From Haliotis cracherodii (taxonomy: Eukaryota): a stretch of 64,000 bases of DNA. The DNA is taken from NCBI RefSeq assembly GCF_022045235.1, contig NW_027266275.1, positions 71,858,001-71,922,000 on the forward strand. The letters are read 5' to 3'. The position numbers and the translations under genes are program-made. Positions 1 to 64,000 of this stretch are shown here, in pieces (the first letter of the stretch is position 1; each line of letters opens with the position of its first letter). The notes under the pieces are model-generated. The model did no database searches, was not told the origin of the DNA, and worked only from the letters and a program-made list of their open reading frames with translations.

Positions 1-3000
1 TAGGTTGGTTAACGTCAGATCGACCTGTGGCTTTGTAAACTGTCACGGGGGAGAAGACAAAATCTAAATGGAAGATATAACTGTAAGGTTAATGTTAGCA
101 TCAGAAATGGCAGGTTTCATTCTTATTCCAAGTGGAGGAATAAGCGCTGTTTTTGTCCATACAAATCCTCATAAGAGGGGTGAAATACACATTCAAATGC
201 AGGATTAGTTGGATTAGAATAACGTTTTGTAACATATTACAATACTAATTTTAAGCGACGATGTTTCAGGGATGGCTCATCAGCCTTAACGTACAGACTA
301 CTAATGGGGGAAGTTCTGAAGGCACCAAGGCAAAGCCTCAGACCTTGATGATGAATGGTATCAAACAATTTTAATTTCCTTTTACAGGCTCCACCATAGA
401 CGATGGAGCCATAATCTAATTTAGAGCAAATCAGCGATCGGTACAGGTGGAGTAGAGTTTTCTGATCCCCACCCATTTTGAATTGGAAACAACTTTCATC
501 AAATCTAGGGCCTTCAGGCATCTATTATTTAAATGTTTGATGTGAGGTAAAAATGTCAAATGTCTGTCAAAAAGTATACCAAAGAATTTTGCTTCATTGA
601 CAACCTTAATAGGAATGCCATCCAAAACTAATTCTGGGTCTCTGTGAGGCTTGTACTTCCTGCAAAAGTAAATACAATTTGTTTCAGATTTCGAAAATTT
701 AAAACCGTTTTCTAAAGACCATTTATGTATTGTATTGAGACATAATTGTAAATGTTTTTCTATAGTATGCATATTATTTACCTCGACAAGATACGTTAAA
801 ATCATCCAGAAAAACGATCCATCAAGTGAATCATTTAAAACTTTTGAGAGACTATTTATTTTAATACTAAACAAAGTGACAGACAAAATACTGCCTTGTG
901 GGACACCCTGATCCTGATGATAATGATCAGACAGGGTAGAACCCACGCGGCCTCGCAATCCAAAGTCATGTAAATCTTTTAAAATACCTTGTTTCCATGC
1001 AGTGTCATATGCTTTTTCTAGATCGAAAAAGATCGAAACAATGCATGTTGCTTGTTTATTATTGCATTCTTAACGAATGACTCCAATCGAACTAAATTGT
1101 CAATGCTACTGCGATTTTTACGAAAACCACATTGAATATTTGTTATTCAATTATTGGATTCTAAGAAAGTAGTCTATTATTGACCATGCGTTCCATGGTT
1201 TTGCAAACGCAACTAGTCAATGAAATTGGTCTATAATTTGATGGATCGGTATGATCCCGTCCAGGTTTCGGTATGGGAGCAACAATGGCATCACGCCATG
1301 AAGAAGGAAATTTACCAGATGTCCAAATATCATCAAATATCAACAGTAGGGTTTTTAAATATGATTCCGGTAAATGTTTCGGGAGTTGATAATGGATGTT
1401 ATCAGTTCCTGCAGCAGGATCATGAGCATGCCCAAGGGCAGTATGGAGCTCGTGGATGGAAAATATTTCATTGTAGTCTTCCCTAATCAAATTTATCTGT
1501 GGTTTTGAGGAAGGATTCCTGAAGACAAAATGCTGATGGCTTGAAATCTTGAATTAATAGCTGAAGATCATTAAAATTGTTCTGAAATCCTCCACAATTC
1601 CATTGTATTAAATTGGGAAAGCAACTCATGGAGGCTCAATTGGAGATCGTGAGCGGGGGGAAGGTCCTCTATGCTGTATTTGTAGCGATGGAGTGACCTC
1701 CATGTCTAGAGGTTGAAAGGTTTTATGAACCTCCAGACGAACATTCAATGACAAAGGCTCCTCAACATGTTTAAGGGCCTTTGCTTCTTTCCTTCGTTGT
1801 TTTTTTTTCCTTTGTTCGTAAGTTGTCTATTAGTTTTCATTTTTCAGGTACATAGTCTGGTTGAATAACACGTTCTTGCAAAGGTACAGCTTCTGGCAGC
1901 GGTTCAGTTTGTGCAGCTGATTAAGTGCAGGTGTCAGCATCTATTTGATACAGAATTTTCTGATCTGTGGATATCCAGCTAATAGCTGTTTAAGCTGTTT
2001 TTCGCGTCTGTAAATGAGATATCAATTGTGAATTTCAGTTTTAGAATTTTTGTCTATGTCACAAAAGAGGGACATGATTTGGAGGTTGACATATGATCAC
2101 CACTGCAGTTAGCACATTTGATAGTATCCGTGCAGTCTGTCCTACAATGGGTCTTACTGCAGCGGGAGCAAATTTGGGTATGGCGACAGCATTTGGCTCC
2201 GTGTCCAAATTGTTGACATTTGTTACATCCACTCCGATGCTAAAATAACTGGCTTTAATGGAGGAAGGAAGCTTGCGAGGGTAAATGTGAAAAGATACGT
2301 AGTTGTTTTAATGATAGTATCACTATCTTTCATGGTGAACCGTTTCACAGAAGAAACACCTTGAGATTTCAATTCTGCCACAATCTCTTCTACAGACATG
2401 TCTGTGAGGCACTTTCACGTACAATGCCCCTACATGAATTGAGGTTTTTGTGCACAGAAACAACAATCTCTGTATTTGCAAAATGTTTGGCTTTGAGTAG
2501 ATTCCGAGATTGCTATCTCCTTGCACATTCCACAAGCAGGGAACCGGACCGGAGACGAGTAACATTTCTTACAGTACCACAAATACTTTCAAAAGATTTT
2601 GAAACTACAAAGGGGTTGGGTTTGAGAGGCTCACCTTCAACCCTCTCTAGAACTAGAAATCATGGCCACGCCACAAATCAATATTTTGTACAGATTCCTC
2701 AGCAGAAAGTAATGCAGCATCTGTATCAATATGCCTTCTTTTATTTATTTTTTATCCAGAACAAGTGAACTATGGGGTATCCATTATGGAAGAACTGATA
2801 TTCAACAACCCTGCTCCTCACCAACCATGGAGTGTCTACAAGGACGGTGCTGCAGTGGGAGCCGACTACAAACACCAGGGTTTCAGGGGTGCTATACTCC
2901 AGCAGAAAAGACACAGGAAATAAAATTGTCAAACAGTATATAAGTAAGGCTGGTTCCGCCCCGGAGACAGTTAGCTGATGACAAATAGAACCCGATGCTC

Positions 3001-3300
3001 AATAATGCCAGAATGGCCCATTAGCAACCGCCTTCTGGCATAGGACTCTAGGCAGATTTATAATGTTTCCAAAATCTTAAGGATATATTCAAAATCGAAA
3101 TATGCCTTGCACAGGGCATGGCGTGACCAGCCGATTGATAGAACCGGCCCATTCTACCACCCGTCTAGGTGAAGTTAGGGTCAAAGTGGTGTGTTGGGCA
3201 AAAGGGACACTTTTCCTGGCTCCAGTGCCCTCAACCACCAAAAATCCTTCCTCCACCGACACAGGGACACAGACAGAGCAATTTAGGAAAACCTTGTCTA
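1..3300 (-). mobile_element. Degenerate I-clade (Nimb/Ingi-like) non-LTR retrotransposon: ORF1 with zinc knuckles, then APE/RT ORF2 fragments; runs off the window start
   Basis: Minus strand. ORF1 reads WPRFLVLE...NPFVVSKSF (~2590-2670) and CNKCQQFGH/CSRCSKTH/CANCSGDH knuckles (~2070-2230). APE start LIQWNCGG..CLQESFLK at ~1510-1610. RT motifs PSNYRPISLTSCVCKTMERMVN (1161-1490), GVPQGSILS (431-958) and LYRSLICSKLDYGSIVYG..LGAFRTSP (237-521). Frameshifts and stops throughout; the 5' boundary is approximate. Confidence 0.9.
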
Positions 3301-4110
3301 ACCTTGTGTACCCATTCCAATCCTCTGCTTATCAACTCGACACTCGCAAATAAACATTTGTTCGCTACCCTTCTAAATTAGATTATGAAACGTTACCATG
3401 TTATTCCAGATGGGAACACAAATCACAATATACTGACAGTGATTGAAAAGCTTTTAATATTCTCGCAGGTAAATGCACTCAAAGTATACGTCAAGATCAC
3501 AGATAGTCTTGTATATATTAATTATATCTTAGTACTTTAGATAGATGTATAATGGTATGGTTACATTAGTATATTAAGGTTGTTTTTAGATATTGTCAGG
3601 TCATACTATGGGAACAGGTTAGATTCAGGGAAGCGTGACTGGGTACGGCTGATAGTTGGGGAGTTAATTGGTGTAACAATAGGGAGGTCAGGGGTAGCTT
3701 GGACTTTGGGGTCAGTTTAAATTGCGGGGCAGGGCAATAATTTGTACAGTCAGCCAGAATCAGTATGTTCATTTAAGGCATGGACGAACATTGTGGAAGA
3801 TTTCTACTCATGGCGTAAGTTTTTACATTTTTTTGTTTCATGTAAAATTGTATTTTAGAGGATAGAATTTTGAGTTATGCATTGTTTTCAAATGTAATGA
3901 TATACACATACAGATTGTAATAACGTAAAGCCACTGTAACAATAACAACAACATGATCAAAGTATAAACAGCTCGACTCAGTAAAATGTAAATCGGAGTA
4001 TTGGTGCATTGTTGTATGTATTGTAAAGTAGTGACACATACCTCAGTAACTATAGTTGCTCATATTATATTTTAATGTCATGGAACTGGCCGGTTATGCT
4101 AATAGTCAAG

Positions 4111-4300
4111 TACGTAGGAGGAAAGAAGTACCTCCGATAGTACGTAGTAGGAAGGACGAACCTCCAACATTACGTAAGGAAAGAAGTTCCCCGACGCTAC
4201 GTAAGGAGAAATCTCCGTTGCAGTGAACATCATATGATGAACACAGCCGTGGCATCTAAGTAACTCAGGAACCCTTAACGTACGTACGTAGCTTACGTAT
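4111..4300. repeat. Degenerate ~30-bp tandem units anchored on TACGTA
   Basis: TACGTA at 4111, 4141, 4171, 4198, then 4281-4299; the first four are each followed by a purine-rich run and a CTCC/CCCC tract. Confidence 0.6.
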
Positions 4301-4744
4301 GTATTCTGGTAAGTCATGGCTTGACAGAACGGAGCCACTAAGGCCTGGAGAAAATCGGGGAAAATCCAAAGTTGGACTGCCTTGGTGGTTGGAGGGCCCA
4401 CACCGAGTTCCAAGACCTTAGAATAAAACTGATATTACCTTGTATAATAAGTGAAGACCGAGAAGGTTTTGTTGTTGGAAGGCATACTGAAGAGTCGAAG
4501 TAACTAGGCTTTTTAGATTTTCTGGCTTACCACTATCAGAAACCTTTCAATTCGCTAGATAGAGAATAGTTCATAAACGTTTTAAGTTTTCTTTAATTTC
4601 GTACCAAGCATTTATTGTTGGATAGAAACGTTCTGCAATTCCTCTTGTCATATATCTTAGTAGGATGTCTGGACATTCAATATGGCTACAAACTTCATCC
4701 TGTGGCCAGGCTCGCTGATTTGCTTATTGAGAGTCAACGTATCC

Positions 4745-4872
4745 CAACTGCACAGATCAATTCTTTTGACATCAGCCACTAGATTGTCTGGGCCAGACTT
4801 TATTATTTACGGGCCACCGTCATATGGCTGGAATATTGCTGAGTGCGGCGTAAACAACAAACTAACAAACAA
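4745..4872 (+). mobile_element. 3' fragment of a dispersed SINE-like repeat with an AAAC tail
   Basis: GATTGTCTGGGCCAGACT..GCTGGAATATTGCTGAGTGCGGCGTAAACAACAAAC; same family as 53040-53290 and 28590-28695. Confidence 0.7.
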
Positions 4873-5206
4873 ATATCAACAGACAATGGAAATACCACTT
4901 ACACATGAACACGTGGATAGACATGTAAAAAGAAATATCCATAAAAAAGGAATACGAATATCACATACCTCACCAGTACGTAAATAGACAACAAACAGAA
5001 CTGTCACTATAGTGTGTGAATGATGTCTTCGGCAATATCCAAAAATATTGTAAACTTGTACGTAAACAGACATGTGCCAACTTTAAACATCCTCGTATGC
5101 GATCAACCTATTCCTATTACGTTGTAGACAACTAGTGATATATACTATGAGTTCATGGTTTCTACGTATAGCTCATGTGATGAACGTGGCCGTAGTTTGT
5201 GACATG

Positions 5207-6457
5207 TCAAAAATATGCTATCTTAAGGAAACCAATCAAAGTTGTTATGATGAACAGCATGAAAAACAAACAAAAGAAAAGTTTGTTCATCATTCTGCTA
5301 ACTCGCTTCCAGGTCACTGATGGGGGATTCCATGAGTCCTTTGACATCCTTTCCTGTGTCAGGGTCTCCTGGTTTCCGACTGCAGGGGTGCCAAAGATGC
5401 ATCTTTCCCAGGCCCTTATTATACGACCCATCCATGAAGGAACAGGCCTGATGGCAGCGTCTCGATAAAACACCTGTGTGATCCAGATGGTCAGAAACAC
5501 GTAGATAGAGCTCATTACAAATTGGCCAACAATGAAGATAGTAAATACAGGTAAGGTGTCACCGTTCTGAGGCAGCAGTCCAGTGACGAAGGTCAGGGAT
5601 ACCATGAAAGACAGCAGCACTGTGATGGCAAAGGACAGCTTCTCTCCAGACTCCACAGGGATGAGGAACACCACCACATTGACTAATGCCAGCATCATGA
5701 CAGGCAGCAGAATTGTCAGTATAACTAGGGAGGACTTTCTCTTCAGTGTCATTTTGAAGTTTATAAATGGGTGAGGCATGTCGCTGGTTTCAAGGACAAC
5801 TCTTTGCGCAGATGTGTAAATAATATCCCATTGGCTGTTAGCGTTAAACAGGTCTAATCCTATAGAGTTATTGATCGGTTTTAAATCCACTTCTTTTAAG
5901 GTATTTCCCCAATCAAACGTACTGTAAGTACATTCTTGTTCATCCAAAGGAAAATTGGTAACATCCATTTGGCAGAAAGTCTTGAAGGTATCACCAGGTG
6001 CCCAATTCACAATTCCATTGGCTGTCACTTTCATGATCCCGAAGTCGAGTCCCAGGGGTTCAACACTATCCACGACGTTGTTAATAGTGATGTAAGGTCT
6101 CCACACCATCCCATAGTCAGGACTTATTTCACTGACTCCTCCATACTCGCTGGCGTTCCAAGTTAGGAACTCATCTTTCCAGATAACTAAGAAAAACCCA
6201 TTAGCTGTCACTGTCTGAGTTACTTCATCAAAATCAGACATGCTGAGAAGATAAAGTTGTAATGAGACCGTGATGGTGTCACTGCTATTCTTGACAGGTC
6301 TGACTTTGGGGTTGTTGTTTTTGATGATGTCATTGTGTAGTCGAAGTATATGGTGGTCATCCTGACCTCTAGTGGTCCCCAGTAACAACAATAGGTACAG
6401 TCCACATGTTACTACCTCCAGCCGATGCATCCCTACCTCCGTGTACAGCCGCAACAT
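5207..6457 (-). CDS. Intronless non-canonical nAChR-like Cys-loop ligand-gated ion channel subunit (subfamily A, locus 1)
   Basis: 416-aa uninterrupted ORF (alternative ATG at 6430). Signal peptide, Cys-loop CQMDVTNFPLDEQEC, M1-M3 with GEKLSFAITVLLS, short intracellular loop, MA/M4 WKRVSRMMNKLFF. No loop-C CC. Confidence 0.95.
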   Translation of the reverse strand: MLRLYTEVGMHRLEVVTCGLYLLLLLGTTRGQDDHHILRLHNDIIKNNNPKVRPVKNSSDTITVSLQLYLLSMSDFDEVTQTVTANGFFLVIWKDEFLTWNASEYGGVSEISPDYGMVWRPYITINNVVDSVEPLGLDFGIMKVTANGIVNWAPGDTFKTFCQMDVTNFPLDEQECTYSTFDWGNTLKEVDLKPINNSIGLDLFNANSQWDIIYTSAQRVVLETSDMPHPFINFKMTLKRKSSLVILTILLPVMMLALVNVVVFLIPVESGEKLSFAITVLLSFMVSLTFVTGLLPQNGDTLPVFTIFIVGQFVMSSIYVFLTIWITQVFYRDAAIRPVPSWMGRIIRAWERCIFGTPAVGNQETLTQERMSKDSWNPPSVTWKRVSRMMNKLFFCLFFMLFIITTLIGFLKIAYF

Positions 6458-6983
6458 TTATATTCTCTGTCTGGTACCCGAGATGTCCATTCCACTCTAC
6501 TGGGCGTCAAGCCAGTGGTGGCGAATTATAGTGTCAATCAGCTAAACTGGGTTGTTTTCCGGTTCGCTCACGAAGGTAGTAAATCAAATATGCTTTTACC
6601 CGTTTATTGTTTGAATTGTAAACGCCATTAACTAAAATGTTTCACTGTTTGCATTTGTGTAATTCTATCATCAACCATTATGTGAATACTACGTGATACA
6701 CACTAGGAAGCCCACGTATGTACATTCACTTGATTGCATTATTAACGGCAGAATTTTATGTCCTTGTGCCGATCATATAACAAAATGTGGTCATTAATTC
6801 CTACAAAGAACAACAAACAGAGAACTACAGCTATGTGTCAGTGATATATTAATGCATTGACGACTTCGGAAACATGTGAATATGTAGTAATTGAAAACGT
6901 GACTGTTATTAATAATGAGGTCATTAATTGTAACAAGCACATTTAGATCAATAAAGGGACTCTTTTTCTTCTTTGTAGTGCAA

Positions 6984-7374
6984 GACCACCTCCGTGGTCT
7001 AGTGGTAGAGCGTCCGCCCGTTGAGCGGAAGTTCCTTGGTTCGATCCCCGGCCGCATCATACCAAAAGACGTTAAAAGATGGTACTTGTTGTAACCCTGT
7101 CTGGCGCTCGACATTAAGGGGCTAAAACAAGGACTGGTCGGCTCGGAGTCAGTATACTGTGTCTGAGTTGGGTATTCATCTTAAACTGTGGCATGGTATC
7201 TCAGTCTGCAAGCGCTATAAATCGGCATCAGTCCGGACTACTACAAGCAGCCACACACACACATACACACGTGCATGCACGTCGCTATATAACTGCAATA
7301 ATCTTGGACGCCACGTTAAACCCCACCTCACCTCACCTCACCTCACCTCACCTCACCTCACCTCACCTCACCTC
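6984..7374 (+). mobile_element. Full-length tRNA-derived SINE (MetaSINE-like core) with (CACCT)n tail
   Basis: A box TGGTCTAGTGG, B box GGTTCGATCCC, core ATACCAAAAGACGTTAAAAGATGGTACTTG. TSD TGTAGTGCA at 6974-6982 and 7375-7383. Near-identical copy at 26884. Confidence 0.9.
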
Positions 7375-7579
7375 TGTAGTGCATTGTCCCCTCACACTGA
7401 TCATATTTGTAATTAATCACCAACAATAAAAGGTATTATTTCCATCCGGCCCTTTTTGTATCATGCCTGCATCCTTCCAATATAGTCTTATGTCACATTA
7501 TAGGTTCACTGAGCTGTGTAATCGAGATAACCTGATATAGCATATCTGAATTAAAATAGTTCCATTATGATTATTTGCT

Positions 7580-8560
7580 GATAAGACCATTGTACGATTC
7601 CGACTATAAAGAGGAAGAAGAAATTCAGGATAGTGACACCCTCAAACGAAGAATCATGTCAGATAATAGATACCACCACCCTCGCTCTTCTCTCAATCGC
7701 TTATATTTACCAATTATAATGGGAGGGCGTGTTTTGATTAACGTTGAGGCTCTACGTGGTAGAATTGTATTGTGCACTTTTGCACACATTTATTTGTCTG
7801 ACGATCTTGTGAAATGTGTCAAGACTCATGATGAAAACAAGGCATTCCGTAGTTTTCTTAAACAAGCCAAGAATGTGGGACCTAATCTCAATGTCAATGT
7901 TGACTTTGCTGATAGTTCTGTGTCAACCAAGTGAAGTGCCATATCAAATCGAACGACCACTACAACGCGTTTATGTGCAGTGTGTTCAGAAGAAAGGAAC
8001 CCTGCAAAGTCTTCGCTTTGATTAAGTCGGCTGACCTGAAAAGTGAAACCGTATGCTTTCTGTTTGCTGCCCAGGACCACTGGAAACTGTCAGTGTGTGA
8101 TTTTGCATCAAAATGTAATGCATCACATTGTCAGTGGATGCCCAAACACAAACACAGTATCTTACGCGACAGGGTGGAAACAGATGTCCATCCATTGAAC
8201 GACCCAGATAATGTAGAGACTCAAGGAAAATGATAAATACAAAATTCTTTGGAATAGGTCCGTATACAGCCTCAGACCTAGCCAGGCCAACAAGCTGATC
8301 TTGTCCTTTTTGTTAAATCCAATGAAATAATCTATATCATTGAATTTTCCGTCCCTTTTGACACTATTGTGATTGACAAGATTGAGGGAAAACATGGCAA
8401 ATATCCAGGCCTCGCTTTCAAAATGTCACGCTTGCATCCCAAGTGCCAAGTTGTCCGACTCCCCATTGTTCTCGGTGCCTTAGGTTTGGTAATTCCCGAA
8501 CTGTTGATACACATTGGGAGAGTACCCGGGTTGGCTACCAGGAATACAGTCCAACTGAAT
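7580..8560 (+). mobile_element. Degenerate RLE-type (R4/Dong-like) non-LTR retrotransposon, 3' portion
   Basis: HHPRSSLNRLYLPIIMGGRVL (compare HHPKADVDRLYLPRKEGGRGL), ETVCFLFAAQD, KILWNR..IIEFSVPFDT..KHGKY..RLPIVLGALG restriction-like endonuclease motifs; frameshifted. Confidence 0.8.
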
Positions 8561-8741
8561 CAGGCTTTGGCAGATAATCGAGACTGATGTACATCCAGCG
8601 TTGACGTTTTCAATAATACAAAGAACCGCACATGTCAAAAAACAGGATTTACTTCGCAATGGAAACATAAATACATATGTGCATCCTGTCGATACAGTCA
8701 AGACGGATCCCTCTTTGGAAATAACAAATGTGACCAACCAG

Positions 8742-9158
8742 GAGAAAAGGGACCTTGTGGGTGCTAGGATACAATTGCAGTGACGTCATTAAGAGGGACA
8801 TTTGACGTCAACTTACTTCCGTAAAAAAATGGCCATGTGTGAGGACTGTACAAAAACATCTAACTTTTCTCTTGTTAGTTCGTAATATAATAAAACCTTA
8901 TTTCACAAAATTTTAGCATACACGTCCTACTTTCAATTAATCAGGGAGTATATTTAAAAAGTGCAATTATTACATAAAGAGTTTCATAAACTATTTTAAA
9001 TTGGACTTTGCAGAAAATGAGTCCAAAGTTTATGCAATGTATTCCTTTACTAAATATGAACTGAAGCTTGTGATTTTTTTTGTGTTCCTAAGATACTGTA
9101 GTTTTTAAATATAATGAGAAGTCAAAATGTGATTTTTCACCCAAAAGGTTCATTTCTC
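8742..9158. mobile_element. Possible MITE
   Basis: Imperfect inverted termini GAGAAAAGGGACCTTGTGGGTG (8742) and CACCCAAAAGGTTCATTTCTC (9138-9158); non-coding interior. Confidence 0.4.
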
Positions 9159-10846
9159 ACCCAAAAGGTCTCATAGTTGACTACAAATATTTAAAAATAT
9201 GCAGATACAACAATCTCAATTACGTTACTACAAACACATGGCTTCATCAGCCTAATGTTATTCTATCGATACTTGCGCCTGAGTAACAAATACATCTCCC
9301 CTGAACCGTGCATAACATCATTGTGATCTTGTTTCACCTAACCACTGACTAATGTCTGAAATCACAAACTGAGTACGAAGAAAAACAACATATTTGGTGT
9401 AAAGCACTACATCCATAATGTTTCTATCCCGCGTTTATGTGAGTTTGCACGAGTACATCATTTTGGAGTTTTTGTTTTTGTTTTTGTTTCGTTTCGTTTC
9501 GTTTCGTTTTATCCCACTCGTGATATTGTTGAACTAATGCTAAAGTCGGCTCAAAAAAATATTCATTAGCTCACTCACTCATTCAATCATTCTTGGACGG
9601 TGATTGGACAATCTGATTCTCAGAATATGTCTTAATCAGTCACTCAAAAATCAGATGTTTCTTCACAGAAATTATCTTACTCAGTTTGGACGATATAAAT
9701 GAAATTGAATACGTGTTTTACCTTGATAACTCATCTCGCATCTGCCTTCTGATTCGTTAAGTTTGCTACACATGGAATTTCTGCTGTTGGGACAGACACA
9801 TGTGGGTAATTGATTTATGGTGAATGTTATATTCTGTGGAATTTAACATTATAGATGACTGATGTGAGAAATTAGTGTTGTATAAGGATATTGCAGGTGT
9901 CAAATGACTGGTTGATTGTTTACCTGGCAAATATCGGCCTCGGCGTTCTGTATGTACTTAATGATATGTACTTGTCTCTCTCAGTGTCATGTATCAACTC
10001 TAACTACTGAATAAACGTTCATTATAGTATTAGCCATTTGCCAATATTTAACAATGGCTTGGGTGTAATGATTTTCGGAACTTTCCAAGAATACGCTGAT
10101 GTGAGTTCAGTGCACAGTATATCTCCAACCTAGTTAGTCTCGGATGAATGTGGGTGTAGTGTACTGAACACTCTCTGCAAAGGTAGCAGAACCTTTTGGG
10201 GAGATAATAATGCATGTATTAATTGTACCTCACATACTTCTCCACAATTTATCCGGACCATGTGATGAATTAACTATGTAAGTGCGCATATTTGGATGAG
10301 TTTATCCTGATAAATTGCCTCCTGAATGTGTCATGTTATCAACTGAAAAAACAACATCGACATGAATAATATAAATCAAATCTCACGAGGTCAACGATGA
10401 TGGAAGCCAAAACAAGCACAGAATTGGAGATATTTCTACTGACAGATCAATCTTTTTCAGAAAAAGAATCTGATCGTATCTCAATGTTTCATAATATCTT
10501 TCGGTTTGGCATCGTTGGTGTTAAACGTTAACACAAGTACATTATCAGAACAACAGGGGAATGTAAGCTTTCCAACATCGTCTAACTTTGGTGACTGTGA
10601 CCGAGGATGCATTGTTACGGCGACAACGACGACCCCTGAAACGGGAGTCATCACTTTACCTTGGAGTCTGGAGATGTAAAACGGTTGTGATGCTACAAAC
10701 CCATGCACGTGTCAATGAAAAGGATATACTACGTAATGGAAACATAATACATATACAATACAAGACACGTTCACTCATCAATAGCAACATTATTCCACCT
10801 AAATTAATACGACCATCAACATACAGTAACGCTGTCATGTGGGGAG

Positions 10847-10995
10847 TGAGTGAGTGAGTGAATGAGTATGGTTTTACGCCGCTTTTAGCAATATTCCAGC
10901 AACGGCTTCACACACTGTACCCATGTCGGGAATTGAACCCGGGTCTTCGGCGTGACGAGCGAACGCTTTAACAACTAGGCTACCCGATCGCCCCG
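10847..10995 (-). mobile_element. Short tRNA(Asp-like)-derived SINE with (CACT)n tail
   Basis: Minus strand GGGGCGATCGGGTAGCCTAGTTGTTAAAGCGTTCGCTCGTCACGCCGAAGACCCGGGTTCAATTCCC...GCTGGAATATTGCTAAAAGCGGCGTAAAACC. Further copies at 25178, 50620 and 55560. Confidence 0.85.
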
Positions 10996-11242
10996 TCTGT
11001 CATATGGATACACAAAGCCAATGTTATACTATTAATTTGATACTTCAGCAGGCATAGCACATCCATGAAGGCACGGATACATTAGAATTACACATGAGTA
11101 TATTATGGGTTTATCAATACGAATATTGTTTAACCGACATATATGTAATACATATGTCACATACGAGAAAGGGTTTCTCAATACAAATACTATATATATT
11201 AATCAAATGGACCAATAAATAGAGTACCTGCCAAGATAGGGG

Positions 11243-11510
11243 AAGGTCGGCGGTTCGATCCCCCGCCGCGTCATTTCAAAAGACAACACGGTTAAAAGAC
11301 GTAATTCTGTTGCTACCATGCCTGGATCTCAGTATTAAGGGGATTAAAACAAGGACTGGACGATTCGGAGTTAGTATACTGTGTCTGAGTGGGGTATCCA
11401 TGTTAATCTGCAGGATGATATCTCAATTGGTTAGCACTACAAAACCGGCGTAAATACGGGCTAGCACAAGCAGTCAGACACACACGTGCATGCACGTCGC
11501 TATGTAAGTG
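11243..11510 (+). mobile_element. 5'-truncated, diverged MetaSINE-like copy
   Basis: Colinear similarity to 7035-7290. Confidence 0.75.
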
Positions 11511-11713
11511 CCAATATATCAATACAATTGCAAAGCCACAGATACCAAATATAGAGAAATATAGTTAACAAATGAATGCATCGATAGAAGTGCACATCAG
11601 TACGGGAATAGACAGCACGTTGAACTGCCAACAGATACCGTCTAGCGGGCCTTTTCTGACCTGGAATCAATACGTTAGAGACGAAACGTCAAAGAAAGAC
11701 AAAGTGCTAAATA

Positions 11714-11907
11714 NNNNNNNNNNNNNNNNNNNNNNNNNNNNNNNNNNNNNNNNNNNNNNNNNNNNNNNNNNNNNNNNNNNNNNNNNNNNNNNNNNNNNNN
11801 NNNNNNNNNNNNNNNNNNNNNNNNNNNNNNNNNNNNNNNNNNNNNNNNNNNNNNNNNNNNNNNNNNNNNNNNNNNNNNNNNNNNNNNNNNNNNNNNNNNN
11901 NNNNNNN
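11714..11907. other. Assembly gap
   Basis: Run of N. Confidence 1.
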
Positions 11908-13469
11908 CTGAGAAAGAAACCAAGGTAAAGCATTAAAGGGGTTTGTCGGACACCTCCCGCTATCCCTCACTAGGTGACGTGAGTAGATTTGCTAGCTAAC
12001 GCAACCGAGCGTGACAATAGACTGGGCTACCGTCTTTAAGGACAGCGTAAATAAACTTTGAGGCAATCTTCTATAAGTATTTCTGAACACTGATTGCTTA
12101 CCGTGATCTATGAAGATTTCGATATTACAAAGGGGACATGTTAATCAATTTCTTCAACCTAAACAAACAGACAAAAAGAACGCTTGGAGCTGACAAGGTG
12201 TCATTACTAGTATTTGGAAATACCCTGAAAGTATCCTCGCGGTAAAAGCGTTTTCGGATTTCGTATTGTGCGGATAATACGATTGCTAGTTCCTTGTTGC
12301 CATCCATGTTTCCTGGCATAATCCTACACCTGTATCTTTGTTATCATTCACTTGATGCTCAGTTAATGAATTCATTACAGGTATATAAGTGGTAGCACCA
12401 CTCAGATTACCTGACAGGTTCCCATTTGGCATTGTTTGTGTCTGGGGTAATTATTCAATTAAATCGGGGTCTGAAGTGGGGTGAAATGTATGTTATGTAA
12501 TTTGCAAGATCAAAAAACAATCATCGAAGGTCAATACTTTATACTTTTATTGATTCATCTCTGTTATCTTGCACAATGGATAGATCAAAACTCCGTGTTT
12601 ACATGTGTGGGTTGACTAAAGCAGATGGAAAACACACATATCTAAGTGCCGATGTAAATTGACAAGCTTTGTGTAAACATATCATAAGCATTAAAAGATA
12701 TGCATTTGAAGGACGTTATGATTAAGTATTTACTTTGGTTGTGTTATATGTCAGCGTATGATATTGTTTAACAATGATTGTAAGGGATACATTGCAATCA
12801 TTCTCACGGGCACAGCTGACACGAGTAGAATGATGTTTCAACAGAGAATGTATCATCTCTTCATTGAATGGGAACTTGTCAGCTTGCATAATATAATTGT
12901 TTTAGTCAGACACTTTAAGTGATAACGTTAATGAAGTCACAGGAGCACTAATTATAATTACAAGTGTATCAGCATGTGTGAAAATATAGCAAATATAAAT
13001 AGAGAACACAAGAGAACAACCAGTGTCAAACATCCGCCGAAACAGATTCAATCGGGCGAAAAGGGCAGCCAATAGTTAACATGGTGGACACATGCATGAT
13101 CATCTTGTTTTAGTACAGGTACTATCTGTTTATAAATAATAGTTGATTTTCTGAAGCATATTAACATTTGAAGATGCCTTTATTTTCAAATGATTCGTCG
13201 CCCAATGAAATGCTCACATTTTAAAACCTTAAATATCAGCCTCTAATACACCTAAAAATAAAGGTTTGATGAACGTCATGATTAAGTATTTACTTTGGGA
13301 TTAAGTTCTGAAAATCCGGTTATCGCATGTAATTTCTACTGTAGCTTAGTTTATTTCAAACGAAAGAAAAGTCCCGCTTTTGGTACTAAATACAAATCGA
13401 TGCCTGTCAAAAATATGTAAGTGTTGCCGAAACAATTTTATTAGTTAGACATAATTTCATAATCGATGG

Positions 13470-13745
13470 AGGGCATTTCCAAATTTGACGCCTCACTGAC
13501 AAAATGATGTCGGATGCACTTCCCGATTTTTACTTGCACCATGACATTGTGCTCCCGTTTTTTTCAGGTGAACAGTTGACTTGCTTTTACATGTGTAAGT
13601 GACGCATGCCACCGGTGAGACAGGATACGCTCACCGTTTCGTGGAAACCTGCTACCTTTACTATTTGATAATGATTCATGAATACATGATCATGATATTG
13701 TCGAAATCGTGCAATCGACTCTCCTTTCAGCAGAGATTACTAATG
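13470..13745 (+). mobile_element. Penelope-like (Naiad-type) retroelement 3' terminal fragment
   Basis: Matches 27720-27980 and 61480-61770 (GGACATTTCCAAATTTGAC..GATGCA..GTGACG..CAGGA.ACGCTCACC..CTATTTGATA). Confidence 0.75.
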
Positions 13746-14072
13746 AACATTGATCAGCGACTGGCAGTCCATCAGAACCCTATTAGGAAACTGGTCTCAT
13801 GGGTGCACTTACACATGGATCAAAGATTATTCTATGAATGTTAATGTTTCTCGTGGTTATTGTCATTACAGGTACAACATATTGAAATGTGTACACACAA
13901 TAGAGCATTCCATTATCCAAACTGTAGTTATGCTTGCATCAACACATCATCATTAATGGGAACCACTGTATATATACAGATCTTGTTTATTATTCATCAC
14001 TTGTATCAATATCATCCAGGCTTGCACATCATGAGACAGACGACGTTTACGTGTATGCTATGTCTAACTGGG

Positions 14073-15314
14073 ATGTACAAGAAACAAGAAGGATTTCCCT
14101 TGAATTTGAAACTTCATGGGTTGTGTTTTCTGTTCTTGCTGTTAACTGTCAAGGGTCAAGATGACCATCATATACATCAACTACACAATGACATCATCAA
14201 AAACAACAACCCAAAGGTAAGACCTGTCAAGAACAGCAGTGATGCTGTCACGGTCTCATTACAACTTCATCTTCTTAGCATGTCCGATTTTGATGACGTG
14301 ACTCAGACAGTAACAGCTAATGGGTTTTTCTTTGTGACCTGGAAAGATGAGTTCCTAACTTGGAACGCCAGCAAGTATGGAGGAGTCGGTGAAATAAGTC
14401 CTGACTATGGGATGGTGTGGAGACCTTACATCACTATTCGTAACGTCGTGGATAGTGTTGAACCCCTGGGACTCGACTTCGGAATCATTAAAGTGACAGC
14501 CAATGGAATTGTGACTTGGTTCCCTGGCGATACCTTCAAGACTTTCTGCCTAATGGATGTTACTAACTTTCCTTTGGATGAACAGATGTGTACTTACATT
14601 ACGTTAGATTGGGGACATAGTCTAGATGAAATTGATTTAAAACCGATCAATAATTCTATAGAGTTATCGTTCTTTAACCCTAACAGCCAATGGGATATCA
14701 TTGACTCATCTGCTCAGAGAGTGGTCCTTGAATACATCGGCAAATCATCTTCACTTATAAACTTCAATATGACACTGAAGAGAAAGCCATCCCTGGTGAT
14801 ACTGACAATTCTCCTGCCTGTCTTGATGCTGGGATTAGTGAATGTGATGGTGTTCCTCATTCCTGTGGATTCCGGGGAGAAGCTGTCCTTTGCCATCACA
14901 GTGCTGCTGTCTTTCACGGTATCGCTGTCTTTCGTCGCTGGACTGCTGCCTCAGAATGCTGACAGTATACCCGTATTTACTATCTTTATTATTGGCCTGT
15001 TTTTAACTAGCTCTATCTACGTGTTTCTGACCATCTGGATCGTGCAAGTGTTCTATCGGGACGCTGCCATCAGGCCTGTTCCCTCCTGGATAGGGCGTAT
15101 AACAAGTGCCTGGGAGAGATGCTTCTGTGGCACTCCTGCTGTTGGAAACCAGGAGACGGTGCCACAGGAAAGGATGTCGAAGGAATCATGGAATCCCCCA
15201 TCAATGACCTGGATGCGAGTCAGCAGACTGGCTGACAGTGTTTTCTTTTGTTTCTTTCTCTCGCTGTTCATCATGACAACAGTGATTGGTTTTCTTAAGA
15301 TAGCACATTTCTAA
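14073..15314 (+). CDS. Intronless non-canonical nAChR-like Cys-loop subunit (subfamily A, locus 2)
   Basis: Open frame. ATG 14073 (MYKKQEG..LCFLFLLLTVKG-QDD) gives 413 aa with a signal peptide. Cys-loop CLMDVTNFPLDEQMC, GEKLSFAITVLLS, four TMs, no loop-C CC. The frame is also open upstream to 13860, so the start is not certain. Confidence 0.95.
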   Translation: MYKKQEGFPLNLKLHGLCFLFLLLTVKGQDDHHIHQLHNDIIKNNNPKVRPVKNSSDAVTVSLQLHLLSMSDFDDVTQTVTANGFFFVTWKDEFLTWNASKYGGVGEISPDYGMVWRPYITIRNVVDSVEPLGLDFGIIKVTANGIVTWFPGDTFKTFCLMDVTNFPLDEQMCTYITLDWGHSLDEIDLKPINNSIELSFFNPNSQWDIIDSSAQRVVLEYIGKSSSLINFNMTLKRKPSLVILTILLPVLMLGLVNVMVFLIPVDSGEKLSFAITVLLSFTVSLSFVAGLLPQNADSIPVFTIFIIGLFLTSSIYVFLTIWIVQVFYRDAAIRPVPSWIGRITSAWERCFCGTPAVGNQETVPQERMSKESWNPPSMTWMRVSRLADSVFFCFFLSLFIMTTVIGFLKIAHF

Positions 15315-15414
15315 CATGCCAAAGACATGTAAACCCAGTAAACTGAATGGCACACATCCTTGTAATAATAAGAACCTAATCATATTTGTATTGACGCATC
15401 CATATGTCACATAC

Positions 15415-15960
15415 TCAGTGTGTTACACATCTATCACTGTCTTCTGTAGATGTATCAGTGTGTTATATATTCAAGACTGTGTCTTCTGTTAAAGTATCGG
15501 TGTATAACATATCCATCACTGTCTTCTGTTGATGTATCACTGTGTTATATATTCAAGACTGTGTCTTCTGTTGAAGTATCAGTGTGTTACATATCCATCA
15601 CTGTCTTCTGTAGATGTATCATTGTGTTATATATTCAAGACTGTGTCTTCTGTTGGAGTATCAGTGTGTTACATATCCATCGCTGTCTTCTGTTGAAGTA
15701 TCAGTGCGTTACACATTCAAGACTGTGTCTTCTGTTGAAGTATCGGCGTATAACATATCCATCACTGTCTTCTGTTGAAGTATCAGTGTGTTACACATTC
15801 AAGACTGGGTCGTCTGTTGAAGTATCAGTGTGTTACATAGTCAAAACAGTGTCCTCTGTTGACGTGTGCTTCATATTCAATGATTAGTAGTATGTTGACG
15901 TTTCAGTGTGTCACATGTCTTCTGTTGACCTATCATTGTCTTACATATTCAACATTGTGT
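15415..15960. repeat. Minisatellite of alternating ~40/42-bp units just 3' of locus 2
   Basis: GTATCAGTGTGTTATATATTCAAGACTGTGTCTTCTGTTGAA alternates with GTATCGGTGTATAACATATCCATCACTGTCTTCTGTTGAT. Confidence 0.9.
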
Positions 15961-16034
15961 CGCGTGTTGACATTTACATTTGATACCATGTTCATTCTGT
16001 CTCCTGTATCTCATGCTTTTCGTAATGGGGAAAA

Positions 16035-16490
16035 AGAGAAAGAGAACCCTTTTCATATTGATAAGAAACCTCTGCACAAAGCACAGTCGATTAAACGTTT
16101 CCGACTACACCATGAGCATGTGTTTATGAATCACTATCAATTAGGCATCATACCAGATGTTCGCTAAAAGGTAAGAATATCCTGCCCCACCGGTGGCACC
16201 CGTCACAAACACATGCAAAACATTTGCTGGCCTGAAATAAACGGTAACATTTTGTACCAGTCAAAATAGGGAATTGCATCGTATATCATATTTGTCACTG
16301 ATCAACTGATCACTTTGTCAAATTTGGGAATGTCCCCCACGTGTCTAACACAAACCTTTTGAAAGCTTAACTGAATCCTTCAATGTCGTTACCCTGATCA
16401 ACAACTTGGGCAAGAGTCAAATGGCAGCTTTGAAAACCCCAAAGAAAGAAGATGTTTGATTGTACCTCAAAAGTTGTGAAGTGTAAACAC
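16035..16490 (-). mobile_element. Penelope-like (Naiad-type) 3' fragment
   Basis: Reverse complement of the 27560-28000 region, including a VYTSQLLRYN-like segment and the terminal module. Confidence 0.75.
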
Positions 16491-18239
16491 TTATACTGTA
16501 ACCGTGATCACTCACTCACTGCTGGCTGTGTCATTAAATAACATTCAATCACTTAATGAACAATCTCCCTGTGTTGTCTATTAACGCAGTGTGACCATTC
16601 CACAAAGCGATCTTAGCACTAAGGTGGTAACTACTCTGCTTTACCGTAATGACAGAACGGTTGCATATTGACATGTTATTGATCGAGTTTCTTTAAAATA
16701 ATATCATAACACATACACCATTCGAGGGAGGATTTAGCACGGGGTAAAGCTGCGTGTCACATTATTGTGTGGTTTGTGAAGTAGTCCTCACACCCTGCTG
16801 CCTTACACAGTCTCTTCACCAAGCCAGACATGGTGTTGCGTCCACCTGGCATAGTACAGTGCTCGTTGATATTTCACCGGCCTTACATGGAATGCATCAC
16901 AAACGTTATCAGCTCACCAAACGAAATACTATATATAATGTTGTCAGATATTTAACTTTACAGCAAATTAAAAACGTTACATAATTAAATTAAAGTGAAC
17001 ACAGAATAACGCCAATCAATAAAATCCATTAACTGGGTGGTATATGTTTTAAAGTAGCTTGTGTGATTTTTTCATCGCATTATGACAGTCTTAATATTAT
17101 TAAGGAAAAGATACTTAAAATTTCTTTAAAAAATGTGATAGTGTATTCTGAAAACTATACCTCAAATCCATATACTTCTCATGTAGTCTGACTGGATAGC
17201 GATTTGGAAAATCAGTGTTTGGTTCAGCTGCTATCGTTTTCAGTGCAACAGATTTGTGTTGGAAGCCTACATTATTTATCTTGTCTTTTATAACCAAACT
17301 GAAATTTCATGGAAACAATTGACAATGGCAATTCCGTTTCGGTCATTGTTTTCCCAAAACGTGTTTGACTGTCCGTCTTACGCAATATTTATACTGGTCT
17401 CTTTCTTTTCTACTTCCCGAGTTAAGCGGACTGAGTCTTCATCCGATACATCACTGCTCCAACTTCTATCAGTTACATACTATATTCATCGGTATCAGTA
17501 CCTTCAAACACCTTGACACCACCGCGTCGTAAGCACACTGGATGTTAGGAATTCGAATGTGCCTTCTTATAAAGGACTCCAATATGCACTTTCTTGCCAA
17601 TGTTCAAGTTGCATGTGAATTGACGCACGCTTCCGCGCTGTAATTTAGAAGCCAATATCATCAATGCTGTATTTAGTTATTGACCCTGTTTCACGATATT
17701 TCCTATTGAGTTATGGTTCATAAGCAAGACGCACGAAATTCTGTTTAATAACTTGAATATACTCCTCCCGTATTTGCTCATGATATTTGGTCCTCGACCT
17801 TACGGCCTCGGGCAAAATATCGCCCGAAAATACGGGAGGGTTGGGGGAGTTTATTCTATACAGAATGATTGACAGAAGACCTGCTTTCAGATAATATTCA
17901 AGAATTTCTCGATAAATGAGTCGATATGATTTTTTTTTTACATTGATAGACGTATAGAGTTTATTAAAGATGAATTAGATGCTGCGGTATGAAAACGTTA
18001 GCTGGAACAATAAATAGTTTGATACTGGAAGTGAACAGCTGAAAAGTGAAAGATGTATAGCATTGAAAAGATTTAGAAAATATAAGGATAGTCACTAATT
18101 GGAGGATTTCAGGTGCATAAGAAACAAAAGAAATGTTATATTCAGACATAAAAGAAATGAATATTTCGAACATAAGAAGCAATATGAGGAGAATAACATT
18201 AACAATTTAAAAAAAGTCTTGTCTGTGATATCACGGATA

Positions 18240-18800
18240 GAATTTCTAAATCTCAAGCTAAATTAAGGGAGGGATATTCAGCAGTTGACAATGTCTCCAT
18301 ATTGCAACCTTTGAACAACGCTATTTCAGCAGGGAAGGGGGAATGTTTTAGGCATTATATGTTGACTTCTCTAAAGCATTTGCTTCTATACGCAGGTGTA
18401 AATTATGTATAGTCTTTAATGTAAGTGAAATTGTTATATAGTCTATAAGAAATGTTCAGACGTGCGTTCGAGACAAGAGTGTAATGCCTGATATGTTTGA
18501 ATGCAAAGTTGGCGTACGCCGAAAAGGTAAGTTCAGTACGTTTTTATTTTACCTTCAATAAAACTTATTTAGCATCAGCAATCCACAATAGTTGTGCAAA
18601 TGGTATTCAGTTACATCCAGATGTTGTTCAACTGTTTCTGTGAATATTTGTCAGATGATCTTATCATGTTCTCAAGATTAGATTGTCACTTGTCACTCTG
18701 TGATAAATGGAAATTCAAATTTATTAATCAAAACTAAAATTATTGTATTACAAAATGTTTTCAAAAAATGAAAAATGGTCCTTTAAAGAAAAACGTTTGG
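18240..18800 (+). mobile_element. Decayed CR1/L2-group LINE RT fragment
   Basis: YVDFSKAF, FECKVGVR and LFL..DDLIMFS remnants with stops. Confidence 0.65.
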
Positions 18801-19299
18801 GAGTAACTACGCACGATAATAATTTTTGTGTTCATTTAGTAACAATCTAAACAAGAAAAGGTAACATAAGATATTTTATTCGGTATTTAAGGCCACATGG
18901 CCTATTGTAAGTTAACATTTTCAATTTCATTTGTTTAGTCACGTAATATACATGATATGTAAAAACTATCTGAGAATATATGTTTCAACAATATGGCTAA
19001 TGAACGTATAACAGCAGAGTTGTTGGATTTTAAAAGACTTATCATTAACATCTAATTTTTATGCCTACTGTTAAACATCGGAATATACTTTTCTCTAAGA
19101 TGTTAGTACATTTCACATATAAATAAAACATGAAAATCATCCTCAATTTCTCCTTTTTGGCAGTTTTTTCAGATACCCATTTTTCACAGCTACGTCTAAA
19201 ATTTACACTGAAATTGTGTAATGACACTATGATTTTCATAATGTCCTAACAAAGTATTTATCATCTAACATACTTATATACTTCTCTGGTTCTATAGCA

Positions 19300-20130
19300 A
19301 ACGTGATATCCTTGTAATTGCCAAGGAAACGTGAAGAAGATATACTATCATGCCAGTTTTGACTATACATATCCTGACATTGGACACCCAATTCGTTTTG
19401 CCTTTGTCATCAAGAGTTTTCAGTAGTTTATACTATTGGTAAGGATATCTTTACGGCTCCATCCTCAGTAATTTTAACCAATATTTTATGATTCGAAGTT
19501 GACTTAATACATGAAGGGGATAACGTACTGTTTCACCTAAAATAGCTTTGTTGGAAGCATATTTTTCAACCATTAAAAAGCGCTTAAAGTAGGAAGCATG
19601 TACTTTTTCAATAGCGTCATTATATATTGCGCCCCATATTCCTGCCCCCTTTAGCAAGATTAGAAGCTGAAGAAAAGGATACATGATATATTTTGCTTGA
19701 AAAGATTATATATAGGTATAATTGCTTTTGATGCTTGCGATGCTAATTGTTTTCACGCAACTGACCATGATAGTTAGATGATAGCGTCAGGCCTAAATAT
19801 TTATAATAATTAACAATTTTTAAGCGATATTACCATATGTCCATTTTTCATTTTTGGAAATGATTCCTCCATTTCTAAAAGCAATTACATTTTTTTTGGA
19901 CAAATTAACTTCCAATACCCATCTACTGCAAAAAGAATGTAATATATTCAATTGTTTCTCTAGACCATACACAGAGTATGAAAACATTATAATATCATCA
20001 GCAAATAGAAGTAACATCAAATCTCGAATAGCTTGTGTGACAAACACACCATAATGTTATTCGTTATATATTTCTGTGACGAGCTCATTAATGGAATAAA
20101 ATACACAAAACTGGACTTAATATACACCAC
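19300..20130 (-). mobile_element. Decayed CR1/L2-group LINE (RT and C-terminal part)
   Basis: LLLFADDIIMFSYSVYGLEKQLNILHSFCSRWVLEVNLSK and AILGETVRYPLHV..RIIKYWLKLL. Confidence 0.8.
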
Positions 20131-20137
20131 TAGCTGT

Positions 20138-20292
20138 NNNNNNNNNNNNNNNNNNNNNNNNNNNNNNNNNNNNNNNNNNNNNNNNNNNNNNNNNNNNNNN
20201 NNNNNNNNNNNNNNNNNNNNNNNNNNNNNNNNNNNNNNNNNNNNNNNNNNNNNNNNNNNNNNNNNNNNNNNNNNNNNNNNNNNNNNNNNNNN
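20138..20292. other. Assembly gap
   Basis: Run of N. Confidence 1.
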
Positions 20293-20299
20293 TTCATAA

Positions 20300-21200
20300 T
20301 TCCAGATTGTATGTATGCCCCAAAATATTGCGAGCATATCGTTCTCTTCCAGAATTTAAATCTTCACATAACTTTACATATCCAGTTTGTCAATGAGGGC
20401 GGAGAAGAATTCATTTCAATCATTTAGAAAATATTCACGTGATGTGATGGTTCGGGAAGCTATCTTAAGGGAGTATTGGATGCAATACCTAAGATGAGGA
20501 TAAGTTAGTGCTAGTTTCCATAATACATGTAGTTTACGTTTAGAGTGAACTGACCTATATCAGACCAGATCTTCTCTCAATGACAGTCTGAGTTTCCACC
20601 TACCTTCTTCATATGAGGATATTGCATCACATACAATTCTTCTCCATTCGTTTTTACAAGGAAATATTCCAGTACTGATAAAGTTCAAAGTGACATTTTT
20701 AAGGTTATATTTACAAGAAGTTAATAGCATTGTGTCACATATGCAAGCGCTGCTTTTGATATTATGATCATTGACAAAGGCTAAGTATACACATATGATA
20801 TGTTTCAAAGGAGAGAAGCATGAGTTTGTACACAGTCTTCCGAGGAGTAGTAGCCTGCATTTGTCTATGTATCCTGTCAGTGTCCACAATCCAAGATTTG
20901 CAATGATTGAATCAGTTGGCGATTTTAGTCTCGACCTTGGATGGCTCTGGCAAATCTGAAATGAATCGTCTCTTTACCACGTATACCGCTCAGCAGCTCA
21001 CACATATAGAAGCTGGTGGAGAGAACCATTCGGTGCCATATTTTAACACATGCAATGGGGTGGAGATCATAACTATTTAATCCTACAGAGTTGAGTGAGT
21101 TTACTGTGCGCCTTGCGTTTTGGCAACATCGCACTATCATATTTGTACATGTCAGTTCAGTGTTTGGAATCTGATGTTTTATTAGGAACACTATCCAGTT
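20300..21200 (-). mobile_element. Decayed LINE C-terminal region (RTE-X/Proto2-like)
   Basis: LNSVGL..LHPIACVKIW..FARAIQG..NLGLWTLTGYIDKCRLLLLGRLC; clade assignment is tentative. Confidence 0.55.
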
Positions 21201-22299
21201 CAAATTTAAAGGGATTATGTTGGTATGAAGTCTACCTGTAATGTCAGGAGGCCAGAATATGACATTGGAGATGACAGTCTCATAGTAAGAAGAGTCAATA
21301 TTTACTTCTATGGTGAAGGTCTCAGATGTGTCGTAATGGCGTCATGTGTTCATATGCAATTTTAATAGTAAAGCTCTATGCTAGTTTATACTCTTATCTC
21401 TGCCCCATGAACCTGTGTGAGGGAGGGTTGTGTTACATCTCAGTTACCGCCATCACAGAATTCCTCACCGTAGCATGTATTCAAGTCTCTATCAGACACC
21501 TAAGATATATCAGGAGCAGTGATTCACGCCGTTGTAGGTAAGATGCCAAAACGTCCGCCTTTGACACATAGTAACTAGATCTACCCTGGACGTGAACAAA
21601 GACACTGAACTATGTCCCCGAAGCATTCACATTGCATGGTTGCATTTCAGGATATCGATTAGCTTCTATTCAGTAGGCATGTGGGCCATATTGACATTCA
21701 CTCTAGGACTAATGTATCTATCAGCTTCAATTCAGTACGTAGTATGTGTGAGAGAGAAAAATACATAAAGAAATACAGAATGTTGGAGGCGCTTTCTGAT
21801 CAGTCATTACATTTGATAGGTCTCAGAAGAGTAGAGCTACAGTTTGTTTGGAGCAAAATGACACAGGTGAATCGTTAATGTCCTCAGAATGAAGTAAAAG
21901 TCAATAGAACCTTCGAAGCAAACTATTACCAAGAATGTGAACTTTAAATGTTTGGATTCAAATATTGTTACCCTGGAAGCGTTATTGGCCTAAAAATATG
22001 ACTGAAAATCAGGAGCGTTTTCTTAAAGGAACTTACCTTCGGCAAAATAGAATTTCCTTTTTCGACTTACACAATAAATGTATTCATTTACATGATATAA
22101 CCATGACATATCCATTCTTAAGAAATGAACTTTTGTTAAGTTATGTATGGCCTTTGCCATTTGCTGTTATCAACTCAACCTAACATACATAAAATTTGAA
22201 AATATACTCTTAGTATCATAGAGCTCTACAGCTTTAAGCATCAAATGGCAAATGTCCTACTGTTACATTAAAAGTGATAAATTGTTATAGGATTGATAT

Positions 22300-23360
22300 T
22301 TTATGACAAAAGACCACTGTTGTCATGGTACGTATCTAGGAAAAAAAACAAAAAAACATGTCAGCCATTCTGTTGACCCGCCCCGAGGTCATTGATGAGG
22401 ATTGACATGATTCATTCAACATCATTATAGAGTGTACTCGTTTCCCACAGATGAAGTGCCAAAAAAACATTTCTCCCAGGCCCTTGCCATACGCCCCATC
22501 CAGGAGGGAACGGTCCTGGTGGCAGCGTTTCGATAGAACATCTGCACGACCCATATGCTCAGAAACACGTAGACTCATTACAAACAGGCCAATAATTAAG
22601 ATAGTTACCACGGGTATACTGTCAGCGTTCTGAGGCAGCAGTCCAGTGACGAAGGTCAGGGATACCATGAAAGACAGCAGCACTGTGATGGCAAGGGACA
22701 GCTTCTCCCAAGACTCCAATGGAATGAGGAACACCACCACATTGACTAATACCAGCATCAGGACAGGCCGGAGAGTTGTCAGTTTCATCGGTGAGGGTTT
22801 TCTTAACATCTAACAGTGGCCATCAAGAACAACACTTGCAGATTACGTGTTTATGATATTCCATGGACTGTTTGGGTGAAAGGAGGCTAGACCTATTGTA
22901 TAACTAATTGGTTTTATATTAACTTCATCATGTCCAACATGTCCAATCAAATATAAAGTAAGAACTGTCCCGTTCATCCAAAGGAAAGTTGGTAACATCA
23001 AATTGGCAGAAGGTTTTGAAGACTTTTCCCGACATCCAAACCACAAGTCCATTAGCTCTAACTTTTATGATCCCAAAGTCGATTCCAACAGAACCAAGAC
23101 TATCCAACTTGTTCTGAACATCTATGCTAGTTCGCCACACCATCCTATTTCACTGTCACTTCCATACTCGATGGTGTTCCAGGTTAGGAACTCATCTATC
23201 CAGGAGACACAGAAACGCCCCATGTCAGTGTCTGAGTAAATTCAAACTCAGACAAGGTTGAATTTTAACAAGACCATTATGGTTTTATTACCGATCCTCA
23301 TAGGATGGATGGTTTGGTTATTGTGTTTGAGGATGGCACTGTGTAGTTGATGTGGACACT
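22300..23360 (-). pseudogene. nAChR-like pseudogene (subfamily A, locus 3)
   Basis: Fragments HQLHSAILKHNN.., MVWRTSI..IDFGIIKVRANGLV, FCQFDVTNFPLDE, RKPSPMKLTTLRPVLML..EKLSLAITVLLS spread over several frames with stops and deletions. Confidence 0.9.
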
Positions 23361-24083
23361 ACGCAGAAATAGATACGAGTGATGAATAATACGTAATAAA
23401 TAGGAACTGTTTATATACACTGGCATCAATTGTTTCGATAATGGAATGGTATATGGCTTGCACAAATTGTTTTTCTGTGACTAATACGACATCCAAGTTC
23501 TATTAAATGACAATAATAATCACTTACACCTGGGTGAATGCATCCCTTATATCAAAGAATAGATTTATATGAACCAGACAAATATAGTGTATTGTGGTAG
23601 TACTGATGCATTGCCCGTCACGGATCAATATTTCTTATGCTTGTCTTGCAAGTTAATTAATGTTGAAAAATAAAATTGCTCTCCCCAAAACAGTTACATT
23701 GCTGCAAGATGTTTTTCGTAAACTATAACTCTGGGTCATAATTTTAGATAAAAAATATCTGGTGTTAACTCTTCTACTTTATCTTCTGTTTGCTTATCCA
23801 AAAACAACACAAAGGAGTGAATAAATTTGATACAATTCACTGATCTGCTTTGTCAATTTAACCTTGATTGAGCGATGTTTATAACATGCTGGCCCATTGA
23901 TATAAAACCCTCCCTTAGATGTCTACAGGCACACTGGCACTCAACAGCCACCTACAGGGGGCATTTCTTCACAGGCTATCATGGTTTCGTTTCAAGATCA
24001 TCAGTAAGAAACGATTAACCGTAGCAACTAGAATATATGGTTTCTGTTTAGGTATGTTTCTGGTCTGTTAACGTTAGTAAGGC

Positions 24084-24540
24084 TACTACGATAGATGGTC
24101 TCACTGGGACCTAAACACATAGCACGTGGAGTGACTACAATAGATGGTCTTACTGGAACCTAAACACATAGCACGTGAAGTGACTACAATAGATGGTCTT
24201 ACTGGGACCTAAACACATAGCACGTGAAGTGACTACAATAGATGGTCTTACTGGGACCCAAACACATAGCATGTGAAGTGACTACAATAGATGGTCTTAC
24301 TGGGACCTAAACACATAGCACGTGAAGTGACTACAATAGATGGTCTTACTGGGACCCAAACACATAGCATGTGAAGTGACTACAATAGATGGTCTTACTG
24401 GGACCTAAACACATAGCCCGTGAAGTGACTACAATAGATGGTCTCACTGGGGCCTAAACACATAGCCCGTGAAGTGACTACAATATATGGTCTTACTGGT
24501 ACCTAAACACATAGCCGGTGAAACGGCTACAATAGATAGA
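24084..24540. repeat. 49-bp minisatellite, about 9 copies
   Basis: GACTACAATAGATGGTCTTACTGGGACCTAAACACATAGCACGTGAAGT (copies at 24133, 24182 and onward). Confidence 0.95.
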
Positions 24541-25177
24541 CACACTGGGGCTTTGATTGTTACAGTGACTCGTTTGCAAATACCGTGGGTGAATAAGTAC
24601 AATTCGACATACAACAGAAGTCAATAAGTGTCTTAGCAATTTCATGATCATCATCATATGCTGCTGCCGTTGTCGGAAACAACTGCAGACACATTCCACA
24701 CGGTGCAGACATTGTTATACATGCAACTGAATTCTTGGATCGGTTCAAAAGGAATGCGTGCCGTTTATTCGATTGTTTTCCGTCAGAGTTTTAATACAGC
24801 TTACTGACATTGTGCAATTTGAAGTGGTGTGTGGAAACAACTATCTGCTGTGTATACAGCAAATATTGAAATCACGTCCAATGTCCCATCCCTTGATGGA
24901 AACAAGGTATATTGACACAAGTTCGTCTATTTCAGGGGGTATGTTATAATGTGATGATGATGATATTTTCTATAACGATACATTTACACCACTTTATACG
25001 AAGAACAGTTACCTTTTCCGTGAATATAAATGATTTGTCGAAGCGATTAATTTATCAATGAGGAGCGTAGGGTCAATTCTTGGTGCCTCTCATACTAAGT
25101 TTGATGGAAGCGACCTCTCTTTAAACTCTTTAAATCCAACCCCTATTACCTAACTTCATGAAGCTAAAGCAAGTCAT

Positions 25178-25326
25178 GGGCGGTCGGGTAACCTAGTGGT
25201 TAAAGCGTTCGCTCATCACGTCGAAGACCCGAGTTCGATTTCCGACATGGATACAATGTGTGAAGCCCATTTCTTGTGTCCCCCGCCAGATAATGCTGGA
25301 ATATTGCTAAACACTCATTCACTCAC
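25178..25326 (+). mobile_element. Short tRNA-derived SINE (same family as 10847-10995)
   Basis: GGGCGGTCGGGTAACCTAGTGGTTAAAGCGTTCGCTC..GAGTTCGATTTCC..GCTGGAATATTGCTAA. Confidence 0.8.
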
Positions 25327-25994
25327 CAAAGCAAGACACTCAATGTGAGCACCAGTATTATGATGCAGTTGTATTGACAGAATTATACACAAAATAACCA
25401 ATTAAATTGTTAGGACTCATGAAGTAGACATTGAACCGGGTAGCAATGTTACACATGAAAGCCTGCTTGCAGCTTTGTGTGGTGGGAGTGATTCTGGGGA
25501 ATTAATATCAGTGAGACTTCAGAGCCATATGTTTGGTGGTTCATATTTGAACAACAAATGGCACTTAAGAAACTCGAAAAGGAGAAATGGAAGTTTGAGA
25601 CAGAACAAGAAAGGCAGAACAAGGAGTTTAAAAAGTTGCGGTTGGTTCAATAGTTAAGCCCCAAGGAACTGGACGGAGGAATGCCACGATGGTCAGTCAC
25701 GACAATGAACAAAGTGGGTCTGATTTCCGGATCAATGATTGCTACAGATAGGTTCGTAATTGTGTTAAATCAGAAGTAGATATATGTTTTCAGCAGTTTG
25801 AGTGTGTCGCTAGTTAAACTGGCCAGAATATGTGTAGCATATTTAACTCCAGAGCGTTTAAGGGTATGGTGACAAAGGTTTACTCAAAGAACGATTCATT
25901 AGCCAGGGATTAGGAATCTTTGAAAGCCACTGAGCTTCGGGCTAATCAGTTAACCAGTGAGGCGCAACGCCAGCAGCTTAGAAATCTGAAAAAG

Positions 25995-26266
25995 TGAGTT
26001 GGGTTTAACGCCGCTTTTAACAGTATTCCAGTTATTTCACGGCGTGTCAGCTTAATGTAGGCGGAAAGCCCGAAGTGATGCAGGTCACAGACGTTTACCA
26101 CTTTGGTGAAACCTTAGAACACAGGTATGGTGCTGACAAACCTAGATTCACAAATCGTGGCGAACCGGGGTTCGAACCCACAATCATAGGTTTCTGGCCT
26201 GCTGAAGGGACGCAACTCTGCACAGCGAATCGCGGCGCCTTAGACGATTGGGCCACCCGTGCCCCC
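25995..26266 (-). mobile_element. tRNA(Leu/Ser-like)-derived SINE with long A-B box spacing
   Basis: Minus strand GGGGGCACGGGTGGCCCAATCGTCTAAGGCGC...GTGGGTTCGAACCCC. 13-bp TSD AAATCTGAAAAAG at 25982-25994 and 26267-26279. Confidence 0.9.
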
Positions 26267-26817
26267 AAATCTGAAAAAGGGCATTCTGAGTCTTACTGTC
26301 AGTTTGTTTGACAAGTGGTCAAGGGTGAGAATTATTCCAAGTTGAGGGTGATGTTTTTTCTTGAAGAGGTGAAAAGTAGTAAGCCTACTAGTCTCAGGAT
26401 GCATTTGGGGGTTCAAAATATTGTCATATTACAAGAGGTATCGGTTACTGCTGACTGCTAATGACTGCAGGATATCAGGAAAGTCAGGTTTCTTTCAAAA
26501 CTCTTACAAATCAGGATTTACAGAAGAAAGTGGTAGTATATATGTTTGGGCTAATTCGAGTTCTAACAAGTCTTGTCAGCCTTCCTTGTTTGAATCGGCG
26601 AGACCGTTCAAACCAAAATGTGGTTATTGTTCTATAACCAATCATCTAATTGCTGACTGTTCGGCCCAAAGGAGGATAATCAGAAAGTTGTAGGGTTTGT
26701 GAATTATTGAAAGCAGCGTTTCAGGCTATGTCAGGGAAAATATGTTTGTCAGAGCACTATTTGTGAGGTTAAGTAAAATTGTTATCATCGAGTGATTGGG
26801 TGAGGGTAAGACATTGA

Positions 26818-28007
26818 GGCAAGTAGTTGGCATCTCCATGGGCACCAATTGGGCTCCCCTTCTTGCGGATCTGTTTCTTTGTGGGCCGCCTCCGTGGTCT
26901 AATGGTAGAGCGTCCGCCCGGAGAGCGGAAGGTCCGGGGTTCGATACCCGGCCGCGTCATACCAAAAGACGTTAAGAGATGGTACTTGTTGTTACCCTGT
27001 CTGGCGCTCGGCATTAAGGGGCTAAAACAAGGACTGGTCGGCTCGGAGTCAGTATACTGTGTCTGAGTGGGGTATTCATGTTAAACTGCGGCATGGTATC
27101 TCAGTGTGCTAGCACTATAAATCGGCATCAGTCCGGACTAGTACAAGCAGCCACACACACACATATACACGTGCATGCACGTCGCTATATAAGTGCAATA
27201 ATCTTGGACGCGACGTTAAACCCCATTTCACTTCACCTCACCTGTTTCTTTGTGCATATGAATTGGAATTTATGTTCAGATTGGGTCAAAACAAGTCAAA
27301 ACAAGTTAATTCGGCCAAGAAGTTCAACTTAAGCTTCAGGTATATTAATGATATGATATCGTCCAATAACAATCAAATAGCCGTTTCCCTTCCACTGATT
27401 TACCCACCTGAACTAGAAATAAAAGAGACCAGTGATATCTATGCATAAAGATTGAGAGTAACAAAACACTCACACACCATAAGACAGGGTGGATGACTTT
27501 AACTTTCTAATAGTGAACTTGCCCTTCATGTTGAGCAACATTCCAGAAGCTCTAGCCCTGTGTGTTTACATTTCACAACTTTTGAGATACAATCGTGAAT
27601 GCTCTTTCTACAAAGATTTCAAAGAGCATCACACGGCTGTTGCTCAGAAGTTGTTTGATCAAGGTTACAGCGTTCAAGGCCTCACTAAAGCTTTCAATAG
27701 TTTTATGGTAGACATGTGGAGGACATTTCCAAATTTGACAAAAATGATGAGCGATGCAATTACTTATTTTGACTTGTACCATATGTTTCCGTGTTTTTTA
27801 GATAAACAATTGACTTGCCTTTGCATGTGTTTGTGACGGATGCCACCAGTTGAGCAGGACACGCTCACCTTTTCGCGAACATGTGGTATCATCACTATTT
27901 GATAATAATTCATAAACACATGTACACGATATAGTCGGAATCGCACCATTGACTCTGCTTTTAGCAGACATTTCTTATGAATATGGAAAGGGCTTTGTCG
28001 CTTCTAT
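26818..28007 (+). mobile_element. 5'-truncated Penelope-like (Naiad-type) retroelement
   Basis: QVVGISMGTNWAPLLADLFL, FRYINDMISSNN, IYPPELEIKET, DDFNFLIVNLPFMLSNIP..VYISQLLRY. Confidence 0.85.
26884..27241 (+). mobile_element. Full-length MetaSINE-like element inserted into the Naiad RT
   Basis: 13-bp TSD CTGTTTCTTTGTG at 26871-26883 and 27242-27254; near-identical to 6984-7374. Confidence 0.92.
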
Positions 28008-28589
28008 TTCCATGTTTAGAGATACAGGAGCTAGGCAGAGTGCGATTGTTGCTAGGACAGTGCCCGACCGGTCCAAAAGTCGTCATTGGGATGAGTGGCG
28101 GGTCCCAGGTGTTCAGACCTTGTTGGGTAACCACTTGCCTGACCGTAGCTGTCAGCATTGGTCTAATCAGTCCCAAGACGTTTAAGGTTGTCCCGGTGAG
28201 AAAAGGTTTAGACTGAAAATTATATCTGTACTGTCCATGGCTAGGAAGGTCTAAGGTAACAGACTGATAGCCAGAGTGAATACTTCTTCGTTCGTGAGGG
28301 AGTGTTAATGAGAAAAGAATCTTCTCAGGAAAACCTAGATGAGGGGGTGTAAGTATGCACCGTTTCATGATGGTCATATTACTTGTGTTAGCTAAATTGC
28401 TAACCCGTAGGATAGGATTAGAAGTTGTTAAAAAAAAACACTTAACAGCTTTGGCTAGCAGCTTGAGGTGAACGACTACCCGAGTGGAGATTGTCTACCT
28501 CGAGTTCACAGACGCTGTCCAGCTGTGTATACACAGTGTGTTTTTTTGTTTTTGTTTTTGTTTATTTGTTACAGAACGCTGCACTTTGT

Positions 28590-28695
28590 AACAGCGGTCT
28601 GTAAGTAATCGAGTCTGGATAAGACAGTCCAGTGACTGACATCATGAGCATCGATCCACACAATTGGGATCAACCAAGTCAGCAAGCCGATCCCG
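28590..28695 (-). mobile_element. Fragment of the AAAC-tailed SINE-like repeat
   Basis: Reverse complement of part of 53110-53240. Confidence 0.65.
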
Positions 28696-28759
28696 TGTAA
28701 TATAAACTATACTGAACAACAAAAGTTCCTGTGACATTGAATAAGATTTAATGCAAAGT

Positions 28760-29714
28760 TTTTACAGCGTCTCGATTGAACACTTGCATGATCCAGATGG
28801 TCAGAAACACATAGATGGAGCTCATCACAAACAGGCCAAGAAGGAAGATAGTAAATACGGGTATACTGTCAGCGTTCTGAGGCAGCAGTCCAGTGATAAA
28901 GGACTGGGAGACCGTGAACGACAGCAGCACTGTGATGGCAAAGGACAGCTTCCCCCCAGACTCCACAGGAATGAGGAACACCACCACATTGACTAATCCC
29001 AGCATCAGGACAGGCAGGGACGGCTTTCTCTTCAAGGTCATATTGAAGTATACAAATGAAAAAGATCCCATATGATCAAAGACAACTCTTGCAGACGATG
29101 TGTTAAAAACATCCCATTGACTGTTTGTGATAAGGAATTGTTGTCAAATAAAGTTACTCACAGGTTTAAAATTTTGTTCATGTATGGGGAGTCCCCAAAC
29201 AGACAATTTGTAAAAACAGTTGTGTTCATCTGATGGAAAGTTGGTAACATACATTTGACAGAGAGTCTTGAAAATATCTGATGGTTGCAAAGTCACCAAA
29301 CCGTTTGCCTGAACATTAATTATAGCAAAATTTAGTCCGGGGGGTGAAGCCGTATCCACCACGTTGCTAACCGTGATTTGAGGTCGCCACACCTTCCCAG
29401 AGTAAGGACTTATTTCACGGGCTCCTCCATAATCGCTTGCGTTCCAGGTTAGGAACTCATCTTTCCATGACACAGCAAAGAAGCCATTGGATATCACTGT
29501 CTGAGTAACAGCAACAAAATCAGAGATACTAGTCAGGTGATTGTCTATCCAGACAGTTGTGGTGTCACTGCTGTTTCTGAAAGGGCGGATCAAGGGATTG
29601 TTGTATTTGATGATGTCGTTGTGGAGTCGACGTATATGATGGTCATCCTGGACAGTGGCAGTTGTCTGACGCATCAGTAGACACAGTCAAGAAAGCAAAG
29701 GCATTTTTATACAT
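28760..29714 (-). pseudogene. nAChR-like pseudogene (subfamily A, locus 4), 3'-truncated
   Basis: Frameshifted leader from ATG 29714; ECD with CQMYVTNFPSDEHNC and a stop at 29144; in-frame deletion in M1 (KRKPSLPVL); GEK changed to GGK; homology ends just after M3 (FNRDAVK). Confidence 0.9.
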
Positions 29715-31070
29715 GCACCTAACATCGTGACGCGGCCAATTGCTCAAGCTAAACACGTCCAGTTGCTGCAACTGTTTTACATCAGTGTTAACATAGGGTA
29801 ATTGCATGTGAACTCTGAAGTGATGTTTATAAACAAGTAGGTTGTGTCAACAGAAGTTATGGAAGTCACATTCTATTCCAATCAACAACTTAGTTCCTTT
29901 TCGGACCTTGTGTTTACTATCCATTCATTCATTTTTCAAATATTTATTTACTGTAATGATTAATAAAGAGTTAGATGACAAATCCTATGATGCCCGTTGT
30001 CCTTGCTCATCTTGTCTTGGGAACTGCCTCATCATCTCCATGTCAACGGCTGGCAAATTACGTATCTGGCCATAAGTATTGATGGAACTATGTGAGAAAA
30101 CAAATAAACATATAAAGTTTCCTTAAAATTCGTACATGACCCGTGTAGATCTGCTTAGAAAAGAGGTCTTCACCAACTCATAATTTTGTTTGAGTATTTA
30201 TATTGTTTGAACTAAGCATCGATTTTATGCGAAACAGATGTGGTGGTAAACCCAAACGATTCCATGTCATCATGTGCAATGCATGACAGAGTATTTACTT
30301 TGCTGTTATATTTTGCTGCTGGCTTAGTGATGTATTACTTAACTGGATATTGTTGTGAATCGACTCATAACTCAGAAATCTGTACGTAAAAGAATTTAGT
30401 GTGAAACCAACAAACAAACAACAAATGTGTTACAAAATCAACTAGGTTTACAAATCAATGCAAATTACTTCGCAGCAATTAGAATGGCAGTACACAATAG
30501 AGTGGCAGTACGATATTCAATGGCAGTATAAAATGTGAGAGCAGTGGAAATGACAAGCATAATAATCACCTCGCTGCAACAGTGATCAAGCTTTCAGCAC
30601 TTTCAACACAGTGCTTAAGCAGTCCAGTGTCACAAGAACATCACGGAATATTCCACATGTTGCTATAATGCTTAACATCCATCCATGCTATTCTGGACGT
30701 TTACAAATACTTTGGGCATCCAAATATAACAACTTCCTCACCACAGCGAACATTTAAAAGTGCTACATTCATGACAACTAATCATTGTCAAAATACAATG
30801 CACTGAACTTCTATCGAATCTCATCAGAAACCGATGTAATAACGATACAAACACTGTGTAACAATGAGTTTGAAATATATCCCCTAAATCACAACTGGGA
30901 TTAAAACGTCTACCTCACACCCATGATCAAATCACCTTCAATCAACTACAATCTGGTGACATGTGTTAATGTCAAGACAGAAGGAACAGGCACACTATCC
31001 AATGAACAAACCTGGAATAATCATTTAAATGTCAGCCATTTGTCCCAAGGTCTATGGATGTCCACTGCTG

Positions 31071-31777
31071 CTTTCTGTTCAGTCCTGGTAGTAACACTTC
31101 AGTCTTGTACCCACATCACCCTTGCTGTTCAGTCCTGGTAGTAACACTTCAGTCTTGTACCCACTTCACCCTTGCTGTTCAGTCCTGGTAGTAACACTTC
31201 CGTCTTGTACCCACATCACCCTTGCTGTTCAGTCCTGGTAGTAACACTTCAGTCTTGTACCCACATCACCCTTTCTGTTCAGTCCTGGTAGTAACACTTC
31301 AGTCTTGTACCCACCTTACCCTTGCTGTTCAGTCCTGGTAGTAACACTTCAGTCTTGTACCCACATCACCCTTGCTGTTCAGTCCTGGTAGTAACACTTC
31401 AGTCTTGTACCCACATCACCCTTGCTGTTCAGTCCTGGTAGTAACACTTCCGTCTTGTACCCACATCACCCTTGCGGTTCAGTCCTTGTAGTAACACTTC
31501 AGTCTTGTACCCACATCACCCTTGCTGTTCTGTCCTGGTAGTAACACTTCAGTCTTGTACACACATCACCCTTGCTGTTCAGTCCTGGTAGTAACACTTC
31601 AGTCTTGTACCCACATCACCCTTGCTGTTCAGTCCTGGTAGTAACACTTCAGTCTTGTACCCACATCACCCTTGCTGTTAAATCCTGATAGTAACACTTC
31701 AGTCTTGTACCCACTTCACCCTTGCTGTTCAGTCCTGGTAGTAACACTTCAGTCTTGTACCCACTTCACCCTTGCTG
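31071..31777. repeat. 50-bp minisatellite, about 14 copies
   Basis: CTTGCTGTTCAGTCCTGGTAGTAACACTTCAGTCTTGTACCCACATCACC repeated. Confidence 0.97.
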
Positions 31778-32445
31778 GAAGCTGACATACCCTCAATCCC
31801 TCGCATCCCCACCTCTGTGGTTGCACTGACCTCGTCTCATCCCCTCGGCTGTTTAAATAGATCTGGTGAGCTTTTTGAGTTTCGTATATGATATTCCAAC
31901 GAATTAATACGCCATTGTTAACAGGGAATACCAGGGAGAACGCCAAAAGACAATCTAAACAAATCCGACTTAGAGTAAAATGAGTCATCAATTAACACAC
32001 TTTGGAACAAGAATTTCGGTGAAATAAGTACAATTTCAATTACAAATGAAATTTGAAGTATGTACAGGTAATCAAAACGAATAGGTCTAGTCACAACCAC
32101 GTTATCAAAATCCTACCATGACACTAACGAATCCATAATGAAATATTGAAACTTGCCAGAAAATAGAACCTTTAAGTCCCCAGATAACTATTGTAACTCT
32201 TCACCTGTCAAAACCAAAGAAGGATCACATACACCCTTTCAATAGTGCCATGCTGTTGTATTTCAAAACCTCAAACCTCAAACCACAATCCTGTTTAACA
32301 ACTTCTACATCACTGTACATGCAGGCAACAGATATGTTTCACCTCTGTACACAATTACTGTTTTCACTATTGATGATGACCATATGCCTTCCCTATGTAC
32401 CTGATACATTACTGAACATATTCTACAGATGACAGTTTAATTTCA

Positions 32446-33699
32446 TTACTTATATATCTTGAACACAGTGACAGCCATCAGTGACACGACGAGGAGGAGG
32501 AATAACCAGAAAAAGAATTTGTCCATGGCTTCACTCACTCTTTTCCATTGCACTTCACGTCTGGGAAGCCTTTCACTTCCTCGCGTTGACTTGTCAATGT
32601 ACCCACTAGGAGATATGTCCGACACATCCTGACCCCCGGTTGTGTGTATCCTGTTGCTGCCACAACATCCCTTCTGACCGCCCAGCAGTCTATGCACCCA
32701 GAGTGGAACGGGCCACTTGTTAGAGTCTCTATGGAATACCTTGATGACCCAGATAGTAAGCAGCACATAGAGAGAGCTCAAGAGGAACAGTCCAGCCATG
32801 AGAAGGGTGAATATTGACAGGCTGTCAGCACTTTGGGGCAGCATGTTGGTGATGAAGGACATGAAAACAGCAAATGACAGCAGCACTGTGATGGAGAAGG
32901 ACAGTTTCTCCCCCGACTGCACTGGGATGAGGAACACGACGATGTTGAGGAAGGAAAGAAGCAGGACAGGCATCACGACAGTCAGGATCTTCATGGACGG
33001 TTTCCTCGTCAGCTGGAGATGGTAGGTGATGTGGGCGATCTGAAAGAATGACACAAATTGTGTGTGTCGAGTGGCCGAGGTGTTGGTGATGTCCCACTCG
33101 CTGTTCACATTGTAAATGTCGAGACCAATGGAGTTGTCGACTGGGAATAGATCAACGGTGTCGATGGTGTCAGCCCAAACGAAAATATTAAAGGAACATG
33201 TCTGAACGTCGAAGGGGAACTTGGTTACATCCATTTTACAACTTGTCTTGAATGTGTCTCCAGGATACCAGGTTAGGCTTCCAGTGAAGAAGAGAACCAA
33301 GATGCCAAAATCAAGGCCCAAAGGCTTCATCTTGTCCACCGTGTTCTGCACCGCTACCCTCGGCTTCCATACCCGATCAAACGCTGGCCTGATGTCCGTC
33401 ACACCGCCATATAGAGTTGGGTTCCATGTCAGGATTTCATCATCCCATGTGACCTCCATGTAACCGGTGGAAGCTAGAGCCTCTGAGACTTCACCAAACT
33501 CTGTAATAGCCACAAGGTTAAAGGTGATGGAGACTTGGGTCACATGTGTTTTGTTACGAACAGGGCGGATGTTCGGGTTGTTAGACTCGATGATGTCACT
33601 GTAGAGTTTCTGCTGAAGGATGTAGTCATCAACACAGTCACCGACCCCAGTTATTGCCAGCAGTGTAGCAACCAAATGTATCCAAATGTCTTCTCGCAT
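32446..33699 (-). CDS. Intronless non-canonical nAChR-like Cys-loop subunit (subfamily B, locus 5)
   Basis: Open ORF. Likely start MREDIWIHL.. at 33699 (upstream ATG at 33729). Cys-loop CKMDVTKFPFDVQTC, GEKLSFSITVLLS, four TMs; loop C TRHTQFVSFFQIAH lacks CC. Confidence 0.95.
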   Translation of the reverse strand: MREDIWIHLVATLLAITGVGDCVDDYILQQKLYSDIIESNNPNIRPVRNKTHVTQVSITFNLVAITEFGEVSEALASTGYMEVTWDDEILTWNPTLYGGVTDIRPAFDRVWKPRVAVQNTVDKMKPLGLDFGILVLFFTGSLTWYPGDTFKTSCKMDVTKFPFDVQTCSFNIFVWADTIDTVDLFPVDNSIGLDIYNVNSEWDITNTSATRHTQFVSFFQIAHITYHLQLTRKPSMKILTVVMPVLLLSFLNIVVFLIPVQSGEKLSFSITVLLSFAVFMSFITNMLPQSADSLSIFTLLMAGLFLLSSLYVLLTIWVIKVFHRDSNKWPVPLWVHRLLGGQKGCCGSNRIHTTGGQDVSDISPSGYIDKSTRGSERLPRREVQWKRVSEAMDKFFFWLFLLLVVSLMAVTVFKIYK

Positions 33700-34760
33700 A
33701 ATTTTGAAACGGATGAATCGCAAACACATGCGTGATAGATCTATAGCTGTGTCATAATGTGTGTTGTGATAATTTCAGCTATAGTTCACCGGTCCTCTGT
33801 AGACTTCTCGATGGTAGCACTGTGAAATCATTGACCATGCGTGTCTGTTTATGGTTATAACGATCAACTAAAGAATCCTGCCACTCCCATTTCCACTATT
33901 TAATATAAGAAGTAAATCTTCCTTTTCCAGAAAACGATTGATGACAGATATATACATTCAATATGTTGATAGTAAAGAGCTGCTTCCATCTTGACACAAT
34001 GACAATGACATTTTTAGCCTTTAAAACATTCCAGCGATTATTCGTTCGATGTTTGGACTTGTTTTACTTCTGTGGTAACAAATGAATTTCGATTACCAAT
34101 AATTGATCAGGAGCTGAGATATCACTCTGCGACTCCATGGTTACATACATGCTAAAAGAGTAACTGAGGGGTTTTAGAATAGGATCACATGACAGATCTC
34201 TATGTTTTCAATAATGTGAAAACATACCAACATTACTTGCTCCGTAGGAACACAAGACTGTAATCCAACCTTTACAAATCCTCCAACACCAATACAATGG
34301 TATCTCCCTGATGTTAATATCTATCCAAGCATTAAACTTTTCTTCCACAAAAGAAGGTAAGCAATTTATTTGAGCTATGTGCCAACTGTACTTCGATTAT
34401 ATATAACATGGCTAATGATTATTGGATCAGTATAGGACGAATGTATTTTCCCCTGCTGTTAATGTCTTCATGAAAGCAAATATCTCTCCACTGGTAGCCA
34501 AGCAAACCACTGACATATTTGTTCCTGGGAGTGTTAACACCAATGATAATCCATTCATTCCTACTCCGACTGTCGTTTTACCAAGCCACTTATTAATGTG
34601 TTTTGCACATGGTGGATTTTGAAAATGAACATTCCGATGGAGTTTTCTTCTCAGGAAAAAAAGCACTTAAAGCATACACCTCTATTGCTGTCACCCTCGC
34701 GAACTGTTGTGCATCTCTACTGGGGAATGAGAATAGCCATTAAGTGTTTAGTAAACTACC

Positions 34761-35160
34761 AGACAATATGGGGTTACATCAAAAGTTTCGAAATTGTGAT
34801 GACAGTTATCAGATATATTCACGTGATTGAGAAGTAGCGTTTGCTTATTTTCAACACATGCGTATTTTGGACTTATAACACTACATTGATACATGTATAC
34901 ATTGAGTTAAAATCGCAAAGGCAGATTTTAGAAATTTTATGGAAGCTATTTTAAGATATGATCCAATCTGATTCTATGTGATGTCGATAGAAACGGTTAA
35001 GATATTGACTGCAGAGGACTTGGGTCACGGATAGATTTGACCATTTTATCACATTTGATACTGTTTATATCATTATTGCAATGTGTTCCACATATTATTA
35101 ATTGTGACATGTATTATATAAGGGATATCTTGAAACAGGCTTCATTCAGCTCCCATTGAG
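34761..35160. repeat. ~400-bp direct repeat, copy 1
   Basis: Near-identical to 35879-36278 (CATCAAAAGTTTCGAAATTG...CAGCTCCCATTGAG). Confidence 0.95.
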
Positions 35161-35607
35161 CAGAATCACAATTCCATCTGCTGTCACTTTAATGATCCCG
35201 AAGTCGAGTCCCAGAGGTTCAACACCATCTTCCATATTACGAACAGTTATGTTAGATCTCCACACCATCCCATAGTTTGGACTTATTTCACTGACTCCTC
35301 CATACTCGCTGGCGTTCCAAGTTAGGAACTCATCTTTCCAGAAAACTAAGAAAAACCCATTAGCTGTCACTGTCTGAGTCACTCCATCAAAATCAGACAT
35401 GCTGAGAAGATTAAGTTGTAACGAGACCGTGATAGTGGTACTGCTGTTCTTGACAGGTCTGACTTTTGGGTTATTGTTTTTTATGATGTCATTGTGTAGT
35501 CGAAGTATATGATGGTCATCTTGACCATTGACATTTAACAGTAAGAACAACAAACACAACCCATGAAGTTTCAAATTCAGGGGAAATCCTTCTTTTTTCT
35601 TGTACAT
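35146..35607 (-). pseudogene. 5'-half nAChR-like gene fragment (subfamily A, locus 6)
   Basis: ATG 35607 MYKKKEG.., signal peptide and ECD to KVTADGIV, then runs into unrelated repeat sequence before the Cys-loop. Confidence 0.85.
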
Positions 35608-35878
35608 CCGAGCTGCAAACAGCGTACACGTACACGTCATATGTTTCATGATGTGCAATCCTGGATGACATTGATACAAGTGACGAATGATAAACAGGAG
35701 CTGTGTTTATACAGTGGCTACCATTAATTTTGGTGTGTTGATGCAAACATAACCACAGTGTGGATAATGGCATGATCTATTTGTGTTGCTAATTTCTATG
35801 CCAAATGCTTCATGTTATACTTGTTCAATGACAATAGCCATGACAAACACAATATCCATAGCATAGACAATAGAGGAT

Positions 35879-36278
35879 AGACAATATGTGAAACCATCAA
35901 AAGTTTCGAAATTGTGATGACAGTTATCAGATATATTCACGTGATTGAGAAGTAGAGTTTGCTTATTTCAACACATGCGTATGTTGGACTTATAACACTA
36001 CATTGATACATGTATACATTGAGTTAAAATCGCAAAGGCAGATTTTAGAAATTTTAAGGAAGCTTATTTTAAGATGTGATCCAATCTGATTCTATGTGAT
36101 GTCGATAGAAACGGTTAAGATATTGACTGCAGAGGACTTGGGTCACGGATAGATTTGACCATTTTATCACATTTGATACTGTTCATATCATTATTGCAAT
36201 GTGTTCCACATATTATTAATTGTGACATGTATTATAAAAGGGGTATCTTGAAACAGGCTTCATTCAGCTCCCATTGAG
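35879..36278. repeat. ~400-bp direct repeat, copy 2
   Basis: Near-identical to 34761-35160. Confidence 0.95.
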
Positions 36279-36863
36279 GATTGGCTGCACATTCCACAGT
36301 GCCAGACTCCATAAGCCGGATGCTCAGACAATGCTGGAATAAGGTGCTATACCAGGGTATTAAACATCAGTAGCGGTTATAAGAAGATAGGGAAAATATT
36401 TGCAACATGATCTTCAATAGTAAATTTTGAATGAAGATTCACAGTAGATATTGTTGTAGACGACCACTTAGTGCTAAGATCACTATAGAATGGGTCCCAA
36501 TGTGTTAACAGCCAACACGGGAGATTGTTCATAAAGTGGTTGAATTTTATTCAATAATACAGCCAGCAAGGTGTTAGTGATCAAGGTTAAGGATAAGTGC
36601 TCCAGAATCAACATGGTAACATATGGAAACTTCAACAGAAGACACAGTCTTGAATATGTGACACATGGATACATCAACAAACTACTAAGTATTGAATATG
36701 CAACAGAAGAGACAGTTTTGAATATGTAACACACACCGACATCACCAGAAGACACAGTGATGAATATGTAACACACTGAAAAGAAGATACAGGGGTGAGT
36801 ATGTGACATATGGAAATGGAAAAGTGTATCATTCAGTTTACTAGTTTACAGGTCTTTGGCGTG

Positions 36864-37696
36864 TTAGAAATGTGCTATCTTAAGAAAACCAATCACTGTT
36901 GCTATGATGAACAGCGAGAGAAGGAAACAAAAGAAAACACTGTAAGCCAGTCTGCTGATCTGCATCCATGTCATTGATGGGGGATTCCATGATTCCTTTG
37001 ACATCCTTTCCTGTGTCAGGGTCTCCTGGTTTCCAACAGCAGGAGTGCCACAAAAGCATCCCTTCCAGGCCCTTGTTATACACCCCACCCAGGAGGGAAC
37101 AGGTCTGATGGCAGCGTCTCGATGAAACACCTGCACGATCCAGATGGTCAGAAACACATAGATAGAGCTCATTACAAACAGGCCAATAATAAAGATAGTA
37201 AATACGGGTATACTGTCAGCATTCAGAGGCAGCAGTCCAGTGACGAAAGACAGGGTTACCGTGAAAGACAGCAGCACTGTGATGGCGAAGGATGTCGAGT
37301 CGAGGTTCAACACCATCTACCATATTACGAACAGTTATGTAAGTTCTCCACACCATCCCATAGTCTTGACTTATTTCACTGACTCCTCCATACTCGCTGG
37401 CGTTCCAAGTTAGGAACTCATCTTTCCAGAAAACTAAGAAAAACCCATTAGCTGTCACTGTCTGAGTCACTCCATCAAAATCGGACATGCTGAGAAGATT
37501 AAGTTGTAACGAGACCGTGATAGTGGTACTGCTGTTCTTGACAGGTCTGACTTTTGGGTTGGTTTTTTTTCATGATGTCATTGTGTAGTCGAAGTATATG
37601 ATGGTCATCCTGACCATTGGCATTCAACAGTAAGAACAGCAAACACAACCCCTGAAGTTTCAAATTCAGGGGAAATCCTTCTTTTTCCTAGTACAT
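36864..37696 (-). pseudogene. nAChR-like pseudogene (subfamily A, locus 7) with a large internal deletion
   Basis: ATG-TAC-TAG nonsense at codon 3; +1 frameshift in the A-run at ~37563-37570; junction at ~37293 joins GVEP.LD directly to SFAITVLLS (about 408 nt missing relative to locus 2, 14478-14885); intact M2-M4 and KIAHF-stop. Confidence 0.92.
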
Positions 37697-39219
37697 CCGA
37701 GCTGCACACAGCGTACACGTAAACGCCACATGTTTCATGATGTGCAAGTCTGGATGACATTGATACAAGTGACGAATGATAAACAGGAGCTGTGTTTATA
37801 CAGTGGTTCCCATTAATTTGGTGTGTTGATGCAAACATACCTGCAGTTTGGATAATGGCATGATCTATTTGTGTTACAATTTGTGTTTCTATGCCAAATG
37901 CTTTATGTTATACCTGTTTAATGACAATAGCCATGACAAACACCAAAATCCATAGCATAGTGTTTAACCCATGCGTGAATGCGCCCATGAGACCAATTTC
38001 CTCATAGGGTTCTGATGGACTGCAAGTCGCTGATCAATATTCCCACATTGTTCCATGAAAGGAGAATAACAGTTAATGACGTAACGCCTTGATGTGCAGT
38101 GAGTAAATTGAGGAGTTGTTAATATTTAATTACAGGTTTGGTTTGGCTCGGCTTTCGGGTGGCTTTGTGTTAGCGTTGCGCGGCGTGACGTGACAATAAC
38201 AAAGTTTGACCGGCTGCACCAGAAGTTAACTGGTAAGTTGATCACCAGACTGATTTTGAAATAATGTCTGATCAAATGGTTAAGGCAACAACTGAATATT
38301 TTTGTCAGGCATCGATTGATTTTAGTACCAAAAGTTTGACTTTACTGTTTTTAAAACAAACTTAGCTGCAGTAGAAAATGTAAGCAATGATCGGATTTTC
38401 CGAAGTTAAAACCAAAGTAAATACTTAATCATAACGTATATCAAACGCTGACATTCTGATTTTCAGAAGTTACCAATCAATATTACAAAGTTACAACTGT
38501 CGATTCCCAAATTGAAACAATATGTCAATCAAGAAATCTGTACAAAAAAACAATGTGTGTGAAACCAACACATCACCCACAAGTGGTACACAATCAACAA
38601 TTCATTACAAAATTCACTAAGTTTACAAATTAGCACAAATTACTGCACAGCATTCATAATGGCAGTAAACAATAGAGTGGTAGTACAATATACAATGGCA
38701 ATGAATACTATGATGGCAGTGGTCAGTGGTCAAATACCAAAATACGGTGGTGATAGCGATAGTCAGTGATGATAATGCATATTCACCCAGGGGTGACTGG
38801 TCAACCTTCCGAGATGGGTAAGAAGGGGAATCAGGGATGATGAGCGATCCTCACACGAAGGCTGCTCTTGACATGATGAAAATGCGTGTATGTCCCGCAA
38901 AGAGAAATTTTCATATGTTTCTATAACATACTCTCACCGTCTGCAGTTTACGGACCGGATGTTTTCACACCCCACTAGCCAAGTTTCTTCCCAGCGCGTG
39001 ACACATTCGTTACACTCTCTGCAAACACGCTATCGTTGTAAGGAGCTTGCACACTAGCATCTTAAAATAGTAACTTACTGACGACTGCTTACATTTCCTA
39101 AATACATTGCAATGAGCATCTACCGAATCTCAACAGAAACAACGTAACGCCGTTAAAATCGTTGTTAAACAATAAAATACACTGCCATATGACATAACCA
39201 AAGTAAATACAGAGGCCTT

Positions 39220-40300
39220 GATTGTTGTCACCCTGATCAAATATCTTGGACAAGAGTCTTATGATGAGCCTCGACATCTTCAAAGAAGGAGCAAGCTTGA
39301 TGGCACCTCAAAAGTTGTGAAGTGTAAACACAAAGGTCAGGAGCTGCAGGAATATTGATCGACTTAAAGGGCAAGTTGTCAATTGGAATGTTATACAGCA
39401 TTGTTTTTTTCGTCACTCTGAATCTTTATGCGTAGATCTTAATATAAAACACATTTTATATGTTGCCAATACGTGCAAAAAACTATCTGAAAACGAAACA
39501 TATAAGCGAAAAAGGGCGCAAAATTTCTTCCCTTGGGGATGTCTACTTTTTGCCTGCATGTACTATTCCCCAAATGTCACATGGATGTTATCAATGAGGA
39601 AGTCCATCATTTCATGTATTGTTTTCTCAGTAAATGTAGAAGATATTTGCTTTCAGTTTTGACAACTCGTCCTCAGGGGCAGTGGCGTACTTCAAAGAAA
39701 ACAGTCAAATGTTTTGACACATTTGAACTTCTTATCTTTTTCTGAGATTACAAACATTCAGGCACATCCTTCTTTTTTACTCAAATATTTCCCGTGAGTA
39801 TACAGAAACACATTTATTGAATGTCTTAATTATCATGGTTAATTGATGAAACAGTACTTTGGAATCCATTACAACAGAAGAATGGACGAACTTGTCAGTG
39901 TTTGGGGTTTGACTAATGCTATGCCTGAATTCGAAAAAACAACACTTACAGTATCTTCTTATGTTGCCTAATTGATGAAAAAACATGCTGTTTCATGTCA
40001 TTGAGGCTGAACAAATGAACAAATGAAACTCCATTGCTACGTTTGTAACAAAAACATCTTTTAAAAACAGAAATGGTCCTTCGCTTGTATTTAGCATTGG
40101 AATCAACTACCAAAGAGCTGTCTCCAGGTTTTAGAGTCAAGCCAAAAGTCGATAGTACCGATGCATGGTTTGGGAAAAGTTGTTCCTAATACGTTACTAG
40201 CCTTACACGGGGCATAGTTTGATACCAAGTTCTGTTCTTAATCAATGGTTTTATAACTTGAGGCTGGAACACAATGAATATATTTAAATTCTCTGTTTGA
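39220..40300 (-). mobile_element. Highly decayed Penelope-like (Naiad-type) RT
   Basis: LIDNIHVTFG..KVDIPKGRNFAPFFA (~39490-39600) and NIPAAPDLCVYTSQLLR (~39300-39360); 5' limit approximate. Confidence 0.65.
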
Positions 40301-40717
40301 AGAGGACCCCTAACATCTGGTTCGGAATGGCACGGGAAGAGTGCACCAGGTGCGCTTCGCTCTCAAGTAAAGAAGGGGACATCGGCGACCCACTTCTCGA
40401 TCTTGGGACATACCTTCATCACGAAACAACTCAGTGCGTACTCCTACACCTGTTCCAGCGTCACAACCCAAAGCTAAGGTTGACACCCAAGAACAATTCA
40501 AATGATAAGCTCTGCTTTATTACATATATTCTGATTTTTAGCGATATTAGAAACCCCTAGATTTAACACAATAGTATCATTACTGTTGTCATTGTTTGTA
40601 GGTACTTAACACTTGCATTATTGACCTTTCTTGTTTCAGTATAAAGATGTCCATATAACTTCCATGTGAAACCTGATCCATTATTGATCATATTCTCCAG
40701 GTGATGGTCTAATTTCA

Positions 40718-41971
40718 TTACAGACATATCTTGAACACAGTGACGGCCATCAGTGACACGACAAGCAGGAGGAATAACCAGAAAAAGAATTTGTCCATGG
40801 CTTCACTCACTCTTATCCATTGCACCTCACTTCCGGGCAGCCTTTCACTTCCTCGCGTTGACTTGTCAATGTCCCCACTAGGAGATATGTCCGACACATC
40901 CTGACCCCCGGTTGTGTGTATCCTGTTGCTGCCACAACATCCCTTCTGCCCGCCCAGCAGTCTACACACACAGAGTGGAACAGCCTGCTTGCTAGAGTCT
41001 CTATAGAATACCTTGATGACCCAGATAGTAAGCAGCACATAGAGAGAGCTCAAGAGGAACAGCCCAGCCATGAGAAGGGTGAATACTGACAGGCTGTCAG
41101 CACTTTGGGGCAGCATGTTGGTGATGAAGGACATGAAAACAGCAAATGACAGCAGCACTGTGATGGAGAAGGACAGCTTCTCCCCCGACTGCACTGGGAT
41201 GAGGAACACGACGATGTTGAGGAAGGAAAGAAGCAGGACAGGCATCACGACAGTCAGGATCTTCATGGACGGTTTCCTCGTCAGCTGGAGATGGTAGGTG
41301 ATGTGGGCGATCTCGGAGAAAGATGCATATCTTGTGTGTCGAGTGGCTGAGGTGTTGGTGATGTCCCACTCGCTGTTCACATTGTAAATGTCGAGACCAA
41401 TGGAGTTGTCGACTGGGAAGAGATCAACGGTGTCGATGGTGTCAGCCCAAACGAAAATATTAAAGGAACATGTCTGAACGTCGAAGGGGAACTTGGTTAC
41501 ATCCATTTTACAACTTGTCTTGAATGTGTCTCCAGGATACCAGGTTAGGCTTCCAGTGAAGAAGAGAACCAGGATGCCAAAATCCAGGCCCAAAGGCTTC
41601 ATCTTGTCCACCGTGTTCTGCACCGCTACCCTAGGCTTCCATACCTGATCAAATGCTGGCCTCATGTCCGTCACACCGCCATATAGAGTTGGGTTCCATG
41701 TCAGGATTTCATCATCCCATGTGACCTCCATGTAACCGGTGGAAGCTAGAGCCTCTGAGACTTCATCAAACTCTGTAATAGCCACAAGGTTAAAGGTGAT
41801 GGAGACTCGGGTCACATGTGTTTTGTTACGAACAGGGCGGATGTTCGGGTTGTTAGACTCGATGATGTCACTGTAGAGTTTCTGCTGAAGAATGTAGTCA
41901 TCAACACAGTCACTGACCCCGGTGACTGCCAGCAATATAACAACCAAATATATCCTGTCGTGTCGGATCAT
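40718..41971 (-). CDS. Intronless non-canonical nAChR-like Cys-loop subunit (subfamily B, locus 8)
   Basis: 417-aa ORF with signal peptide, Cys-loop, GEK-M2 and four TMs; close paralogue of locus 5; loop C TRHTRYASFSEIAH. Confidence 0.95.
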   Translation of the reverse strand: MIRHDRIYLVVILLAVTGVSDCVDDYILQQKLYSDIIESNNPNIRPVRNKTHVTRVSITFNLVAITEFDEVSEALASTGYMEVTWDDEILTWNPTLYGGVTDMRPAFDQVWKPRVAVQNTVDKMKPLGLDFGILVLFFTGSLTWYPGDTFKTSCKMDVTKFPFDVQTCSFNIFVWADTIDTVDLFPVDNSIGLDIYNVNSEWDITNTSATRHTRYASFSEIAHITYHLQLTRKPSMKILTVVMPVLLLSFLNIVVFLIPVQSGEKLSFSITVLLSFAVFMSFITNMLPQSADSLSVFTLLMAGLFLLSSLYVLLTIWVIKVFYRDSSKQAVPLCVCRLLGGQKGCCGSNRIHTTGGQDVSDISPSGDIDKSTRGSERLPGSEVQWIRVSEAMDKFFFWLFLLLVVSLMAVTVFKICL

Positions 41972-42534
41972 TTTTACAGGGTCAACTCACTCAAGTTTAT
42001 CAGTTCAATAGCTGTATCATGATAAGTGCGTAGTAGCGCACTGGTGCTGTGTGGTCTTCACGATGAGAGAAATGACTGTCCCTGTTGTCTATGTCTAGGT
42101 CTGTAATCAGCTTGAAATTCCTGCCTCTCGCCGAACCACTGTTTGAAATATTAGAAGTAATTGTGCTTTGTCCAGAAAGGGATCGATGACAGATCTATCC
42201 GATTCATTACTTGGTTCCGCGTCAGTGATATCTTTCAAAAAACCTCCGAGGTATTTCACTCCTTTGATAGCACATGAAGAACAAATGCATTTCGATTCAC
42301 AATAATTGATTATGAATGAGATAGTGCTATGTTGTTCCGTGATAATATACTCTTTTAAAAAAGTAGGGGATCATGAAATATAAATGTAAATGCCATGTAC
42401 TAGCACAAAGATCAATGTTTACGACAAACATCCTATGCCTGAACGTTTGTCTGTAGAACTTAACACCAACACATATCCGATAGTTTGTGTCAATTTTATT
42501 GATTCTGCTTAACATACAGTTGTGATTAACTTGA

Positions 42535-45500
42535 GGGATTGCCTAAAAGTCGGGCCGGGCCGGGCCAAGACGGGCCAAAGTGTTACTGGCTAATTACTTC
42601 ATTATTCGGCGATCATACCTACACATAATTGATGAAACATACACACATGACATTAATGAACGATCACCAAACAAAAAAGTGCAACATAAATAAGTAATTC
42701 GGAGTAAATCGCTTGAAAACAAGAAAGTGGAGCTGTGTGTAAGCGTCGCTGATCTTGGTAACATGTAAAAGAGCAATCGTTAAACGAAATAAGATTTGAA
42801 ACGTATCAAATACTTCTAGCTATCGTGATACAAATTTCCATCTGTCGGCATAGCGTTTATATTTATAGGAACGTACTTATATAAGTAACTACTACTTTAT
42901 AATGTCACTGATCGTCGTATTTAAAGCAGACACGTTGGTTAAAGTAGACCTCTTCTCTCTATACTCTCAACAGTCACACAAGTGTTCGCTCCGACTTGGC
43001 CCGGGCTGTCAAAATCAACTTACACCTCACAGATGTATCATCAAATGAATTCACATCTACAGATTAGTGTTATATCTACCTAAATACCACTTTATAATGT
43101 CACAAATGGCTGTAATTAAAGAAAACAAGGTGCTCAAAGTGAAGCCCTTTTCTCAACATAGTCTCTATCAGAAGTGTTTGGCTTGTGTTGGGTCCCACTT
43201 GGCCCGGGCCGTCAAAATCAACTTTAAACACACAGATGTATCTTCAAATGTGTTTACATCTATAGATTAGTGTTCTATCTACCTATACACCACTTTATAA
43301 TGTCCAGGTGTATCGCATTTAAAGAAATCTGCGCCGTTAAAGTGAGGCATTTTTACTTATTTTCTTAAGAAAATCCAAGTCAGAAATGTTCGGTCATACT
43401 TGGCCCGGGCTGTCAAAATCAACTTAAACCTCACAGATGTATCATCGAATGTGTTTACATCTATTGATTAGTATTATATCTACCTATACACCACTTTATA
43501 ATGTCACGGTACATCGTATTTAAAGAAAACAAGGGCTCAAAGTGAAGCATTTTTACTGTATTTTCTTAAGAAAATCCAAGTCAGAAGTGTTCGGTCCGAC
43601 TTGGCCCGGGCTGTCAAAATCAACTTAAACCTCACAGATGTATCATCAAATGGATCCACATCTTTCGATTAGTATTATATCTACCTAAATACCATTTTAT
43701 AGTGTCGCTGTACTTAAAGAAAACAAGGGGCTCAAAGTGAAGCCCTTTTCCCTCTACATTCTCAACATAGTCTCTATCAGAAGTGTCAGAAATGTTCGGT
43801 CCGACTTGGCCCGGGCTCTCAAAATCAACTTAAACCTCACAGATGTATCATCATCTATAGATGTAAACACATTTGAAGATACATCTGTGTGTTTAAAGTT
43901 GATTTTGACGGCCCGGGCCAAGTCGGACCCAACACAAGCAAAACACTTCTGATAGAGACTATGTTGAGAATGTAGAGGGAAAAGGGCTTCACTTTGAGCC
44001 CCTTGTTTTCTTTAAGTACAGCGATCTGAGACACTATAAAGTGGTATTTAGGTAGATATAATACTAATCGAAAGATGTGGATCCATTTGATGTTACATCT
44101 GTGAGGTTTAAGTTGATTTTGACAGCCCGGGCCAAGTTGGACCGAACACTTCTGACTTGGATTTTCTTAAGAAAATACAGTAAAAATGCTTCACTTTGAG
44201 CCCCTTGTTTTCTTTAAATACGATGTACCGTGACATTATAAAGTGGTATATAGGTAGATAGAACACTAATCTATAGATGTAAACACATTTGAAGATACAT
44301 CTGTGTGTTTAAAGTTGATTTTGACGGCCCGGGCCAAGTCGGACCCAACACAAGCAAAACACTTCTGATAGAGACTATGTTGAGAATGTAGAGGGAAAAG
44401 GGCTTCACTTTGAGCCCCTTGTTTTCTTTAAGTACAGCGATCTGAGACACTATAAAGTGGTAATTGGGTAGATATAATACTAATCGAAAGATGTGGATCC
44501 ATTTGATGATACATCTGTGAGGTTTAAGTTGATTTTGACAGCCCGGGCCAAGTCGGACCGAACACTTCTGACTTGGATTTTCTTAAGAAAATACAGTAAA
44601 AATGCTTCACCTTGAGCCCCTTGTTTTCTTTAAATACGATGTACCGTGACATTATAAAGTGGTATATAGGTAGATATAACATTAATCTATAGATGTAAAC
44701 ACATTTGAAGATACATCTGTGTGTTTAAAGTTGATTTTGACGGCCCGGGGCCAAGTCGGACCCAACACAAGCAAAACACTTCTGATAGAGACTATGTTGA
44801 GAATGTAGAGGGAAAAGGGCTTCACTTTGAGCCCCTTGTTTTCTTTAAGTACAGCGATCTGAGACACTATAAAATGGTATTTAGGTAGATATAATACTAA
44901 TCGAAAGATGTGGATCCATTTGATGATACATCTGTGAGGTTTAAGTTGATTTTGACAGCCCGGGCCAAGTTGGACCGAACACTTCTGACTTGGATTTTTT
45001 TAAGAAAATACAGTAAAACTGCTTCACTTTGAGCCCTTGTTTTCTTTAAATACGATGTACCGTGACATTATAAAGTGGTGTATAGGTAGATATAATACTA
45101 ATCAATAGATGTAAACACATTCGATGATACATCTGTGAGGTTTAAGTTGATTTTGACAGCCCGGGCCAAGTATGACCGAACATTTCTGACTTGGATTTTT
45201 TTAAGAAAATAAGTAAAAATGCCTCACTTTAACGGCGCAGATTTCTTTAAATGCGATACACCTGGACATTATAAAGTGCTTATAGGTAGATAGAACACTA
45301 ATCTATAGATGTAAACACATTTGAAGGTAAATCTGTGTGTTTAATGTTGCTTTTGACCGCCCGGGCCATGTGGGACCCAACACAAGCCAAACAATTCTGA
45401 TAGAGAGAATGTAGAGGGAAAAGGGCTCCACTTTTGAGCACCTTGTTTGCTACTGCAATATGAAACACTAAAGTGTTATTTAGGTAGGTATAATATTCTA

Positions 45501-46010
45501 TAGATGTAAAGTATATGATGTCATTTTAGAAGAGATTTGACAGTTATTAACACGTGTCGTGTCAGTCCTATGACATTCGCGAATATCCACTTGCAGAATA
45601 CATCCTGTGTTGTTTTTACATGAAGTAGTAAAGGTTTATTAGGGATGCCAAACACGTTAATTAATGAAAGAAGAGTAGTCAAAACACGGTCATTTCGAAT
45701 TCCTGCCCAGGACATCACGCCCCTGCACGCTAAGGTCGGTGAGAAACCTTCTCATCAAAGTAAAGACACAGTCAAGACACTGACTTTTCCGGGTGGACTC
45801 TCGGTATGTAGCTATAATTATCAGTTTATTACATTGCTGAAGATGCATTTTGATTCAAACTCAATTAAATGAGCAAAACTAAACGTTTCTGGACAATTGA
45901 GATCTGTCTAGATATGCACGTTTCGTTTTATTATTCTGCAATCCATTTTTAGTATTACCCGCTGGCCCGGCCCGGACCGACTTTTCTTGGCCCGACTTTT
46001 AGGCGGTCCC
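42535..46010. mobile_element. Non-autonomous foldback / Mutator-like DNA transposon with internal inverted tandem arrays
   Basis: TIRs GGGATTGCCTAAAAGTCGGGCC and GGCCCGACTTTTAGGCGGTCCC; 9-bp TSD TTAACTTGA at 42526-42534 and 46011-46019; ~200-215-bp units in opposite orientation either side of ~43857. Confidence 0.88.
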
Positions 46011-46129
46011 TTAACTTGATGACATTCCTTGTCTGTGTATGACCTAGCGATGCATCCACTGTTGGCATGCTGGCAGAGGTCAGCAGTGGGCAGTGCGTTC
46101 AGTGTGTCACAGTCTGGGATTAAGAGACA

Positions 46130-46370
46130 ATGAAACAGAAACCTATAACCCCAAAATGTTGACGATTGGCCCAGTTGAGGGCGTTCCAGGTCAACGACAA
46201 GAGTACAGGACCGACTGATCCGACACCAGGCTCTACGAAACGGTGAATCAAATTCACCTTGGAAACTTTCATCAGACTATTGGAGGACATGAGATTAGAA
46301 GTCGTCTACATGCAGCTCATTTCCATGCTCAACGGCCATGTCTTGTTCCGCTCGTTACAAATCGTCATGT
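46130..46370 (+). mobile_element. Tc1-like transposase relic
   Basis: GRSRSTT..QDRLIRHQALRN and IRSRLHAAHFHAQRP fragments. Confidence 0.5.
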
Positions 46371-47224
46371 TGCCAACTGACATGCATCCAGTGTGTATGT
46401 GACGTATCTCCAGGTAGTTCTCACACTATCTCCGTATAGATCTATAACCACTAAGATATCAGGTTCATAACAGGCTTATTCTTCTATCATGGCGGCATTA
46501 CATGTGGTCAGTCATGACGTCATCAACTACGTCATAGCGCGAGCTAGCTGATACTAACTTCTCTTGCAATACGCTACAATGTACACAACATCGAAACTGT
46601 GATAATCGTTGCTGGTCACGTGTCATGTTTTAAGATGAGTCCCGGTTCTTTTTGCACTTCCTTGATAGACGCGGTCATGGCTGGCGACGTCGAAATGAAC
46701 GTCAAGCCAATGTCAATCTGAGACTTCATGACAGGTAATGCGGTGGATACGGTCACAGGGCAATAATACGACCATCTTTTCAATACCTACCTCCCTGAGG
46801 ATGGTATCTGTCTAGCACTGAATTGTCTTATTCCAAAAGGAAGATGAAGATTCTAACTGAGCTACGCGCCGACTGTACTTCGCCTTTTTATAATATAGCT
46901 AATGATTATTGGGCAAGGAAACGTCGAGTGTATTTTCCGCTCCTGTAAACGTCTTCAGGAAAGCAAATATCGCTCTGCTCGTAGCAAAGGACAAAGACAC
47001 ATATTTGTTCCTTGGAGTGTTAACCCCAATAATAATCATTCATTCCAACTTCGACTAATGTTTTACCAAACCACTTATTAATGTGTTTTACACATAGTCC
47101 TATATTTTTCCCTGGGAGTGGTAACTCTCTTAATAATTAAAACATTCTTGCTTCTACTGTTGTTTTACCATACCACTTTTAAGGTGTTTTTCACATTGTC
47201 AATTGTTCTTCTCGTGAATAACTT

Positions 47225-47512
47225 TGGTATTGGTGCGTATACAGCCTCAAACGTATCCGGGCCAATAAACCCTTACCTTGTGATTCTGGATAAATCCAAT
47301 GAAATAATTTATAGCATTGAATTCTATGTCCTTTTTCACACCAGTGTGATTTCAGTTTCAGATAAAAACATGACATTTATGCGTACCCCGCTTACACAAT
47401 ATCACGTTTGCATCCCACATACAAAGTTATCCGACTCCCTATTGTCCTCGTTGTCTTAGGTTTGACACCTCCCAGTCTGTTGACTGACATTGGGAGAGTA
47501 CCTGGGTTTGCT
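47225..47512 (+). mobile_element. R4/Dong-like RLE fragment
   Basis: Similar to 8255-8535 (LHPTYKVIRLPIVLVVLGL..IGRVPG). Confidence 0.7.
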
Positions 47513-48370
47513 GCCGCCCCCGAACCGATCTTCTTCCATGACACAATGATTGACGTAACTTTCACCTCGACGTTGGTACACTCGAATCCGTCCATCGCTG
47601 TGGCTGAGGTGAAAATGAGACTCGTCAGTGAATAAAACTTGTCCCCACTGCATGGCCGTCCAGCGTAGATGCTGTCTGCACCACAGTAGACGTGCTTGCC
47701 GGTGGTTTCCTGTCAAAATGGGACGTCTGGCGGGTCTTCTGGCGACAATCCCTGCACATCTGAGGCGGCGACTTACGGTTTGTGAAGATATTAGTCGAAG
47801 ACCAAGGATGCTTCTTGCAGTCACTGTTGCTGGCTGGAATCGATTTCGTAGGTGTGTTGTTCGAATCCAGTTGTCATGTCGATTATTGGTTACGCGTGGC
47901 CTGCTACTCCGAGGATGGTCTCTGACTGCATTCGTCTCTTGCCAGCGTTGCCATAAACACCAAATGGTGTTTCTGTGGACGTTAAATTATCTTGCAACAT
48001 TAAGTTGACTCGATCCTGCTTCAAGCATACCAATGGCTCGCAGACGCTCATTTTCGGACAGGCGTGGCATTTCGTAATGTCGAATAATTGCGTAATTTTG
48101 TTGTGTTTCTGAGCGGTTGTTGTCAGCACGATGCTAAACAATGCATATGGAATCCCGTTAACGCACATGTTTTTATACCCATTTTTGAGTAGTGAAAGGC
48201 ATGGGCCTTGCATAAAAGTCAACTTTTGCATTGAATGCATGCTTTTCTGCAGCAGTTGCGTTTTTGTGACTTGATTCCATTAATGTACTACAGTATTGAA
48301 AACCAAACTTTACTTGTTTGAAAAATATAATAAAATATTGGTGTCACAGGAACCTTTGTTGTTGAGTATA
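47513..48370 (-). mobile_element. 3'-truncated Tc1/mariner element
   Basis: ATG 48070 MPRLSENERLRAIGMLEAG, HTH region with one stop, ..WGQVLFTDESHF..DRFGGGS; TA-bounded terminus near 48369. Confidence 0.88.
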
Positions 48371-48723
48371 GTAATAATAATTCTTCACCCCGCCAAACCG
48401 CAGTACATCTCTATTGGCGAATTTAGACAGCCAGTCCTCTCACCATAACGTTTTCTATAAACAGAAATGCCAGGCAATATTTCGATTTGTTAGTTTATTT
48501 TGAAAGCTTTAATACCTTTGGAAAGATCCATTCTTGAGGAAAGGAGATTAGGTTTGATTTATACTCTTGTAAAAGTTGCGATGTCACAAACACGAACATG
48601 ATCACCCTTGCCTTTAATTAGGGACGTTTGAACAATGACTGCTGTAAGTCTAGGCTGAAATATGGTCGAACAGTCGGAGTGCTAAGATCGCCTTTCAGAA
48701 CGAGGCTGGACATCAGCTAGAGA

Positions 48724-62791
<14,068 letters not shown>

Positions 62792-63210
62792 CAGTGTCGA
62801 CTCCAGCAGACTTACACGGTCATATACTGGCGACTAGGAACGCCATGATAAGAGATAGGGAGAAAGACTACCCACCAACATATCGGGAGTGGCGTTCTTA
62901 TCACCAGACGTACATAGCTGTGACCAGGATTCCGGAAGTATAGTTGATTTTTGTTCATCTTGAAGTAACAGTAATTTCAACGAGAACTGACATCTGTACG
63001 TACCTTGTTTGATAGGCATTACTTAGAAGTTGGCGGATGACAATTTGTATGGATAACAGCTTCTTTAATACAGTATTAAAGAAGTTGTTATCCATAAAAA
63101 TTGTGTCTATCTTATCTGTACATACGTAGGGATTCACCATGTGATAATCAGGATTATTAATTAAAACATACAGCATGTCCAGCCAACAAATTATTGTCCA
63201 CAATATATTT

Positions 63211-63343
63211 NNNNNNNNNNNNNNNNNNNNNNNNNNNNNNNNNNNNNNNNNNNNNNNNNNNNNNNNNNNNNNNNNNNNNNNNNNNNNNNNNNNNNNNNNN
63301 NNNNNNNNNNNNNNNNNNNNNNNNNNNNNNNNNNNNNNNNNNN
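63211..63343. other. Assembly gap
   Basis: Run of N. Confidence 1.
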
Positions 63344-63398
63344 CATGTGTTCGACACTGCAGATTACGTATGTGGGCCTGCAAGTTTGTATGACCATC

Positions 63399-64000
63399 TA
63401 TACTCAGTATGTCGACCTGTAATCTTTCCGACACTTTATGCTCAGTATGTCGACCTGTAATCTGTCGGACACTTTATGCTCAGTATGTCGACCTGTAATC
63501 TGCCCGACACTTTATGCTCAGTATGTCGACCTGTAATCTTTCCGACACTTTATGCTCAGTATGTCGACCTGTAATCTGTCGGACACTTTATGCTCAGTAT
63601 GTCGACCTGTAATCTTTTCGACATTTTATGCTCAGTATGTCGACCTGTAATCTGTCCGACAATTTATGCTCAGTATGTCAACCTGTAATCTGCCCGACAC
63701 TTTATGCTCAGTATGTCGACCTGTAATCTGTCGGACACTTTATGCTCAGTATGTCGACCTGTAATCTGCCCGACACTTTATGCTCAGTATGTCGACCTGT
63801 AATCTTTCCGACACTTTATGCTCAGTATGTCGACCTGTAATCTGTCGGACACTTTATGCTCAGTATGTCGACCTGTAATCTTTTCGACATTTTATGCTCA
63901 GTATGTCGACCTGTAATCTGTCCGACAATTTATGCTCAGTATGTCAACCTGTAATCTGCCCGACACTTTATGCTCAGTATGTCGACCTGTAATCTGTCGG
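63399..64000. repeat. 38-bp minisatellite with a 7-unit (266-bp) higher-order repeat
   Basis: TATGCTCAGTATGTCGACCTGTAATCTGTCGGACACTT units; the variant GTCAAC occurs at 63677 and 63943. Confidence 0.95.

Follow-up and report, generated by a model that had tools for sequence, protein, structure and literature searches.

Introduction

Intronless tandem expansions of nicotinic acetylcholine receptor (nAChR) genes with divergent binding sites have been published for molluscs (Jiao et al., 2019; PMC6896357). Divergent gastropod nAChR clades have since been proposed as possible ionotropic chemosensors, and a 'CR-like' clade with gastropod members has been reported (MolluscaGenes, 2026; PMC13174522), so that both the phenomenon and the chemosensory hypothesis are already in print (PMC6896357, PMC13174522). 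The cephalopod chemotactile receptors (CRs), such as CRT1 and CRB1, are pentameric cation channels that are derived from nAChRs, intronless and clustered, that have lost the acetylcholine (ACh)-binding residues and in which variation is centred on the binding pocket; sensory expression and hydrophobic agonists have been shown for them. A further lophotrochozoan nAChR-like orphan subunit, Alpo4 of Alvinella pompejana, is without the loop-C Cys pair and shows no response to ACh or serotonin (PMC10338036).

In this study, a stretch of 64,000 nucleotides of genomic DNA (the window) was analyzed, following up a first-pass annotation that had been made from the letters alone. The source of the window is the black abalone, Haliotis cracherodii (contig C12), in agreement with the non-cephalopod mollusc that had been expected. 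The receptor genes that it carries very probably constitute a Haliotis-specific tandem array of single-exon orphan subunits of pentameric ligand-gated cation channels, of alpha7-like nicotinic descent, which is one of many such arrays.

The array shares with the published molluscan expansion its single-exon coding, tandem arrangement (with as many as 12 genes per array), fragments and lineage-specific duplicates, as well as principal binding sites that are mostly non-alpha or degenerate and a cation-type M2, and we assign it to that expansion (PMC6896357). However, the published analysis is centred on bivalves, whereas the array is a clade restricted to Haliotis with two subfamilies, to which is added a paralogue-specific loop C that is held across species.

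Results and discussion

Extent and integrity of the array

Eight single-exon Cys-loop loci with PF02931/PF02932 homology were confirmed in the window at the positions first noted (ORF listing, Pfam and tblastn), of which four are intact, representing subfamilies A and B, and four are broken. The first-pass annotation had given these eight as the array, which is correct within the window but incomplete as a count: tblastn over the extended region showed that the array continues for 17 kb beyond the left edge of the window and extends over ~59 kb with 12 loci, including six intact ones. The additional loci, located 4-17 kb upstream of the window, are two C-terminal fragments and two intact genes of the A type. 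A segmental duplication of ~10.2 kb, detected by self-blastn, spans window coordinates -18446 to 1401, the right end of its second copy occupying positions 1..1401; each copy contains, upstream of the window, a C-terminal fragment together with an intact A0 gene, and the genes A0a and A0b (413 amino acids each) are 96.9% identical to each other.

The intact genes of the window are A1 (5207..6457, minus strand; 416 amino acids; PF02931 at 1e-40, and PF02932) and A2 (14073..15314, plus strand, in inverted orientation; 413 amino acids) of subfamily A, and B1 (32446..33729, minus strand; an ORF of 427 amino acids, or 417 from the Met at 33699) and B2 (40718..41971, minus strand; 417 amino acids) of subfamily B, all four supported by ORF and Pfam evidence. 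Coding lies in one exon, with full ORFs that run from signal peptide to stop and have the same length as the public gene models; the public call for A2 starts at 14031 and gives 427 amino acids. The public annotation already models these genes, as 'alpha-7-like'. The separation into two subfamilies that had been proposed was upheld.

The four broken loci are all on the minus strand. L3 (22294..23352) is an old pseudogene with ~70% DNA identity to the A genes, in which the N-terminus is missing, seven in-frame stops have accumulated and the pore motif GEK has become WEK. L4 (28766..29686) is an A-like pseudogene without a signal peptide and with an in-frame TGA at 29146-29144; its homology stops after M3, with no intracellular domain (ICD) or M4. 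L6 (35119..35607) retains only the N-terminal codons 1-168 of an A2-like gene and ends in TGA; it is repeated, at 93% DNA identity, in the N-terminal portion of L7 (36867..37696). L7 is itself a pseudogene of the A2-like type, in which the frame shifts near codon 45 and codons 132-268 have been deleted internally.

Two assembly gaps (N runs) are intergenic. The first (11714..11907) lies between A1 and A2, where receptor homology ends at 6457 and resumes at 13860, and the second (20138..20292) lies between A2 and L3, where it ends at 15314 and resumes at 22294. The N runs are 1.9-5.3 kb from the closest receptor homology and no gene is interrupted, but a gap could conceal another receptor copy.

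Channel fold and the altered ACh site

All four intact ORFs of the window match PF02931 at 1e-39 to 1e-41 and PF02932 above the cut-off, and this domain content places them among the Cys-loop pentameric ligand-gated channels, in the cation-selective nAChR/5-HT3 branch. In the alignment columns, six of six intact genes carry the Cys-loop C...C, FPLD or FPFD, G-E-K and L9', which are the motifs of the cation branch. An AlphaFold2 (AF2) model of A1 (pLDDT 81) has the nAChR fold with M1-M4 present and gave Z 31 against nAChR chains on structural alignment. Among solved structures, vertebrate alpha7 gave the best match by sequence (1e-49) and one of the best by structure (Z 31.2, rmsd 2.1 Å), and it has the Cys-loop, the loop-B Trp, the SGEK...L9' pore and the gating motifs in common with the array genes. 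Other features of vertebrate alpha7 are absent or changed in the array, namely its multi-exon structure, complete aromatic box and vicinal Cys pair, the Asp of WxPD, the long intracellular domain and the Glu at 20'.

Alignment to human and fish alpha7 upheld the view that the framework is kept while the residues of the ACh site are changed. The C-x13-C Cys-loop, loop-B Trp, GEK and 9' Leu are retained, as are the gating motifs. The loop-D residue W55 is F in subfamily A or Y in subfamily B, WxPD has become WRPY (A) or WKPR (B) with loss of the Asp, and the loop-A residue Y93 is replaced by N, R or Q. In loop C, Y188 is T, A or V, but is Y in A2, and Y195 is H, I or S, but is Y in A0a. The vicinal pair C190/C191 that characterizes an ACh-binding alpha subunit is replaced by TS, NN, IG or SF, and a direct scan of the loop-C zone revealed no CC. 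The loop-B Trp is the sole residue of the ACh aromatic box that is kept throughout.

A non-alpha subunit is defined by having neither the vicinal Cys pair nor the tyrosines of loop C, and in ACh-gated heteromers it is usual for such subunits to have lost alpha-type residues. The array genes might therefore encode structural or complementary subunits that join a canonical alpha subunit in ACh-gated heteromers and in which loop C is unconstrained, a reading with which the conserved loop-B Trp and pore would also be compatible. However, the complementary-face Trp W55 is kept in beta, gamma and delta subunits and the WxPD Asp is near-universal, whereas in the array genes F or Y stands in place of the former and Y or R in place of the latter. 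Together with the behaviour of the binding loops described below, this makes the heteromer reading distinctly unlikely.

The product of each intact gene has a signal peptide, a ligand-binding domain (LBD) of ~210 residues that forms a beta-sandwich with the Cys-loop, a short M3-M4 loop and four membrane helices, and its pore is of the alpha7 type (Gly-Glu-Lys at -2' to 0', Leu at 9'). Five subunits are expected, from family membership, to form a cation channel that would be opened by a ligand bound under loop C at the subunit interface, and the elements predicted to couple binding to the pore, namely the FPxD of the Cys-loop, the pre-M1 Arg and the M2-M3 prolines, are kept. Since the cation-pi box for ACh is largely gone, the agonist is most likely to be something other than ACh.

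The traits listed above for CRT1 and CRB1 (descent from nAChRs, absence of introns, clustering, loss of ACh-binding residues and variation centred on the pocket) are also those of the array, but no specific relatedness was found. In a VIA-align search over PDB representatives, structure-based identity was 27% to octopus CRT1 and 19% to squid CRB1, compared with 28-30% to alpha7; no CR occurred among the best 60 PDB sequence matches, and the protein atlas returned generic nAChR clusters only. Alpo4 shows 25% identity to A1 (Z 26.3); unlike the array genes, it has the key aromatic residues in place and is not known to belong to a tandem family.

Orthologues and turnover

The six intact ORFs have orthologues of the same length in H. 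rufescens with 93-97% identity. A1 is 93% identical to an H. rufescens alpha-7-like model, A2 falls into one >=90% cluster with H. rufescens XP_046378427, the B1 orthologue (P0032, 95%) has the same loop C, and the B2 orthologue (P0021) shows 13 differences in 417; orthologues of A2 and B were also found in H. rubra and H. asinina. One-to-one orthologues conserved across molluscs, which the first-pass annotation had named as a counter-indication to its reading, were not found outside Haliotis, where the closest relatives are other gastropods at 33-39% identity. The array clade sits within a gastropod-wide group, and ten of the ten closest named clusters are gastropod.

The birth-and-death turnover that had been postulated is borne out by the pseudogenes, by a gene tree that contains both old and recent duplications and by a 2.09-kb copy-number difference in the genome of a related abalone. 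The array probably enlarges by segmental duplication and contracts by truncation and decay, and gene conversion probably homogenizes the coding sequence outside loop C. Retroposition was considered for a dispersed copy on contig C45 and was rejected; this copy shares the 5' flank of L4, and it thus moved as DNA and not as a processed copy.

Selection and loop C

Region-wise Nei-Gojobori counts gave whole-gene dN/dS values of 0.28-0.46, with 0.09-0.33 in M1-M3 and 0.13-0.28 in the LBD without loop C, and the intact genes are under purifying selection. Half of the loci are already broken, and intron-poor oyster nAChRs more often have no or low expression (PMC6896357), as would be expected if most of the genes were functionless duplicates on their way to becoming pseudogenes and annotated by homology alone. 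However, dN/dS values well below 1, with the pore helices the most constrained, and the intact orthologues in the other abalones described above make such a fate very improbable.

In subfamily A, entropy is highest in loop C (1.85), followed by the loop-B flanks (1.23) and loops E and F (~0.7), and is low in the Cys-loop (0.18) and M2 (0.14). In four paralogue pairs, loop C carries more nonsynonymous differences than the remainder of the LBD (Fisher P 1e-5 to 3e-4). Between paralogues the differences in loop C amount to 16/45 versus 17/586 elsewhere; between H. cracherodii and H. rufescens orthologues the corresponding figures are 4/75 and 30/977, such that loop C is conserved. In the B genes, the mature coding sequences are ~98% identical and the flanks 35-70% identical; nine of the 33 nucleotide differences between B1 and B2 lie inside 19 nt (33042-33060) of the B1 loop-C patch (33033..33092, minus strand; binomial P = 9e-9), with the patch preserved in the orthologues from H. 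rufescens.

Two cautions apply to these contrasts. Gene conversion lowers divergence outside loop C and thereby inflates the contrast with loop C. Furthermore, omega in loop C is ~1 in the older pairs, which, taken alone, is compatible with relaxed constraint and favours the non-alpha subunit reading, and the number expected under neutrality is exceeded in the youngest pair alone (5 observed versus 1.4 expected, P = 0.013), so that diversifying selection in loop C is not claimed. However, relaxation in a non-alpha subunit is at odds with a loop C that does not drift between orthologues and with variability that extends to loops B, E and F. A loop C that diverges among paralogues and stays constant across species instead argues for the intact genes being working receptors with a binding site specific to each paralogue. 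Since loops C, B, E and F all vary by paralogue and loop C is constant between species, the sequences also suggest that each paralogue has its own ligand preference.

Genomic context and possible roles

An LBD profile search of the H. cracherodii genome yielded 456 PF02931 candidates, at least 150 of them above the cut-off, which are located in many arrays. The vicinal Cys pair and ACh motif were present in none of the 38 nearest single-exon paralogues, whereas the canonical YxCC/WxPD alpha7-like genes of the same genome are interrupted by introns. With dozens of such arrays and the motif missing from all 38 nearest paralogues, the array is not special and is one among dozens in the genome. 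The proposal that its receptors are retuned to non-ACh ligands is sustained in part: purifying selection and the paralogue-specific loop C fit it.

It is tentatively possible that the genes encode peripheral ionotropic chemoreceptors, a gastropod counterpart of the cephalopod CRs, which would respond to compounds from the environment, for example algal, biofilm or settlement cues, and whose sites of expression would be the tentacles, epipodium, osphradium or foot, or sensory cells of the larva. The absence of introns, clustering, loss of the ACh box and variation in the orthosteric loops parallel CR traits (PMC11526382), and such a role has been explicitly proposed for divergent gastropod nAChR clades (PMC13174522). 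However, identical traits occur in well over a hundred genes of the H. cracherodii genome, the expanded genes of oysters have been linked in a published report to development and to immune and stress responses (PMC6896357) and the structural comparison showed no specific similarity to CRT1 or CRB1; a chemosensory role of the array is speculation. It is doubtful that abalones or gastropods independently turned intronless alpha7-derived channels into peripheral chemoreceptors, with a loop-C cassette protected from conversion setting the ligand; if this were true, the 'taste by touch' solution of cephalopods would have arisen a second time.

As an orphan cation-channel array, the locus is one more documented case of molluscan nAChR-like expansion, and its modest value is that of a clean, compact test set of six intact paralogues, distinguished mainly by loop C and with orthologues in a second abalone. 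Gating by environmental or settlement cues would define an ionotropic chemoreceptor class for gastropods and would bear on the receptors for abalone settlement inducers.

Contigs from other data sets

A cluster membership search found no Logan-derived members in the protein clusters of the array genes, and nothing usable was found in the literature on their tissue expression in abalone. A search of sequencing runs for the stretch identified none that is recorded as RNA. The X1 contigs were considered as RNA and rejected as such; their depth is the same over coding sequence as over upstream sequence, and they are therefore probably DNA. The X6 and X7 contigs are short pieces with 90-95% identity that come from paralogues only. 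The X2 contigs stem from the whole-genome DNA of another, related abalone and include one of B2 type.

Organization of the array

At eight loci in the window, ORF listing, Pfam and tblastn identified the two Cys-loop channel domains, ligand-binding (PF02931) and membrane (PF02932), in agreement with the positions and the division into four intact and four disabled copies reported in the first-pass annotation. The complete single ORFs are A1 (5207-6457, minus strand) and A2 (14073-15314, plus strand) of subfamily A, and B1 (32446-33729, minus strand) and B2 (40718-41971, minus strand) of subfamily B. Among the broken loci, L3 carries seven in-frame stops, L4 is without a signal peptide, contains one TGA and stops after M3, L6 is an N-terminal stump of 168 codons, and L7 has a frameshift and is missing codons 132-268. 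The count of eight holds inside the window; however, it is incomplete once flanking DNA is included (30 kb on the left, 10 kb on the right). The array reaches window coordinate -17037 on the left and takes in two more intact genes of the A type, A0a and A0b (413 aa each, 96.9% identical), and two C-terminal fragments, giving 12 loci, six of them intact, over ~59 kb in all. No additional receptor loci were found in these flanks. Each copy of a ~10.2-kb segmental duplication (-18446 to 1401, 84-93% DNA identity) contains a single intact A0 gene along with a single C-terminal receptor fragment.

Three runs of N occur in the window (11714-11907, 20138-20292 and 63211-63343). For the first two, which fall inside the array, the nearest receptor homology is 1.9-5.3 kb away, and no gene therefore spans a gap; a further receptor copy could sit hidden in one. 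A repeat common to L6 and L7 (35200-37960) is 93% identical at an offset of ~2092 bp. A contig from genomic DNA of a related abalone (run X2) bears a B2-type loop C and skips exactly 2092 bp (35589 to 37682), so that the N-terminal stretches duplicated in L6 and L7 are joined, a difference in copy number that would fit unequal crossing-over within the array.

A dispersed pseudogene of the family with six stops, closest to L4, lies on another contig (C45:14098000-14101300). Retroposition was rejected as its origin because ~300 bp of the L4 5' flank travels with the copy, which argues for movement as DNA.

Binding-site residues, fold and constraint

Residues were compared by alignment with human alpha7 and with fish alpha7 within a 54-sequence alignment. 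The first-pass annotation had the Cys-loop, loop-B Trp and GEK motif retained and the loop-C Cys pair, loop-A Tyr, loop-D Trp and WxPD changed, and every one of these claims was borne out. The intact genes retain the C-x13-C loop, in which FPLD or FPFD occurs, together with the loop-B Trp and, in the pore, SGEK (-3' to 0') and Leu 9'. Subfamily A has Phe in place of Trp55 and WRPY in place of WxPD, and subfamily B has Tyr and WKPR at these positions. Tyr93 is Asn, Arg or Gln, Tyr188, Cys190, Cys191 and Tyr195 are substituted, and the 20' Glu is Gly or Asn. The AlphaFold model of A1 (pLDDT 81) adopts the nicotinic receptor fold, in which four helices cross the membrane and the M3-M4 loop is short; it matches alpha7 (Z 31.2, r.m.s.d. 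2.1 Å) and beta2 (Z 31.3). Just past M3, a Cys-rich motif is kept (ERCFCG in A0 and A2, ERCIFG in A1, KGCCG in B), possibly a palmitoylation site.

Pairwise Nei-Gojobori dN/dS was 0.28-0.46 for whole genes, 0.09-0.33 for M1-M3 and 0.13-0.28 for the ligand-binding domain minus loop C. Same-length orthologues are present in H. rufescens (identity 93% for A1, 97% for A0, 95% for B1 and 97% for B2), A2 and its H. rufescens counterpart share a cluster at at least 90%, and orthologues of A2 and B are also present in H. rubra and H. asinina. Decaying copies would not be expected to look like this. The reading that the intact genes would be working orphan cation-channel subunits, with an orthosteric site ill-suited to acetylcholine and varying by paralogue, is well supported.

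Divergence of loop C

Among 19 subfamily A sequences, entropy was highest in loop C (1.85), followed by the loop-B flanks (1.23), loops E and F (~0.7), the Cys-loop (0.18) and M2 (0.14). In four paralogue pairs, non-synonymous change in loop C far exceeded that in the remaining domain (Fisher P from 1e-5 to 3e-4). Taken alone, this excess could reflect relaxed constraint: loop-C omega is ~1 in older pairs, and the neutral expectation is exceeded by the youngest pair alone (5 versus 1.4 expected, P = 0.013). However, loop C matches the domain remainder in conservation when H. cracherodii and H. rufescens orthologues are compared (4/75 versus 30/977), whereas it diverges between paralogues (16/45 versus 17/586 in the remainder). 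Furthermore, the mature coding sequences of B1 and B2 are ~98% identical, with flanks and signal peptides only 35-70% identical, and a 19-nt segment of loop C holds nine of their 33 differences (P = 9e-9). Because loop C is held between orthologues but not between paralogues, and the B1/B2 differences concentrate there, it is argued to be functional. Each of the two B-type loops is common to the gene's own H. rufescens orthologue, and the simplest reading is that B1 and B2 would be old duplicates evened out by gene conversion, save where loop C must remain distinct.

Genomic context, relatives and possible role

According to Jiao et al. (2019; PMC6896357), nicotinic receptors have expanded massively in molluscs as mostly intronless genes in tandem arrays; an array can reach 12 genes, gene fragments occur, and the principal binding sites are for the most part not conserved. 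The genes of the window are already in public protein collections, the H. rufescens orthologues being named 'neuronal acetylcholine receptor subunit alpha-7-like'. A PF02931 search of the whole 1.18-Gb assembly gave 456 candidates; all 150 that were scored were above the cut-off, most covering the entire domain in a single open frame, with arrays on many contigs. Of the 40 nearest loci, drawn from at least 25 places, 38 are ORFs of 329-535 aa; by alignment and direct scan all 38 lack the vicinal Cys pair and a complete aromatic box, and the -1' Glu persists in 35. The array is thus not unusual in the H. cracherodii genome. Alpha7-like genes of the canonical kind, which have YxCC and WxPD and are split by introns, are found on contig C1, where they are multi-copy and clustered at 54.5-54.7, 64.1-64.3 and 70.7-71.1 Mb.

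The tree unites A and B in a clade confined to Haliotis (SH-aLRT 95), which is nested among Lottia, Patella, Gigantopelta, Pomacea, Littorina and Nucella genes at 33-39% identity. All of these relatives are without the Cys pair, which argues that its loss is old within gastropods. Cephalopod chemotactile receptors (CRs), whose defining properties have been summarized (PMC11526382), are no closer to A1 than alpha7 is (28-30%): structure-based identity was 27% over 290 residues for octopus CRT1 (Z 22.9) and 19% for squid CRB1 (Z 23.6). The MolluscaGenes preprint distinguishes 15 molluscan clades, recognizes CR and 'CR-like' clades, places gastropods in the latter, and puts forward outright the hypothesis that divergent gastropod clades could be ionotropic chemosensors (PMC13174522); Alpo4 is an orphan lophotrochozoan relative (PMC10338036). 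Among the sequencing runs on record containing the stretch, none is recorded as RNA, and no tissue data for these genes were found in the literature searched. Contigs of run X1, aligned to the region, are probably DNA, since B1 coding and upstream DNA have equal depth. The chemosensory role proposed in the first-pass annotation is a speculative analogy, one fitting well over a hundred genes in the genome equally.

Neighbourhood of the array

Immediately upstream of B2 lies a large inverted or foldback structure of ~201-416-bp tandem units (42878-45520). Satellite arrays occur at 24085-24537 (49 bp x 9), 31071-31777 (50 bp x 14), 57768-60388 (52 bp x 50, with strong negative GC skew) and, at the window end, 63399-63998 (38 bp x 16); a 42/82-bp satellite (15415-15862) adjoins A2 on its downstream side. 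A Tc1/mariner-type transposase remnant lies at 47456-47824 (minus strand; HTH_Tnp_Tc3_2, 3.5e-12), and downstream of the array, at 52000-56300 (minus strand), are exons belonging to a multi-exon serine protease gene of CUB-CUB-trypsin type (Pfam CUB 1e-25 twice, Trypsin 1e-15).

Follow-up and report, generated by a model that had tools for sequence, protein, structure and literature searches.

Two neighbouring receptor genes of the abalone Haliotis cracherodii raise the question of how copies that are almost identical over most of their coding sequence can differ sharply in seven codons at the tip of loop C, the element that covers the orthosteric binding pocket in related receptors. Both genes lie on the minus strand of the window, by which we mean the whole stretch of 64,000 nucleotides analysed here and whose coordinates are used throughout. 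Locus 5 (32446..33699) encodes an intact, intronless, nAChR-like Cys-loop subunit of non-alpha type with 417 aa, and locus 8 (40718..41971), at a spacing of 8.3 kb, encodes its equally intact and intronless paralogue of 417 aa; each is a single-exon ORF, and the two align without gaps across the mature protein. An additional in-frame ATG is found at 33729 in locus 5.

Receptor class and genomic context

The genome contains 132 distinct long nAChR-like ORFs, most of them clustered, with eight loci in the window and two more just upstream. Locus 1 (5207..6457, minus strand) and locus 2 (13887..15314, plus strand, inverted) are intact, intronless genes of a sister subfamily, the former being about 44% identical to locus 5. 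Loci 5 and 8 carry the Neur_chan_LBD domain (PF02931, E 1e-39 and 4e-41), the Neur_chan_memb domain (PF02932, above cut-off) and four TM helices, and the structure model reaches a TM-score of 0.75-0.78 against the best-ranked nAChR alpha chains. The Cys-x13-Cys loop with its conserved Pro is present, C154, P162, D164 and C168 being shared by all 36 aligned sequences, while G263-E264-K265 before M2 and L274 (9' Leu) align with alpha3 and alpha7. The GEK motif and the 9' Leu are marks of cation-selective Cys-loop channels, and the subunits are predicted to form cation channels. In the databases, 'alpha-3-like' and 'alpha-7-like' serve as labels of similarity.

The binding site itself is altered. 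The vicinal cysteines at the tip of loop C are absent, with S217-F218 in both copies aligning with the alpha3 Cys-Cys. The aromatic box of nAChRs consists of a loop A Tyr, a loop B Trp, two loop C Tyr and a loop D Trp, and in the alignment to solved nAChR sequences the full box is absent from both loci: the loop B Trp is kept (W175) and the first loop C aromatic is Y215 in locus 8 or F in locus 5, with the loop A Tyr replaced by Q118, the second loop C Tyr by I221 or a gap, and the loop D Trp by Y80. With the vicinal cysteines missing, these could be structural subunits, in which case loop C may have no ligand to cap.

A sharp cluster of differences at the tip of loop C

The first-pass annotation of this DNA had reported only nine differing residues in the mature extracellular domains, five of them in a stretch of loop C reading QFVSFFQ in locus 5 (33041..33060, minus strand) and RYASFSE in locus 8 (41313..41332, minus strand), with 9 base differences in 20 bp, and the gap-free alignment bears this out. 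Codons 24-233 (locus-8 numbering), which make up the extracellular domain, contain 20 base differences among 630 positions and 9 residue differences among 210 (at 55, 69, 103, 109, 214, 215, 216, 219 and 220), and the nine patch differences span exactly 33042-33060 versus 41314-41332. When 20 differences were scattered randomly over the domain, nine never fell within 20 bp (0/200,000 permutations), nor did they when the whole mature CDS with its 45 differences was taken (0/50,000). The assignment to loop C also holds, the patch aligning with the Tyr-x-Cys-Cys at the tip in human alpha3, human alpha7 and Torpedo alpha and forming, in the structure model, the tip of the beta hairpin made by 202-216 and 219-232 (block pLDDT 87). 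As had been described, the long coding tracts around it are almost invariant: the two longest identical tracts of the pair are one of 151 bp upstream, covering the Cys loop and loop B (41421..41571, equal to 33149-33299 of locus 5, minus strand), and one of 136 bp directly 3' of the patch, covering beta10 and M1 (41178..41313, equal to 32906-33041, minus strand).

Two parts of this description need to be narrowed. Loop C is the sharpest cluster of the pair but not the sole one, since the M3-M4 region is clustered as well, with 10 differences in 57 bp in a second, broader cluster after M3 (40949..41005, equal to 32677-32733 of locus 5, minus strand) and 6 in 60 bp at the locus-sorted residues 367, 380, 381 and 386 (40814..40873, equal to 32542-32601, minus strand); the best 20-bp window there holds 5 differences against 9 in loop C. 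The post-M3 cluster is mostly not locus-sorted in H. rufescens, and the four residues lie close to the 3' edge of the homogenised zone. Likewise, 'nearly identical' is apt for the mature coding sequence but not for the signal peptide and both flanks, which are strongly diverged.

An old pair with probably homogenised coding sequences

The upstream flanks (41972..42211 for locus 8, not alignable with the locus 5 flank beyond, and 33700..33965 for locus 5, both minus strand) differ by 29% over 234 aligned bases and the downstream flanks by 21% over 84 bases, while 9 of about 198 silent sites (~4.5%) differ in codons 24-322 outside loop C. Coding similarity therefore strongly underestimates the age of these copies. 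H. rufescens has both of them, with P0002 (XP_046378338.2) as the orthologue of locus 5 and P0001 (XP_046378330.2), 97% identical to locus 8, as that of locus 8. Compared with the window, flank pieces from the second species show only 8 differences in 239 bases and 4 in 156, and because this is small beside the flank difference between the loci, we estimate the duplication to be about ten times older than the species split. Absolute dating by a pedigree mutation rate would place it well before the 36-Ma Pacific split, although that rate and the flank divergence may not be comparable.

We compared loci 5 and 8 with P0001, P0002 and outgroups in a four-sequence test at the protein level. Residues 172, 180 and 349, which lie on the 5' side of the patch and after M3, are sorted by species, and these are the only three clean ones; at 172 and 349 both outgroups agree with H. 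rufescens, so that a single novel substitution has reached both copies in the window. The 151-bp identical tract, which holds residues 172 and 180, is inferred to be a conversion tract. Judging from the residue patterns, further conversions in both lineages are suggested by residues 55, 109, 330 and 254, where one copy retains the outgroup residue and its orthologue has that of the other locus. At the protein level, a duplication older than speciation is thus found together with species-sorted (type-C) sites. Sorting by locus is seen in loop C at 215, 216 and 219, with Q versus a basic residue at 214, and outside it at 103, 336, 367, 380, 381, 386, 416 and 417. The H. rufescens versions of the tip read QFVSFFE (locus 5) and KYASFSE (locus 8), so that each patch has changed at one residue since the species split.

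The patch has a pS of 0.36 and a pN of 0.18, against a pS of about 0.045 elsewhere (Fisher p 0.003 for silent divergence, using rounded site counts), and its 9 differences in 20 bases are compatible with the divergence of the flanks (binomial p 0.09 at 29%). Because three of the nine differences are silent, the patch is old rather than accelerated. Loop C is not frozen either, because 6/84 of its residues changed between species, compared with 42/1172 elsewhere (p 0.13). The suggestion that loop C has been excluded from gene conversion thus fits this pair, given its diverged flanks, species-sorted residues, locus-sorted loop C and a patch pS above pN.

The explanation we favour, and consider probable, is that an old tandem pair has been homogenised by repeated conversion while selection spared the tip of loop C as a 20-bp locus-specific island. 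Repeated gene conversion would likely keep the coding sequences of loci 5 and 8 alike, conversions overwriting the tip would probably be removed by selection, and a 20-bp island of old, locus-specific differences would remain; an early adaptive phase may have preceded it. We infer gene conversion strongly as the homogenising process, and selection moderately as the reason for the island's persistence. Among the differences are Tyr versus Phe at the first aromatic of loop C and charged R/K..E versus Q..Q/E, and the contrast between the two tips is predicted to change which ligands or inhibitors fit the pocket, or how readily they do so. A complex prediction for the two extracellular domains scored 0.01, uninformative either way.

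Loop C across the family

Diversifying selection on loop C had been put forward as well, and here the family offers moderate support. In 25 other close paralogue pairs of the genome, window 214-220 is the most divergent, with a pN 3.1 times that of the rest of the domain; the ratio of pooled loop C pN to gene-wide pS is 1.11, with a bootstrap interval (0.53-1.91) that includes 1, and loop C exceeds the rest of the domain in only 11 of the 24 pairs having any difference. A codon mixture was fitted to within-clade alignments from which the focal pair and gap-adjacent columns were removed (13 columns of loop C, 45 other extracellular, 30 TM). It placed 39% of loop C sites at omega > 1, with 2dlnL of 37 for loop C (19.9 with free branch length), 28 for the rest of the extracellular domain and 0 for M1-M3, values that come from a home-made implementation with no bootstrap null and kappa at the grid edge and that conversion or multi-base mutations can inflate. 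Individual pairs show both patterns: L039/L040, a second old pair, has flanks that cannot be aligned, with 11 differences in the 60-bp bin of loop C and 0 on either side, while in the L089 pair the flanks are similar and the loop C peak consists mostly of replacements. Both earlier ideas, diversifying selection and exclusion from conversion, therefore apply, at different levels.

Alternative explanations

An unlikely cause of the island, though the best of the alternatives, is that loop C, lying at the surface of a non-alpha subunit, simply tolerates change and, once diverged by chance, escaped neutrally as its mismatches stopped the conversion tracts that homogenise the pair. This would agree with the pooled loop C omega near 1, the absent vicinal cysteines and the wide variation in loop C length and sequence across the 132 ORFs. 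Neutral simulations, in which divergence outside loop C was matched to that of the pair, were scored for 9 differences in 20 bp. This outcome arose in 0/2649 runs with loop C constrained, in 1/1631 with it unconstrained and in 14/1019 over all settings in which tracts were also stopped by mismatches, the worst cell without selection giving 4/79; the neutral probability of the locus-sorted (type-N) cluster seen at 214-219 accordingly varies with the model, from 0 to about 5%. Against neutral escape, in addition to these low overall frequencies, mixtures restricted to omega <=1 describe loop C less well, also when the branch multiplier is left free (2dlnL 19.9), and L039/L040 has the same island at loop C.

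A short conversion from a now-lost third paralogue or a divergent allele, comparable to MHC micro-conversion, could account jointly for the silent and replacement differences in a sharply bounded 19-bp span. We regard such an import as improbable: genome-wide, each 24-base patch pattern matches no locus but its own at <=2 mismatches (a search in which common words can be missed), none of the other loop Cs in the 132 ORFs resembles either patch, and the import would have to be older than the species split and yet have withstood conversion since. Still more improbable is a young duplicate in which loop C went through a burst of positive selection, conversion playing no part. Five replacements in seven codons would suit it, and the L089 pair shows that the pattern exists in the family, but for loci 5 and 8 it is largely refuted by flanks 21-29% diverged, the presence of both loci in H. 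rufescens, the species-sorted residues and a patch pS above pN.

An assembly error or falsely duplicated haplotypes, which the high coding identity only 8.3 kb apart might evoke, can be dismissed, as a single contig of run X5 (from another study) has all nine locus-5 letters, run X2 carries the locus-8 form, separate contigs hold each locus's own flanks in 4/4 runs, and both proteins occur in H. rufescens. Over the coding region, contig depth is about twice that of the flanks in 4/4 runs, depth here not being a copy-number measure; short-read data collapse the two copies.

Relation to known systems

Conversion islands with the Teshima-Innan signature are described for exon 5 of the human red/green opsins and for Drosophila CG18281/CG17637 (PMC3924837, PMC2588116). 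The abalone pair is similar, with old duplicates, species-sorted sites around a locus-sorted cluster and a peak at a functionally suggestive place. It differs in that loci 5 and 8 are intronless ion-channel subunits and their island, of about 20 bp, has a predicted effect on function, whereas the opsin residues are known to tune colour sensitivity. The mechanism would thus be a known one, the opsin-type island, in a receptor class for which we found no report: the literature searched, with most subscription papers outside its scope, listed no title on conversion islands in Cys-loop receptors or on this pair, and contained no paper combining abalone, nAChR and gene conversion. A Cys-loop receptor case would thereby join a short list of conversion islands.

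The genes have intronless coding sequences in tandem arrays, as expected of the expanded molluscan family. In Jiao et al. 2019 (PMC6896357), expanded molluscan nAChR genes are intronless and tandem, with broken copies and canonical alpha-subunit binding residues lost, and the abalone genes resemble that set in all these respects; none of the terms 'gene conversion', 'positive selection', 'abalone' and 'loop C' occurs in its main text. In the intronless abalone family, our results suggest that evolution changes loop C before other parts, which in turn suggests that ligand binding matters in such large orphan families of molluscs despite the lost alpha-subunit hallmarks. The pair comes close to a natural swap experiment, with one scaffold, two species and two conserved loop C versions, which makes for cheap and easily interpreted ligand screens or chimera tests; if selection keeps the patch different, it would be a ready-made test of how loop C sets what a receptor senses.

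A bolder and rather doubtful extension is that more than 130 intronless abalone nAChR-like genes form a chemosensory repertoire in gastropods that parallels the chemotactile receptors of octopus, with loop C as a short interchangeable specificity cassette, positively selected in young duplicates and a conversion-proof island in old ones; loci 5 and 8 would then be the same channel tuned to two ligands by seven residues. The cephalopod chemotactile receptors (CRs) are, according to the review PMC11526382 and the preprint PMC13174522, intronless and nAChR-derived, with a pocket under diversifying selection. The abalone genes are likewise intronless and nAChR-like, and set against CRs, loci 5 and 8 keep the loop B Trp; no CR entry occurs among the best 60 solved sequences or among the Foldseek matches listed.

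Entry 8bx5 and related entries ('Acetylcholine receptor'), which we take to be Alpo4, match at E 5e-36. Alpo4 of Alvinella pompejana is presented in PMC10338036 as an orphan lophotrochozoan nAChR-like channel that lacks the vicinal disulfide of loop C and keeps some pocket aromatics, as loci 5 and 8 do. It is an annelid gene described as isolated from well-populated families and only distantly related to the abalone loci, and its loop C tip is reported to move upon ligand binding (PMC10338036).

Loop C of two paralogous receptor genes

Loci 5 (32446-33699, minus strand) and 8 (40718-41971, minus strand), both single-exon ORFs, form an old tandem pair, homogenised in the coding region and with a loop C specific to each locus. 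Their mature extracellular domains differ at 20 of 630 bases and 9 of 210 residues, and codons 214-220 (locus-8 numbering) hold nine of these base and five of these residue differences, with QFVSFFQ in locus 5 (33041-33060) and RYASFSE in locus 8 (41313-41332). Our alignment gave the same residue and patch counts as the manual one in the first-pass annotation, and the sharp cluster it described, nine differences in 20 bp, arose in 0 of 200,000 random placements of the differences (permutation). The loop C island is real, statistically strong and seen again in a second species.

In alignments with alpha3, alpha7 and Torpedo alpha, the patch lies opposite their Tyr-x-Cys-Cys tip, and it forms the beta9-beta10 hairpin tip in an AlphaFold model (mean pLDDT 77.5; 87 for residues 211-220) whose top structural matches are nAChR alpha chains. 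Judged by sequence, both subunits are non-alpha, with Ser-Phe where Cys-Cys stands in alpha. Loop B keeps its Trp (Trp175), and at the first loop C aromatic position of the canonical numbering locus 8 has Tyr where locus 5 has Phe. Loop C bears pocket aromatics and shifts upon ligand binding (PMC10338036).

Age and homogenisation of the pair

The flanks of loci 5 and 8 differ at 29% of 234 aligned bases upstream and 21% of 84 downstream, and are unalignable farther out; silent differences outside loop C number 9 over about 198 sites (codons 24-322). Flank pieces from organism B, the second species in the sequencing runs, differ from the window at 8/239 and 4/156 bases, from which we date the duplication to about ten times the age of the species split. 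The common ancestor of Californian abalone is placed at 4.3 Ma (bioRxiv 10.1101/2024.09.16.613283).

Both genes are present in H. rufescens (P0001, KYASFSE, for locus 8; P0002, QFVSFFE, for locus 5). In a protein-level test of these four sequences, residues 172, 180 and 349 sort by species, whereas 215, 216 and 219 in loop C, together with Gln versus a basic residue at 214, sort by locus. At 172 and 349 H. rubra and H. asinina share the H. rufescens residue, which marks the residue in the window as a new change that reached both copies; further one-way conversions are suggested at positions 55, 109, 254 and 330. This combination of type-C (species-sorted) and type-N (locus-sorted) sites is the one described in PMC2588116 and PMC3924837. 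Opsins and a Drosophila transporter pair are known examples of conversion islands, and our pair is a fresh case of this already known evolutionary signature. Counting against a unique role of loop C, eight mature-protein residues elsewhere also sort by locus (103, 336, 367, 380, 381, 386, 416 and 417), and six of these lie close to where homogenisation ends on the 3' side. H. rubra (P0040) and H. asinina (P0003) yielded a single orthologue each, and in the signal peptide of the H. rubra protein residues typical of locus 5 occur alongside those of locus 8; the duplication may thus lie near or before the Pacific split.

Three of the nine patch differences are silent, and a 14-codon loop C window gives pS 0.36 and pN 0.18. 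Nine differences in 20 bp accord with the level of divergence in the flanks (p 0.09 at 29%, 0.016 at 21%), and the patch is old, not fast-evolving. Elsewhere in the searched genome, no donor for either patch was found at up to 2 mismatches. Of the two explanations first offered, exclusion of loop C from conversion fits this pair, in which species-sorted residues surround a locus-specific loop C and pS exceeds pN; diversifying selection finds moderate support, at the level of the family.

Loop C across the family

With 150 of 319 candidates scored, and 129 matches outside the window taken (open frames of at least about 300 codons, from 98 stretches), the search yielded at least 132 distinct ORFs including the window's four. 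Their tree holds 39 sister pairs, 30 at ≥80% and 26 at ≥90% identity. In the 25 other pairs at ≥90%, loop C has 3.1 times the pN found elsewhere in the domain (bootstrap 1.4-5.7) with no rise in silent divergence (0.8), and the highest seven-residue window is exactly 214-220. The predicted excess of replacement change is present, if unevenly: loop C exceeds the rest in just 11 of the 24 pairs with any difference, six of the 25 are significant singly (uncorrected), and the pooled ratio of loop C pN to gene pS is 1.11 (0.53-1.91).

In place of the codeml comparison proposed earlier, a home-made codon mixture approximating M7/M8 without a bootstrap null (26 clades, 94 sequences, focal pair left out) assigned omega >1 to 39% of loop C sites (2dlnL 37.4, falling to 19.9 when the branch multiplier is left free), 12% of rest-of-domain sites (28.2), 6% of loop F sites (12.0) and about none in M1-M3 (0). 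Loop F (residues 184-199) ranks second in variability among close pairs (pN/pS 0.90), and a few of its sites may be positively selected. Between species, with six orthologue pairs assigned by similarity and P0017 left out, 6/84 loop C and 42/1172 other residues differ (p 0.13).

The pairs diverge in two modes. L039/L040 (G000:C8:18533788-18543875) resemble loci 5 and 8 as an old island: their flanks have diverged and loop C peaks at 11 differences in a 60-bp bin with none on either side, another earlier bin holding 10; the L002 pair does the same more weakly. The L089 pair, whose flanks are similar and whose loop C peak consists mainly of replacements, is like a young duplicate under selection. 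The L039/L040 flanks are unalignable while the coding sequence is near-identical, and both copies align Phe at the first Cys-loop cysteine, so they may be secondarily Cys-less subunits. Just upstream of the window, the close pair L053/L054 (G000:C12:71841408-71854141) differs at 7 extracellular residues, 4 of which are in loop C; when H. rufescens P0011/P0015 are added, residues 110 and 182 sort by species and a loop C Ser/Pro by locus. L054 includes an exact match to P0042, a sequence labelled H. cracherodii at its source, and on this basis we treat the window as black abalone at the level of species.

Mechanism and alternatives

We infer that ectopic conversion over 8.3 kb homogenises loci 5 and 8, and has done so in both lineages since their split, while selection would remove alleles whose loop C has been replaced by that of the other locus, as expected if the animal gains from having both versions. 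The two would then be predicted cation channels differing in ligand or inhibitor profile. Octopus chemotactile receptors are reported to be under diversifying selection in their pocket (PMC11526382, PMC13174522); for the nAChR-like genes of abalone we found no literature on conversion or on loop C hotspots, most subscription papers lying outside the search scope. The pair is a good experimental handle.

If loci 5 and 8 are structural subunits, loop C could instead be turned to a non-binding interface. An island arising without selection is unlikely but possible. In a crude simulation of mutation and conversion, without population genetics and with duplication age fixed (900 bases, 36 settings x 500 runs, retaining runs that ended with 7-24 differences beyond loop C, against 14 in the real pair), at least nine differences in 20 bp of loop C occurred in 0/2649 retained runs when loop C was constrained like the rest and 1/1631 when unconstrained, but in 14/1019 (worst cell 4/79) when mismatches could also stop tracts.

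An assembly error at the patch is ruled out: in the 4 of 21 listed runs compared, leaving out one marked as a possible source, each locus's flanks lie on separate contigs (4/4), all nine locus-5 letters stand on one contig of run X5, from a different study, and run X2 holds the locus-8 form. Two organism-B runs carry, among the difference rows listed, the changes expected from P0001 at 41331, 41434, 41458, 41215 and 40954. In one X5 contig a locus-5 letter (40992) stands just 13 bases from a locus-8 letter (41005), a weak hint, from a single contig, that another animal has a recombinant or converted haplotype. After M3 (40919-41035), X2 shows the locus-5 form at depth 20 and the locus-8 form at 8.4; a segregating conversion tract might account for this, depth being noisy.

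Genomic setting

Intronless tandem nAChR expansions are described in molluscs (PMC6896357). The window holds eight nAChR-like loci, whose closest named relatives are Haliotis proteins. Four are intact single-exon ORFs, loci 5 and 8 with locus 1 (5207-6457, minus strand) and locus 2 (13887-15314, plus strand), all four proteins carrying PF02931 and PF02932 in a domain search. The other four, broken by stops, frameshifts or deletions, lie on the minus strand at 22294-23353, 28760-29690, 35146-35649 and 36864-37668. In this broken-copy area, a piece at 37.3-38.0 kb is 93% identical to 35200-35866, and 35879-36278 repeats 34761-35160 (96.5%). Self-BLAST offsets mark tandem repeat arrays at 15415-15970 (period about 82 bp), 24085-24551 (about 98 bp), 31071-31777 (about 50 bp), 42878-45520 (complex), 57768-60432 (about 52 bp) and 63368-64000 (about 38/76 bp).
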